Assembly: GCA_963823665.1 (NCBI GenBank)
Contig: CAWGMQ010000003.1
Span: 1-64,000, forward strand
Source: an uncultured Planctomycetota bacterium
Lineage (GTDB): Bacteria > Planctomycetota > Planctomycetia > Isosphaerales > Isosphaeraceae
Direction: 5' to 3'
DNA length: 64,000 nt
A program made the position numbers and the translations under genes. The notes beneath the pieces were generated by a model. The model made no database searches, was not told where the DNA came from, and worked only from the letters and a program-made list of their open reading frames with translations. Within the stretch, counting starts at the first letter, position 1. Every line of letters starts with the position of its first letter. Shown piece by piece: positions 1 to 64,000 of the stretch.

Positions 1-815
1 GAGGCTTTTGAGTGGGCCCGCAAGAACACGCGTCCTGATGATCTCATCCGGCAGCCTTCGCTGAAGGTTCACCGCTCCTATGCCTCCGCGTGCTCTTCCG
101 CCAGACCGGCGAGAAGGCCGAACCAGTGGAGTTCGACGGCCGACATCACGCCGAACTCGGGCCTCTGGGACGAGAGCCAGTAGGCCCCGAGCTCGATGCC
201 CTGGCCGGGGGAGGGGGCAAGCCGAGGGGCGGCGCTCCAGCGAGTCGCGGCTCCGCGGTCCTTTTCACGGCCGACACGATCGCCGACGTGGCCGCCGAAA
301 ACGGCCATGGCGCTGGGGAGGCAACTGGTACATGCCGATGCTGGTGGGCCAGCAAACGACTCCGATGGTGCTTCAGCTCGCGGTTGCTCATGCCTTGTCG
401 AAGCGGTCCGACCCTGCGCGAGCAAAACGGTATCTCGCCGCACTGGAGACCACGTGCGATTACTTTCTTGGCTGCAACGTGCTGAACATGACGTGGGCTA
501 TGGCCTGGGGCCGCGGCATCCGGAGCAGGTCTTTCATATGGACGCCTGGTACAACGGCAAGGGGCCTGCCCCATCCGGGTATCATCCCGTATGGGCCCTG
601 GCGGAAGGATCATGACGTTGGCCAGGGACCATGGGACGTCGCCTGGCCATTCAAGACGGTCTACCCGCCCATCGACTCCTGGCCGGGCAACTCAGCGGTG
701 GTTTGACAACCGCTGCTCACCGCTCAACAGCGAGTTCACCATCCACCAGAACACAGCACCCTCTGCGACGCTTTTCGGGCTGCTTTGTGCGCCCGGGGTC
801 GCAGAGGGCGGGTGA
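1..815 (+). CDS. Glycoside hydrolase family 9-like protein, C-terminal part (frameshifted, 5' end outside window)
   Basis: Stitched frames give DYFLGCNVLNMTW..GLGPRHPEQVFHMDAWYNG..PGIIPYGPW..EFTIHQNTAPSA, resembling the GH9 C-terminal catalytic region. Confidence 0.7.
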
Positions 816-1267
816 ACGACAAGCGTCCCGGTTCGAAATGCGGCGCGGTAAGCCGATGGAATCATATCGTCTTCCACGGGTCGTGAGGCCAGGCAACATC
901 GACGCTGACCAGGCGCCGCTTCGCGCCGCGACGGCCGGACTTCGAGCTTAGGGCCCTGGGTTGTCAGACCAATTCCGTAGCCTTCGCGATCCAGGCGCCA
1001 GCTCCCAGGCAAGCAGCTACTCAAAGTGAACGGGAAATTGCGGATGATTTCCGATTCGGTTGGCTGGATCAGAACGCGATATTCGTGCAGGCGAAGAGAA
1101 CCTGAGAACGGTTGAGCCGGAGTGAAAACAAAGCCGTGTTTCTCGACATGGAAATCTGACATCCTCCGGGAACTGGCTCTTGAAGTATCGTACTCGTCTG
1201 ACGACTGGCGCGATGTAGGATATTGGAATTCGAGGTTCAGCGATTCTCCAGCTCAAAGGGCCAGACA

Positions 1268-2346
1268 ATGAGCAGGCTCGCGAATTCCGGTTGGACGGCG
1301 GTGATGGTTGCGGTCGCGGTGATCGGCGGGCGCGATCTGCGCCGTGGATCGGCCGGTGGCGGCGATCGTTGCGGAGGCCGACTCGCTCAAGACGCCGGCC
1401 CCGGACCAGAAGAGAATGAGTACCGATCCGGCGTACAGGAAAGAACACTTCAGCAATCTGCGCGAGGCGAACCAGAAGCGGGCCAAGCTCACACTCGAGC
1501 TGTACAAGGCTGCCCCGAAACACGAACGAATCCCGCCTTGATGCAGGAGCGCGGCGAAGCCTGCGCACGGCCGACGCTGAGTCTGCCGTCAAGTTATTCA
1601 AGGAGGTCGACGAGGTCGCGGCTGCTACCGGCAACCAAGACTTGAAAATTGAGGGGGCCTATCTCCGAGCGCGGTTCGAGTTATTCGAGAGTCGGCCGAA
1701 CGGTTTCCCGGACCTGACGGCACTCACGGAGTTCTTCAAATTGCGCCGGCGGATGATTACCGAGGCGGCAGGATGCTGACGAGACTCGTGACTCAGGCCG
1801 ATGAGAAAACGAAGGGTGCTCTCGAGGATCGAATTATCAAGGACTTCCCCGAGACAAATTCGCCGGCAACTCTCGTTGGAGCTCGCCGCGAGCGCGAAGC
1901 GATCGGCAAGCCGTTCGAGCTCGAATTCAACGACGCGATCGGCGGCAAGACAGTCTCGATCAAGAACCTCAAGGGCAAGGTGGTCGTCATCGACTTCTGG
2001 GCGACCTGGTGCGGCCCGTGCGTCGCCGAGATGCCCCGAATGAGGGTGCTTTATAACAAATACCGCGGCCGGGGTGTCGAGTTCATTGGCGTCAGCCTGG
2101 GATGAAACCAGGGAAGAAGGTGGGTCCGACAAGCTCAAGAAGTTCGTCCAGGAGCAAGAGATTGCGTGGCCGCAGTACTACCAGGGGAAGGGGTGGAACA
2201 GTGAGTTCTCGACATCGTGGGGAATCGATGCGATTCCAGCGGTGTTCATCATTGATACGGAAGGAAAGTTATTCTCCGTCAAAGCGCGAGGCAAGCTCGA
2301 CGAAATGATTCCAACGTTGCTCGAGAAGAAGAAGTCTCTCAACTGA
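1268..2346 (+). CDS. TlpA/ResA-family thiol-disulfide oxidoreductase (frameshifted)
   Basis: Signal-peptide-like N-terminus; GKVVVIDFWATWCGPC motif; C-terminal WGIDAIPAVFIIDTEGKL; split over several ORFs. Confidence 0.85.
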
Positions 2347-2387
2347 CGGGCTCTATCCTCATCTGTCCAGGCATCACGAGGTTTCCC

Positions 2388-3039
2388 ATGTCGACGGTTC
2401 CGACGACGACGATGATCATCCCGGGAGCCGCTCCCGCTTCGGCGATGCATCGCTTCACCGTCGATGAGTACGAGCGGATCATCCCTTCGGGCGCCCTCAA
2501 GGATCCCGACAAAATTGAGCTGGTGAATGGCTACATGGTGGACAAGATGGCAAAGAGCCCGGCAGCATGGCTATTCGACGAGGAAAACCCTTGATGGGCT
2601 CGTGAGCCTGATCGGCCGGGCTTGACCTGGGTGCTCGGAGCAGCCGGTCCGCATACCGGAATACGATGAGCCGGAGCCGGACGTGGCGATCGTGCGGGGG
2701 TCAACCTAGGATTATGCCTATCGGATACCCGACCCTCATGACGTCGAACTCCTGGTCGAGGTGTCGCTCACAACGCTCGAGCAAGTCCGGGGCGAAAAAC
2801 GAGTGGCTTATTCGCGTGGTCGGATCCCGGCGTACTGGATCATCAATCTAGCGGATCGCCAGGTGGAGGCATTTGCCAATCCAGGGCCGGAGGGATACGG
2901 TTCGAGCCAGGTTTATCGAGAAGGGGAAGGGGTCCCCGTTGTGATCGGTGGCGTCAGATTCGGCGAGATCGCCGTGAGCGACATTCTGCCTCCGCCGGCC
3001 CCCGCGGCCAATCCGCCATCCGGCGGTAACGGACCGTGA
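2388..3039 (+). CDS. Uma2/DUF820-family putative endonuclease (frameshifted, possible pseudogene)
   Basis: HRFTVDEYERI..IELVNG..EPEPDVAIV..AYSRGRIPAYWIINL motifs; frameshifts and a TAG near 2708. Confidence 0.8.
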
Positions 3040-3291
3040 AATCCAATGCAGGACACTGGATCGCCTGTTGCGTTTCGGCCGCGGCACGCGGATGCTCGCT
3101 GTCGGCATCGACGGGGTGTGACAGCGTGCAGGTAGGCGGGGACAAGCGACGGAAATGCACAGAAGCTTACTCGAATCGACAACGTGCCGTTTTTTGGAGT
3201 GTCGCCCGGCAGTTTGAGCTAGGGTTTGAGTAAGAGGCCGATCGAATGCGACCTCGCATCGTTCGAATCGCTCAGCTCGGAGACCCTGCCC

Positions 3292-3468
3292 ATGTCTCGC
3301 GCCGTTCGATTGATCAGTCGATTTCTGGACAGCGAAGACGGACCGACTGCTGTCGAGTATGCCGTGATGCTGGGGTTAATCGTCATCGCCGCCATCGGCG
3401 TCGTCACGAACCTCACCACGACCGTCAGCGGCACGTTCAGCTCGGTGAGCAGCGCAATGGGAAGCTAG
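3292..3468 (+). CDS. Flp-family type IVb pilin
   Basis: 58 aa, RFLDSEDGPTAVEYAVMLGLIVIAAI prepilin/Flp motif. Confidence 0.9.
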   Translation: MSRAVRLISRFLDSEDGPTAVEYAVMLGLIVIAAIGVVTNLTTTVSGTFSSVSSAMGS

Positions 3469-3519
3469 CGGACGTGCGCTCGCATAAGGAAGCACGCATT
3501 GGCTCGGAAGTCTGGGGAT

Positions 3520-4170
3520 TTAGATAGTCGCCGGCTCGTCTGCCTCGGGGGCCGCCGCCGACAGCGGCTCAGCAACCTCCTCGAGCGACGTCCGCTCGGC
3601 CTTGACCCCGAAGTTCAGAACCACGATGACCGTACCGAGGAGCATCGCGGCCGCAAGCAGGTCGCCGTAAAGAATGTAAATCCGCGCCCCTTTGTCGATC
3701 AGACGGCCGAACAGCCACGACGACAGCGGCCCGCCCAGTGCCGTGCCGGTCGAGTAGAACAAGGCAATCGCCAGCCCGCGCAGCTCCAGCGGGAAGATTT
3801 CGCTGACGGTCAGATACGCCGAGGCTCGCCGCCGCCGAGGCGAAGAAAAAGATGATGCCCCACGCGACGGTCTGCGTTGTCGCTGTGAGCACGCCCCGCT
3901 CGAACAGGAAACCCGTCACAACCAGCAGCGAGGCCGAGACCGCATACGTACTGGCAACCCGTTCTGACTGCTCGAAAAACCAAGCGTGTCTGGCCGTTGC
4001 AGCACCGGGCTAACAGCCCCGACGAGGGTGACCTCCAGGCCGTCGATGACCCAGGTGATGCCGAGTGCTAGAACCACTCGCCAATGCCATCCGCTCCACG
4101 GCAAGCGGTCGAGCCGCGAGGGTATGTTTGACCGGAATGTCCCGCGATCAATCACCGCCGCTGCATTCAT
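3520..4170 (-). pseudogene. MFS (sugar-porter-like) transporter with large internal deletion
   Basis: N-terminus SRLDRLPWSGWHWRVVLALGITWVIDGLEVTLVG is joined near 3955 to C-terminal helices (IIFFFASAAAS..GVKAERTSLEEVAEPLS); only ~650 bp in total; GGAGG RBS. Confidence 0.8.
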
Positions 4171-4234
4171 CGCCTCCCCTTTACCCTGGCTTTGGACTCG
4201 CTCGCAAAACCTGGGCCAAGATCGCTGATACGCC

Positions 4235-4510
4235 GAGGGCTCCGGGGGCCACACGCCGCTCTTCCACACCGTCGTCAACCTGGCCGCGGGAATGGGCCTG
4301 TTCGACGACTCAAAGGCGAGGCTCCTCCTCGACCATGCGCCGATCCCAACGCCCGGGCGACCTTCCGGCGGGACGCCCAGTTCCACGACAAGGTCCCCAC
4401 CGACGCGCTTCACGGCGTTACGCCCGTCGGCTATGCCCGCCGATACTCCGACCGACGTAGTGTGAACGCCCCGGCGCTCTCGGCGATCGTCGAGCGCGGG
4501 GAAGGAGTGA
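4235..4510 (+). pseudogene. Ankyrin-repeat protein C-terminal fragment
   Basis: Manual translation GGHTPLFHTVVN..ARLLLDH/ADPNARATFR..GVTPVGYAR; no start codon; ends just before element copy 1. Confidence 0.55.
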
Positions 4511-4521
4511 GCCCACCTTCG

Positions 4522-4661
4522 GGGAAGCAAGACAGCCACCCATTCGTCGGGAATCAAACATGAAACCGTGCGGGCAAAGGCGCGGCCAGACACCCATTCT
4601 CTCCGAGTGATCCATCGATGGCTGCCTCGAACTCGCCAAAACGCTGGGTGTCTTGAATCCC
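4522..4661 (+). repeat. 140-bp dispersed element, full copy 1
   Basis: gggaagcaagacagccacc...acgctgggtgtcttgaatccc; aligns without gaps to copies at 20037, 21545 and 25871. Confidence 0.95.
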
Positions 4662-4867
4662 CTGGAAGACCAGGCACCCGTGTAGGATCTTTTCTGAGAA
4701 AGCCAGGAACTTGCATGATCACGCCTGCCAGAGCGGTGAGTTGAACTATAGTCGAAGCATAACACTCCGTCCTATGAAAGACCTACCAGCGGAATCATCG
4801 ACAAGGACTCAGCGCGACTCCTCGGAAACAGCGCAAATCTAGCGAACGGCTTTCGCTGAGTTCGGGT

Positions 4868-5155
4868 CTAATTCGTGCGCCAGCGCATCGCGGTGCGAGC
4901 ACGCAGCTCGGCCCACCTCGCGGGATTCCAATCCTCGTCGGGCTCGGCTTTCATCTTCAAGATCGATGCGATTTTCCAGGCGGCGAAGTTGCGCACCTCG
5001 ATCCTGGAGAAAGTGAACGCTGCAAACGGACCTTGGTACAGCGACGGGTTCGATTTTTCGTCGCGTACCTCGTCATCGTCGAGAAAATGAGAAATGATAT
5101 CGCGCCGCGACGTCCGTCGCACCACGGTCGAACGGGCGAACCGTCGCCGGTTCAT
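4868..5155 (-). CDS. Hypothetical protein or gene fragment between element copies 1 and 2
   Basis: C-terminal part (ISHFLDDDEVRDEKSNPSLYQGP..EVRNFAAWKIASIL) looks protein-like; 5' end unclear. Confidence 0.4.
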   Translation of the reverse strand: MNRRRFARSTVVRRTSRRDIISHFLDDDEVRDEKSNPSLYQGPFAAFTFSRIEVRNFAAWKIASILKMKAEPDEDWNPARWAELRARTAMRWRTN

Positions 5156-5178
5156 GGTCAGTTGCCCTCGCCGCGGAA

Positions 5179-5228
5179 CCATCAATGACTGCCTCAAACT
5201 CGCCAAAACGCTGGGTGTCTTGAAACCC
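5179..5228 (+). repeat. 140-bp element, right-end-only copy 2 (50 bp)
   Basis: ccatcaatgactgcctcaaactcgccaaaacgctgggtgtcttgaaaccc matches consensus positions 91-140. Confidence 0.9.
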
Positions 5229-5385
5229 CGGGTGATTCGGCCAGGTTGGTCCGCGGTGAGCCGGCGGGGACCGGGATTCCCATCACCCGGGGAATCGGAG
5301 GCGGACCCCGGAATTCATGAAACGACACCGATTTCCCCCTGAAATGCCACGAAATTCCCTCGACACCAATTTCCGCTCCCGGACT

Positions 5386-7569
5386 TTATTGACGGGCCAG
5401 CGCCTCGGCCACGGCCTTCTCGAGCGGCTCGCCGTGGAGGCCCCTGGCGATCAGGTTGCCGTCCGGGCCGATCAGGAAGGTCGGGTACGGCGGTCCGACG
5501 TTGTATTCGAGCACGATCGGATCGGCCCCGCGGTCTCGGAGGACGGTTTGCGGCCAGGTCATGTCGTTGGCTTTGATGATGCGCTCGACGTCCGCGGGGT
5601 CGCTGCCCAGATTAAGGCCGAGCATCGCGAACCGATCATCCCGGCCGGACCGGTCGTGGATCCTCTTGAGGGTCGGGAGTTCCTGGAGGCCGTGGACCGG
5701 GTAGCCGAAGTGGAGCAGGACGACCTTGCCGCGCAGGCCGGCGAGGCTCAGCTCGCGGCCGTCGAGCGTCTTGACCGCGAACGCCGGCGCCAGCTTGCCC
5801 ACCTCGGGCGGCTTCGGCTTCTTCCGGAGGACCAAGGTCAGCTCGGCGGAGCCGCCCTCCGGGAGGTTGATGCGGTGCAGCTCCCGGGGGACGTAGGCGC
5901 CTTCCCGGTCCCAGGCGGTGATCTCATACTCGTGGTCGGGCATAAGGCTCTGGCTGCGATACCGGCCGTCCGCCTGCTGGATGAAGCGGGAGCCATAGTC
6001 GCCGCCCCGCCGATTGAAGCCCGCGTTGACTTGGGGGTCGTGCAGGACAGTCCCGTCCTCGGTCCGGACGGTAGCGATCACGGTGGCCGCTCGGTAGCTG
6101 ACCACCGTGATCTTGCGATCCCGGTCGAGCGTCCCGAGCTGACCGCCGCCCCAGTATTTCAGCGGGCCGTTCTCCTCCAGGCGGGTCTTGTAAGCGACGG
6201 TCTCATCCGACGGGAAAGTGGATAGATTGGCATCTCGCAATCCTTCGGGAGCCCGGAAGGCGATCCGGCCGTTTTCGTCAGGGCGGTCCTGCATGGCCCA
6301 GTCAATCCGGTCGGCGGTGTCTTGCGGTTCGGGGTCGTTGATCTGCGACGCGAGACCGCCTCCGACGGTCGAGTGGGCTCCGAAGGGATTGGCCTGGCCC
6401 TGCTCGTTCGGGATGAGGCCCCAGACTTTGGCCGGGCTGCCGGCCGCGGGCTGGCCCCGTGAATCGACGAACCGAATTTCGACCTCCACGGTCGGAACCT
6501 CGCGAAGTACTAGCGGCGGGGGAAGGGCGCCCTCCTGGAGGTACACCCTCACCGGCTGGATGACCCGGATCGGCTTCGAAAGCGCCGAAAGATCCGGCGA
6601 TACTCCGCCTGATCCATCCTGCCCCTGACCGTAGACCAGGTAATTCGCAGGGCGGAGCGGACCCAGCGAGAAGGTTCCGTCGGCCTCGGTCGTGGCGAAG
6701 TGCTCGTCCCGGCCCCGGACGGCATAGGCCTTGATCGTCTGGCCGGCGATCGGCCGGCCGTCGAGGTCGAGCATCCGTCCCGAGAGCCGGACTCCGCGCG
6801 AGAGCACGATCCGGCCGAAGTCGGTCGGAGCCCAAACATCCGGATGCTCGGCGGACCGGTCCGTACCCCAGAAGTGCTGATAGGGTGCATACGGGAACCT
6901 CGCGCGGGCCGGTTGGGGGGGAGTGATGTAGAGGGCCACCGCCTGGGATTTCGGCATCCGCAGGCGGAACCGGCCTTCATCGTCCGTCCGACCTTCGTCG
7001 TCGTTCATGAATTGGCGCGAGCGATTGTTCCCCCAGGCCCAGTTCTCGAACCGATAGGGCACACCGGCGGCCGGCTTGCCCGCCGGCGTGACGATCTGGC
7101 CCGTGTACTCCGCCCCTTTCTCGAGGGTGATCGTCTCGAAGAAGGGCTTGTCGCCCTTGGCCGCGCCGCGGATCACCGCGGCGAGTGTGACACCGAGGGA
7201 TTTCCGGGGGATGTAGCCGGGATGCTTGATGCGGAGGGCCAGGGACAGCCTCCGCTCGGCGACCTGATCGGGCGGGAACTCCAGCCGGAACCGACCGTCG
7301 GCATCGGTCCGGATCATCGTCTCGCCCACCCAGGAGGGAATCGCCCCGGGCGGGACGCCGGGGATCGATCGCACCGCCACAATCGAGGCGCCATCCACGG
7401 GCTTGCTGGTCTCCACATCGACCACTCGGCCCGAAAACGCCGCGCCCCTCTCGGATCCGTCCTCGTCTCTCGCGACTGCGGCCGGCCCGACGATGAGCAG
7501 CAGGCCGGCCAGCACCCCACTTATCGCCAGCGGTCGAATCAGGCCTCGGGCGGACGGGGATCGGAACAT
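5386..7569 (-). CDS. Secreted carboxypeptidase-regulatory-like repeat protein with C-terminal redoxin-fold domain
   Basis: Signal peptide; repeated GRVVD..G.P..G / TDADGRFRL beta-sandwich motifs; C-terminal VGKLAPAFAVKTLDGRELSLAGLRGKVVLLHF; GGAGG RBS. Confidence 0.8.
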   Translation of the reverse strand: MFRSPSARGLIRPLAISGVLAGLLLIVGPAAVARDEDGSERGAAFSGRVVDVETSKPVDGASIVAVRSIPGVPPGAIPSWVGETMIRTDADGRFRLEFPPDQVAERRLSLALRIKHPGYIPRKSLGVTLAAVIRGAAKGDKPFFETITLEKGAEYTGQIVTPAGKPAAGVPYRFENWAWGNNRSRQFMNDDEGRTDDEGRFRLRMPKSQAVALYITPPQPARARFPYAPYQHFWGTDRSAEHPDVWAPTDFGRIVLSRGVRLSGRMLDLDGRPIAGQTIKAYAVRGRDEHFATTEADGTFSLGPLRPANYLVYGQGQDGSGGVSPDLSALSKPIRVIQPVRVYLQEGALPPPLVLREVPTVEVEIRFVDSRGQPAAGSPAKVWGLIPNEQGQANPFGAHSTVGGGLASQINDPEPQDTADRIDWAMQDRPDENGRIAFRAPEGLRDANLSTFPSDETVAYKTRLEENGPLKYWGGGQLGTLDRDRKITVVSYRAATVIATVRTEDGTVLHDPQVNAGFNRRGGDYGSRFIQQADGRYRSQSLMPDHEYEITAWDREGAYVPRELHRINLPEGGSAELTLVLRKKPKPPEVGKLAPAFAVKTLDGRELSLAGLRGKVVLLHFGYPVHGLQELPTLKRIHDRSGRDDRFAMLGLNLGSDPADVERIIKANDMTWPQTVLRDRGADPIVLEYNVGPPYPTFLIGPDGNLIARGLHGEPLEKAVAEALARQ

Positions 7570-8114
7570 AGTCGTGCCTCCCGGATGGTGATGCACCACT
7601 TGCCATGGAAGGGTAGATGAGCGGATGGTGCGTTCTCGAACGGGAATCGCCGGGCGATGACTTGTTCCCGCTCGGGGAGGCATCGCGCTCGCGTATGGAG
7701 GTCTACCTGGATGTTTCTACAGCACAATGACATACAGGCTTCGTGTATGCGGTCCGAGTGCTCCATGTGCGTGATTGTCGCTCCGATCCTACCTATTTTG
7801 AAAGCCCCTGCGTGACGATACTCGGTCATGGCTCGCTAGGCTGATCGTGTCTCCGGTACCGTAGGTCTTGGTTCCCAGCGGGCTTACCGAGTCGCTGTCC
7901 GAGCCCTCGTCGGAGATGACCTCGCTGCTCGTGGTGACCGTGGGCAATTGCGAGTTGGTGTTGTTCTGGATGACGCGTGGCCCGATGACAGCACCGGACC
8001 GGACATCTCTCTTTTTGTATCTAGTAAGATGGATTACGATATCGATCAAGCACTTAATGTGGCGTCGCAACGCGGGCGTTCAACTCGACCTGGATGGTGC
8101 GACTGGACAATCAG

Positions 8115-8747
8115 ATGGCAAGCTTTACTACCCTTTTCGTTGCTTCCGACGCCACGCTGACAGTGCTTTTCCCTGGTTGGCGAGCGGCGCGGGCTGCTCC
8201 GGCCAAAGTCGCGAGGAAGAACCCATTTACCGGCGATGTGACAAAAGTTGACGACTGGGACCCGGGTCCTCCCGCTGAATTACCCCTTGGCTTCACTCTC
8301 TTCGACAGTCGCCGCCGCGAGGTGATTGCGCCGGTTCTCCCGCCTGACGACGAATACCAGTCCTTGCTCGAGGATGGATCGCCAATTCTCCTTCGCACGG
8401 TTCCCCACAGCGCAATGAAAGGGATCAGCGAAGTCGAGCTGAGCGCGCTGGCCGAATCGATGGTGGGGCGATCGGAACCTCCGGCGCGCTTTGTGGATTG
8501 TCCGGAAGGAGAGGGGTTCATCGGGGCTCTGCCGACGCGAGCAATCGTACCGCTCGCGACGTTAGACGACGATCAAATGCAGGCGGGGCGTCCTCTGGAC
8601 AGCCGGCGAGGTCCACTTCCTTCCCACGCCGCTGCGGGGGACCTTCCCGCCGCTCCACTCGCTCAGCCGCCGCTTCGGTCATTGGTTATCGGGCTTCGAA
8701 CGAGTCTTCTCCCGCGAACCCGCCCGCGATCGGCAATGGTAAAGTAA
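8115..8747 (+). CDS. Hypothetical protein (3' end uncertain)
   Basis: MASFTTLFVASD..RKNPFTG.. has globular protein-like composition for ~155 aa. Confidence 0.55.
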   Translation: MASFTTLFVASDATLTVLFPGWRAARAAPAKVARKNPFTGDVTKVDDWDPGPPAELPLGFTLFDSRRREVIAPVLPPDDEYQSLLEDGSPILLRTVPHSAMKGISEVELSALAESMVGRSEPPARFVDCPEGEGFIGALPTRAIVPLATLDDDQMQAGRPLDSRRGPLPSHAAAGDLPAAPLAQPPLRSLVIGLRTSLLPRTRPRSAMVK

Positions 8748-8777
8748 CCCGCCCCGCGACCATTCACCAGCATTCGC

Positions 8778-10424
8778 TCACAGCCCGCTCAAGTCGAGGG
8801 CCGTCAGCTTGATACCCTTCTTGAGTCCCAGCGCCTTGACCACTTGCTCGTTCGCCGGAATCGTCAAGCTCTTCCGCGGCGAGACGCAAATGCCCGTCAG
8901 CACCTTGGGCGTTTCGTCCTCGGGACTGTTGGTTCCCAAGAGTGCGATTCCATTAAGAATCATCGGAGACGCATTTTCGATCCGGATCTGGTAGATGAGC
9001 TTCCCTTTCTCACGAGTCGTCGCTCCCTTGATCACCTGCGCCCGGACCAGGCGATTCAAGAGGCCCTCGGCCAACCCATCGGCGAACCGAGTCGCGTCGA
9101 ACTTCTCCTGACCATGCACTAGCGGAAGATTGAACTTGCCGAACTGTACCCAGTTCGACGCCGACGCGTCACTGCTGAGAACCTGTACCGACGCTTCTTC
9201 ACCCTTCAGCTTCACACGGCAACCAATCGCCGCACCCTCGGGACGCGCCAAAAGCTTATCCGATACCTGGGCTACCAAACCCAGAATGTACTTGCCTGCC
9301 AGCGCCTTGCTCAACTCGGCTGCGCTGCCTTGCGTCGCTTCATCTGAACCCACAACCTCGATGAACAGACGGCCGCTCTCACCCACCGCCAGCGTGTCCA
9401 GTCGGTCCACGAATTCCTTCGCAAGGGTCAACTCGTGACGATTCGACCAGCTTCGCGATAGCTGCGCGATCGTGTTCCAGTCCAGTCCCGCCGCAAGATT
9501 CCACATTACCAGTTGCGACAGGGACGTCGGCGCCTTGTCGGCCGCCAGTCGCTTGAGGGCTTTTTGAACCCGTATGTCGTCATTGACATCGGAAATATCT
9601 CCCACGATCTGAAGCGGTTCACCTTCTTGGGTAAGCCGCAGCCCCGTTTCCGGATCAGGCGTGGAAATACTCACCAAGCGCGTCGGAAGATGCCGCGTCT
9701 GACCGGGGGCCAGCACGGCTGATGGAAGCGAAGTGGGGGGCACCGATCGCATGCCACCGCCCATGCCTCCCATGCCGCCGCCCATGCCACCCATGCCGCC
9801 GCCCATGCCGCCCATGCCTCTCATCCCCATCATCCCGATCATGAGGCTGCGCATGTCCCAGCTATCGGGGTCGCCGCAGAAATACATGATAATTCGGGCT
9901 AACATCATCATGCCCATCGTGGCGGGCATGGTACCGGACGAGCGTCCCATACTGCCCATGCCTCGCATGCCACCCCCTCCACCGCCCATTCCACCGCCCA
10001 TGCCGCCGCCCATACCGCCTCCCATGCCGCCACCCATACCACCGCCCATACCACCGCCCATACCACCGCCCATACCACCGCCCATGCCTCCCATGCCGCC
10101 CATCTGTCCGGTGGCGCCTTGCGCGATGATACCCGGGGGCAAGACGACGCGTAGCTGGTGACGGGTGCGATTGGTGATCGAGACTGTCATGCGGCCATCG
10201 TCCCGACCTTTGGCCGAGACACTGATCTCACCCTTGCGAGCGGCCTCGAGCAAGTTAACCTCCGGAATATCCACATCCGCCGACTGTTGCAACGTCCGCG
10301 CCGAGGTCTTCGACGGGCGGCTCTTCGCGGGGGACTTGCCTGGAGGATCATCTGCGAAAGAGTGGTTGAGAGGTATGCAGCCTGCCAGGCTAATCGCGAA
10401 AAATGTGCGTACGTAATGATTCAT
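8778..10424 (-). CDS. Secreted hypothetical protein with (GGMG)n Gly/Met-rich tracts
   Basis: 548-aa ORF, signal-like N-terminus, two GGMG tracts. Confidence 0.8.
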   Translation of the reverse strand: MNHYVRTFFAISLAGCIPLNHSFADDPPGKSPAKSRPSKTSARTLQQSADVDIPEVNLLEAARKGEISVSAKGRDDGRMTVSITNRTRHQLRVVLPPGIIAQGATGQMGGMGGMGGGMGGGMGGGMGGGMGGGMGGGMGGGMGGGMGGGGGGMRGMGSMGRSSGTMPATMGMMMLARIIMYFCGDPDSWDMRSLMIGMMGMRGMGGMGGGMGGMGGGMGGMGGGMRSVPPTSLPSAVLAPGQTRHLPTRLVSISTPDPETGLRLTQEGEPLQIVGDISDVNDDIRVQKALKRLAADKAPTSLSQLVMWNLAAGLDWNTIAQLSRSWSNRHELTLAKEFVDRLDTLAVGESGRLFIEVVGSDEATQGSAAELSKALAGKYILGLVAQVSDKLLARPEGAAIGCRVKLKGEEASVQVLSSDASASNWVQFGKFNLPLVHGQEKFDATRFADGLAEGLLNRLVRAQVIKGATTREKGKLIYQIRIENASPMILNGIALLGTNSPEDETPKVLTGICVSPRKSLTIPANEQVVKALGLKKGIKLTALDLSGL

Positions 10425-10742
10425 CGAATCGTGCCTTTCTTTTGAAGAGCATGAACCAATCGAGCTGCGCGTGATTTACGCGCAAAAATATGTTAAGTCT
10501 TTTTTGACTACTTGGTTCCCCCGGAACCTGGTGCGTGATGCACCCCGGACGGCGGGAAGCGATCGCGGCCTCTGGTTGAGGGTGAGGAGCGATCGCGCGC
10601 GATGGATGATCATGTCGGCGAACGATCGCTCGCTGCCGATCGTGGTGGCGTCATGTCAATCAAGCGCCACGTGACCCGAGGGCGCTGTCGTACGGAAGCA
10701 ATCCTGCGAGCGCGCAACAGGGGCGCCGGAAGGACGAAGGGC

Positions 10743-11081
10743 TCAACACCGCAGCGGAGAAAGGCCAGGCGTGCGAGACGTGGTGGTGATCGCCGAGGTC
10801 GACGAACTCAGCGCGTGTGGGAAGACGGCAGGCTCGGAACTGACCTCGTCTTGGAGGTTGCCTGACTCTCCCACGACTATCTTCGGGCGGGCTTTCCAGG
10901 GAATGTAGTGAGTCAATTTCGACGTGCGGAGATGGCCGAACGCCGTTGATCGAACAATCGTGGGATCAAGGCGGAACGGAGCGACCTCGCGGTGAGCCGC
11001 CAGAGCGCTCGATGGCCCTGAGGGCGCAGTGAGCCAAGTCACTAAACTGAGCGCCAAAATCGCCGACCGAACGGCAAACAT
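10743..11081 (-). CDS. Small secreted hypothetical protein
   Basis: Signal-peptide-like N-terminus MFAVRSAILALSLVTWL..ALA. Confidence 0.45.
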   Translation of the reverse strand: MFAVRSAILALSLVTWLTAPSGPSSALAAHREVAPFRLDPTIVRSTAFGHLRTSKLTHYIPWKARPKIVVGESGNLQDEVSSEPAVFPHALSSSTSAITTTSRTPGLSPLRC

Positions 11082-11206
11082 CCCACAGCCCCTGCTGAAA
11101 ACAAACGGCGGTTTCCGACCTGATGGAAGCTTGGTTACACAAATCTAATAAAAGAGTATATCTCGCGCCGCGTATCGCAGCTAGTAGGCATTCCAAATAT
11201 CTTGAT

Positions 11207-11247
11207 GCAGCCTCAAACTCGCCAAAACGCTGGGTGTCTTGAATCCC
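11207..11247 (+). repeat. 140-bp element, right-end-only copy 3 (41 bp)
   Basis: gcagcctcaaactcgccaaaacgctgggtgtcttgaatccc. Confidence 0.9.
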
Positions 11248-11254
11248 ACATACT

Positions 11255-11650
11255 TCAGAGGTCACGGTGACGACGCCAGCGTAGAAGTCGCTCGCAAGCG
11301 GCCTTCGTGGCGTAGAGGGCGGCCAGAAAGAGGACACCGTCGAAGGCCAGGACAAATGGTTCAATGCCGCTGGGATGGAATCGCAGCCCGTGAATGAGGC
11401 AGAAAAAGCATGGGGAGAGGGGCCACCCGCGAAAGAACATAGCCCTCGTGACTGGGTCCAAACCGGGTAGGCTTTCGCCCGCGAAATTCTGTTGCAATGC
11501 GGTCGGCCGCAGATTGGCCCAGATCAAGACGCCGGTCAGCAGAGTCAGGAGGATGGCTGTGGCGGGATGGACGGGATGAGGCCGTCGCGCGGCGCGGACG
11601 AGCGCTAAGACTGCTACCAACCCGATACAGAGGTCGATGAGTGAGATCAT
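11255..11650 (-). CDS. Small membrane protein
   Basis: Three hydrophobic segments and an RGWP motif; stop lies 8 bp from element copy 3. Confidence 0.6.
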   Translation of the reverse strand: MISLIDLCIGLVAVLALVRAARRPHPVHPATAILLTLLTGVLIWANLRPTALQQNFAGESLPGLDPVTRAMFFRGWPLSPCFFCLIHGLRFHPSGIEPFVLAFDGVLFLAALYATKAACERLLRWRRHRDL

Positions 11651-11756
11651 TACCGGGTCGGCATTGGCAGGAGCCGCTCGTAAAACATCTGTCACGCTTT
11701 CCGGGGAAGCTCTATGACCTCCCATCGATGATACCGCGCAAGCGATCGTCTTCATG

Positions 11757-14700
11757 TTAGCTTAGAACGTCCACGGCGGCGCAGGCGGGCCAGCCCCAAC
11801 ACGAACCGGCCGGCGGCTGCGCAGCGCGGGCCGCCAGCATCAGTACGCCGGCGACATACGCTCCCCAGATGAGCGCCTGGTGCCATCCAGACCAATTGTA
11901 ATGCTCGATCGCAGGCTTTGCGTGGCTGACCGCCCAGAGCGTGAGCGTCAAGAGCAGGACGGCCGGGAGCACGGCGCCCGCGACAAGCACACCGATTTTC
12001 TTCCACCGCCGGTGGACGAGGGCCAAGACGAGCGCAACCATGTACGCGACGATCGGCAGGCCGCTCATGGAAAGTAAGGCCACGTAGCGGACAAAACCCC
12101 ACCAAGGTGTCGGCGACGGTTGCAGATTATTGGGAATGAGCGATATCAACGTCGAAGAGCCGGCCATGCTCACAGCGACCACCACCGGCAGCGCGAGGAG
12201 GAGCCGCATGCTCCAAAAACGCCGGCGCGTCGCCAACCACAGTAGCATCACTGGAATGCAGACGTTGACCACTGTCGCACCCATTGCCGCCTGGATCAGC
12301 GGATACTCATAGATCGGGTTTGGTAGAACCCAGAAAAGCCGCCGCTCCCGGCGCGGGTCGTCGTCGAGCGTCGGCGGCCGGGCCGTGACACCGGGCGCCA
12401 CGCGATAATGGCCGTCGGCCGAGGTCGGCATGGCCACACGGCAAATCGCCGTGCCATCGGGGCCAGCCAGCGCGCGGGCCAGGTTCGAGCCGTCGCTTGT
12501 TTTCAAGATTGCGCGGGCCGGGCCGAGCGTCCACATTGGGCGCCCGGTTGCACCGTCGATGCCAAGCGATGGGTTGATGACCACGGTCGAACGTCCCTGC
12601 GCCGGGCAATAGCTCGCGAACCGCCTCACGGGTCGGCAGCGACCACAGCTCGCTCAAGTCGCGCCGGCAAGCGCGCAAAGAGCCGCCGTCGTGAAAGAGC
12701 AGCTCGTCGCGGCCATCGCCGTCGAGGTCTGCGACCCAGAGCCCGGGCAGAGAGCCTTTTTCTAAATCGCGGCCGCTCCGTTCGTGGCCCTGCGCATCGA
12801 GGATCGCCACGCGCCGCCGCCCCGGCGCGACGCCGAAATTGATGCACACGTCCCTGCGCCCAGTGCCATCGAAATTGCCGAGGTGAAGCCGTGGAACGTT
12901 GTCGGGCTCATCTCGGGCGGTGCCGGCCCGCCACGACCAGAGCGGCTTCCCCGACTGGCCATCAAGCGCCGTGACATCGGTCACGCCGATTTCGCCTTCC
13001 CAGGGATTCTCGCTCACGACAACGTCCGGGCATCCGTTCCCATCGACATCGCCGACGGCGAAAGCCGGCGACGCCACGGCATTCGGATCGAACGCATGAA
13101 CCCACCGGGTCTGTCCGTCCGTGAACGACAAGACCCGCAGCTCAGGCGAGCTCGTCCCGAAAACGGCCTTAGCGCGGAGCAGCACGACGATTTCGCGATC
13201 GCCGCTACCGTCGAGGTCCGCAATCTCGTGAATGAAGCCAACGTGCTTATTCGTGCCCCCTTGGTAGTCGGCAAGGAGGACGTCCCAAACCACGTGGCCG
13301 TCGCGTCCGGAAATCCGGGCCAATCGGTGTTGACTATCGACGGGCGTCGGCCCCGGCCCCTTAGGAAGGACAAGCGAGAGGACGTACATCAGGAGTACAT
13401 CGGGCGAGCCGCCGGAATCGCACACGCGGGCGTCGATTCCTTCGATGTTCCGCCCGACAAGCTTCCGCGCGCCCACCGTCGGCGAAATCGCTGTCGACCA
13501 GAGCCGCTTGCCCGTGCGGCCCGAGAGTGCATCCAGCGGCAGCGTGTCGTCGGTCTTTCCGGGCGGCGAGTCCACCCACTTCCTGACGACGAAATCCGCG
13601 GCGCCATCACCGTCCAGGTCGCGTCCAGGAAGGCCCAAAGCCATGAAGCGATAGGCCGATGCCCGATAACCCGGCTTTTCCAAGGCGTCGAGCTGCGTCT
13701 GCCAGAGCAGGCGGCCATCTCGGCCGGAACGGGCGAGAGCTGTCTGGCGATCCATCGGCCGACGAGGCCAGATCGGAGGGGCCTCGAAGTCATCGCTCAG
13801 GAGGTCGCTCATTCCATCGCCGTCAAAATCCCCCGCTGCGTGCAATCCATCGAGGGCACGCCAGGCTTCGGCCGGCTCCGCACGGATCGCCACCAGCTTG
13901 CCGTCGACCGCACCCCATAAATCGGCGAGGCCGTCGCCAGTCAGGTCGGCGACCTTGGGCGAAGTCAGGCCAGGAACGGTGTGCTCTTCGATGCCTGTGG
14001 CAGCCCCGAGCAGGTGGACGACCGGCGGGTCCGGAGGGTAGAAGCGGTACCTCGGGTCTTCTCCGGACTCCTGTTTTCCACCGATCGGCAGCGCAAGCAT
14101 CGGCCAGCCGTCCGATCCGAGGCCCCACCAGAATGCCGAATTGATCGGCGTGGTGTCGGCATTGGTGAGCTCGGTGCGCCAGTGCCAGAGTCTGTGCCCG
14201 CCCTTACCGGAAACCGCGTCGACGTAGATTCGATTCGGCTCCGGCAACTGACCTGGGCGAGCCTGATACGCGCGCTCACCGCTATACCGCGAGACGACTA
14301 CGACGTCGCGGGTCCCGTCGGCATCGAGATCGGGCGCGGTCAGCAGGTGAATCAAGCTACTCGAAGGACCCGACATGTCGTGCCAGAGTGGACAGTCCCA
14401 CCGGGGCTCGCCCGTCGCGCCATCGAGCATGCGGATACCACGGTAGCGCGGCCAACCAGCCGGTCCAAGCGTATCGGAGTTGTGAGCGTAGTCGGGAACC
14501 ACGATCTCGGCGCGGCCATCATTGTCGAGGTCGGCCGCCAGAGGCCAGTCTCTCACTGCCACGGCGGGCTCGGGCTCGTACCAGGCATCCAGCTTCCTGG
14601 CCCACAGACGTTTTCCCCGCGCCGTCGAGAACGCCGCCAGCGTCGGAACGGTCAAGGGCCGATCAAAGGCGCCCTTGGAGCGCTCGAGTGCAAGAACTTC

Positions 14701-17020
14701 CATCACGCCATCGCCGTCGAGGTCCGCATGCTGGATTGGACCAACCGGCGTGAAGCCGAAGTCGATCCACGGACCGAGCAACCGGCCGGTCGCGGGGTCG
14801 AGGCCGTTCCACTTCGATCCATCGACCAGGGCCACGAACGGCCGTTTCGGCTGGAAGACGTACTTGATGCCATCGTCAAAGCTCTCACTCGGAAGTTCCG
14901 CGGGTTTTTGGTCGATCGCGTAACTCCAAAGCTCCTTGCCCGACCCGCCGGACACGGCCACGACAATGCGCCGGCCTGTGAGAATTCGTTCGGTTGGCGC
15001 AGCCCCTCGCATATTCTGGCTCGGCTTGGTTACGAGCGCTGCGGGATCGTCGAAAAAGGCAAATTCCGCGATCAGGTCCATCGTGCCGTCGCCATCAACA
15101 TCGACCGTGGCCGGTGCGCCCACGATCCGGCCAGGCCGACGGTTGTCATCGGCCGAACGTGGCGTCGCCGGTTCGCCGGGATCGGCCGAGTACGTCCAGA
15201 GCAGCGTGCCATCCTCGCCCGACTGAGCCAAAAAAGAAGGCGTCCCGCGAATGGCCCAGACGAGGTCGGCCGTACCGTCGCCATCGAGATCGGGCGTGGG
15301 CTGGACCAGCTCACCCGGTCGTTTTACATCCCCGAAATGAGACAGCCGGCGCAGCGCGGCAACCGGGTCGCGCTCGGGACTCCACGGCCGCGCGGGCCGC
15401 GCGGCGTCCCAGACCGGTTTGCCCGTCGATCCATCACGCCGAATCAAAGTCTCGCCATTCCACTCGATGAAGTCGGCCTTGCCCGGCCTCAACGTGACAG
15501 TTTCGATCACTGATGAAAGTGGGATGGACTCAGCTCCCAGCAAGCGGTTCTCATCAAGCGTCAAGTGGTGAGGCTCGCGTTTCGCCGCGATGGAATGCGA
15601 CCTTATAGGTTTGGCTCAACAGCCCCGCTCCGCGAACGCGCAGGCGGTAATCGCCGGCCGGCAAGGCGATGACGGCGCGAGCACCGACGTCGAATGGGTC
15701 GGTGATGGGCTGATCGCTCCCAGACTCTCTCAGCACTTCAGCCGCGAGCGGCGGGCCATCCGCAGTGAGCTCCAACCGGCCAAGCTGCGAATCCGCATAG
15801 TAGCGCCAGCTTACAAGCGCGGCCGCCATGAGCAGCACCGTTGCCGCCGCGGCGACCGAGGCGCCGGCCAGCGTCTTCTTCCGCTGGCGGACGTAACGTA
15901 CGATCCGCTCGACGACAGGCGTCCGGCGCGCCTGGATTGGCCGCCCTTCGATAACAGCCCGCAGATCGCTCGCCAGCGCCTGCGCAGTCTGATAGCGCTT
16001 GAGCGGCTCCTTGGCCAGGCACGTCAGGATCACCGTCTCGAGGTCTCGCGGCAGGCCAGAGCGAAGCTGTCTCGGCCGCGCGGGCTCTTCGGTCAGGATC
16101 TGGGCGATGACGAGCTGCGGCTCAGCCGGCCCGAACAGCGGCCGGGCCGTCGCTAATTCATAGAGGGTCGCGCCCAGGCTGTAAATGTCGGTCCGGCGGT
16201 CGACCGGCTGCTGGAGCGACGCCGCTTGCTCAGGGCTCATGTACCGCGGCGTGCCCATCAGTGTGCCGTGAACGGTCAGGGTCGCCTCATCCATCCGCTT
16301 GGCCAGGCCAAAATCGGTCAGCCACACCACGCCGTCACCGTCGAGCAGCAGGTTCGACGGCTTGATGTCGCGGTGGATCACCCCGCGCTGGTGGGCATGC
16401 GCCAGCGCCTCGGCGGCCTGGAGGCCCCACGCGGCAACCAGGTCGCACGAGACCGGCTTGCCCGATCGCTGTGATTCAGCCAGAACGTCGGCCAGGCTTC
16501 GGCCCGCGATATACTGCATGGCGTAATAGTGCACGCCGCGCTCGCAGCCGACGGCGAAGATCGGCACGATGTTGGTGTGGTGCAACCGCGCGACCGTCTC
16601 GGCCTCGCGCTGAAAGCGCTGCATCGCTTCTTGATCGGCCACGACGCCAAATCGCAGCACCTTGAGCGCGACCACACGGCGGAGCGGGGTCTGCTCGGCC
16701 TCGTAAACGACACCCATCCCGCCGCGGCCCAGCTCACGGATGATCTGGAACTCGCCCAAGCTCGGCGGGAGATCGGTCGCCGGGCCTGTCGCTTGGTGGA
16801 TGAACTCGATGCCGGCAAGACAGGCTTCGAGCTCCGTCGCCAGCTCGGGATGGGCCTGCACAAGCAGCCGGCGATCGGGGGCCCGACCCGCCTGGAATGC
16901 GGCCATGTAATTGTCCAGAATGCTCGCCAGCTCCCCGGCCGAGTCGGGCGTTGGCGCCGCCTCCAACTCGTCGGGGCCGGTGATCAGAGGCTCGTCTGCC
17001 GTGGCGTCGTGCTCGGCCAT
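11757..17020 (-). CDS. Ser/Thr protein kinase with FG-GAP/PQQ-like beta-propeller repeats and C-terminal TM helices (2 frameshifts)
   Basis: ELGRGGMGVVY, VALKVL, HRDIKPSN, DFG, GTPRYMSPE; many DLDGDG repeats; ORFs 15554-17020, 12307-15564 and 11757-12629 overlap end to end. Confidence 0.9.
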
Positions 17021-17131
17021 CTGCGGCTATTTCCTTGACGGGTTTCACCGTAGCTGTCAAAAGACATCCCCCCATCGATCATAGGGCCGGAAACGGCGTC
17101 GATGTCACGCGAAATCTCCGCGGACTGTCTG

Positions 17132-17176
17132 CATGGCTGCCTCAAACTCGGCAAAACGATGGGTGTATTGAATCCC
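17132..17176 (+). repeat. 140-bp element, right-end copy 4 (45 bp; possible degenerate left part back to ~17058)
   Basis: catggctgcctcaaactcggcaaaacgatgggtgtattgaatccc; upstream aagacatccccc weakly resembles the left arm. Confidence 0.85.
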
Positions 17177-17199
17177 GATCGAGAATCGGCCCGCATCGG

Positions 17200-17733
17200 T
17201 CACGACCGAAATGTTTCGACGATCCCTCCGATTGCGAACCCGGCCGCGATGACGCCCAAGGCGGTGAGGCGGTCGCCGGAGTTTGGATTCGTCAGCGAAT
17301 CCTGGTCGAGGGCTGCAAGCACGATCGGGACCGCAATGAACGACCCGACTACCGCCCCCCGGAAGAACGGCGCGAGGTCCCAACCCCGGGCTTCCTCCAG
17401 CCGCCGGACTGCAACGCCAGCCGCGAGCCCCAGCATCAGACTCAGCGCGGCACCGATCAGATGCTCGATCAACGCAGCCCAATGCGAGCCCGCCGCGATA
17501 CCTCCGAGCGGTCGGAAGTGGTCCAGAGCGATCTGCCGAGCCAGGAAGCCCGAGGCCAGGACGGTGACGACTGCCGTCGCGTAATGGAAGCCCTCCAGCC
17601 GACGCCTCTCGATCACGCCCGTGTAGAACAGCCAGAGGAGGATCGCGACGAGCGGCCCGAACGCCCCCAGGTGCATCGGGAGCATCCTGCGCGTCAGTGC
17701 CAGCCCGACGGCCGCCAACGCCACGGCTGCCAT
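17200..17733 (-). CDS. Multi-pass membrane hypothetical protein
   Basis: About 6 hydrophobic segments; stop lies 24 bp from element copy 4; start uncertain. Confidence 0.6.
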   Translation of the reverse strand: MAAVALAAVGLALTRRMLPMHLGAFGPLVAILLWLFYTGVIERRRLEGFHYATAVVTVLASGFLARQIALDHFRPLGGIAAGSHWAALIEHLIGAALSLMLGLAAGVAVRRLEEARGWDLAPFFRGAVVGSFIAVPIVLAALDQDSLTNPNSGDRLTALGVIAAGFAIGGIVETFRS

Positions 17734-17959
17734 CACCCGGCCGAGGCCTCCACGCCCCTTCCCCCGGCGCTTCCGCGACGTCGGCTTCCCCACGGCGATC
17801 GCCCTCCGGTTCTCCCGCCTCGATACGACCTCAACCGCCTGCGCGTTGCTGCCGATCAGGACCATCGCGACAGGGTCAGCCGCCCTGGACGCCCATGTTA
17901 CAGTTGTCGTACGACAGGCGTCAATGCCTCAGGCCGCGGCTGATTCGCGCGATTCGGGA

Positions 17960-18400
17960 CCCGGAGACCAGGCGAATCTCGTCGCGGCCTTTCAGGCCTG
18001 GACGCTCGACAAAGCGCGGCCGCTGGCCGAGTATCCTGTGGCCCGCGGTGATCTGGAAGCCGACGATCGAAGCGCGGTTGAGGCGCTCGTTACGCGGCAC
18101 CTCAAGAAGCATGACGGCAGCACCGAGAAGAGCCTGGCCGCCATCCCGGCCGGGCCGTCAACCCGGCGACGCGCGATGGCGCTGAGGAAAGGCGGGCTGC
18201 CCAACGACTGGTTCCTGCTGGCCATGGCACTGGCCCGGAAGGGCGAGAAGCAAAAAGCCGTCGAGTGGTACGAAAAGGCGGTCGAGGAAAGGAGGAGATT
18301 GAAAATGACTGTGGATGATGTGTTTCTCTTGTGCTCCGAGGCGGCCCGATTGCTCGGCCTCCCGGCACCGCCCTCGGAGGTTTCTGCCGTTCCAAAATGA
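17960..18400 (+). pseudogene. Remnant of a planctomycete-type Ser/Thr kinase-TPR protein lacking the kinase domain
   Basis: LVAAFQAWTLDKARPLAE..RHLKKH..EKSLAAI (recalled as a pre-kinase N-terminus) is fused to DWFLLAMA..AVEWYEKAV..EAARLLG (recalled as the terminal TPR-like helices). Confidence 0.6.
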
Positions 18401-18609
18401 ATCGTCAGAGTTCTCAAGAACGACTCAACGCTTTGGTCGGATCGACCGGAGCGTCGGAAGGACAATCGCACCGCGGCGGTATCCGGTCGAGTCAGCACTT
18501 TCCGCACCGCCTGCCCCCGATCGGTCGTCATCTGTTGCCAGCCGGCGCGACATACTTGTAAAGCGTCGGCCTTGAGATGCGGACCGCCTTGCAGATCTAC
18601 TCTCTCCTG

Positions 18610-19632
18610 TCAATTGCCCTGTTGAATCCAGGCGGTGATCTTGTCGGCGTCCTTGCGGATGTTTGTCATTAAATCGGCCACGTCATTCGCAAGACTATCG
18701 ATCTTGGAAAGATCGTTCGACCGGCCGTTGGTGAAGTACTGGGAAACCGCTTGAATGACGTTGTCACTTGCACCCACGACAGTCTCGATGTTAGCTACCG
18801 CCGTGTAGCTGTTCGACTTGGCGTACTTCGTGATTTTCTGACCCATCTCCACGAAGTCGCCGCGAGTTTCGTTAATGCCGCTCTGGTTGGAGGTTGGATT
18901 GGCGCTAAACTGCCAATAATCGCTCAATTCCGCATCTTTTGTTACAGCCCGATCTGAATCGGGGCCTTTATAGACTCCGGGACCCTGTTTCTTCGACTTG
19001 TTCGAGAACTGGCCCAGGTAATACTTGGTGAGCGTCACCTGGCCGGTATGAAACGCTCCGAGCATCGAAACCTGGAACAAAGCGTCGTCCCAACCATGGT
19101 GAGGTTGCTCCGGCACCATCGCCCGATACCCTTCCGCCGTATAGATCGCGACAAAATTGGTAGAGACTCTCTGCGTGGGATTCGCTAACACCTCGATGTT
19201 CGACTCCGTGTTTTCCGCGTTGCACGCGCCAAGGATCCGGATCAAGAGCTTGTAGAACTTGGCCACTTCCTCGACATCATCCACTTTCAGGGCTTGCGCC
19301 AAATGATCGAGGTACGTCAGGTCTGACCAATCGCCGACTTCACCTCTTGTCCATCCGTAGCTTCGGCCCCCCACGGATTCTGTCGGGTAATTCACATGAA
19401 TGTTGAAGTTGAACTGGCTGAGCTTCACGGTCACGCCGTGGCCGGCCTTGAGCTCCGACTGGTTGGTCTCGGGACCCTTTGCCTGGGGAGCAAACTTCGC
19501 AATGGTTGGCCCAAGTTGCGAGTGCATTAGCTCGTAGAAGGAGCGCTGGCCTGCGACCGTTTTCAAGTCAATCGTGCGATCCGCCGGCTGGGGAAGCTTC
19601 GGTAGAGTGAAGTCGGTACCCGTCGCAATCAT
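18610..19632 (-). CDS. Hypothetical protein (~340 aa), lower GC
   Basis: Long uninterrupted ORF; AGAGAGG RBS before MIATGTDF; no family recognised. Confidence 0.75.
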   Translation of the reverse strand: MIATGTDFTLPKLPQPADRTIDLKTVAGQRSFYELMHSQLGPTIAKFAPQAKGPETNQSELKAGHGVTVKLSQFNFNIHVNYPTESVGGRSYGWTRGEVGDWSDLTYLDHLAQALKVDDVEEVAKFYKLLIRILGACNAENTESNIEVLANPTQRVSTNFVAIYTAEGYRAMVPEQPHHGWDDALFQVSMLGAFHTGQVTLTKYYLGQFSNKSKKQGPGVYKGPDSDRAVTKDAELSDYWQFSANPTSNQSGINETRGDFVEMGQKITKYAKSNSYTAVANIETVVGASDNVIQAVSQYFTNGRSNDLSKIDSLANDVADLMTNIRKDADKITAWIQQGN

Positions 19633-20036
19633 GATGTGTACCTCTCTGTAAGTAAAACTGACGCGTCGGGCCAAGGAAGAGCTGCGCAACTTCAATGCTT
19701 GCACCTGCGGGTCGGCCGCCTTGGCCATCAGGATGTCGTTGAGCTCCTCGTCGTCGAAGCCGAACATATCCCTCAGTGATTTCCTGGAATGCACCCGCAA
19801 AGTGGATCGCCGCGCAACCAAGTGCCAGTCCTTCGGCGTGCGGTTTGTTGGCGAATTCGTCCCGGCTGGCGGCAAAAAGCGACATCCTACACCCTGTTCT
19901 GGGTGAGAACCAGAGTTTCTGTCTTTCTGCCATTGGGCTGCTCTCTGCGGGAAAGACCCGCCATAAGTCCTGAGGGACCAAGGATAATCCGGCCAGATCT
20001 GAAGACGTGAAATCAGACGGTAGATCGAGCGGTCGA

Positions 20037-20176
20037 GGGAAGCAAGACACCCACCCTTTCGTCGGAAATCAAAGATAAAACCGTGCGGGGAAAGGTGCAG
20101 CCAGACACACATTCTCTCCTAGTGATCCATCCATGGCTGCCTCAAACTCGCCAAAACGCTGGGTGTCTTGAAACCC
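20037..20176 (+). repeat. 140-bp element, full copy 5
   Basis: gggaagcaagacacccaccc...gctgggtgtcttgaaaccc. Confidence 0.95.
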
Positions 20177-20371
20177 AAAACGTGAGAATATGGGATCCAT
20201 CCGGAGAACGGAGAAGGCCTGAGCCGCACAGGGAGATTTTTGCGACCCGGAATGCACTGGCCGTCTTGACAGCCGTTTTACACACCTGGGAATTTATACT
20301 GTGACTGGTGGCACCGTGCGGACCGTTCATGTTCGGCGCCGCGGACACGTCCTCCAAAAAGGCTCAATACG

Positions 20372-21385
20372 ATGAAGTCATCCTGGAACGTGGGCTACGG
20401 CCTGTCCGCGTTAGGGTCGCCGCACGCACTGAAGTTGGCCGGACTTGGCCTGGCCCTGGCCTGCGTTTACCTGCGAAACCCAGCATCAACGTGCGGTGCA
20501 CAGGTGGCCCCCACCGGCCGTCCCGCCGTCGACGCCGGAGCGCTGGACGCGAAGATCATGTCACTCCTCAAGACGCATGGAGACGGCATCAAAGCGAGCG
20601 TCTGGGTCGGGGGTCCGACCGGGACAGCGTGGTACACGTGGCAACCAGACGAAATCCGCCCGACCGCCAGCGCGGTCAAAACCGCGTTCCTCGTCGAGTT
20701 CTTCGCCCGTTACGCGGGCGCGCTGGAGCAAACGCCGCCCCGGCTTGAGGAGGTGCTCCGGGAGGGAAGCCCGGCCTTCCTCCATTACACGCCCGCCGAG
20801 CGGAACGAGGTTCGTCGGGCGCTTTCGGGTGTGTCCGTCCGTAGGCTGGGCCGGGTGATGATGGGCTCAGACCCTGCGAGCGACGTTGTTTACAATGCCG
20901 CGGCCAACGTCGTGACCGCCCTCCTCGGAGGCCCCGAGGAGATCACGAAGGCGATTCGCGCCCGGGACCGTTCGTTCGCCTCGGTCGCCGTGCGCCGCTA
21001 TATGCTCGCGCCCCGGCACGTCACTGGTGACAACGAAGCCACGGCCAGCGCGCTCGCCGCAGTGCTCCAGCGCCTAGCCTCCCGGCGGATCCCAGGCATG
21101 GTCGACGGCAGCATCACAGAAGTCAGGAACGCCCTGCTCGTTACGGACCTTCATGGGGGCCGCTACCATTTCAAGCACGGCGACCTGAACTCCGACCCGC
21201 TGGCCCGCATCCGTAGCGGCTGGCTGGACCTGGCCGGCGGCCGCACCGTCGTCTGCGTCGTCATGGTCACACAACCGAACCCCGGTTCCCGGCCCCGCGA
21301 GGAGGCTGGCGAGCGTCTGGATAGGACCGCCCAGCGCATCACCGGTAGCGTCCTCGACACTGTGCTGACCGGGAACAAACCCTGA
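20372..21385 (+). CDS. Serine hydrolase, class A beta-lactamase-like fold
   Basis: RPTASAVKTAFL (SxxK), DNEATA, FKHGD (KTG-like). Confidence 0.75.
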   Translation: MKSSWNVGYGLSALGSPHALKLAGLGLALACVYLRNPASTCGAQVAPTGRPAVDAGALDAKIMSLLKTHGDGIKASVWVGGPTGTAWYTWQPDEIRPTASAVKTAFLVEFFARYAGALEQTPPRLEEVLREGSPAFLHYTPAERNEVRRALSGVSVRRLGRVMMGSDPASDVVYNAAANVVTALLGGPEEITKAIRARDRSFASVAVRRYMLAPRHVTGDNEATASALAAVLQRLASRRIPGMVDGSITEVRNALLVTDLHGGRYHFKHGDLNSDPLARIRSGWLDLAGGRTVVCVVMVTQPNPGSRPREEAGERLDRTAQRITGSVLDTVLTGNKP

Positions 21386-21498
21386 CCGAGCCAATCTGGC
21401 GGAGAATTTTTTCCAGCGAGGCCTGAATCGCCGACCGACCAGGTCGAGCGACCCGGAGGCTACGCTGTTGACCTCGCCATCCCTGCCTCCAGTCGCGT

Positions 21499-21684
21499 GG
21501 GAAGCAAGGAAGCAAGACACCCACCCTTTCGTCGGGGGAAGCAAGGGAAGCAAGACACCCACCCTTTCGTCGGGAATCAATGATGAAACCGTGCGGGGAA
21601 GGGCGCGGCTAGACGCCCATGCTCTCTGAGTGATCCATCCATGGCTGCCTCAAACTTGCCAAAACGCTGGGTGTCTTGAATCCC
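21499..21684 (+). repeat. 140-bp element, full copy 6 (21545-21684) preceded by a reiterated left end
   Basis: gggaagcaa + ggaagcaagacacccaccctttcgtcgg + gggaagcaa, then the full copy. Confidence 0.95.
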
Positions 21685-22006
21685 CGCCACGAGTTACGTC
21701 CTACGGGGTATCTCGTGTCCTGATCACGAGCAGGGTGGGGATAGCTTGAGCTTGGGGAGGATTCGCGGGCAAGGTCGTTGAGGCTTGGCACCGCATGATG
21801 TTCTGGGATCGACGGGGATCTGGGCGAGATGATCGGTCGCGCTTCAATCGTTAAACTCGCGCGAGATCGGGAAGGTCGGGCGGCACCCGGGGGGTGAGGC
21901 GAACAGAACTGGACGACTGCCGGTTAAGTTTGAAAAGGATCGAGGATTTTGCCGATCATATTAGTTGATTTGTTGGTGCGGTCGATGATGGCCTCGAACC
22001 GGCAAG

Positions 22007-25000
22007 GTGGCGATGATGCTCGCTCGCGTTTCGGTTTTGAGCGTTGTGGCGGCGACGGCGGTCTTGCTAGCGGGCGGGACGTCTGCCTGCGCGCAGGATA
22101 GGTCGATCTTCCGGTGGAAGGCGGCGCCGGAGGAGCCGAACACGATGGTACAGATCGCGCGGTCGATTGACGCGATCGAGGAGAAGATTCGAGACGACGG
22201 GATCGTGGTTCTGCAGCATCCGGACGTTTGGGGCCAAGCCAGGATGACGAGGTACCGGGTCGACTTCGAGAAGTACATGCTCGAGAACCTGAAGTTTGAG
22301 GAAACGCTCTCGGCGGTGATCTCACGAGCGGACCGGGCGGCGCTCGAGAGCCAGACGGCGATCGGGGTCTCGTTGACGCCCGGTGGGAAGGGTGGCGGCG
22401 TTCAGGTAACGAACCACTCGTCAGACGATTCGGGCAAGGGCCAGGCGGCACTGGTCAACGCGGCGCAGCAGATGATCGACAAGGCGAAGGACAAGGACGG
22501 GTTGAACGAGTTCGAGAAGACCGAGACGTTCAAGCTGTTAAAGGATGCTTCTTCGATGTTCAAGACGAAGGACGGGCCGGCAATCGGGCTGGAGCCGACC
22601 GTTCTACTGGAAGAGAAGAAGACATTCTATGATCGATTGAACCAATATCGGCGCCAGAATTTCGGCGATGATAACGCCGACGCGGCAGGCTACAACCTCT
22701 ATCAGTTCGGCATGCCGGTTTCGATCTTGCCCGGCGAGAAGACGCACAAGGATCACGGGGCGCAGATCACGATCACGGTGCGGCATGATTTCGGGCCTGA
22801 GTTCCTGGCGTCGACGTTTCGGAATTTTGTGATCAATGACGTCGTCGATCGGCTGGCGCCGCTTGTTTACGAGATGATTCGGGATAAGGCGTTTATCGAG
22901 CGATACCGTGACGAGTTTAGCGCGGAAGGAAGGAAACAGCGCCAGGAGCTTGATTCCATTAACTTGCAGATCAGTGAGTTGCGGCAGAAGGAGAAAGAGG
23001 CTATCGACGCGCTTCAGGGGAAGCACGACGCCGCCTTAAGGGAGCAGCCCACGGTTGAAGTTTCGCAAAATGTGCTACGCGACGCTCTACCGGGCAATTT
23101 CGCTGAGAGTCGAGATGCTGGCACGTTGGTGAAGAAATTCGGCACGCCGGCGGGAAAGGCTGCATTTGAAGTTTCGGCTGTGACTCCATGGCGGCCGGAC
23201 GTGAAATTCAATCCGCCACCTGCCCCGAGCGGCGTGCCGTCCGTGGGATCGCGCGAATGGTCACGTTACGTCGATGAGGTGAGGATCTATGAGGCCGCCA
23301 GCAAACTCACCTCGCAGCTCAAGCCTGGATTCAAAGACTTTCTGACGGCGGTTGCAAACACCGATGGCGAGCGGAAGACATGGGAGGAGGCAGAATTAGT
23401 TCTGTCCAACACGCGCGATAAGATCCGCGCCCTGCGGGCGCAGTTGGACGAGCTGGTATTCAAATTGAATTCAAGGAGCTTCGCAGATTCTCGGGTTCGA
23501 GATCAAGAGTACCCGATTGCTCCAAGCGATCTTGTGGACGTTCTGCTGAAGGAAAACGTCAGGGCGCTGGCGCTGGCATGTTTTGAGGCGCGGCAGACGA
23601 AGTTGGTACGAGCGGCAGATGTTCGAGCGTTTCTCAATCATGAGCTATCTGCCGCGTTCGACCTGTTGTCCGGTAGCTGCCGAGACATGGCGCCGGTGCT
23701 GAGCGACACCGAATTCATTAGCTTGGTGAATGAGACGATTCAGGCGCGCGACTACGAGTCGTTGCAGACTCTTTATGAGCGGCGGATCCGGTCACTGCTC
23801 CCGGATTTTGACAGGCGATCTGCAAAGCGCGACGCGCTTCGAGTGACGCTGGCTGGGAGGAAAAATCAGGGACGGGATGGCCAACTTGACCCACTCCCGG
23901 AGGAAAGACCCGATGCGGGCCAGCAGGCGAGAACCGAGCGAGAACTTGACGACAGACTGATGAGCCTCCGGGTCGAGCGGCCCGTCGGCGCGCTTTGCTG
24001 GGCGATTGTTGTCGATTCCGCGCTGTTGAATTGCCGGCTGAGGCAGGAGCTGCGGGAATTCAACGGGGTGAGTGGATTCCGCCTGATCTGCGATCCCGAG
24101 AGGCTGTTCTTTCATCTGCCGATGCCGCGGGTGCCGGGCGGGGACCAGAGGTATGAAACAGCGCAGGCGGTCTTCGAGCAATACGTGCGCGCGCGCTGGC
24201 CGATCATCTGTTTTTCGCTGGACCCGATCGCCGACCAGCAGAATATCGGTGATGCATTCAGCCGGACAAGGGACTTGCAGGTTGCGCTGGCGCTGGCGTT
24301 TTCGGCGGGAAGGATCGGGATCAATCAACTGCTTCGCTACAGGCGGCAGCTCGATTACGAAGCGGCGACAATCGCGCTGAATCGAACAATCACCGCGTAT
24401 GTGTTCGGGCACGAGACGTTCGGCTGGCGATTCGCACCCAGGTATCAGACGCCGCCGCAGGAGGCGACGAATGTCCATGTGATTGCCAATCAGATCTTGC
24501 GCGGAGGACCGGGTCGCAATTATCAGATGAAGAACAGCAAGCTCGAGGCGGGAGAGCGCGAACTATCGGCGGTGGTGATCATGCCGTCGATTCTTCAACG
24601 AGTACGGATGGAGATTACGGGGAACTGGTGGCGGCTGACGGATCCAGATGAGACGACGCTGAATACAGCGCACATGATCGAACAAGGGCGGAGGGTGGTC
24701 GAGCTGCGGCAGGCACTGGCGAGTGCGTGCGACAACGGGCGGTACAGGGAGGACGATCTTGCGCGGATGGCGGTGAAGATCGATCAGCTCGAAGCGATGC
24801 TGCCGATGCAGACGAAGACCGTCGCCGTGCCGTACGGAAACACACTCGGGGGATTTGACATTTTCAAGAAAGGATCGTCGGCGCTGGCGCCTGTCGTGGT
24901 CGGGCACCAGGGTGTTGACGAACTGACTTCAGAGAGCTGCCGGAATGCTTTTCTGCTCTTCGGCAGGAACTTCAGCATTCAGGACACGACCATCGTCGCC

Positions 25001-25792
25001 GGCGGCCAGCGGGTGGACAAAGACGACGTCGACATTTTGAGTCGGGAAGTGCTGCGGGTGCGGCTGCCGAAGAATCTCGAGATCACGACGACCACCGACG
25101 GGCAGAAGTATGTGGAGCTGCACCTGGGCACACCGAATGGCGTGTCGAACCGAATGCTGCTGCCGTTCTCCGACTCACCGGTGACGACGACGACGATCAC
25201 GAATTTGGTGAAGGAGGTGAGCAGCCGGGACGCGGCCGTGAACTGGACGCGATCGGTCGAGACGAAGATGGTCACGGGGCCGAGGCCGAAGTGTGATCTG
25301 GATAAGGACGCCACGACGAAGACGGCGGGGGGTGACGACGACGCGGGTCACGCTCCGCATGGCGGTGGCCAGCAGCAGGGCGGAGCCGGCGGTCAGCATC
25401 AAGGCGGCGACGACGGAGGTGACGGCCAGCAGAATGGCGGCCAGGGGAAAGCCGCCGCCAAGAAGGGTGTGGACGCACCAAAGAAGGATGCCGCCAAAAA
25501 AGCCGCGCCGAAGGCCGACGGCGACCATGGAAACGCGGAGAAGGCGGAGCCCAAAGGTGCGAGCGCTACGCCGTCGCGGCCAGCGTTTCGTGAGGATGAC
25601 ATCGAGAGGATCGCGGAAGCGACGCGGCGACGGCCGTTCGCCCAGACGATCATTGTCCCCCCGCCGAAGGAAGAGTCGAAACAGGCCGGGCATCGGCGCG
25701 CTGATTCACAGGTGAAGCAGTCGTCGACGATGAATGCGCCACCCAAGCGCCGGACAATCTTGGATCGGTTGATGCATCGCGAAGGGGACTAG
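22007..25792 (+). CDS. Large secreted hypothetical protein (1261 aa)
   Basis: Signal peptide, coiled-coil segments, Ig-like segment (GRNFSIQDTTIVAGG), low-complexity tail. Confidence 0.85.
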   Translation: MAMMLARVSVLSVVAATAVLLAGGTSACAQDRSIFRWKAAPEEPNTMVQIARSIDAIEEKIRDDGIVVLQHPDVWGQARMTRYRVDFEKYMLENLKFEETLSAVISRADRAALESQTAIGVSLTPGGKGGGVQVTNHSSDDSGKGQAALVNAAQQMIDKAKDKDGLNEFEKTETFKLLKDASSMFKTKDGPAIGLEPTVLLEEKKTFYDRLNQYRRQNFGDDNADAAGYNLYQFGMPVSILPGEKTHKDHGAQITITVRHDFGPEFLASTFRNFVINDVVDRLAPLVYEMIRDKAFIERYRDEFSAEGRKQRQELDSINLQISELRQKEKEAIDALQGKHDAALREQPTVEVSQNVLRDALPGNFAESRDAGTLVKKFGTPAGKAAFEVSAVTPWRPDVKFNPPPAPSGVPSVGSREWSRYVDEVRIYEAASKLTSQLKPGFKDFLTAVANTDGERKTWEEAELVLSNTRDKIRALRAQLDELVFKLNSRSFADSRVRDQEYPIAPSDLVDVLLKENVRALALACFEARQTKLVRAADVRAFLNHELSAAFDLLSGSCRDMAPVLSDTEFISLVNETIQARDYESLQTLYERRIRSLLPDFDRRSAKRDALRVTLAGRKNQGRDGQLDPLPEERPDAGQQARTERELDDRLMSLRVERPVGALCWAIVVDSALLNCRLRQELREFNGVSGFRLICDPERLFFHLPMPRVPGGDQRYETAQAVFEQYVRARWPIICFSLDPIADQQNIGDAFSRTRDLQVALALAFSAGRIGINQLLRYRRQLDYEAATIALNRTITAYVFGHETFGWRFAPRYQTPPQEATNVHVIANQILRGGPGRNYQMKNSKLEAGERELSAVVIMPSILQRVRMEITGNWWRLTDPDETTLNTAHMIEQGRRVVELRQALASACDNGRYREDDLARMAVKIDQLEAMLPMQTKTVAVPYGNTLGGFDIFKKGSSALAPVVVGHQGVDELTSESCRNAFLLFGRNFSIQDTTIVAGGQRVDKDDVDILSREVLRVRLPKNLEITTTTDGQKYVELHLGTPNGVSNRMLLPFSDSPVTTTTITNLVKEVSSRDAAVNWTRSVETKMVTGPRPKCDLDKDATTKTAGGDDDAGHAPHGGGQQQGGAGGQHQGGDDGGDGQQNGGQGKAAAKKGVDAPKKDAAKKAAPKADGDHGNAEKAEPKGASATPSRPAFREDDIERIAEATRRRPFAQTIIVPPPKEESKQAGHRRADSQVKQSSTMNAPPKRRTILDRLMHREGD

Positions 25793-25870
25793 AAGTAAAA
25801 CGGGTTGTGTGTTGTCAGTTGTTAGTTGATCGTTGTCCGAGCGGGTGATTCGGGGTTTGGCGGGTTCGAG

Positions 25871-26010
25871 GGGAAGCAAGACACCCACCTTTTCGTCGGG
25901 AATCAAAGATGAAACCGTGCGGGGAAGGGCGCGGCCGGACACCCAATTTCTCCGAGTGATCCATCCATGGCTGCCTCAAACTCGCTAAAATGCTGGGGGT
26001 CTCGAAGCCA
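25871..26010 (+). repeat. 140-bp element, full copy 7 (degenerate right arm)
   Basis: gggaagcaagacacccacc...gctgggggtctcgaagcca. Confidence 0.95.
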
Positions 26011-26121
26011 ATCGCGGACTGCGGCGAATGCTTGTCGAACCGCGAAGATCTGTCGGCTGTTCACCGATGTTCCGATTTGCGCTACGCCATGAGCGACCGC
26101 ACGACCGCGTGGAGGTACCGC

Positions 26122-27422
26122 ATGACCGCCGCCGCCGACCCAATCGAGTACCGCCGCGCCGCGCCGGGCGACGCAGGGGCCATGTCTGCCCTCTACTGGG
26201 AGACATACGGGGACGGCGGGCGCGCCGAGTGCGCCCCTACCCGTTCCCCCAGATGTTCGACCCCGGGTGGGTGGCCGGGGCCGTCGGCGCCGGCCGCATC
26301 CACTCCGTCGTGGCCACCCTGGGCGACGGTATCGTGGGCACGGTGTCGGCCTCGTTTAACGTGGGCGGTCAGGGCGACGGTGTGGCCGAGGGGTTCGGGC
26401 TCGTCGTCCGCCGCGCGACCCACCGCCGGGGTGTCGGCAAGGGGCTGGTCGAGTACCTGCTCGGCGCCTTTCGCTCCAAGGCGCGCGTCGTGCTTGTGGA
26501 GGTACGGACCGCCGAGCCGGGCGCGTGGCAGATCGTCCGCGATGTGGGGTTCACCCCGGTCGGATTCGAGCCATGGGCCCACTACATGCCGGTCGGGTAT
26601 GAGCCGATGCTGGTCGCCGCCATGCTGCCGGACGGCGCACTCCAGGCCGACCGGTCAGGGCTGGTCACCACCCCCGCCGTCTGTCGGCTCGCGGGGGCGG
26701 TCGTCTCGCCGGCGGGGGGAACGATTTCGGCGACACCTGGCTGTCATGCCAAGCCGCGGGAGGCCATCGGCCCGATAGTCGCGGCGCGGAACGACGACAC
26801 GGGCCGGTCGCTGTTCGCCGCCCCGCCGGTGTCGGCCGCGCGGTCCGGGGTCGTCGGGCTGCAGTGGTTCGAGGGGATCGACCCGAGGGGGAACCGGTTC
26901 GAGGAGGCGTTCGTCGTGGGTGAGGCGAGCGGACGGGTCGTGGCCGCCGTCCGAGTCGTGCTCGATCGGCTCGACCGGCGGGCGAGGCTGGCCGGCCTGG
27001 TGACCACGTTGGACGGTGTGGACGCGGCGGTAATCGGGGCCGCCCGGGACGTGCTGCTCGCGCCTGGCCCGGCCCGGCCGCTGGCGGTCGTCCTCGACGT
27101 CGCCGCGGCGGACGTGGGGCTGCAGGGCGCGGTCGAGGCTCTCGGATTTGTGCCGTCCGCCTACTACCCGCATCTTGTCGCCGCGCCGGGCGGCTGGTCC
27201 GATGTCGTCCAATACACGCTCGGCTCCGGCGGCAACCTCGGCGATGTCCGCCGGAGCCTGTCACCCATCGCGTGGCCGGAAGCACAGAGGGTGATCGACG
27301 CCGTAACGGTGGCCTGGGACGGGCGGGCCGGCGCCGGTCGGCCTAACGACACGTTCGGCAGCAGGACGGTCAGCTACGACCCGCCGCGCCACCGCGGCGT
27401 CGGCTGCCGCCGCGACTGCTGA
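26122..27422 (+). CDS. GNAT-family N-acetyltransferase, tandem GNAT-like domains (1 frameshift)
   Basis: [51 protein letters not shown]. Confidence 0.75.
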
Positions 27423-27433
27423 AGGGGGGCCTC

Positions 27434-28181
27434 ATGAACGATCACCCGACGCCGCTGGGCGGCACGTGCAGCGCCCACTTCGACCCGCTGCGCGAGCTGT
27501 TCGCTGCCAAGCTCGAGTCGGGGGAAGACCTCGGCGCCTCGCTCGCCGTCAACATCGATGGCGAGATGGTGGTCGATCTTTGGGGCGGCTGGGCCGACGA
27601 GGCCCGCACCGTGCCGTGGACCGAGAGCACAATCACCAACGTGTTTTCCACCACCAAGGCGATGACCGCGCTTGCCGCGCTCGTGCTGGTCGATCGCGGC
27701 GGGCTCGACCTCGACGCGACCGTCGCCAAGTACTGGCCGGAGTTTGCGGCCCAGGACAAGGCGGGGGTCAAGGTTCGTCACCTCTTGTCACACATGTCGG
27801 GCGTCTCGGGCTGGGAGCAGCCGGTCACCCTTGAGGATCCAGTCGGTGGTGGCCTGCGGCGGGGAGGTTGATGGCGTCCGGCTCCTCTCGCCAAAGATGA
27901 TCGACCGGATCTTCGAAGTGCAAAGCAACGGGATCGACCTCGTGATAGGCATACCGTTCAAGGTGGGCGTCGGTTATGGTCTGTTCCCCACGGAAGGCCG
28001 GGTGTGTGCCTGGGGCGGCACCGGCGGCTCGTCGGTGATCATCGACGTGGATCGCCGCATAACGTTCGCCTACGTGATGAATAAGATGGCGCCGGGGAGC
28101 GGGACCATCGCTGCGGCGCTGGCCGAGCGGGTGTCCGAGATCGTGAAGCCTGACCTACTGGGGCGCAAGTCGTCGGGCTGA
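27434..28181 (+). pseudogene. EstA/class C beta-lactamase-family serine hydrolase with internal deletion
   Basis: [22 protein letters not shown] is joined at ~27837 to the C-terminus ([15 protein letters not shown]); the YxN-containing middle is absent. Confidence 0.8.
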
Positions 28182-28456
28182 AGCCTGACCCACGAGGTGC
28201 GTTGCTTGCGAATGCGGATGGTCCGCGACGGCGGACCCTACTTTGCGCAGCATGCTTGACCGATTATTGCCCACCTTCGTTACAGCCCACACATCCGGAC
28301 CGCACCGTAGCAAAAACTCGGCGAATTCGGGAAACGGGCGCAAAATTTTTGACCGTTTTGCAGATCGTCCTATTTAAAGAGACTTGCTCGATCGTCGGTC
28401 AAGGCGAGGGATCTTGGGCAAGGCTTGATAATCCCAAAGACCAAGAGGAGACGATC

Positions 28457-30670
28457 ATGACTTCCGAGGCCAGAATTGCAGCCAGCCAGGCGAACGGACG
28501 GAAATCTCGGGGACCGGTCACCCCGGAAGGACGGTTCAGATCATCCATGAATGCATTGCGTCATGGCAGACGATCCAGGCGAATGGCGCTCATCGAGGAC
28601 ATTTCTTACTCGTACGAGGAGCGCCGGCGCAAGTGGATGGCCAGCCTGGATGCCCGGAATGATGTGGAGGAATTCCTCGTCTCGCGATGCGCCGCGAACG
28701 CATCGAAACTCGAACGCATCGAGCGCGCGGACGCGGAAGCATTTCGCAGCGCGATCGAGAAAGCCGACGAAGAGCAATATCAGGAAGTCCTCGCGCTGGG
28801 AAGTCGCCTCTTTTTCAATCGCTGCGGATCCATGGAGACCTATGGTCTCAAGCCCGACTTTAAACTCAAGGTCAAGACTTCCTTCAGCGGGCAACCAGTC
28901 GAGCCGGATGAGCCGCGGGACATTCTCGAGGAACTGGAAGCAACGGAGCTGGGGACGAGGTTTCTGCTCGACACCTGGGACGGGCTGCGCGCGGGGCTTG
29001 CGCCGGGGAGATTCTGGCAGGGACCCGATCGGTTTCAAGCCATTCGCCTGCTGGGGCATCAGCCAATTGACGCGCGGTTCGATGAAGCCTGCGCCGCGAT
29101 TTTCTATGCCAGCGCCAAGCTCGAGCCAGGGACGCCGGAGCCATTCCGTGAACTGCACAGCGATCTCGACGTCGTTCAGCTCCCGGTGTTTTGCAAGGAG
29201 GCGGCCAAACGTTATCCCAAACTGGCGGCGCTCGAGGATAAAGCCGAGTGCCGGCAGATCTTGCTCGACATCGTCGATCGGAATATCGAACGGCTGGAAG
29301 AGATCTTGAAGACGCACGAAGAGAACGCGGACACCGAAGCCGAGCGAGCTGTCGCGCGGAAGGGGTTTGATACCGGCCCCCGGGGCAAACAACTGCACGA
29401 CTACGAGTTGAAATATGATCGCGCGGTTCGGCAAGGGATCGCGTTGTTTGACAAGCTGACAGGCGGCCGACCCACGGCTCCGCCCATCGAGCCGTGGCGG
29501 CCGCCGCCCTATGGCACGAAAACTGATGAGTATTGCATGGGGCCGTCCGACAAGCCGGCGGGGCGAGCGCGGAGTGCGAGCGCTAGCTTCGGGGGCGGAT
29601 CGAGGGATTCTGCGCCGGCGACCGGTATTGCGGCGGGCGGCTCACGGAGTGAGCCTGCTACTGTTGGTACTGGGGCAGCCGGTGATCGGGGGCCGACGGG
29701 GTTGGCGGCGGGCGGCTCACGGAGTGAGCCTGCTACTGTTGGGACCGATGCGGAGCGGGGGTTGGCGGGTGAAAACTCGACCTTATCGACGACTTTCACC
29801 GTGACCGATTCGGCGTTTTCTGTTGCGCAACCGCTTGGTGAGAGCGGCCGCCGGGACGCACCCCCCCTGGCCCCCCCTTCTCGAGGGGGGGAAGCTTTGC
29901 TCAACACGCACGGCGGGAGCTCGCCGCTCGTTCCATCGCAAGTTCTCAACAGCCCGGATCGGGGGTGGGAGTCGGTCGGAGTCGACGAACTGGACGTTGT
30001 GGCTTGTCTGGGGTTCCTTCCGGAAAGGCACGTTGGCGTGGACGGTGACACGCCGCACGAGGGCGTTGGCGTGCGGGGTCACGCCGAGGATGATGACATT
30101 GGCGTGGCTGGCGACAACCGACACGAGGACGCCGGTATCGCCAGTGGCAAGCTCTGTGACGACACTGCTGAAGTTGGTGATCGCATGCCTGTGCGGCTGC
30201 CCCTCTGCGCCGCCGAAGGCGACGCCTCTGCCGCGAGGGGGGAGGAATTCGTGACGAACGAACCTAAACTCGATCAGGATGTGATCACTATACAAAGTGA
30301 TGAGATCGTTGAGGTTGTGGCGAATTCCGACGACTCTTCGGGACTTGACAAGCTACGAACGAACCCAAGGCCGGCGGGCGGGAGGGGAGAAGACGAAGGT
30401 CAAGATTTGAAGTCCGACCAAGATCGAGATCTCGGTGAGATCGGGGACCAAGACCAGCCGTTGGACGCGGAGCGCGCGGATGCGTTGAGTCGCGCGGCTT
30501 TGGCGGAGACCCTCGCCCCGGCCCTCTCCCGCGGGGAGAGGGAGAGAGGTTCGATGGACCCAGCGGTGGCTGTGGCGGGATCTCGGCCGCGGGCGAACCC
30601 CTCTCCGCCGCCGCCCGTGGCACCTCCTGCACAAGGGGGTCCCACTCGCGTGGAGGTATGCGTCATGATT
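28457..30670 (+). CDS. Hypothetical protein with SRGPxTxEG..SxNALxHG N-terminus and long low-complexity tail (3' end uncertain; ORF runs on antisense to trmB)
   Basis: MTSEARIAASQANGRKSRGPVTPEGRFRSSMNALRHG; GAGGAG RBS. Confidence 0.65.
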
Positions 30671-30673
30671 GTT

Positions 30674-31453
30674 TTATTCGTGGCGGTCCAGGTCGCACCA
30701 TGGGCCGTTCGTTCGGAAGACCGGCAGGGGGAGCGACCGCGCGAGCAAAGCGACCGCGTCCGGCGTCAGGTCGTCGCGACGGATTCCCAAGCCGCGATGA
30801 ATGGTCAGGCCGCGCTCGCGGGCCAGGATCTCGCGGCGGGTTCGACCCTCCGGTGCATCCGGCCAGGGACCGATCTGCTCGCGGAAGTCGAAGAGCGCGG
30901 GCAATACCTCGACCATGTATTTCCAGTAATCGGGGTTGTCGGTCTGCACGACGAACTCTCCGCCGGGAGACAGTGTCCGGTGCACATCGGCAAGCACTTG
31001 CGGGGTCAAGACGCGCAGATGGGCTTTGCGGCGGTCGTGAAATGGCTGGGGATGATAGAGGTGAATCTCGGCGATCGTGCCTGGTGGCACGTAGGAATTC
31101 AGAAATGTTTGCGCGTCCTTCACCGCAAAGCGAACGTTTGCGAGCCCTCGTTGATTTGCTCGCCGGGTCGCGTAGCGGATGACCACGGGGAGCACGTCGA
31201 TCGAGAAATGGTCAAAGCCGGGACGCGCGAGCGCACTGGCCAGGGTGAAGCGGCCGTTGCCGCAGCCGAGGTCCAGCACCACGGGGACAACCCGCCCGAA
31301 GATCGCCGGCCAGTCGAGCGGGCCGGGTGGCGGCAAACGCTTGATCGCCGTCTGCACCCACTGCGATTCGGGTAGGATCCGCCCCGGGATCGCCACGCCG
31401 TGCTCAAATTCGAGCCCCGTCTCGATCTCGATCTCAGACTGGTCGCCAGACAT
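30674..31453 (-). CDS. trmB: tRNA (guanine-N7)-methyltransferase
   Basis: VLDLGCGNGRF, HLYHPQP, VVQTDNPDY, RTRRE. Confidence 0.8.
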   Translation of the reverse strand: MSGDQSEIEIETGLEFEHGVAIPGRILPESQWVQTAIKRLPPPGPLDWPAIFGRVVPVVLDLGCGNGRFTLASALARPGFDHFSIDVLPVVIRYATRRANQRGLANVRFAVKDAQTFLNSYVPPGTIAEIHLYHPQPFHDRRKAHLRVLTPQVLADVHRTLSPGGEFVVQTDNPDYWKYMVEVLPALFDFREQIGPWPDAPEGRTRREILARERGLTIHRGLGIRRDDLTPDAVALLARSLPLPVFRTNGPWCDLDRHE

Positions 31454-31578
31454 CGATCTCCTTCCACGAAATGCCACCGGGACGTTACATTCAATTATTA
31501 TGGTCAAGCGGCTGGTCTCAGGAACGGGTCGGAAAGAACTTCTGGCGATTTACGTGAAGTGCGCCGCAGAGCGGCACG

Positions 31579-31727
31579 AATACCGTTCCGACGCAGAGCG
31601 TCGGAACGAGGGCTTTGCTTCGCGGCAGAAATACCGTTCCGACGCAGAGCGTCGGAACGAGGGCTTTGCTTCGTGGCAGAAATACCGTTCCGACGCAGAG
31701 CGTCGGAACGAGGGCTTTGCTTCGTGG
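31579..31727. repeat. Three tandem 51-bp units, each with a REP-like palindrome
   Basis: aataccgttccgacgcagagcgtcggaacgagggctttgcttcg at 31579, 31630 and 31681; stem cgttccgacgc/gcgtcggaacg. Confidence 0.95.
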
Positions 31728-31804
31728 TCGGGTTGATGCCGAAATCGGGAAGTTAATGCCGGCCTGTTCCTTAATTCGACAGGCGCGGTGGAGGTCGACG
31801 TTCG

Positions 31805-32140
31805 ATGGCCCAAGAATCGATCATGAACGCGCTCATGCAGGTAATCGCCGAGCGCAAAGCCAACCCGCCGTCCGGGCGCTCGTATGTGGCGGGGCTCTTG
31901 CAGGGCGGGGTCGCGAAGATCGGCGCGAAAATCATCGAAGAGGCCGCGGAAGTCGTCGAGGCGGGTGATGAGCCAGGAGAGGACGGACGCGAGCACGTGG
32001 TGCGCGAGGTGGCGGACCTCGTCTTTCATGCGGCGGTCTTGCTCGGCTATCGTGATCTCTCATGGAACGCGGTCGAGAACGAACTGGCGCGGCGATTCGG
32101 GATCAGCGGGATTGCAGAGAAAGAAGCGCGCGGGAGATGA
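31805..32140 (+). CDS. hisE: Phosphoribosyl-ATP diphosphatase
   Basis: SYVAGLL..KIGAKIIEEAAEV..EVADLVFH. Confidence 0.95.
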   Translation: MAQESIMNALMQVIAERKANPPSGRSYVAGLLQGGVAKIGAKIIEEAAEVVEAGDEPGEDGREHVVREVADLVFHAAVLLGYRDLSWNAVENELARRFGISGIAEKEARGR

Positions 32141-33252
32141 GTGAGAAGGACGGGACCAAAATGGGTAAGCGGGTTGTGCTCGCGATGAGCGGCGGGGTGG
32201 ATAGCTCAGTCGCGGCCGTGTTGCTCAAGGGGCAAGGCTATGACGTGGTCGGCATCTTCATGCGGACGGGGGCCGCGGTGGAGGATGTCGAGCGGCGGGC
32301 GAAGACGTGTTGCAGCGTGGCCGATGCGGCCGATGCGCGCAACGTCGCCGATCGGCTGGATATTCCGTTCTACGCACTCGATTTCGAGCGCGAGTTTGCG
32401 CGGATCGAGGATTACTTCGCGGACGAATACCTCGCCGGCAGAACGCCGAACCCATGCGTGATGTGCAATATCTGGCTCAAGTTCGGCAAGCTCTGGGGAT
32501 ATGGAAAGCAGGTCGGGGCGGATTTCGTGGCGACGGGGCATTATGCGAGGATCGTCCAGACGGGCGACGGCGCGTCTCGAATTGGACGGGGGCTCGATCG
32601 CGAGAAAGATCAGTCATACGTGCTGTTCGGCCTCAAGCGCGAGCTTTTGCCCCACGTGCTGCTTCCGGTTGGCGAATATACGAAGCCGGAGATCCGGGCG
32701 ATCGCGCGCGAACACAATCTGCCGGTGCACGACAAGCCGGACAGCCAGGAGATCTGCTTCGTGCCCGACGATGATTACCTTTCGTTCGTGCGCGAGCGCC
32801 GGCCCGGGCAAGCGACGGCAGGAGCGATCGTCGACGGGGACGGAACGGTCGTGGCCGAGCATTCGGGAATCGAGGCGTTCACGATCGGCCAGCGGCGGGG
32901 GCTGGGGGTTGCGCTCGGCACGCCTCGGTATGTGGTGCAAATCGAGCCAGAGACCCGGACGGTCCGCCTGGGCAGCAGAGTCGAGCTCGAGAAGGCGGGC
33001 CTTACTGCCGCGCGGTTCAACTGGCAGGGACCCGTGCCCGAAGGGCCCGTTCAGTGCATGGCGCAGATACGGGCGCAGCATCGAGCAGTGGCGGCTCGCG
33101 TGTGGGCTCTCGAAGGCGGGCGAGCGAAGGTGGTATTCGACGTTCCGCAGACGGCCATTGCGCCCGGGCAAGTGGTCACGGTCTACGAGGACGACCTCGT
33201 GCTGGGCGGCGGCTGGATCGAGGGGGCGCTCGAGGGGCCGTCTTGCGAATGA
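32137..33252 (+). CDS. mnmA: tRNA 2-thiouridylase
   Basis: AMSGGVDSSV, GRTPNPCVMCN, ATGHYAR, KDQSY, DSQEICF, TIGQRRGL. Confidence 0.97.
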   Translation: MSEKDGTKMGKRVVLAMSGGVDSSVAAVLLKGQGYDVVGIFMRTGAAVEDVERRAKTCCSVADAADARNVADRLDIPFYALDFEREFARIEDYFADEYLAGRTPNPCVMCNIWLKFGKLWGYGKQVGADFVATGHYARIVQTGDGASRIGRGLDREKDQSYVLFGLKRELLPHVLLPVGEYTKPEIRAIAREHNLPVHDKPDSQEICFVPDDDYLSFVRERRPGQATAGAIVDGDGTVVAEHSGIEAFTIGQRRGLGVALGTPRYVVQIEPETRTVRLGSRVELEKAGLTAARFNWQGPVPEGPVQCMAQIRAQHRAVAARVWALEGGRAKVVFDVPQTAIAPGQVVTVYEDDLVLGGGWIEGALEGPSCE

Positions 33253-33396
33253 GCAAAGCGGTTATTTCATTCTGGCGAAAAGCGAAATCATTGGATAGAC
33301 TTCACCATCGTGGCGTGGAGGGCTCGCCGAAAGAGCGGTGTGATGCCCAGCAGCGTGCGTGCGGCGCATGACACCTTGGATACGGGAGTGGCTCGC

Positions 33397-35252
33397 ATGT
33401 TGCTAAAATTGACATGCCCCTCGTGTGGCCGTGTTGAGCAGGCGTCGGATCGGGTTCTGGGGAAGGAGATCCGCTGCCCGTGCGGGACTCAGTTCCGCGT
33501 GCTCCAGCCGAAACCGGCCGCCCCGGCCGCGCCGCCGCGAGCGGCGGCCCAGGCACCAGTTCGCCGGGAGCGAGCGCCGGAACCTCCGCCGGCGACGCGC
33601 CGGCCCGAGACCGAGACTCGATCGCGACCAGCGGCGAGCAGGCCGCGCGAGCCCGTAAAGACCCCGCGCGCGCGCCCTTTTCGCTGGACGACGACGACCG
33701 GCCGGTTCGATATCAACCGCCGAAACCGAAGCGGAAGGCAAGCTCCGGCATGCCGCCGTGGGCCTATGCGGCCGTTGGGGCCGGCGGAGTCATGTCGCTG
33801 TTGCTCATGATCTTCGTGGTCAAATCGCTGGTAGGCGGTCCCGAGGCGCCGGCGGCTTTACCAGACGCTTCAAGCCCGGTGGCTCTCAAGACACCACCGG
33901 AGGGTAAGCAGGCGCCGATTGAAACGGCCGCAGCCGCGCCGGAACCTGCAAGCCCGAGGAACCCTGAGCCGGCGGCGTCCGCACCGCCGCGGGAACGGCC
34001 AGCCCCGGCGAGAAGCGGCGAGACGCTTACCACGGCCGAGATCGTGGCGCGGTGCGAGCCGTCGGTCGCCCTGATCAAGGGGAGCGTCGGGAGTGGAACG
34101 GGGTTCGTCATCGAGCGCGGAATCATCGCGACCAACGCGCACGTGATCGAGGACGAGCTGCTTGCCGCGATCGAGGTTCGATTTCCTGGGGCGCCCGAGG
34201 GCAAGCAGGGCCCGCTCAAGGCGCGGTTGCTCTACGAGGACCGTAAGCGAGACGTGGCGTTCCTGGCCGTCCAGACGGATCTACCCGTGCTCGAGCTGGC
34301 CCCCAATTATGCGTTTCAGAAAGGGGAAGACGTCACGGTGATCGGCAATCCGGGGCTCGGCGAAAACGTTGTGCTCGAGAACGCGATCAGCCGCGGCGTC
34401 ATGAGCTCCAAGATCGTGATCGAGGGGATGAATTATTATCAGATGAGCATCGCGATCAACCCGGGTAATTCCGGCGGCCCGGTTTTCGACTCGGCGGGCC
34501 GGGTGATCGGGGTGGCGACGCTCAAGTCGAACAAGGCCGAGGCGATGGGGTTCTGCATTCCGGTGGAGGAGCTGCGGCTGGCCACCAAACAGCTCGGCCA
34601 GTCGCATCCCGAAATGGTCACCCGCCACCGCGCCGTGGCCACGTTCAAGGCGCTCACGCTGGCCGGTGTGCTGTACGTGGTGGGAATCGTCGCTCGCTCG
34701 GGGCGCGCGGAGGGAGCGAATCCCGAGGCCGTGCAGAAGATTCAAGAGGCTGTGAAAACGCTGGACGAGAAGCTGTTCTCGCAGGTTGACGTGGAGATCG
34801 CCGGACTTCAGCGCGAGCCGTCCCTTTCGCCGCGCACCAGGCGCAATTATCAGGAGCTCTCCGCGAACTACAAGGCCATGAAGCAGGTGTACGGGTATTC
34901 TCCTCAGCAAGTCAATCAGTCTGCCAACCATATCGAGGAATTGAGGAAACAGCACTTGAACCTGGTGATGTCGATCAAGGACGCGCTTCAGGTCGAAGTA
35001 GCGGACAAGCTGCTGGCGGTGCTGAGGGAGCCACTTACGGCCAATCAGCAGCAGGTGGTTGTGGTGGACATGATGCCTCCCGGGATGCAACGTGGATTCC
35101 AGCAGCGCGGCCCGGGCCGGGGCATGGGCCCGCGAGGGCAGATGGGGCCGGGAGCGATGATGCCGGGCCAGCAGTTGCACAATCAGATGATGAGGCGAAT
35201 GGAGCAGCAGAGGCGGCAGATCGAGAACCAGTTGCGGAACATGCGGCCCTGA
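33397..35252 (+). CDS. Membrane-anchored trypsin-like (S1C) serine protease with N-terminal zinc ribbon (1 frameshift)
   Basis: CPSC..CPC; TM helix; GSGTGF, TNAHV, INPGNSGGP. Confidence 0.85.
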
Positions 35253-35464
35253 GCGAGGAAGCGATTGCCAGAGCGACACGCGAGCAAGCAAACCTTGCCC
35301 AAGCGGCCGGAGTGGACTAAGATGGTTTTGGAGTTACGGCCGAGTGCCGGACATCGCCACGACGATGTCGCGAGCGAGAGTTGATCTCGATCCCACCCTT
35401 TCCCGCACGTTCGTCGCTCCATCTCTCGAGTCGACTTGAATACGGTCTTCTGACCTGAAGGAGA

Positions 35465-36652
35465 TTGTCTTTAATGATGGCGTGCGAGGAGGACCGTCAA
35501 TCCGCCGTTCGGCTCGGGCGAATCAGCCTGGTTCTCCGGCTCGCACCGGGAGCCTCGCTTTCGGCCGCGCGCTTGGCGGAGTATCGCGAACTCCTTCAGT
35601 CAGACGGATGGTTCGACTCAATTGAAATGATCGTGTCCGGGCCGGCCGGTCGATCTCTGACACCGGAGCTTGCGCAGGAGCGAGGAAACGGCGAAGGGCA
35701 TGACCGCGTGATCTACGTCGCTGCCAACGAAGGCCTGGAATGGTCGCCGATGGTCCGAGCGGGGCTGCGGGCGGCGACCGGAGATCATGTCGTTGTCCTG
35801 GACCTCGGCCGGAATTATTCCCCGCGCGCGCTCGCCGAGGTTCTTGCTCCGGTGCGGCTCGGCCACTGCGATATCGCCGTCGCGGTTCCCGAGCGCGATG
35901 GCGGCGGCCGGTTGTCGTGGGCCAGACCTGGCGCAGGCGTCGGCGTGATCACCCGCCGAATTCTGGGCACATCCGACGTGTTCTCAGGACTGTTTGCGCT
36001 CAAGCGATCGGTGTGGGAACGCGCCGGCAAGAGCGGGGCCGTGGCGAAGGGCCCGGTGCTCGATTCGCTGCTCAGGCGGCCGGCTCGCATCATGGACGTC
36101 AAGGTCGATGTCGACGATCAATTCAAGGCGCGTCAGGCGACATTCGCGGATCTACGCCCGCTCAAACACGCGCTCGACAGCCGGTTCGGCAACTATTCCC
36201 GGCTCGTGCAGTTCTGCATGGTCGGCGCATCAGGAATGGTCGTCGACTTGTCGTTCTACGCGCTGCTGCAATGGCTGTTGTCATTCACCGTGCTCGCCAC
36301 GCTCAAGTCGCCGGTGTTCTTCGGCGGTACGTGGCAGCTTGCAGTCGCGGCCGGGCTGGCAATCGCGATCGCGCTCGTGTGGAATTTCACCTTGAACCGG
36401 CGTCTCACGTTCAACGACGCCCGACATGGCTCACTGCCCCGGCAGTTCCTCACCTACGCGCTTTCAAACGCCCTCGCGATCGCGCTGAGTTTCTCGGTTC
36501 GGCTGTATCTTCCATCGCGGGTGGATTTCTTCGCGAGGCACCGGCTCGCGGCCGCTGTCGTGGGGATCGTCACCGCAACGGCAATCAGCTTCACGATGGC
36601 GCGGTGGCTCGTCTTTGCGCGGCGGCCGGAAGCGGGGGGTGGGGGCAGGTAG
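35465..36652 (+). CDS. Degenerate GT2-like domain fused to GtrA-family membrane domain
   Basis: GLRAATGDHVVVLD, SDVFSGLFA; QFCMVGASGMVVDL, WNFTLNRRLTF. Confidence 0.8.
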   Translation: MSLMMACEEDRQSAVRLGRISLVLRLAPGASLSAARLAEYRELLQSDGWFDSIEMIVSGPAGRSLTPELAQERGNGEGHDRVIYVAANEGLEWSPMVRAGLRAATGDHVVVLDLGRNYSPRALAEVLAPVRLGHCDIAVAVPERDGGGRLSWARPGAGVGVITRRILGTSDVFSGLFALKRSVWERAGKSGAVAKGPVLDSLLRRPARIMDVKVDVDDQFKARQATFADLRPLKHALDSRFGNYSRLVQFCMVGASGMVVDLSFYALLQWLLSFTVLATLKSPVFFGGTWQLAVAAGLAIAIALVWNFTLNRRLTFNDARHGSLPRQFLTYALSNALAIALSFSVRLYLPSRVDFFARHRLAAAVVGIVTATAISFTMARWLVFARRPEAGGGGR

Positions 36653-36672
36653 ACTCGGGGCTCGCGTCTTGA

Positions 36673-36720
36673 TTCGGGGCTCACGCCCCGAGCTACGTGA
36701 TGTCGCCCCTCCGGGGCTAC
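36673..36720. repeat. REP-like palindrome between convergent genes
   Basis: tcggggc-tcac-gccccga stem followed by gcccctccggggc. Confidence 0.55.
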
Positions 36721-37025
36721 TTGCATGGATTCCTGTTAAAATGAACTGAGGGATTTGACAAATTGGGGGCTTTGGGTCATAATTGAGGGCCTGTCCCCAC
36801 CGAACTCGCTGTGCAGCGGGCTTTTCAAATCGTGTTGAGTTCTCGCCCTGCGCCGGGATTGGGTGTCTGCCCTTTTTTCGCGGGCCGGGGAGCGTATCAC
36901 GATCAATCCTTTGGGCGTTCCGCGCGGTTCAAGAACCATTGGCAACAATCGCCGGAATCCTCGCTGACGCTTCGGGTTAGTGTGAGTGGCGGGGCCTCGC
37001 AAGTGCGCGGCCACGGTTTCGGCCG

Positions 37026-38260
37026 TCAGTGCGGCGGCGAGAGCGATTGCGAAGCCGAGTCGTTCTTTCCCAGCGAGAGGGACGCACCCGAAGCGATCAA
37101 GGCGATGGCGGGGACGATCGGGGCGCGCATGCGGAGGTCGGACCAGTAGAACGCGTGGACGATCGTGAGGCCCAGGATGGCCAGAGGCGCTGCGATGCGG
37201 GGCCATGACCAGACGGCGGGCTGAAAGAGACCGATCACCAGTGCGAGAAAGAGAGGCAGGGTCCATAAAAGAGTCGCGATTCGAGCGGGCGTGGGATAGA
37301 CCGAAGCAGTCGGCGCCACGGACCAGAAATGCCCAAGCCTGGCCAGCGTTGCATGTGCGAAGTCGACCGGCTGCCGGCGCGCAGCGAGAGCACCTCGTTT
37401 CTGAGGTAGCGGTCTGCTTCGGGCTCGGACATGCCGGCGGTCTCGCGCGTAATTGAATCGGCCCAGAGCCACTGGTCGTGGCCAGACCAGACGCGGCCGC
37501 TTGGTCCGTTCAAGACATCACGGTAATACACGGGGTTATTGGCCAGCGCCAGGGTGTAGCCTCCGTGAGTCGTTGCCCAGATCGGCTCGCCCAGTTGCAT
37601 GAGGTTGCGGACCATCCATGGAGAAAGCACGAGCAATGACGAAAACGCGAGGAGCGCGGCTCGCGCGAAGCGCGTCGACGCGGGGCCGGGCCGGGCGAGA
37701 GCGCCGACGGCGATCGCCAGCAGAATGCCCGGGACGACGCTGGGGCGGCAAAGCGCGGCCAAACCGAATGCAAGACCCCCCAGGAGCGGGCCTTGCCAGG
37801 CTGGGCGGCATAAGCCGGCAAACCCCAGTGCCAGCAGGAATGCCGTGGGCGTCTCCGTCATCACCGAGCGGCATTGCCACACGAGTACGGGGTCGCAGGC
37901 GACAATAAACGCAGCGAGATTGGCGCGACGATTCGACAGACCGAACCCGCGGGCGGCTTTTGCTGTCAACCAGACGGTGCCGGCGCCAAGGACAACGTGC
38001 AAGAGCGCGATTGCCGGGTAGGACATCTCTCCGGTCTTCGAGACCAGCCCGGCCAGCAACAGCGGATAGAGCGGAGGACGATAGGCTGTGGGCCTTCCTC
38101 GCAGCACAAAGCCGTTGCCTTCGGCAACCGACCGTGCCAGCGGCACGTAATTATCGGGGTCGTCGAACCCACCTGAGGTGAGCGACATCACCCCGATGCG
38201 CATGGCGACCGCCAGCAGGACGACTCCCCAGAGAGGATCAAGTCGCAAGCGATGTGGCAT
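37026..38260 (-). CDS. GT-C fold (ArnT/PMT-like) membrane glycosyltransferase (1 frameshift)
   Basis: DDPDNYVPLA, PTAYRPPLYP, MTETPTAFL, PWMVRN, DLRMRAP. Confidence 0.8.
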
Positions 38261-38387
38261 CAAGGTAGAGCGGCCTGCTGGAACTCGGGCAATGGGTGGG
38301 GACCATGGCCGGATTGACGGTGATTCATTGTATAATCCCTCGAACGAGACTGAATTCCCAAGCCCTTGCTCTGGAGCGAGCTTTCCG

Positions 38388-39404
38388 ATGGTAGAGCGTC
38401 CGATTCTCCTTTCGCTTACGACCATGCACGAAGCCGGGCTGAAGATCTTGCGCGAATCGACCGAGCTGCGCATGGCCAGCGCCCTCGATGCAGCGACCTT
38501 GCAGCGTGAAGTCGTCGGGGCCGACGCGCTCATCATCCGGACCGGGGGTGTCGTCGACGCCGCCCTGCTCGATCGCGGCGAGAAGCTCAAGGTCGTGGGC
38601 CGGCACGGCGTGGGATACGATCAAATCGACATCGAGGCCGCAACGGCCCACGGCGTCCAGGTTGTCTATACCCCGGGCGCCAACACACAGAGCGTCGCCG
38701 AACACGTGTTCGCACTGATGATCGGGCTGTCGCGGCACTTTCCCAGAATGACCGCCGGTCTGCTTGCTGGCAATTACCACATTCGAACCAGCATGACCGG
38801 GCGCGAGATCGCCGGCAAGACTCTTGGGATCATCGGCTTCGGCCGGATTGGCCGGCTGGTGGGTGAAATCGCCCATCGCGGGTTCGGGATGAAGGTGCTG
38901 TATCACGATATCGTCGCGCCGCCCGCCGAAATCGAGGCACGCGCAAACGCCCGCCGCACAACGTTCGACGATGTGCTCAAGCTTTCCGATTATGTCACAT
39001 TGCACGTACCACTGGATTCGAGTACCCGGCGAATGATCAACCGCGACACGCTCGCCTTGATGCGACCGGATGCGATCCTGATCAACACCTGCCGCGGACC
39101 GGTGGTCGACGAAGACGCGGTGAAGCTCGCTCTGGACGCACATCGCCTCTGGGGCTATGGCGCCGACGTCTTCACCGTCGAGCCGCCGCCGCCGGGCCAC
39201 CCGCTGATCGGCCGCGACGACGTGATCGTCACACCCCACAGCGCCGCTCAAACCGAAGAAGGGCTGCGCACGATGGCGGTGACGATCGCGACAGACGTGG
39301 TGGGCATTCTTGGCGGTAAACCACCAATGAATCCTGTGAATGATCCCGATGAAGTTGAGGCTGTGCGGAGGGAGCTTGGGCGGAATCGTAGAACCACTGG
39401 CTAG
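38388..39404 (+). CDS. D-isomer-specific 2-hydroxyacid dehydrogenase (SerA-like)
   Basis: RHGVGYDQID, GKTLGIIGFGRIG, LINTCRG, TPHSAA. Confidence 0.92.
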   Translation: MVERPILLSLTTMHEAGLKILRESTELRMASALDAATLQREVVGADALIIRTGGVVDAALLDRGEKLKVVGRHGVGYDQIDIEAATAHGVQVVYTPGANTQSVAEHVFALMIGLSRHFPRMTAGLLAGNYHIRTSMTGREIAGKTLGIIGFGRIGRLVGEIAHRGFGMKVLYHDIVAPPAEIEARANARRTTFDDVLKLSDYVTLHVPLDSSTRRMINRDTLALMRPDAILINTCRGPVVDEDAVKLALDAHRLWGYGADVFTVEPPPPGHPLIGRDDVIVTPHSAAQTEEGLRTMAVTIATDVVGILGGKPPMNPVNDPDEVEAVRRELGRNRRTTG

Positions 39405-42400
39405 CGTTTGACGTTTGATGATTCGCTCAGGAAAGCAACCAGATCCGCGGGCTCGTGATAGCCTTCGATGTGCCCGCGGAAGTCACCTTTGGGCGAAAGC
39501 ACGACGAAGGACGGCACGGTGGCTGTCTTCGTCAGCTTGACCAGCCGATCCTGGTTATTCTCGGCGAGCTTTTCACGTTGCTCAGGGGTGATCGACCGGA
39601 TCGGCACATTGTCGATGTACAGCTTGACCGTCACGAAACTCTTGAGCTTCGCGACAACCTCCGGCTGCGGCAACACCCGGCGCTCCATTAACCGTCCATT
39701 CGCATCATTGATGCCCGAGAAATGAACCAGGACCGGCTTGTTTTCCAGCACCGCCGTCTCGCGGGCCTGATCCAGGCTCATTCCCCAGACCACGCCATCC
39801 ACCGTTTTCTCTTCCCGTTCGGCACGCTCCGGGTCATTGGACGTGGCCCTCGCCTCGCGGGCCGGCTGCTTGCCGTCATTCTCAGCTCGGGGCGGGTTTT
39901 TCTTCGCATCCGTATTCGTCACCGCGGGAAATCGGCCGAGCGCGTGGCTCAAGAAATCAAGGAACACCGGCGGATCATTGTAGCCCCCCATTCGCCCGAG
40001 CACCTCGCCCTCTGCCGTCAGCACCACGTAAAACGGGTTGGTCGCCTCTTTCGCGAGCTTCAGCAGGCGCACCTGATTGGCGCCGGCCAGTTCTTCGCGC
40101 GCGTCGGGTGTGATCGAGGAGATCGGGACGAAGTCGGTGTAGAGCTGCACCGTCACGAACTTTTTGAGCAGCGAGATGACTTCGGGACGGGGCAGCACGT
40201 TGCTTTCCATCAAGCGGCAATTCGAGCAATTGACTCCCGTGAAGTCGATCAGGATCGGCTTTTTCTCAGACGCAGCCAGCTCGCGGGCTTGCTCGAAGCT
40301 CATTCCCCAGAGGACGCCGTGCAGCTTCTTCTCTTCTTTCTCCGCCTGAGCCGGATCGGTGGAGGTCGCCTTCACCGCTTGACTGGCAACGCCCCCAGTT
40401 TCCGGTCCAGCGGCGGCGAATGCCGGCGTGCTGAACTCGCTGGCATCGGGCGGGAGAATTCCCACGATCAACCGATCCCAAACCAAGCTCTTGGGCGGCC
40501 GGCCAAAGAGCGCGGGTGCCATGTAGATCGCCAGACCCAGGAAGGCTGCGCCGAAAATGATCCTGCCGGTGCCCACCTTGACGTCGCCGTGATCGTGGTC
40601 GGTGCGGAAGATGCCGAGGAGATAGAGGCCGCATACGACGGAAAGGGCGATCCAGCAGGTCAGGATGACACTTGCGTCAAACCAGGCATCTTCCGGTACG
40701 ACGCACGCCAGCTCGGCGGTATTGATGAACTTGAGGGCGGCTCCAATCTCGACCAGGCCGCCAACGACCTTGACGGCGTTCATCCAGTCTCCGCTGCGCG
40801 GCATCTTCGAGATCAATCCCGGCGAAAGGGCGAGCAGCAGAAACGGAAACGCAAGGACGGTGGCGAAGGTTGCCAGGCCGACGATCGGATAAAAGAAATT
40901 ACCGCCGGCGGCCATCACCAGCAGCCCGCCGACGACGGGAAACGTGCAGGTGAACGAAGTGATCGTGAGCGTCAGCGCCATGAAGAACACGCCGACCAGA
41001 CCACCGCGGCCCTCGTTATGCGCCGAGGCGTTCAAGAGAAAGCTGGGCAGCCGCAGCTCGAAGAGGCCGAGCAGGCTGAGGCCAAAGATCACAAAAAGGC
41101 CCGCGACGAACAGGTTGAGCCAGGGGTTGTTGGCGAGGTTCTGGAGCGAGCTGGCCGAGAAGAAGAATGAGAACAGCACACCCACCGCCGTGAAGACGCC
41201 AATGATCGAGAGGCAGTACATGAACGCGAGCCCGGTTGCCTTCTTTCGGCCTGACGTCCCCTGCCCTTGCTTGATGAAGAAGTTGACCGTGATCGGCACC
41301 ATCGGCCAGACGCACGGCATGACCAGGGCAAACAGACCGCCGAGCGCCGAGGCGAACAAGAACGGAATCAAGCCGGCCTGCGCCTTCTGGGCGATTTCGC
41401 TCTCGACTCCGGCGCAGCCGATGCTGGTACCGCCGGCGAGAACGGCCCGAACCCGCGGACGCGGCCGTGGCCGCTGCGGAGCTGACTGCTGGCTTCTCCG
41501 TCGGGCTCGACGGCGGCGTGCCTGGCGCGGCTGGCGGCTCGGACGCGTTCTTGAGAAGAGGAGCGGCCGCCGCACTGCCAGCGGCCTTCATCGGCGGCTT
41601 CGTGAGCTCGCCGTCGGAAGAGGCCGGCTCGGGCTTACTCGCGGCAGCAGCGGGCGGCGGGCTCGAATTCCCCGGCAGGAGAGTCAGCTCGGCGGCGGGA
41701 AGGGTCCAGTACGCCGGTGGGCTGCACGTACTGGCGTTGCAGATCATGTAGTGCACCTGGCACTGCAGCAGCTTCTTACCTGTCAGGGCACTGGAGGGAA
41801 CCTTGAGCTTGATGCTCCACGTCACCTCATCCTCGAAGTACTCGACGAACGGAACGTCCTCGAATCCCGGGTCCTTATGTTTGATCGGAGGTCGCGACGC
41901 AGTCCAGTCTCCCGCGAGCTCGAGCCCTTGGCGGTCAAAGAAGTCAAAGCTCGTCGGCAGCGGTCCAGCCCCGGCTTCCTTCGCGTATTGATAGATGTGA
42001 TAGCCCTGATCGAGCTTCGCCGTCACTTTGAAAGTCACGACGTCGCCGACCTTGGCCTGGGCCGGCTCGATGGACGTTGTGAACGTGGCCTGGGCCGGCC
42101 TGAAAGTCGCATCGCTGTCGGCCTTTGCGGGCTTGGCGTCCGCCGGGGCAGCGGCGGCGGACGGTTGGGCCGCCGGGGCAACGGCAGCGGCGGCCGGCTT
42201 CGCCGTCGCGGGTTCGGGGGCACCGCGGTTCGAGCACAGTCAGCTCGGCATCGGGGAGCGTCCACCTTCCCGGAATGCTGCATGTCTTGGCGTCACATAC
42301 CATGTACCGAACCTGGCAAAGCAGCGACTTCTTGCCGGGTGCCGTGCTGTCGGGGACCTTGAGCTTGATGCTCCAGGTCACCTCGTCTTCGTAGTACTCG

Positions 42401-42783
42401 ACGAATTCAAGGTCGGCAAAATTGGGGTCTTTGTGCTTCTCGGCATCACGCGACGCTTTCCACTCTCCCTCGACTTCCAGGCCCGCTCGCCCGAAAAAGT
42501 CGAAGCTGGTTGGAACCGGTCCACTTCCTTGTTTTTTCGAGTACTTATAGATGTGGTAGCCAGAATCCAGCTTCGCGGTCACCTTGAAGGTCACCACGTC
42601 ACCGGGCTTGGCCTGCGCCGGCTCGACCGCGGCCGTGAGCGTCGCCTGTGCCGGCTTGATTGCTTTCGGACTGTCCTTCTTGGCCGGTTTGGCCTCGTCA
42701 TCCGCCCGAACCGAGACAGAAGATGCCGATAGTCCTGTCAGGATTGTGGACACGATGAGCGGAAGCACCAAAGGTCTATGCAT
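39401..42783 (-). CDS. dsbD: DsbD-like protein-disulfide reductase: 2 N-terminal domains, TM domain, 2 thioredoxin-like domains (frameshifted)
   Basis: Two copies of GYHIY..C-x4-C; MPCVWPMVP; SFTCTFP; FTGVNCSNCR. Confidence 0.85.
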
Positions 42784-43190
42784 GATGAGGTCTTCCGAAG
42801 AGATTGGAGCCCGAACGAGTGACGGTGGTAAATCTTACAATGGGCCCGTGCGTGAATTCTCGATCGCTCTGGAATCTCGACACCATTCTAGCTCGCGCGC
42901 CGCAGCGGGACAACGCACGGAATCGGCCCGGATGGCCAGATCGAGAGAATCGGTAGCCTCAATTCATCGGGGTTCGGATTGACCGCGATACCGATCCGGC
43001 CTAAGATTCCCTCGCGCCAGAGGGTCGTCCCCCACCACGACTGCACTTCCTTAGCAGAGACTCCCTCGTCTGACCGGACAGTCGGCGCCCAGGGCGGGCT
43101 CGCGCCATTGTTCCTGGAATGAAGCGTGATTTCGTTCTCGGGCCCTTTTCGGCCAAGCCGATCGATTCCGACCCGCAAGGATCGTGCTGG

Positions 43191-43881
43191 ATGCGCAGAC
43201 TTTTGTTCGGGCTGATACCCTTGGTCGCGGCAGGCGCAGCCGGCTGGCTGATTGTCCTCGACCGCCAGGGGACGGCTGGTCTGGGATCACTGGGACGAGT
43301 CCAAGCGTGGAGTTCTTTACCGGAGCGGCCAGCTCACGAACGACCAGTTCACGGAGGCCACCCGTCGCTACGGAATCCGGACGGTCGTCAACCTGCAAAT
43401 GCCGGGTGAGGAGCTGGAAGAGGAGCGAGCGCTCGCGAAGCGTCTGAAGGTCGACTTCGTGAATCTACCCATGCCCGGCGACGGCTTCGGCGAAGAATGG
43501 CAATTTCGAGAGATCTTGAAGATCATCGATGATCCCGAGCGTCGCCCGGTGCTCGTTCATTGCGCCCGCGGCACTTGCCGCACCGGGGCCGCGGTCGCCA
43601 TGTACCGCTTCGAGCGCGACGGCTGGACCATCGATGACGTCGCCGTCGAGATGCGCCGACAGACCTATCGTTACGGTTGGCTTCCCGGCTACATCTACGC
43701 GATGGCGAAGAACAAGCCGGCGGCGGCCCTGCCCCAACCCGAGATGTTGTACGAGCACAACCAGCCGGGCGCTGAACCGACGCGAATCGGCAGGCGACGA
43801 AGCCTCCGCCGACTCGAGCAGCGGGAGCCGAAGCGACGATTTGCCCGGGGACGAGCGAAGCATCGAGGAGACGGCGCATGA
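43191..43881 (+). CDS. Dual-specificity/tyrosine phosphatase family protein (frameshifted)
   Basis: LYRSGQ, IRTVVNL, VLVHCARGTCRTG (CX5R). Confidence 0.85.
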
Positions 43882-45589
43882 ACGTTGATGCGGCGCTTGC
43901 GCCTCTGGCTCGCGTGATGCGTTTGCGAGCGATTTCGGGTGGACAGCGAGGCGCGAACCGTCTCGCGTTGCCAGCGCCGAAGCACTGGGAATGGCTCGTG
44001 CTGGGGCTGCTTGCCACTTTCTTTGTCCTGGTCGGCGCGATCGACCTGGATCTCGGCCCCTCCGAGGCACGGCTGGGTTTGGCCGCCGGCGAACAGCCCG
44101 GACCTCTGGGCCAGGTCGTCGGATACTGGGCACCCGACTTGTGGCCGGCGAAGGTCGTGCCAAGCTACATCCTGGCGCTGATCGAGCCCGGAGGACGGCC
44201 CACTTCGGCGGCGGTTCGCTGGCCGGCGGCGATTGGCGGGAATCCTTGCCGGGTGGATCTTGTCGCGCAGGACGGCGCGTTTCATGGGGACCAGCGCGGG
44301 GCTCCTGGCTGGCTGTCTGCTGGTTCGGAAGCGTGGCTTTGATCGATCGCTCGAGCGCTCTGGGGATGGATTTCATCGTCGGGCTGGCGATCCTCGCCAC
44401 TCTCAGCCGATTGATGACCACCGGGCGTACGGACTGGATCGCCGGGCTCTGGGCGTCGCTGGCGTTCCTCGCGGGCGGGTTGCCGCCTCTGGTCATGATT
44501 GCGCTGGCGACGATCGTGATGGGTCGTGCAAACAAACCGATTCTCACTCTCGCTGCTCATGCCACCGCTTCTCACGTTGATCGCCTGGTCGGCGTGGACT
44601 TCCGCCACACTTTCGCCCGAAATCTGCGCCGGGCGCTCGGGTTGCCGTTCACTCAGAAACCGGAATGGTCGCTGGGCGCCCTGGTTCTGGTCCTGGGTCT
44701 TCCATTCAGTCCGTTCGCCGTCCTGGCGATCGCCCGCTCGACCCGAAGCGCATGGACTCCCGAGGCTCGGGCCTGGATGACGGCATGGTTTCAGGCGGCG
44801 GTCGCCAGCCTGATCGCCGGCTCGTTGGTGCCGGGTCTGGCGACGCCGGCGCGAGTGATCATGCTCGGCGCGATGGCGATGGGGGCCGCCGCCGGATTGG
44901 AATGCCGCGTGGAAGCAGTCGATCTCCCGCGCGGCGGGCCGCACGTTTCTTCGTTCTGTTCTCGATCGTGATGGCGATCTGGCTTTGCGTCATGATGTTC
45001 GGTAGCGTACGTCTGGACCTTATGCCTGGCTTATTATCGCGTGCTCGGCATCGGAATGGCTGTTCTCATCCTGGGCGTGGCCGCACTTTGCTGGCTGGCC
45101 CTGGCGATACGTCGTGCCCGGCTTGCCATTGCTCACGCTCGTGCTCGCCGCGGTCGGGCTCAAGTTCGCCTACTGGTGCTACTACGTGCCGGAGTGGAAC
45201 TATCGTTACAGTCAGGGACCGTGGGCGCGTGCGGTCGCTCAGTGGATTCCGCGCAAAGTGGACGTTATACGTTCTGCACGAGTGGCCGGCCGACTTCGAA
45301 TTCTTCACCAAGCGCACCGTCCGCCAGTTACATAGCCCCCATTTCCTCGAACACCAGGGCGGCAATGCGTCCAAGTTCGTGCTGCTGCTCGCCTCGGAGT
45401 TTGAGAACTGGCCCGCGACTGCACCGCCGATCACGCAGGTGGCAAGGTTCACAGACGCAGTCGGCCGGTGAGCGGATCCTGGCCCGAACGGCCGGCCCGA
45501 TTCCCCTGCCGCCCGGTCGCAACCACGCGTGGATCAGTTATCTTCGCAAGAACGCCGCGGCCGCCTCGCCGGATTCTGATCGACGTTGA
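43878..45589 (+). CDS. ArnT-like polytopic membrane protein (multiple frameshifts)
   Basis: Many TM segments across overlapping ORFs; start overlaps the phosphatase stop (ATGA). Confidence 0.6.
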
Positions 45590-45989
45590 GAGAATGAAGA
45601 TCGCCTCCGTTGCTCTCGGGGCTGCGGCGATACACTGACGAATGCATGCAGTCAAGTTCAAGATTCGTTAATGAAACCATAACTTCGGACGAATGTCACT
45701 TTGTCGCACGAGCGTCGTACTCATACCGTTAACGAGGAGCAGAAGACGAGTGCGCGCGTGGAACGGTATGCTCGAGTTGCGAACATTTTTCCCCTCAACA
45801 TCGGTCGACTGCGTAGAATGTTGATGAAGCTACATGATGGGATGGTCCCGCCGCGACAAAATGCTACGCTGGGGCAAAGTCATCACCTCGATTGCAATGA
45901 ATGATTGAGTCAATCTCCGCGACCGCCGTGGGTGCGCCTCATTCCCCAATAGGATCACCGGGGTTTTTCAAGAACAGATCGAGAGCGTC

Positions 45990-46871
45990 GTGATGCTCAC
46001 CAAGTTGAGAGAGCTATTTGCTTCGAGTGGATCAGGTGGCGCCTCTGGCGGATCGCGCCGGGTGAACCTCGAGAAGCGTTTCTCGATTGTCTCGGAGACT
46101 TCGCGCGGAAGCATGTCCAAGGTCTTTCGCGCGCTCGACAATCAGACCGGCAAGACGGTTTGCTTGAAAGTGCAATCTCGAGAAAAGAACGAAGCGGCCA
46201 CCGCCCGAGCTTCGGCCAAGGAAAGACGTCCCGTTCGAGGGGGAGATGGCCATTCATCTGGTGCACCCTCACATCGTTCGCACGTTCGAGTATGGGACGA
46301 CCAATCGCGGCGAGCACTTCCTGGTGATGGAATTCATCGACGGGGTCAGCTTTCAGTTCGTGCGCGAGACACGGTCGGCTCGCACGGCCGAAAAGGTCGA
46401 GCTGCTGGCCCAGGCCGCCGAAGCGCTCGCCTCACTCCACTCCGTCGGGTTTATCCATCACGACATCAATCCGCGGAATTTCCTGGTCAATCGCGAACAG
46501 CACGTCAAGATGATCGACTTCGGCCTGACCATTCCCAACCGGCCGGCGTTCTGCGGGCCCGGCAACCGTACCGGAACGGTGCAGTACATGGCCCCCGAGC
46601 TGTTGCGTCGGGAGGCGATCGACGAGCGGATCGACATCTTCGCCTTCGGCGTGATGGCATTCGAGTTCCTGACCGAGCGCCTGCCGTACGACGCCACCAA
46701 CAACGCCGCGCTGATGCTCCAGCGCATCAACGCCGAGCCGCTCGACCCGGCCCAGGTCAAGCCCCAGCTCTCGGAAGAGTTGTGCGCGTTGCTTCGCCAG
46801 CTGACGGCCAAGGAAGCCGCGAACAGCGCTTGGCGGATTTGAAAACCCTTCCCGAAGCCCTGCGGCAGTAG
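45990..46871 (+). CDS. Ser/Thr protein kinase (frameshifted)
   Basis: GSMSKVF, CLK, HPHIV, HHDINPRN, DFG, GTVQYMAPE. Confidence 0.85.
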   Translation: MMLTKLRELFASSGSGGASGGSRRVNLEKRFSIVSETSRGSMSKVFRALDNQTGKTVCLKVQSREKNEAATARASAKERRPVRGGDGHSSGAPSHRSHVRVWDDQSRRALPGDGIHRRGQLSVRARDTVGSHGRKGRAAGPGRRSARLTPLRRVYPSRHQSAEFPGQSRTARQDDRLRPDHSQPAGVLRARQPYRNGAVHGPRAVASGGDRRADRHLRLRRDGIRVPDRAPAVRRHQQRRADAPAHQRRAARPGPGQAPALGRVVRVASPADGQGSREQRLADLKTLPEALRQ

Positions 46872-46932
46872 TTCCGGTAAAGCGGCAAACAGGACCAAAG
46901 TAACGACTGTGCGGACTGGCGATAACTCCGGT

Positions 46933-47824
46933 CTACTGGCCGACGCGGGCCGCTTGAATGACACGCGGGTGTTTGGCGTGGTCGAACACCGTCGGGGCCA
47001 GCTTCAGCCCCGGCTGTTTCTCGATCAAGGCGCGTACCGGCAATTCCTGCGCGCTGCCGATCTCCAGGATGAGGTGCCCGCCCGGCCGCAGGTGCGCGGG
47101 CGCGTCCTCGATCAAGCGCGAGACCACCACCAGGCCGCCTGGCCCGCCGTCAAGGGCCAGTCGCGGCTCGTAGTCCTTCACGCCCGCTTCAAGTTGATCG
47201 ATCTCATCGCTTGCAATGTAGGGAGGGTTGGCGATGATCGCGTCGAAACCGTCTTCACCGCCAAGCGGCTCGAGCCCGATCACCCAGCCGAAAGTCGATG
47301 CGATCGGCCACGCCAAGCTCGGCGGCATTCGCCTCTGGCGACCGCCAGCGCTCGCTCGCTGATGTCGATCGCAACGAAGTGTGCCCCTGGCTGACGGTGC
47401 ACCGAGGCGATGGCCAGGCAGCCCGAACCGGTCCCGACATCGACACACCGCGGCGACTCGATCGCCTCGGGTTGCAGTCAGGTATTCGGTCACGACGAAT
47501 TCCGATTCCGGACGCGGGATCAATACATCCGGAGACACGGTAAACGACAGCGAGAAGAATTCCTTGCGGCCGACGAGGTAGGCCACCGGCGCCCCCGCTG
47601 CTCGCCTCTGCACAAGCTCGCGGAACGCCTTCCGCGCCGGCTCAGCCACCTCATCGTTGAAATGCGTGTAGAGCTCGACCCGCTGCGTCTCAAGCGCGTG
47701 AGCCAGCATGACCTCCGCGTCCAGGCGCGGGCTCTCAGACCCCTTTCGCTTGAGGAAATCGGTGGTCCAGCCGAGCAATCGCCCGATCGGTCCAGGCCGT
47801 CGTCGCCGGGCTTCTCCGGTTCAT
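46933..47824 (-). CDS. prmC: Release factor glutamine methyltransferase (frameshifted)
   Basis: PRLDAEVMLAH, VLIPRPE, NPPY, EPRLALDGG; downstream of prfA. Confidence 0.92.
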
Positions 47825-47910
47825 CCCGCGCGGTTGTCGTGCGTCTTGCATCGATCACGGTGAAGAGACCCCACTCCGTTCTCGCCTCGCAAGCGAGTCT
47901 GCCGCCTTGG

Positions 47911-48983
47911 TCACGCCAGGTCGCCTAGCTGTTCGCGCCGGTCGTGCTCGATCAGGGCGCTCGTCAGGGCGAGTAGGTCACCTTGGATGATCTGGTCCAG
48001 ATTGTACAGCGTCAGACCGATCCGATGATCGGTCATGCGGTTCTGAGGAAAATTATACGTGCGAATTCTCTGCGAGCGATCCCCAGATCCCATCAGTTTT
48101 CGGCGTGCTTCGTCGCGCTCGTTCCGCGCCGACTCGCGCATCTGGTCAAACAGCCGGCTGCGCAAGATCCGCATGGCCTTGGACTTGTTCTTGTGCTGGC
48201 TCCTTTCGTCCCGGCAATTGACGACCACGCCGGTGGGAAGATGGGTAATCCGGACGCCGCTTTCGGTCTTGTTCTGGTGCTGGCCGCCCGGCCCGCCGGC
48301 ACGCATGACGTCGATGAGGAGATCCTCCGGCCGGATCACGATGTCGACCTCTTCGGGCTCGGGAAGCACGACGACGGTCGCGGCCGAGGTGTGAATGCGC
48401 CCCTGGGCTTCGGTTTCGGGCACGCGTTGAACGCGATGGCCGCCGCTTTCAAACTGAATGTGGCGAAATGCGCGTGTCGCCGCTCAAGCTGAAGGAAACC
48501 TCGCGGAAGCCCGCCAGCTCGGTCGCTTCCATGTCGAGCATCTCGAACTTCCACCCCATTCTCTCGGCGAACCGGCGATACATCTCGTACAGGTCGCGTG
48601 CGAAGAGCGCCGCTTCTTCTCCACCGGTACCCGCCCGGATCTCCAGGATCACGGCCGCGTGCATGGCCCCGGCCTTTCGGTCGTAGAGCAAGTCGCGAAG
48701 TGCCTCACCTTCGCTCGCCTCCTTGTCTCGCAGCGCGGCCAGCTCGGCCTCGGCGTAACGACCGCATTTCGGGGTCGCTTTCGTGCTTGCAAACCTCCTC
48801 TGCCTCGGAAATCTGGCGGCCGAGATCGAGATAGCGCCCGTAACCGAGGGCGAGCTTCGCGAGCGAGCCCCGTTCCTTCGAGAGCGCGCGGACCTGACGT
48901 GCGTCAGACGTCACTTCCGGGTCAAGCAACGCTCGCTCGATTTCCAGAAATCGCTGATAATCCGCCTGGAGTTTCTCGAACAT
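47911..48983 (-). CDS. prfA: Peptide chain release factor 1 (frameshifted)
   Basis: [26 protein letters not shown] (PxT), [14 protein letters not shown]. Confidence 0.95.
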
Positions 48984-49111
48984 GAGAGTTCCCGGCGACG
49001 TCGCCGGCGCATTCCGGACTGGCGGCCGACTGAGCGAAACGCAGAACGGCCCGCGGTCCGATCGTCTTGACCGGGTCGCGGGCCGTCGCCGTGAAACGTC
49101 GAGTTGAGGCG

Positions 49112-49361
49112 CTAGGTCTTCTCTGCCAGCGGGCGCCGCAGCACCCTTCTTGCCCTTGCCGTAGGTCCCTTGGAACTTCTTGTTGAAACGATCGACGCGC
49201 CCCGCGGCATCGACAAACTTGACCGAGCCGGTGAAGTACGGGTGGCACTTCGAGCACACTTCAACCGCGATCTTGGCTTTGGTGCTGCGTGTGTTGAACG
49301 TGTTGCCGCATCCGCAGGTAACGACGCAGTCCTGATACTTGGGGTGAATTCCGTCTTTCAT
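49112..49361 (-). CDS. rpmE: 50S ribosomal protein L31 (zinc-binding type; stop position uncertain)
   Basis: [30 protein letters not shown]. Confidence 0.95.
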
Positions 49362-49411
49362 TGATCTCTACTTGCTAAACAGAGGTTTGCGTTGGTTTGT
49401 GGCCGGGTGAA

Positions 49412-49968
49412 TCACTTCTTGGCGTCGAGCAGCGAGCTGATCGCCTTCTCGACTTCGTCGTAAGTGAACTGGTTATCGGGGTCGTCCATCGTGAATCGTT
49501 TCACTTCCTTCCCATCGGGCCCATACACGAATACGGCGGGAATCGTGTTGACGTGAAACTTCTCGAAGCCCCCGCCCTCGCCTTCATCAAGAAGGATGTT
49601 GATGATATTCGACTTCTTGGATTCGAGGAACTTCATGGCCTCTTTGACGGCGGCTTCGTCTTCGGGATCATCGAATGAGAGCGAGATGACTTGCAGGCCC
49701 TTGTCGGCGAATTTCTTGTGCATCTCGAGCACGTGCGAGAAGTTCTCCTTGCAGGGACCGCACGTCGTCGCCCAGGCGTCGACCAGGGTGTACTTGATCT
49801 TCTGGTTCTCGGCCAAGCGGGCCTGGAGCTGTTTCCAGTTCAGCCGCTCGAGCTTGACTTTACCGCTTCGAGTCGCCGTCGTCTGACCGACCGGTACGAG
49901 CCACAGACCCCAACCACGCCACCCGCGATCAAAACGACCAGCACCAGGTATCGAGCCATTGGGTTCAT
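49412..49968 (-). CDS. TlpA-family thioredoxin-like protein (frameshift near 5' end)
   Basis: Signal MNPMARYLVLVVLIAG; DAWATTCGPC. Confidence 0.8.
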
Positions 49969-50085
49969 CGAAGTTCTTTCTCAATGAATAACGCCGCCGA
50001 GCCGATCGCTCGGCCCGGCAGCTATCAAATTGATCGTACATCACGATCAGCGAATCAAGCAAGCACGATGCGCCCGGGCACGTGC

Positions 50086-50704
50086 TCATTTCGCTCCTCT
50101 TGTAGACAACGTTGCAACCCTGGGGCTGGGTCTCTTCGACCGGAGGCGTCTCACCCTTCAGCAGGGCCTCGACCGCGTCTTTCAGATAGGTCTTCGTGAC
50201 CTTGTCTTCACGCTGGCTGTTGTCCATCGCACCTAGGTAGCGGATCTTCCGCTCCTTGTCGAAGACGAAGAACTGCGGCGTGTTGGTCGCACCATACGCA
50301 CGGCCGATCTTCTGGCTTTCGTCATAGCCGTAGACGTAGTTCGACTTGTGATCCTTCATGTAGTCCTTGATGGCCGGAATGCGGTCATCGTCGCGGTCAT
50401 TGACGCTCACGCCCACGACCTTCACGCCCTTGTCCTTGTAGGCCGCCGTGAACTCGATCAAACGATCTTCGTACGCCTTGACGACCGGGCAGTGATTGCC
50501 CAGGAAGACCAGAACGACGACCGGCTCCTTGATGTCGGTCAACGTCAGACGCTGGTGTCTTCGCCGTTCTCGACAGCCGGAAGGCCCGAGAACTCAGGCG
50601 CCTTGTCGCCGAGCAGCGACCTTCTTGTTGAACTTCCCCGGGCCGCCGAGGGCCGGCATGGCGATCAGCGAAAGAACCACGAGACCCAATGCAAATTTTC
50701 GCAT
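50086..50704 (-). CDS. AhpC/TSA-family thioredoxin-like protein (frameshifted)
   Basis: MRKFALGLVV signal; FLGNHCPVV; YGATNTPQFF; YLGAMD; TQPQGC. Confidence 0.85.
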
Positions 50705-51164
50705 CGATGCAAACTCCTGTTGAGACTCACGATCGGACGGGACTGCGAATGTGCCTTCCCGCCAATCAACCACTCAGTGCTTTCGTCGAACCCTGATTTC
50801 GGACTGGAGCATCCAACCAAGGCTTGGACCCTGCGTGTTCCCGATGCCAGACCCGTCTTGAATGCCCGCTGCCCCAATGCGGACCGATCGCTTCACATTC
50901 ACTCCACGCATGGAACCAAGCACGAATTCTCGAGGGGCTCGATCTGCGCGGGATCGACTCAGGATCGATTATAAAAGGCGTCAAACGCTAGTCAACCGTC
51001 CCTGAAACAGTTCATGGACCCTTCAAATTCTCTTAGTCGATCGAAAAAATGATATTCGGGGTGCCAGAGGAGGCGATTTCGCCTGCCTCTGCACCCCGAG
51101 TGATCAGTCACGTCACGTCACGATCAGTGCGCCAGCCAAATTCCTCACCGGCTCAAGCACGCGG

Positions 51165-51881
51165 TCACTTCTCGATCCGTGAATTCTGGATCGTGTCTTC
51201 TTCTCGGTGCTCGACGAAGTGCCACGAGATCTCCTTGACCACGATCTTCACGAACGTGTGGGCGAACGCACTACGGCTCGTCCCCGAGTCAATCGGCAGC
51301 GGCCCGCGGTTCGGGAAAGTGCTCTCCGCGTAACCATCGTAGATGTTGTGGGATTCCTTGGGCTGGTCCTTGATCGGTTTGTCCCGGCTGTTCTTGGGGT
51401 AATCCAGCTCGAACACCTGGATGTGCACCTTCGACTCGCCATGCACCATGTTCAGATCGCCTGGCGACTGCGACTGGAATTGCTCGACCTCGAGGAAAAT
51501 CGCGACATCCGCCCCGAAGTCTCGAGCCGCGTCGGCGGGCTCGGTCCAGTGCGGGTGGGCCTCAACCCAGGTCGCGACCTTGTCCGGCTCGACGATCGTG
51601 ATCTTCTTGATCTTCTTCCGCAGGATGTCAGCCAGGATGCGAGGTACATCGCGATCGAGCGACGGATATTCCCCCGCAGCCGACGATGTGACGTTGCACA
51701 GGATCACGACCTTCTTCCCTTCGAGCTGCGGAGATCCCTCAGGAGGAGGGATGGTCGATTCGAACGGCTGGAGGAAGTAGGCGAGGGTCCGCGGGTCACA
51801 TCCACAGACCGCGATCAAGCCGCCGGCAACCAGCACGATTCTCGCGGCGATCTGAAACCTCGTGCGAATTCGAGGGGTCAT
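51165..51881 (-). CDS. Putative lipoprotein
   Basis: Signal peptide with lipobox-like AVCGC; 238-aa ORF. Confidence 0.7.
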   Translation of the reverse strand: MTPRIRTRFQIAARIVLVAGGLIAVCGCDPRTLAYFLQPFESTIPPPEGSPQLEGKKVVILCNVTSSAAGEYPSLDRDVPRILADILRKKIKKITIVEPDKVATWVEAHPHWTEPADAARDFGADVAIFLEVEQFQSQSPGDLNMVHGESKVHIQVFELDYPKNSRDKPIKDQPKESHNIYDGYAESTFPNRGPLPIDSGTSRSAFAHTFVKIVVKEISWHFVEHREEDTIQNSRIEK

Positions 51882-52459
51882 CCGTCCCCCCTCCTTCCTT
51901 GATTAATGATCAGAACCCTGTTCCGGCTATGGCGCTCTCGGCCAAACCCCTGCCCGACCGGAACGGCGGGCGAGACGATCAATCGCACCAACCAGGTCGC
52001 GACGCTCAGTAGGACGGCCGCGACAATTACAATCACCAGCGGCCTCGACAGCGACTTGAACCCGCACGGTTGGTTCGCAACCGCGCTCGCCGCCAGCCAG
52101 AAAATGAGCGGAACCGACAGCATGGCAAACATGCACCCCGCCGGATTCGCCTGCCATGACCTGTCGAATCGGCCTCGCGCAACCCAGGCAAACGCGGTCG
52201 TCATCCCGCATGTCGGACACGGCCTCCCCGTCGATGTCATGAACGAGCAAGGCTGCAATCCGAGCTGCGTGTGCGTGCCGAATCCGCTTGGATCGGGCTC
52301 CAGCTTCCTCGCCAGGACCAAAAGCCCCAGTATCACGGCCGCCGCCACCAACAGCGAACACCGGATCGGCCAACCCAATGGATGAACCGCACGCGGTCGC
52401 AGGTTCACGGTTGGCCCCCGTCCAAGAAGACATGCACGCGCCGGCGCGCCTGAAAGCAA
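51878..52459 (-). CDS. DUF2752-like membrane protein
   Basis: GTHTQLGLQPC..PCPTCGMTTAF..ANPAG. Confidence 0.8.
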   Translation of the reverse strand: MLSGAPARACLLGRGPTVNLRPRAVHPLGWPIRCSLLVAAAVILGLLVLARKLEPDPSGFGTHTQLGLQPCSFMTSTGRPCPTCGMTTAFAWVARGRFDRSWQANPAGCMFAMLSVPLIFWLAASAVANQPCGFKSLSRPLVIVIVAAVLLSVATWLVRLIVSPAVPVGQGFGRERHSRNRVLIINQGRRGDG

Positions 52460-52591
52460 GGGCCTGGAAAGGAAGGCGGACGTTACTCGAAACGCAAAAT
52501 CCAGGCAAGAGGAATCCGGAGCTCAAATCAAATTCCCAGCGGCCGCGCCTGCTCTACCAGTCTACGATCGACCAGCTCGCCGTTTCCACCC

Positions 52592-53259
52592 TCAAAGCGA
52601 TTCCACCCACGCCTCGGCTTCAAGCATGGCTTCTTGCATCCGCCGCTCGACCTCCCTGCGGCACGACTTCAAGCGTATCGCGGTCGGCGTCTGGCGGCAC
52701 GATCGACTGCCTCCGGCACGACGCAAGCCGCTGGACTGAACGGTCGAGGGACGGCGAATCGGTCCCAGCTCCTGGCTCTCCACGGCTTCTTGAACGCCAT
52801 TCCCGCCCCCACGATCGGGAAGGCCGTGCGGCTCGCAAGGTAGGCAACTCCCTGGTGAACCGACCGCCGCGGACCCCGCGGACCATCCGGCGTCACGCAC
52901 AGATGTCCCCGGTCAATGCGCAGGCTCATCTCCCGCAGCGCCCGCGCACCGCCCCGGGTCGTCGAGCCGCGAACCACGCTGAAGCCCAGCCGCCTGATCA
53001 CCTGCGTGATCAGCTCGCCATCCCGATGCTCGCTGATCAGAATGTGCATCTCGGGCCAGTTCCAGTAATAGGCCGGAAACAACATCACTTCGTGAAAGAA
53101 CGCGTAGATGTAGCGCTGGCCCGTCGACTTCGCGACCTCGGGGGCGACAGCCGGGTCCTTGTACCGAAAATGGTACTTGAGCGTCCGGCCAAGCCGCCGC
53201 ACGAAAGCGGCCCCGCCCGCGCCGATCGCCCGCACCAGAAGCGGATGCTCGATTTTCAT
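52592..53259 (-). CDS. DUF374 / lysophospholipid acyltransferase-like protein (frameshift near 3' end)
   Basis: ISEHRDGE, VRGSTTRGG, TPDGPRGP, SWDRFAVPRPFS. Confidence 0.85.
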
Positions 53260-53455
53260 GCGATGCCGGTAATCTCATGCCGCTCGTCTGTCGCCCTGGG
53301 CGGTCCTGGGTTACCGCGACGGCCTACATTCCGCCGGCAACGAAGAGCCGCCGCATTAAAGCAGAATCTCGCCGCAGGGCCAGATCAGAAATGGGCAGCA
53401 GCGATCGCATGCCCGCCCCGACATCCGACTTCGCTCGAACACCCGTGCCGCGGGA

Positions 53456-56012
53456 TCACGGCGGCGGGCTATCCTTGCGGCCGTTGGGAAGCCTGTTACG
53501 AACGCCCCGTGGGGCAACCTTCTCCGGGAGCGCGCACTGCGCGTTCGTCTTGGCGCCGGCTGCCGGTATGGCGAAGAGATAGCCGACGACGTCCGAAAGC
53601 GTATCGACGAGCCGAAGGGTCAGGTCGGCCTTGACCTCCGCGGGAATGTCCACCAGGTCTTTCTCGTTGTGGCGCGGCAAGAGAACGATCTCGATGCCGG
53701 CCCGCCGTGCCGCCAGGATCTTCTCCCGCACGCCGCCGACGGGCAGCACTCTCCCGGTCAGCGTCACCTCTCCGGTCATCGCCAGATTCGGCACAATCGG
53801 CAGGGCTCGGAAGAAGCTGATCAGCGCGGCGGTGATCGCCACGCCCGCCGACGGACCATCCTTCGGGACGGCCCCGGCCGGCACGTGGATGTGCAGGTCC
53901 GTCTTGCCGAAGCGCGACGCATCGAGCGACAGCGCCTTGGCATTGCTGCGCAGGTAGCTGAGCGCGGCCTGGGCACTTTCCCGCATGGACTCGCCGAGCA
54001 AGCCGGTCAGCGTCAAGCTCCCCTTGCCGGTCATGCCGCTCGTCTCGATGAACAGGATCTCGCCGCCGGCCGGCGTCCAGGCCAGGCCCGTGGCGACTCC
54101 CGGCACGCCGGTCCGATCAGCCAGCTCGCGGAAGAACCGTGACGGCCCCAGCAGCTCGGCGGTATCCGCTGGCTCGACCTTGGTCGGCCCTTTCTGGCCC
54201 GTCCGCGCGGCGGCGGGCAACCTTGCGGCAGATGGCAGCAATCTCGCGCTCCAGGTTCCGCAGCCCGGCCTCCCGCGTGTAATCGGCGATGATCTTGCGG
54301 ATCGCCGCATCGGTGATCGAGAGGTCCTTGGCTTCGAGACCGTGTTGCTCGAGCTGCTTGGGTATGATGTACTTCTGCGCGATCTGCGTCTTTTCCTCCT
54401 CGCTGTAACCGGGAAGCTGCAACACTTCGAGCCGGTCCAGCAGCGGCGAAGGGATGGTCTCGAGCATGTTCGCAGTTGCAATGAACATCACCTTCGACAG
54501 ATCGAAATCAACGTCGAGGTAGTGGTCGCGGAAGGTCGAATTCTGTTCCGGGTCGAGCACCTCCAGGAGCGCCGCCGACGGGTCGCCGCGGAAATCCGCC
54601 CCCAGCTTGTCGACTTCGTCGAGCATGAACACGGGGTTGTTCGTCCCCGCCTTGCGGATCCCCTGAATCACACGACCGGGCAAGGCGGCCACATAGGTGC
54701 GACGGTGCCCTCGGATCTCCGCCTCGTCGTGCACCCCCCCCAGGCTCACCCGCACGAATTCACGGCCAAGCGCCTTGGCGATGCTTTTGCCTAGCGAGGT
54801 TTTGCCGGTTCCGGGCGGGCCGGCCAGGCACAGAATCGGCCCTTTCATGTCTCGCTTCAGCTTGCGCACCGCCAGGTATTCGAGAATCCGCTCCTTGATC
54901 TTCTCCAGGTCAAAATGGTCGTCGTCCAGCACCCGGCGCGCCCGCCTCAGGTCGAGGCGATCGCGGCTCGCCTTGCTCCACGGAAGAATCGCCAGCCAGT
55001 CCAGATACGTGCGCACGATCGAGTATTCCGCCGAGCTCGGGTGCATTCCCGAAAGCCGCTCCAGCTCACGCTCGGCCTCGCCCAGCACTTCCTGCGGCGG
55101 ATTCGCTTTCTTGATCCGCTCCCACATCTCTGCGACGTCGGGGTTCTCCCCCTCGCTTTCACCAAGCTCCTCCTGGATCGCCTTGAGCTGCTGGCGCAAG
55201 AAATGGTCGCGCTGGGCCTTGGTCAGCTCGCTGCCAACCTGCTCCTGGATCTTGGTCGAGAGCTCGAGGATCGCTAGCTGACGAGACAGGTATTGCCCCA
55301 GCCGCTCCAGACGAGCCCGCACGTTGATCTCACACAGCAGGCTCTGCTTCTCCTCGATCGTGAACGGAAGGCTCGACGCCAGCAGATCGGCCAGCCGGCC
55401 CGGCTCCTTGGTGTTGATCGCCGCAACTTGCAGCTCCTCCGGAATCTGCTGGCTCTGGTCCACCATCCGCTGAAAAAACCGGTTGACGTGATGCACGAGC
55501 GCATCCAGCTCGACACCCCCCTCGACGATGTCTTCATACGGCTCGATCCGCCCGATCAGATAGGGCTCCGTCTGCACCAGACCCACCAGCCGCGCCCGAT
55601 GCTGGCCCTGGCAGACGATCCGCGTCGAGCCATCGGGGAACTTGAGCATCTTCAGGATCAAACCGACGCATACGACCGGATAAAGATCGTCGATTCCCGG
55701 CGCGTCCGTCTCCGGATGAAGCTGACTCACTAACCCGACCATCCGCTCGCCCACCATGCAATCGTCAATCAACCGGATACCGCTGGGCCGGTTGACGACC
55801 AGCGGAACGACCGTCTGCGGAAAGACCACATCCGACCGCAGCGGCAAGAGCGGAATCTGGCACGGCTGCAGAGCCTGGTCATCCTCGCGCTCCGACAGCA
55901 CGAGGAGCCCACCGGCCTGGCCGGCTTTGCGGACCCGTTCCTCCACTGTCGGCACAACCGATTCGCCCGACGGCTTCCTCGGCTTTCTCGTTCGCGTTTT
56001 TCTTGGAGACAT
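53456..56012 (-). CDS. lon: ATP-dependent Lon protease (1 frameshift)
   Basis: LPLRSDVVFP, GPPGTGKTS, DEVDK, HIHVPAGAVPKDGPSAG, GGVREK. Confidence 0.97.
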
Positions 56013-56239
56013 GGCGGCTTTCTGAATAGACCACGACCGCACGATCGCGGATGAATGATGATGATGAGGTCGGACGCCCTCCCACCCCCGGTCGGACCGT
56101 ACATGATTGTGGTTCGACGCCCCGAAAGAAAGGGATGACCTCACCCACATCATAGAATCAATCACACATCCCCGCGACCGTCAAACGGGCGGTTCTTTCT
56201 ACGTCGCGCCCGCCCCCCCGGTGCGCGGAGCTTCCGTCT

Positions 56240-57052
56240 CTACTTCCTCCACCACTCGTCTTCTTGATAAAGCCCCATCGAGTGTGCTTGGTGGAGCGTC
56301 TGCAAAACCTGATAGTTGACGAACGCGAAGTAGCCGAAGAAGACAGTCAGGAAAATGTCCTTCGTGAGCTGATACACCACAAGCGCGAGCCCGCCTGCAA
56401 CCAGAAGTGAAACAATATGGCTCCAGCGCTGCCCTCGATGGCGATCGTACAGCGACAGCAGAATCTGCGTCGCTTGCCCGCCGTCCAGCGGCCAGATCGG
56501 CAGCAGATTGAGCAATCCCCAGAAGAGATTGATCAACATCAAGAACAGATAAGCATAGGCAGTATAATAAGTTGCACCCTCCGCCCCGAGAGTCACGGCG
56601 ATCTTGTCATGAACCCCGCCGAATCCGCTTCCCGTTCCCAGCCCGACGATCGCTCCTGCCGCTTGAACGTGTTCCAGCGGTGTGATCCTGAAGAACAGCG
56701 TGCCCAGCAGCATGACCAATCCCAGCAGCAAGAACCCCGCACCCGGCCCCGCAAGCACCACAGCCAACCGCTCGCGCGGCGTCTGCCGCTCTCCCTGACT
56801 GTAACAAAGGCCACCCATTCCCCACAGCACGATCGATGGTGTACACCCGAACGCTTTCGACATCAGGGCGTGCCCATACTCGTGCACCGTTATCGACACG
56901 AACACGCACAACACCCAGAGCAACACCACCGGGAGATTATTTTCGCGCCAACCCAGCACCGCCGCGACCGCCCAGAATAGCGGGTGAATCCGCACTGGCA
57001 CATCCAGCAGGCGAAACTTCAGGTCGAACGGGGTCTCGGCCAGGCCAACCAT
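56240..57052 (-). CDS. Site-2 protease (M50) family metalloprotease
   Basis: HEYGH, LAGPG, NLLPIWPLDGG. Confidence 0.92.
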   Translation of the reverse strand: MVGLAETPFDLKFRLLDVPVRIHPLFWAVAAVLGWRENNLPVVLLWVLCVFVSITVHEYGHALMSKAFGCTPSIVLWGMGGLCYSQGERQTPRERLAVVLAGPGAGFLLLGLVMLLGTLFFRITPLEHVQAAGAIVGLGTGSGFGGVHDKIAVTLGAEGATYYTAYAYLFLMLINLFWGLLNLLPIWPLDGGQATQILLSLYDRHRGQRWSHIVSLLVAGGLALVVYQLTKDIFLTVFFGYFAFVNYQVLQTLHQAHSMGLYQEDEWWRK

Positions 57053-57425
57053 GACTCACCTCGGCGGGCACTTCGCCCGCAACAGACTCTCGATCAACCC
57101 GGCCGGCGATGTCATTGAGCTGGCCAGGCACCCTATTCTAGGGAAGCAGCAAGCGTTCCGCAAACGCCCATCCCGAGACGGGTGCCGAAAAGCGCTCGGC
57201 AACGGATCAGACCTGCCTTCGTACCGATCAGCAACAGCGAGAGCGGTGCCAGCGGAAATGGGGTATCCCCGATCCTCCCTCCATCCTCCGCGCTCCTCTG
57301 ATCGGTCGCTTGCACGCTTCTACATGGGTGATTAAACGAAACTCTAGCCATTCTATGCAAGATAGGCGAGAATAGCAGTTTCGCGAAGACTGGTCAGGGT
57401 CAGGGCCTCTTCTGGAGCCGAGACC

Positions 57426-57653
57426 ATGCCCACGCAGTACCAGGTCATATCGCCGGACGGAACTTTGGTCGGCGAAGGTACTTCCATCGATGAAGTCGTC
57501 GAAGTCGTGCGCCGTGCGCAGCCCGGTCGATATCGCGTCGATATCGTCAAATCGGAAGCCGATCCCGCGCAAAGGTCCTCGCGCATCTGGGGAGAGGTCA
57601 TCAAAACAGTGCGCGGACGGATCAAATTAAGCGCTCCGCCGTGGGCCGATTGA
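57426..57653 (+). CDS. Small hypothetical protein
   Basis: 75-aa ORF with GGAG RBS and typical codon style. Confidence 0.6.
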   Translation: MPTQYQVISPDGTLVGEGTSIDEVVEVVRRAQPGRYRVDIVKSEADPAQRSSRIWGEVIKTVRGRIKLSAPPWAD

Positions 57654-57754
57654 CGTGCGGCCACGTCCCCACCGGACGAGAATTGCCATCGGGACGAGTT
57701 CGCGTCACAACCCGGTTGTTGCCGTTCGCCGCTTCGATATCGCGCATTGGGAAA

Positions 57755-58255
57755 TCAGCAGAATACCAGTTCATAATAAATGAGCGGCGTCGCCCGGTAC
57801 GTCACCCGTCCGACCTCCCGAAATCCGCATTTCGCGTAAAACTCTCCCGCTCCTGCCGCGGTGTTGTACGCGTCAAGCCGGATCGCATCGCCCGGCCACG
57901 CTCGCGCGATTTGCTTCGCGTCGTCGAGCATCGCCCGGCCGATTCCCGTGCGCTGCTGGCAAGGCTCCACGGCCATCGCCGTCAAATAGAGCGGCCGCTC
58001 ACACTTCGTGAAGTACGACTTGTCGATCGCCCACGGCTTCGTCGTCGCCAGCCGGAGACTGCCGACAACCTTGATGCCGCTCTTGGCCACGAAGACGCGC
58101 GAGGTTCGCAGCGCGAACAGGACGCCTTTCTCCGAAACATGAGACGACCAGTGGCCGCGGCCGAACTCGTCCGTGAGCCGATCGGCGACCGCCGTGTGCA
58201 GCTCCGCGATGGCCGCAGCATCGGCCGGCGTGGCTTCGGCAAGTCTGACGTTCAC
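57755..58255 (-). CDS. GNAT-family N-acetyltransferase
   Basis: MAVEPCQQRTGIGRAM, FYAKCGF. Confidence 0.88.
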   Translation of the reverse strand: MNVRLAEATPADAAAIAELHTAVADRLTDEFGRGHWSSHVSEKGVLFALRTSRVFVAKSGIKVVGSLRLATTKPWAIDKSYFTKCERPLYLTAMAVEPCQQRTGIGRAMLDDAKQIARAWPGDAIRLDAYNTAAGAGEFYAKCGFREVGRVTYRATPLIYYELVFC

Positions 58256-58348
58256 TTGACCATCTCCCGCGACCGTAGCAAACTGAAACGATCGCCATCC
58301 AGATCGCCCGACTGGTTTCTTCCCGTCATCTAGCCGGAAAGGGTTGCC

Positions 58349-59050
58349 ATGCAGCCTCTGCTGGTCTTGCTGACCGCGCACTTCGGATTGGTTTTCGCGG
58401 CCGTGCTCTCCGGCGACGACCAAGAAATCAAGTTCGCCGATTGCCCCGCGGCCGTTCGCAAGTCACTCGAAGCCGAATCCAAGGGGGCGAAGATCGAGAC
58501 GGTGACCAAGGAAACGGGTGACGACGAGCAGACAGTCTACTGGGCCGAAGTCAAGCTCGGCGGTCGCCCGTACGCAATCGGCGTGCTCGAAGATGGCACG
58601 CTGAGTGAAGTTAACCTCGCGGTTGATGATGCCGAAATACCCCTCGATAAATGCCCCGCCGCCGTTCGAACGACTCTACGCGACGAATGCTTCGGCGAGA
58701 AGATCACAGATGTCGGTAAGGACATCAAATACGGAGTCACGGTCTACGAGACACTCGTCGCGCATGCCGGCAAGTCCTACCAGCTCGTCGTTGCGGAGGA
58801 CGGGACGCTCGTCGAAAAAGTCCTCGTCATCACCGACGAGGAAGTCACGCTCGACAAGTGCCCCCTCGAGGTGAGAACCGCCTTGCGCGAGTGCGCGAAG
58901 GGTGGAACGATCGGGGACATAACCCGGTCGACCGGTCTTGGCCGCCAAACCTACGAAGCCGAGGTCAAGTCGAAGGACAGCATTTACTTGATCGAAGTCG
59001 CCGACGATGGGCACCTGATCTCGAAATCCCTGGAAGCTGCCGAGGAATGA
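58349..59050 (+). CDS. Secreted PepSY/BLIP-like repeat protein
   Basis: Three ~65-aa repeats of CPAAVR..YE..V.EDG.L. Confidence 0.75.
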   Translation: MQPLLVLLTAHFGLVFAAVLSGDDQEIKFADCPAAVRKSLEAESKGAKIETVTKETGDDEQTVYWAEVKLGGRPYAIGVLEDGTLSEVNLAVDDAEIPLDKCPAAVRTTLRDECFGEKITDVGKDIKYGVTVYETLVAHAGKSYQLVVAEDGTLVEKVLVITDEEVTLDKCPLEVRTALRECAKGGTIGDITRSTGLGRQTYEAEVKSKDSIYLIEVADDGHLISKSLEAAEE

Positions 59051-59064
59051 CCGGCGGTCCGATC

Positions 59065-60087
59065 TCAGCGTATCGACAACGCGACGTGCAGTTCCTGAAT
59101 CGCGTGCATGACGTGCCCTCGTGCTCGCCCCTGCCCCAGCGTGTATCCCCCCTGCCCCCCGAGCTGCATGTTAATCCCCTGCAGCGTCCGCAGCGCGTGG
59201 CTCATCCGAATATCCGACTGCGCCTGCGACATCCGCCCCGCCCCCCCGCCGCCAACGCCGCCACCTCTTCTTCCCATCCCCATCCCCCCTCCCATCCCCA
59301 TTCCGCGGTTCATCCCGGATGCGAATCCCGCCCCGTTGTAGATCATCGACCGGTGCGATAGTTGGCGAATCGCCATCGAGATCGCGTGCATCGCCCGAAC
59401 GCGATGCCCCCGGTAATCGTGATCGAGCCGGGCGAGCTGCCCGAGGACCGATCGCAGCCGCCCGACGATCCCACGGTTGTAACCCTGCGACCGCCCATAC
59501 CGGTAGCGGCGGCCATAATAGTGGTTTCGGTAGCCAGCGCCGTAACCGTAAGCCCGATAGAGACGAGCGTTTGGGCCGTAGCCGTATGTGTAGCCCGTCC
59601 CGTAAAGCCCGCCTGGGCTGTTGTTCGTCGCGCCAGTGCCGGTCGTCGCCAGGTTGTGCGTCGCGCCAGTGCCGGTCGTCGCCAGGTTGTGCGTCGCGCC
59701 AGTGCCGGTCGTCGCCAGATTTTGCCCGCCGGCGGTGTGGTTCTTTCCGTGACTGACAGTCGAGCCGGCCTTGTTCGTGGCAACATTCGCGTGACTCGCG
59801 TGTCCCGAGCTCCGCGCCGGCGCTTTGATTCGAGGCATGCGCGGCGCCTTGAACCCCCCGTGCGACCCGGAAACCCGCGGCGCATGCCCGCCATGTCCAC
59901 CGCCATGCCCGCCCCCGTGGCCCACCCAGGCATTCGCTTCGGGCCCCATCAGCAATAACCCGGCCAGAACGAACACCACAAGCAGAGTCGCCTTTCGCTC
60001 CGCGAAAGTGCGTCCTCCTATCAAAAACGACCGCGCCACAACGGACGCCAGCAACCCCGCTTGCTTGCCGCTCGATCGCCTTTTCAT
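59065..60087 (-). CDS. Secreted Gly/His/Tyr-rich hypothetical protein
   Basis: Signal ending EANA; GGHG tract; NLATTGTGATH repeats; DHDYRGHRVRAM..helical C-terminus. Confidence 0.7.
   Translation of the reverse strand: MKRRSSGKQAGLLASVVARSFLIGGRTFAERKATLLVVFVLAGLLLMGPEANAWVGHGGGHGGGHGGHAPRVSGSHGGFKAPRMPRIKAPARSSGHASHANVATNKAGSTVSHGKNHTAGGQNLATTGTGATHNLATTGTGATHNLATTGTGATNNSPGGLYGTGYTYGYGPNARLYRAYGYGAGYRNHYYGRRYRYGRSQGYNRGIVGRLRSVLGQLARLDHDYRGHRVRAMHAISMAIRQLSHRSMIYNGAGFASGMNRGMGMGGGMGMGRRGGGVGGGGAGRMSQAQSDIRMSHALRTLQGINMQLGGQGGYTLGQGRARGHVMHAIQELHVALSIR
59626..59718. repeat. 33-bp coding tandem repeat, ~3 copies
   Basis: cgtcgcgccagtgccggtcgtcgccaggttgtg repeated. Confidence 0.9.
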
Positions 60088-60362
60088 GGTGAAGAACCCC
60101 GGCGAGATGCGAGTACCCTGAAATCCCCCAGATTCCCGCGCAGTCCGAGTGTGCGGCGTGAACCGCCGCCAAACCCTGAAGTACCACAATCGTCGCTCGG
60201 ATAACCCATCTAACACCGCACCGAAACAAAAGTCTCGCAGCATGCTGCTAGTGTCCGGCCCCACCCCACTACCGCCTTCCCTTTTGACCAACCGCAAGTG
60301 AAAAATAGACCCGAATGCCAACTTACAACTCACCACTGACAACTGACCACTGACAAACCACA

Positions 60363-61307
60363 ATGCCCCTCACAGCCGCCTTGCTGGCAATGATCGTTGC
60401 TTTTCTCCAAGACGAGCCCGACTCCTCGAGCATCGTCGCCGCCGGCGCCAAGCTGGAAAAGGTCTGGGGCGACGGCTCGTTCACGGAAGGGGGCGCGCTT
60501 GACCAGGACGGCACGATGCTCTTTTCCGACATCGGCAACCGGATCATGCGGTTCGACCCGCGAACCGGCCGCACCTCCGTCTTTCGCGAGCCGAGCGGCC
60601 GCGCCAACGGGATGGTCTTCGACGGCCTCGGCCGCCTGATCGTCGCCGAGGGAGCCAACACCGGCGGCGGCCGCCGCGTCTCGGTCACCGACCGCGATGG
60701 CACGATTCGCAAGCTCGCCGACAGCTACGACAACAAGCGGTTCAACAGCCCCAACGACGTCGCCGTCGATCGCGAAGGACATGTGTATGTCTCCGACCCG
60801 CGCTACGTCGGCGACGAGCCTCGCGAGCTCGATTCGGAAGGAGTCTACTTGATCGGACTCCAGGGCGACGTCATCCCGCTTTTGACCACGGCAATTAAAC
60901 CCAATGGCCTGGCGATCTCGCCCGACGAGAAGACACTGTACATTTCCGACAACGGCTCCAGGCGGCGGGCGTTGATCGCGGCCGTTCGAGGGCCGGACGG
61001 CAAGGTTTCGAAAGCTCACGTCATCCATGACTTCGGCGCCGGCCGCGGAATCGACGGCATGACCGTCACCACCGACGGCCGGATCGTTGCCGCCGCGGCC
61101 TTGGACGGCAAGCCCGCTGTGATCGTCCTCTCGCCCGAGGGAAAAATCCTGGGCGGCATCGCCGTCCCCGAAGCACCCGCCAATGTCGAATTCGGCGGCG
61201 ACGACGGTAAGACGCTCTACATTTGCGCGGGAAAGAGCCTTTACCGGGTCAACACGACGATGACCGGCTATCGTCTAGGGCCTCCCCCGAAGAGAAACAG
61301 GAGTTAG
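60363..61307 (+). CDS. SMP-30/gluconolactonase/LRE-family protein
   Basis: [33 protein letters not shown]. Confidence 0.92.
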
Positions 61308-61315
61308 ATCACGCG

Positions 61316-62152
61316 ATGCGCTTCACCAAGATGCACGGAATCGGCAACGATTACGTGTATGTCAGCACCTTCGACCAGCGCCCGCCGAGTGACCCCATCG
61401 CACTGGCGCGCGCCGTGAGCGACCGCCACACCGGCGTCGGCGGCGACGGCCTCATCATGATCATGCCGTCCGAACGCGCAGATGCGAAAATGCGAATGTT
61501 CAACGCCGACGGCTCCGAAGGCGAGATGTGCGGCAACGGCGTTCGCTGCGTCGCCAAGTACCTGTTCGACCATGGTATCGCCCAGAAGCAGCAGTTGACG
61601 ATCGAGACCGGCCGCGGAATCCTCACCCTCGATCTCGAGATCGACGGCCGCCGCGTGAAACGCGTCCGGGTCGACATGGGCACGCCCATCCTCTCCGCCG
61701 CCCTGATCCCGACGCTCCTGCCCGGCGACCCGCCGATTGACGCCCCGATCGAGGTCGGCGAGGGAACACTCCACGTCACCGCAGTCTCGATGGGCAACCC
61801 CCACATCGTCACTTACGACCCGGATGTCGCGTCGTTTCCGCTGGAAACCGTCGGCCCGTTACTCGAGCACCACACGGCATTCCCGCGCCGCGTGAACGTG
61901 CACGTGGTCGAGGTGAAGAGCCCCAGCGAGGTCACCATGCGCACCTGGGAGCGCGGCTCCGGCATCACTTTGGCGTGCGGCACGGGAGCTTGCGCCGTCT
62001 GCGTCGCCGGCGTTCTTACGGGCCGCACCGGACGCACTTTGCTCGCCCACCTCCCCGGCGGCGACCTCGAGCTCCACTGGCCCGGCGATGGCTCGCCCGT
62101 CTTCATGACCGGCCCAGCAACCGAGGTGTTTTCGGGTGAGTGGCCAGGTTGA
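61316..62152 (+). CDS. dapF: Diaminopimelate epimerase
   Basis: [43 protein letters not shown]. Confidence 0.97.
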
Positions 62153-62401
62153 ATACCGCGGGACGCGCTCCGTCGTAGCAGGCGCACTTCGTGTGCCGCT
62201 TCCGTCGTCCCGACTTTTTCAAAAACAAGTCCAGCGGCGAGAATGTCGAAGGGCTTTCATATTTCGGGCACGATAGCTAGCGTGCATCTCAAACACAAGA
62301 TTTCGAGAATTCGACGCGTTCTGTCGTAATCGGCTGACGGCGCAACGATGTTATGTCGCGAGGCAACTTGCCGTTTTTTTTGGGGGCGCCGCGGTTTAAT
62401 T

Positions 62402-64000
62402 TCACGCATTGGCAGCGGCATTGTCGGCGATCGCAAGCTCCGCATCCCCCGCCTGTCTACGCTGAACGTAGATGATGCCGCGATTGACGCGAGCCTGCGC
62501 CCGCTGGTCGGCGGGAGCATCGCTCATCTCGATCACGGCGGTGTAGTCGGCGATCGCAAGCTCCGCATCCCCTGCCTGTCCACGCTTGCCGTAGGCGAAG
62601 CCGCGACTGAAGCGAGCCCTCGCCCGTTGGTCTGCGGGAGCATCGGTCATCCCGATCACGGCGGTGTAGTCGGCGATCGCAAGCTCCGCATCCCCCGACC
62701 GCCCACGCTGGCCGTAGGCGATGCCGCGATTGAAGCGAGCCCTCGCCCGCTGGTCTGCGGGAGCATCGGTCATCCCGATCACGGCGGTGTAGTCGGTGAT
62801 CGCAAGCTCCGCATCGCCCGACCGCCCACGCTGGCCGTAGGCGAAGCCGCGATTGAAGCGAGCCCTCGCCCGCTGGTCTGCGGGAGCATCGGTCATCTCG
62901 ATCACGGCGGTGTAGTCGGCGATCGCAAGCTCGGCATCCCCCGCCTGCCCATGCTGGCCGTAGGCGATGCCGCGACTGCCGCGAGCCTTCGCCCGCTGGT
63001 CTGCGGGAGCATCGCTCATCTCGATCACGGCGGTGTAGTCGGCGATCTCAAGCTCCACATCCCCCGCCTGCCCATGCTGGCCGTAGGCGATGCCGCGGTT
63101 GACGCGAGCCTTCCCCCGCTGGTCTGCGGGAGCATCGCTCATCTCGATCACGGCGGTGTAGTCGGCGATCTCAAGCTCCACATCCCCCGACTGCCCACGC
63201 TGGCCGTAGGCGAAGCCGCGGTTGAGGTGAGCGTTCGCCCGCTGGTCTGCGGGAGCGTCGGTGATCTCGATCACGGCGGTGTAGTCGGCGATCGCAAGCT
63301 CCACATCCCCCGACTGCCCACGCCCGCCGTAGGTGATGCCGCGATTGACGCGAGCGTTCGCCCGCTGGTCCGCCGGAGCATCGGTCATCTCGATCACGGC
63401 GGTGTAGTCGGCGATCGCAAGCTCCGCATCCCCCGCCTGCCCACGCTGGCCGTAGGTGATGCCGCGATTGACGCGGGCCTTCGCCCGCTGGTCTGCGGGA
63501 GCATCGGTCATCTCGATCACGGCGGTGTAGTCGGCGATCGCAAGCTCCACTTCCCCCGCCTGCCCACGCTGGCCGTAGGTGATGCCGCGATTGACGCGAG
63601 CCTTCGCCCGCTGGTCTGCGGGAGCATCGGTCATCTCGATCACGGCGGTGTAGTCGGCGATCGCAAGCTCCACTTCCCCCGCCTGCCCACGCTGGCCGTA
63701 GACGTAGCCGCGGCCGATGCGAGCCATCGCCCGCTGGTCTGCGGGAGCATCGGGCATCTCGATCACGGCGGTGAAGTCGGCGATCTCAAGCTCCACATCC
63801 CCCGCCTGCCCACGCTGGCCGTAGGCGTAGCCGCGAATGACGCGAGCCTTCGCCCGCTGGTCTGCGGGAGCATCGGTCATCTCAATCACGGCGGTGTAGT
63901 CGGCGATCGCAAGCTCCACATCCCCCGCCTGCCCACGCTGGCCGTAGGCGATGCCGCGAATGACGCGAACCTGCGCCCGCTGGTCTGCGGGAGCATTGGG
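62402..64000 (-). CDS. TPR-like protein built from ~13 near-identical 41-aa (123-bp) tandem repeats; 5' end outside window
   Basis: Unit GDxELAIADYTAVIEMTDAPADQRAxARxxRGxxYGQRGQA; DNA period 123 bp. Confidence 0.92.
   Translation of the reverse strand, partial: PNAPADQRAQVRVIRGIAYGQRGQAGDVELAIADYTAVIEMTDAPADQRAKARVIRGYAYGQRGQAGDVELEIADFTAVIEMPDAPADQRAMARIGRGYVYGQRGQAGEVELAIADYTAVIEMTDAPADQRAKARVNRGITYGQRGQAGEVELAIADYTAVIEMTDAPADQRAKARVNRGITYGQRGQAGDAELAIADYTAVIEMTDAPADQRANARVNRGITYGGRGQSGDVELAIADYTAVIEITDAPADQRANAHLNRGFAYGQRGQSGDVELEIADYTAVIEMSDAPADQRGKARVNRGIAYGQHGQAGDVELEIADYTAVIEMSDAPADQRAKARGSRGIAYGQHGQAGDAELAIADYTAVIEMTDAPADQRARARFNRGFAYGQRGRSGDAELAITDYTAVIGMTDAPADQRARARFNRGIAYGQRGRSGDAELAIADYTAVIGMTDAPADQRARARFSRGFAYGKRGQAGDAELAIADYTAVIEMSDAPADQRAQARVNRGIIYVQRRQAGDAELAIADNAAANA

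What the first reader, a model, noticed from the sequence alone, without database searches (positions are those of the whole stretch)
4522..26010. Co-oriented 140-bp element punctuating an accessory gene region: candidate integron-like cassette array with a non-attC site
Seen: seven intergenic copies (full at 4522, 20037, 21545, 25871; right-end-only at 5179, 11207, 17132), all on the same strand and within 21.5 kb. I saw none in the housekeeping 30-64 kb. Full copies are exactly 140 bp with substitutions only and no target-site duplication. They separate blocks of ~0.5, 6.0, 5.9, 2.9, 1.3 and 4.2 kb carrying unrelated cargo (redoxin, kinase, membrane proteins, serine hydrolase, large secreted protein). 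Two blocks hold a single gene, and two stop codons lie 8 and 24 bp from the element end. Known: integron attC arrays are co-oriented and cargo-delimiting, whereas MITEs usually insert in either orientation with TSDs; seven co-oriented copies by chance is 1/64. The element lacks the attC RYYYAAC/GTTRRRY ends, and cargo genes lie on both strands. Inference: it is a recombination or insertion site of a gene-capture system whose enzyme (tyrosine recombinase or HUH/RAYT-type) is encoded elsewhere.
Basis: partly seen in the sequence, partly recalled or inferred. Interest (0 to 1): 0.88.

Follow-up and report, generated by a model that had tools for sequence, protein, structure and literature searches.

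The report
Miniature transposons at gene-shuffling seams
The seven repeats are real: they are worn, non-coding miniature transposons with the same end sequence as a little-studied single-strand-DNA transposon in this bacterium, and they cluster head-to-tail at the joints between reshuffled pieces of accessory DNA, but they are not integron recombination sites.

Summary
Observation confirmed; integron reading not supported. The same ends bound sister miniature families and ~1.8-kb elements encoding a 409-aa HUH/Y1 protein that fits TnpA-Y1 subclass 2.3 (best fold match TnpA-REP). There are 21 matches genome-wide, no attC cores, no target-site duplication, and no integron integrase over cut-off. 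Clustering and co-orientation are real and local: 12 of 12 neighbour pairs within 20 kb share a strand; a sister family gives 23 of 25, falling to 4 of 10 beyond 300 kb. Homology to element-free copies elsewhere often stops exactly at an element tip, no empty site was found, ends are stuttered, and three cargo-plus-one-element units recur at other loci. But the blocks are mosaics, one tip cuts a gene, and copies are old (about 89% alike). Best reading: TIRtron-type miniature elements whose enzyme joins tips to new DNA, building direct-repeat arrays much as IS26 does (inferred, untested). The scan noted this enzyme family, its stuttered ends and a similar array before in other genomes.

The parts
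4522..4661 (+). Full 140-bp miniature element (family A) with imperfect 17-bp terminal inverted repeats
4662..5175 (.). 514-bp block; short ORF 4868-5206(-) that overlaps the half copy, no Pfam match
5176..5228 (+). Right-half copy (element positions 88-140)
5229..11206 (.). 5978-bp mosaic block: 765-aa carboxypeptidase-regulatory/AhpC-TSA protein (5386-7683, -) and 548-aa protein (8778-10424, -); 8717-11206 matches G001:C4:470247-467763 and the match ends exactly at the half copy
11207..11247 (+). Right-half copy (positions 100-140) at a seam: left flank found in G001, right flank at G000:C10:1647378 and in G008, both without the element
11248..17131 (.). 5884-bp mosaic block: 166-aa ORF (stop 11255), FG-GAP repeat protein, Ser/Thr kinase (15554-17020, -); 11759-17131 matches G001:C4:2074972-2080323, where no element follows
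17132..17176 (+). Right-half copy (positions 96-140) joining two stretches that lie 1.6 Mb apart in G001; spanned by a public contig (16486-17237)
17177..20036 (.). 2860-bp block: 221-aa ORF (stop 17200), TPR-bearing ORF; only 17177-17345 matches G001:C4:475370-475200, starting exactly at the tip
20037..20176 (+). Full copy; the DNA outside its right tip matches G000:C4:1025745 from the first base, with no element there
20177..21498 (.). 1322-bp block with a serine-hydrolase gene (20372-21385, +; Pfam Beta-lactamase2); a twin lacking the gene, with the same block-to-left-end junction, lies at G000:C4:1025745-1026165
21499..21544 (+). Stutter: partial direct copies of the left tip outside the full copy
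21545..21684 (+). Full copy (used as query)
21685..25870 (.). 4186-bp block with one 1261-aa ORF (22007-25792, +), no Pfam match; homolog at G001:C5:506009-509787, away from the orthologous locus
25871..26010 (+). Full copy with a decayed right end

Best explanation
The 140-bp unit is a non-autonomous miniature element (MITE/REPIN-like doublet of inverted ends) of a TIR-bounded HUH/Y1 transposon lineage, TnpA-Y1 subclass 2.3, present in many intact and decayed copies in this genome. Shown: shared ends, the enzyme's family and fold, no target duplication, local co-orientation, tip-exact seams, stuttered tips. Inferred: the enzyme nicks one strand at an element tip and joins it to other DNA, usually nearby or next to a resident end. 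Short-range events reiterate the tip (stutters); longer ones delete, duplicate or import flanking DNA, leaving directly repeated elements between unrelated blocks. Recombination between direct repeats and later deletions (half copies) would add to the mosaic. The array is an old by-product of this activity in a variable region, not an ordered whole-gene cassette system.
For: The left end matches the 3' end of the autonomous element at 20 of 21 bases. A degenerate end motif has 157 matches in G000 against 1 for the reversed control. The motif bounds 0.8-1.9-kb elements that are the Y1 gene or deletion derivatives of it. P0001 has H76-L-H78 and Y189-xxx-NP, invariant in 33 aligned sequences, a weak NCBIfam RAYT match (E 2.9e-8, under cut-off), and TnpA-REP 4ER8 as best fold match (E 3.4e-4). 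The motif (1 mismatch allowed) lies on both sides of the gene in 11 of 15 loci of the closest clade, from 8 genomes, and in 1 of 22 more distant loci. No duplication of 2 bp or more in 17 of 17 A copies. Same-strand neighbours within 20 kb: A 12 of 12 (0.43 pairs expected), B 23 of 25; B at 20-300 kb 7 of 11 and beyond 300 kb 4 of 10. Homology to element-free DNA starts at or within 3 bases of a tip or half-copy edge at window 11206, 11247, 17131, 17176 and 20176, at C5:100690 and C6:383182, and at two B tips in G001. Cargo plus one element recurs at another locus with the left junction kept in 3 cases. A 103-bp tandem duplication ends exactly at a right tip.
Against: No autonomous element with family-A ends was found, and similarity to the P0001 element stops after about 21 bases, so the enzyme assignment rests on the shared terminal motif. 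Pfam Y1_Tnp does not hit P0001. Eleven Y1_Tnp matches, several of them shorter RAYT-like proteins, are also in the genome. Copies within a cluster are no more alike than between clusters (89.1% vs 88.7%, permutation p 0.28), which gives no support for recent local duplication. Of 39 outer ends tested, 25 had no homolog among the loci held. About half of the window's homology breakpoints (8717, 11739, 11759, 17345, 21993, 25779) have no element. G001 has a half copy and a full copy in opposite orientation 4 kb apart. No joint at an element end among the 9 joints listed from public contigs.
Confidence: 0.72

Rival explanations
1. Dedicated capture system: a unit of cargo plus one element is cut out and stacked next to a resident element in fixed orientation by the Y1 enzyme, so the element serves as a targeted integration site (IS26 translocatable-unit logic with HUH chemistry).
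For: Strict local co-orientation; three cargo-plus-element units shared between loci with the left junction kept; in both the window and the C4 twin the shared block begins downstream of a right tip; no empty site in the loci held.
Against: Left tips also form new junctions (C6:383182), so polarity rests on 3 cases. Blocks are mosaics and a tip cuts a gene. Adjacent deletion from a tip gives the same seams. No circles seen. Copies are old and decaying.
Confidence: 0.2
2. Passive model: elements inserted singly with a strand bias (replication fork or transcription), survived only in variable regions, and later homologous recombination and deletions made the seams.
For: Star-like divergence of copies; clusters sit in regions full of other mobile DNA; some long-range sameness (7 of 7 B copies on C10 on one strand). 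IS200/IS605 prefer the lagging-strand template (PMC3333891, passages).
Against: Orientation decays to chance beyond 300 kb and flips within 65 kb on C3. Simple insertion predicts contiguous flanks in relatives, and none was found. Tip-anchored stutters occur in several genomes. GC skew was too noisy to test the fork model.
Confidence: 0.2
3. Integron-like array: the 140-bp unit is a non-canonical attC-type site for a tyrosine recombinase.
For: Co-orientation, intergenic position, two stops close to right tips, one near-single-gene block; 4 of 6 single-strand folds have z below -2, with the two ends paired.
Against: No attC cores; 0 of 18 matches pass the integron-integrase cut-off, and none lies within 300 kb of a family-A cluster; the same ends bound transposase genes; breakpoints fall at the outer tips and at three different internal positions, not at one crossover point.
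Confidence: 0.04

Closest known systems
TIRtrons/TIRYTs and their TIR repeat families (Di Nocera et al. 2013, PMC3733652; passages read)
   Same: HUH/Y1 RAYT-like gene flanked by terminal inverted repeats, with moderately abundant non-coding TIR repeats as dimers or clusters.
   Different: The end motif here has the core AGACACCCA rather than GGGGWSAS. Quentin et al. place 20 of 26 TIRYTs in subclass 2.1 and none in 2.3. kb-scale co-oriented arrays are not mentioned in the passages read.
TnpA-Y1 subclass 2.3 (Quentin et al. 2018, 10.1101/279083 = PMC6006769; parts 2, 4, 5 of 7 and passages read)
   Same: Long protein, HuH-to-Y distance about 110 (113 here), Y---NP motif, many divergent copies per genome.
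   Different: The paper found no REP-like sequences beside 2.3 genes and names Chromatiales and Alteromonadales as main hosts; here the genes have inverted ends and miniature derivatives. P0001 (409 aa) is longer than the 325-aa median.
REPINs/BIMEs with RAYT/TnpA-REP (PMC3116915, PMC3333891, PMC8266576; passages read)
   Same: Non-autonomous doublet of inverted ends about 100-170 bp long; HUH enzyme in trans; local tandem amplification by nick-and-transfer proposed for BIMEs; best fold match is TnpA-REP (4ER8).
   Different: No GTAG foot or short REP hairpin at the ends; tens of copies, not hundreds; strongly clustered, whereas SBW25 REPINs are near random; the enzyme gene is multicopy and itself bounded like an IS.
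IS26 translocatable units and arrays (Harmer, Moran, Hall 2014, PMC4196232; abstract and outline read)
   Same: Directly oriented copies between unique segments, no target duplication per copy, a unit of cargo plus one copy.
   Different: IS26 is an autonomous DDE element with demonstrated targeting; here the copies are non-coding, the candidate enzyme is HUH/Y1, and targeting is untested.
Integron attC cassette arrays (recalled; no paper read)
   Same: Co-oriented intergenic sites between unrelated accessory genes.
   Different: No attC cores, no integron integrase, multi-gene mosaic blocks on both strands, breakpoints at element tips.

Membership tests
Integron attC array | RYYYAAC / GTTRRRY core sites at the ends | tested here: not met
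   0 matches on either strand of the 4 full window copies
Integron attC array | IntI integrase in the genome or beside the array | tested here: not met
   TIGR02249: 18 matches, 0 over cut-off, none near a cluster; genome 92% complete
Integron attC array | Whole-gene cassettes, one fixed crossover point | tested here: not met
   Mosaic blocks, a gene cut at a tip, half copies breaking at positions 88, 96 and 100
Integron attC array | IntegronFinder call | not testable with these tools
   Program not available
MITE / TIR repeat of a TIRtron | Short non-coding unit with terminal inverted repeats, multicopy | tested here: met
   17-bp imperfect inverted ends; 21 matches in G000
MITE / TIR repeat of a TIRtron | Ends shared with a tyrosine-transposase gene unit in the same genome | tested here: met
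   20 of 21 terminal bases; motif on both sides of the gene in 11 of 15 closest loci
MITE / TIR repeat of a TIRtron | Direct internal-deletion derivative of an autonomous parent | tested here: inconclusive
   No parent with family-A subterminal sequence in the loci held, or in two collection scans by exact pattern
MITE / TIR repeat of a TIRtron | GGGGWSAS terminal consensus of most published TIRYT ends | tested here: not met
   Ends read GGGAAGCA and GGGATTCA; the paper says other TIRs are unrelated to that consensus
DDE-type MITE | Target-site duplication | tested here: not met
   0 of 17 full A copies with 2 bp or more
TnpA-Y1 subclass 2.3 (candidate enzyme P0001) | HuH and Y---NP motifs about 110 residues apart | tested here: met
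   H76/H78 and Y189, invariant in 33 sequences (criteria)
TnpA-Y1 subclass 2.3 (candidate enzyme P0001) | HUH transposase fold with insertions and a long C-terminal tail | tested here: met
   Model pLDDT 67.7; best match 4ER8, E 3.4e-4, then IS200/IS605 transposases at E 0.1-0.6
TnpA-Y1 subclass 2.3 (candidate enzyme P0001) | Placement with the authors' own subclass profile or tree | not testable with these tools
   Profiles not held; assignment is by the described features
REPIN/BIME (GTAG type) | GT[AG]G tetranucleotide at the foot of a short REP hairpin | tested here: not met
   Not present at either end in the alignment and folds
IS26-like translocatable unit | Targeted, orientation-specific insertion next to a resident copy | not testable with these tools
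   Needs a mobility assay; only the genomic pattern was examined
Known IS in ISfinder | Match of the ends to a catalogued IS | not testable with these tools
   ISfinder not available

The most novel reading that the evidence does not exclude
Subclass-2.3 HUH/Y1 transposases use 17-bp inverted ends and stack units of cargo plus one miniature element beside resident copies in fixed orientation. That would be a single-strand, integrase-free gene-shuffling platform, the HUH counterpart of IS26 arrays, building accessory islands in very large planctomycete genomes.
Probability: 0.25. Interest if true: 0.75.

Novelty: new variant of a known kind. Interest (0 to 1): 0.42.

Why it matters
Subclass 2.3 is a widespread group of HUH enzymes with no described DNA substrate in the classification I read. 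This genome offers candidate substrates (a 17-bp end, several miniature families, intact parents) and footprints of the reaction (tip stutters, tip-exact seams, local co-orientation), so the chemistry can be tested directly. If the stacking model holds, non-coding 140-bp elements would be a route for moving accessory genes without an integrase. If not, this is still a clear case of miniature elements marking rearrangement hot spots.

Tried and rejected
The genome is too large for a whole-genome script, so counts come from capped searches: the DNA search scored 40 of 43 candidates, and the broad end-motif search listed 100 of 157 places. GC skew of 45 loci and the window was too noisy to define replichores. 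Empty-site search: all 30 flagged rows were stutter or nested-end artefacts, and I discarded them; flank searches against the genus gave no contiguous site. The automated junction tally was contaminated by stutters and intron ends; I replaced it with a hand-listed set of 42 ends. Collection scans for a family-A parent: 5 loci in named genomes, 2 of them real copies; 0 and 24 loci in metagenomes, none of the 24 matching beyond the 18-21-base pattern or carrying the Y1 gene. Family A was found in 3 of 61 related genomes, with only marginal 22-34-base hits in 2 of 5 more. Public runs: no RNA holder listed; contigs of 4 runs showed no joint at an element end, but cover was thin and the best run may be the source sample. 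Sequence searches of solved structures gave nothing significant. Short ORFs overlapping the element (for example 18610-20112) were not treated as element genes.

Full report
OBSERVATION. Block sizes and the two near-tip stops check out. Rfam gives no match on the element.

WIDER FAMILY. The window is G000:C3:1-64000 of a 16.5-Mb, 92% complete assembly. The element has 21 matches there (40 of 43 candidates scored), in groups on C3, C4, C5, C8 and C9 and singly on C6. C9 is a 97% duplicate of window 1-7544 and was left out of counts. It was found in 3 of 61 related genomes, G000 included. The two named records with a true copy are titled Isosphaeraceae and Planctomycetota. A degenerate form of the end has 157 matches against 1 for the reversed control. 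Reading these shows sister miniature families (B about 150 bp, 55 matches; C about 165 bp; others) and larger units of 0.8-1.9 kb.

CANDIDATE ENZYME. The larger units are one gene or deletion derivatives of it. The intact copy encodes P0001, 409 aa. G000 has 67 matches to it, fragments and distant RAYT-like genes included, three with a near-complete open frame; the nearest intact one is about 420 kb from the array. P0001 has H76-L-H78 and Y189-xxx-NP, invariant in 33 sequences. Pfam gives nothing, NCBIfam a sub-cut-off RAYT match, and the predicted fold matches TnpA-REP best (4ER8, E 3.4e-4). These features fit TnpA-Y1 subclass 2.3 as described by Quentin et al.. The end motif, with 1 mismatch allowed, lies on both sides of the gene in 11 of 15 loci of the closest clade (8 genomes) and in 1 of 22 more distant loci (one duplicate locus dropped). 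Family A matches the parent's 3' end at 20 of 21 bases and not beyond, so its direct parent was not found and the link to this enzyme is inferred from the shared end.

CO-ORIENTATION. Of 19 A copies, 12 of 14 same-contig neighbour pairs lie within 20 kb (0.43 expected if uniform), and all 12 share a strand. For family B, 23 of 25 pairs within 20 kb share a strand, 7 of 11 at 20-300 kb, and 4 of 10 beyond. The effect is local and family-wide. Exceptions exist: two close B pairs, and an opposed half and full A copy 4 kb apart in G001. GC skew could not test a fork bias, and all 7 B copies on C10 share a strand, so some long-range bias is not excluded.

SEAMS. Against the congener G001 the housekeeping part (30-42 kb) is collinear, and the orthologous variable region holds one A copy among different cargo. 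Homology stops at element edges to the base: 11206|11207, 17131|17132, 17176|17177 and 20176|20177, within 3 bases at 11247, and likewise at C5:100690, C6:383182 and two B tips. The half copy at 17132 joins stretches 1.6 Mb apart in G001, and a public contig spans it (possibly the source sample). No copy had both flanks contiguous elsewhere, but 25 of 39 outer ends had no homolog among the loci held. There is no target duplication in 17 of 17 full copies. Three units of cargo plus one element recur at a second locus with the left junction kept and a different right flank. A 103-bp tandem duplication ends at a right tip, and tip stutters occur in several genomes. Against an orderly cassette system: six breakpoints in the window lie away from elements (8717, 11739, 11759, 17345, 21993, 25779), a tip cuts an ORF in the C5 cluster, and copies diverge in a star, 89.1% within and 88.7% between clusters (p 0.28), which marks an old family and gives no sign of recent local copying.

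MECHANISM. Most likely (0.72), an HUH/Y1 enzyme acting in trans nicks one strand at a tip and joins it to other DNA. Short-range events give stutters; longer ones give adjacent deletions, duplications or imports, and leave direct repeats between unrelated blocks. Nick-and-transfer amplification is proposed for BIMEs (PMC3333891, passages), and arrays of directly oriented copies are documented for IS26 (PMC4196232, abstract). The substrate link, the strand cut and any targeting are inferred, not shown. A dedicated stacking system (0.2) and a passive biased-insertion model (0.2) remain open, and both overlap with the best reading on the element's identity. An integron (0.04) fails on attC cores and integrase (0 of 18 over cut-off).

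RELATION TO WHAT IS KNOWN. It works like a TIRtron repeat or REPIN (PMC3733652, passages; PMC3116915, passages; PMC8266576, passages). It lacks the GTAG foot and the GGGGWSAS consensus. Quentin et al. report no REP-like flanks for subclass 2.3. Searches for TIRYT/TIRtron returned only these two papers, and three further searches listed no description of such arrays; most subscription papers, ISfinder and the two papers' figures and supplements were not seen. Earlier notes of this scan report inverted ends on subclass-2.3 genes (e1-1159272), stuttered ends (e1-1498706) and a similar co-oriented array (e1-5116062) in other genomes. I found them after forming my reading; they are unchecked notes, not independent support.

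SIDE FINDING. An ORF-less group II intron of about 730 bp (Rfam D1-D4 matches) sits inside the end motif: 17 of 18 distinct 5' junctions follow GGGTGTCT, one of them an A right end. Homing into IS inverted repeats is published for RmInt2 (PMC4615759, passages). No intron match lies in the window.

VERDICT. A real feature, misread as an integron. New variant of a known kind; interest 0.42. The stacking reading (probability 0.25) would deserve about 0.75.

Noticed in passing
L055:11327-12060, L043:6352-7085, L021:1542 and others (G000 C3, C6, C7, C8, C11): ORF-less group II intron of about 730 bp, over a dozen copies at 92-100% identity, inserted at one position inside the shared terminal repeat (17 of 18 junctions after GGGTGTCT); it carries a complementary AGACAC, a putative EBS1.
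   Followed up: partly
L051:9153-12317 (G000:C8:517153-520315) and six other loci: A 2.5-kb group II intron with an RT/maturase/HNH ORF, five copies at 100% identity, nested in a second ORF-less intron; the composite abuts a family-A copy at element position 14 and a family-B right end at C6:916235.
   Followed up: partly
L108:2920-3203 (G001:C14), L140, L142, L081:3980-4255: Extreme tip stutter: up to 14 partial direct copies of the end beside a Y1 gene.
   Followed up: partly
G000:C9:1-7555 vs window 1-7544: 97% identical duplicate ending at the C9 contig end; strain variant or real duplication not resolved.
   Followed up: no
window 29619-29745, 31573-31727, 36673-36718: Short palindromic REP-like repeats, multicopy in the genome; the last is Rfam Acido-Lenti-1.
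   Followed up: no
window 62292-63944: Tandem array of about 12 units with a 123-bp period, probably a repeat-protein gene.
   Followed up: no
window 12307-12629 and 27434-28181: The FG-GAP gene and the serine beta-lactamase-family gene each appear split over two frames; decay or assembly error not resolved.
   Followed up: no
L062-L072: Eleven Y1_Tnp matches in G000, several short RAYT-like genes lying next to, or broken by, the end-bearing elements.
   Followed up: partly
L042:10270 and 15334 (G008:C29): Left-tip fragments of 16 and 35 bases, each preceded by the same ~300-bp repeat, with right halves 4-9 kb upstream.
   Followed up: no
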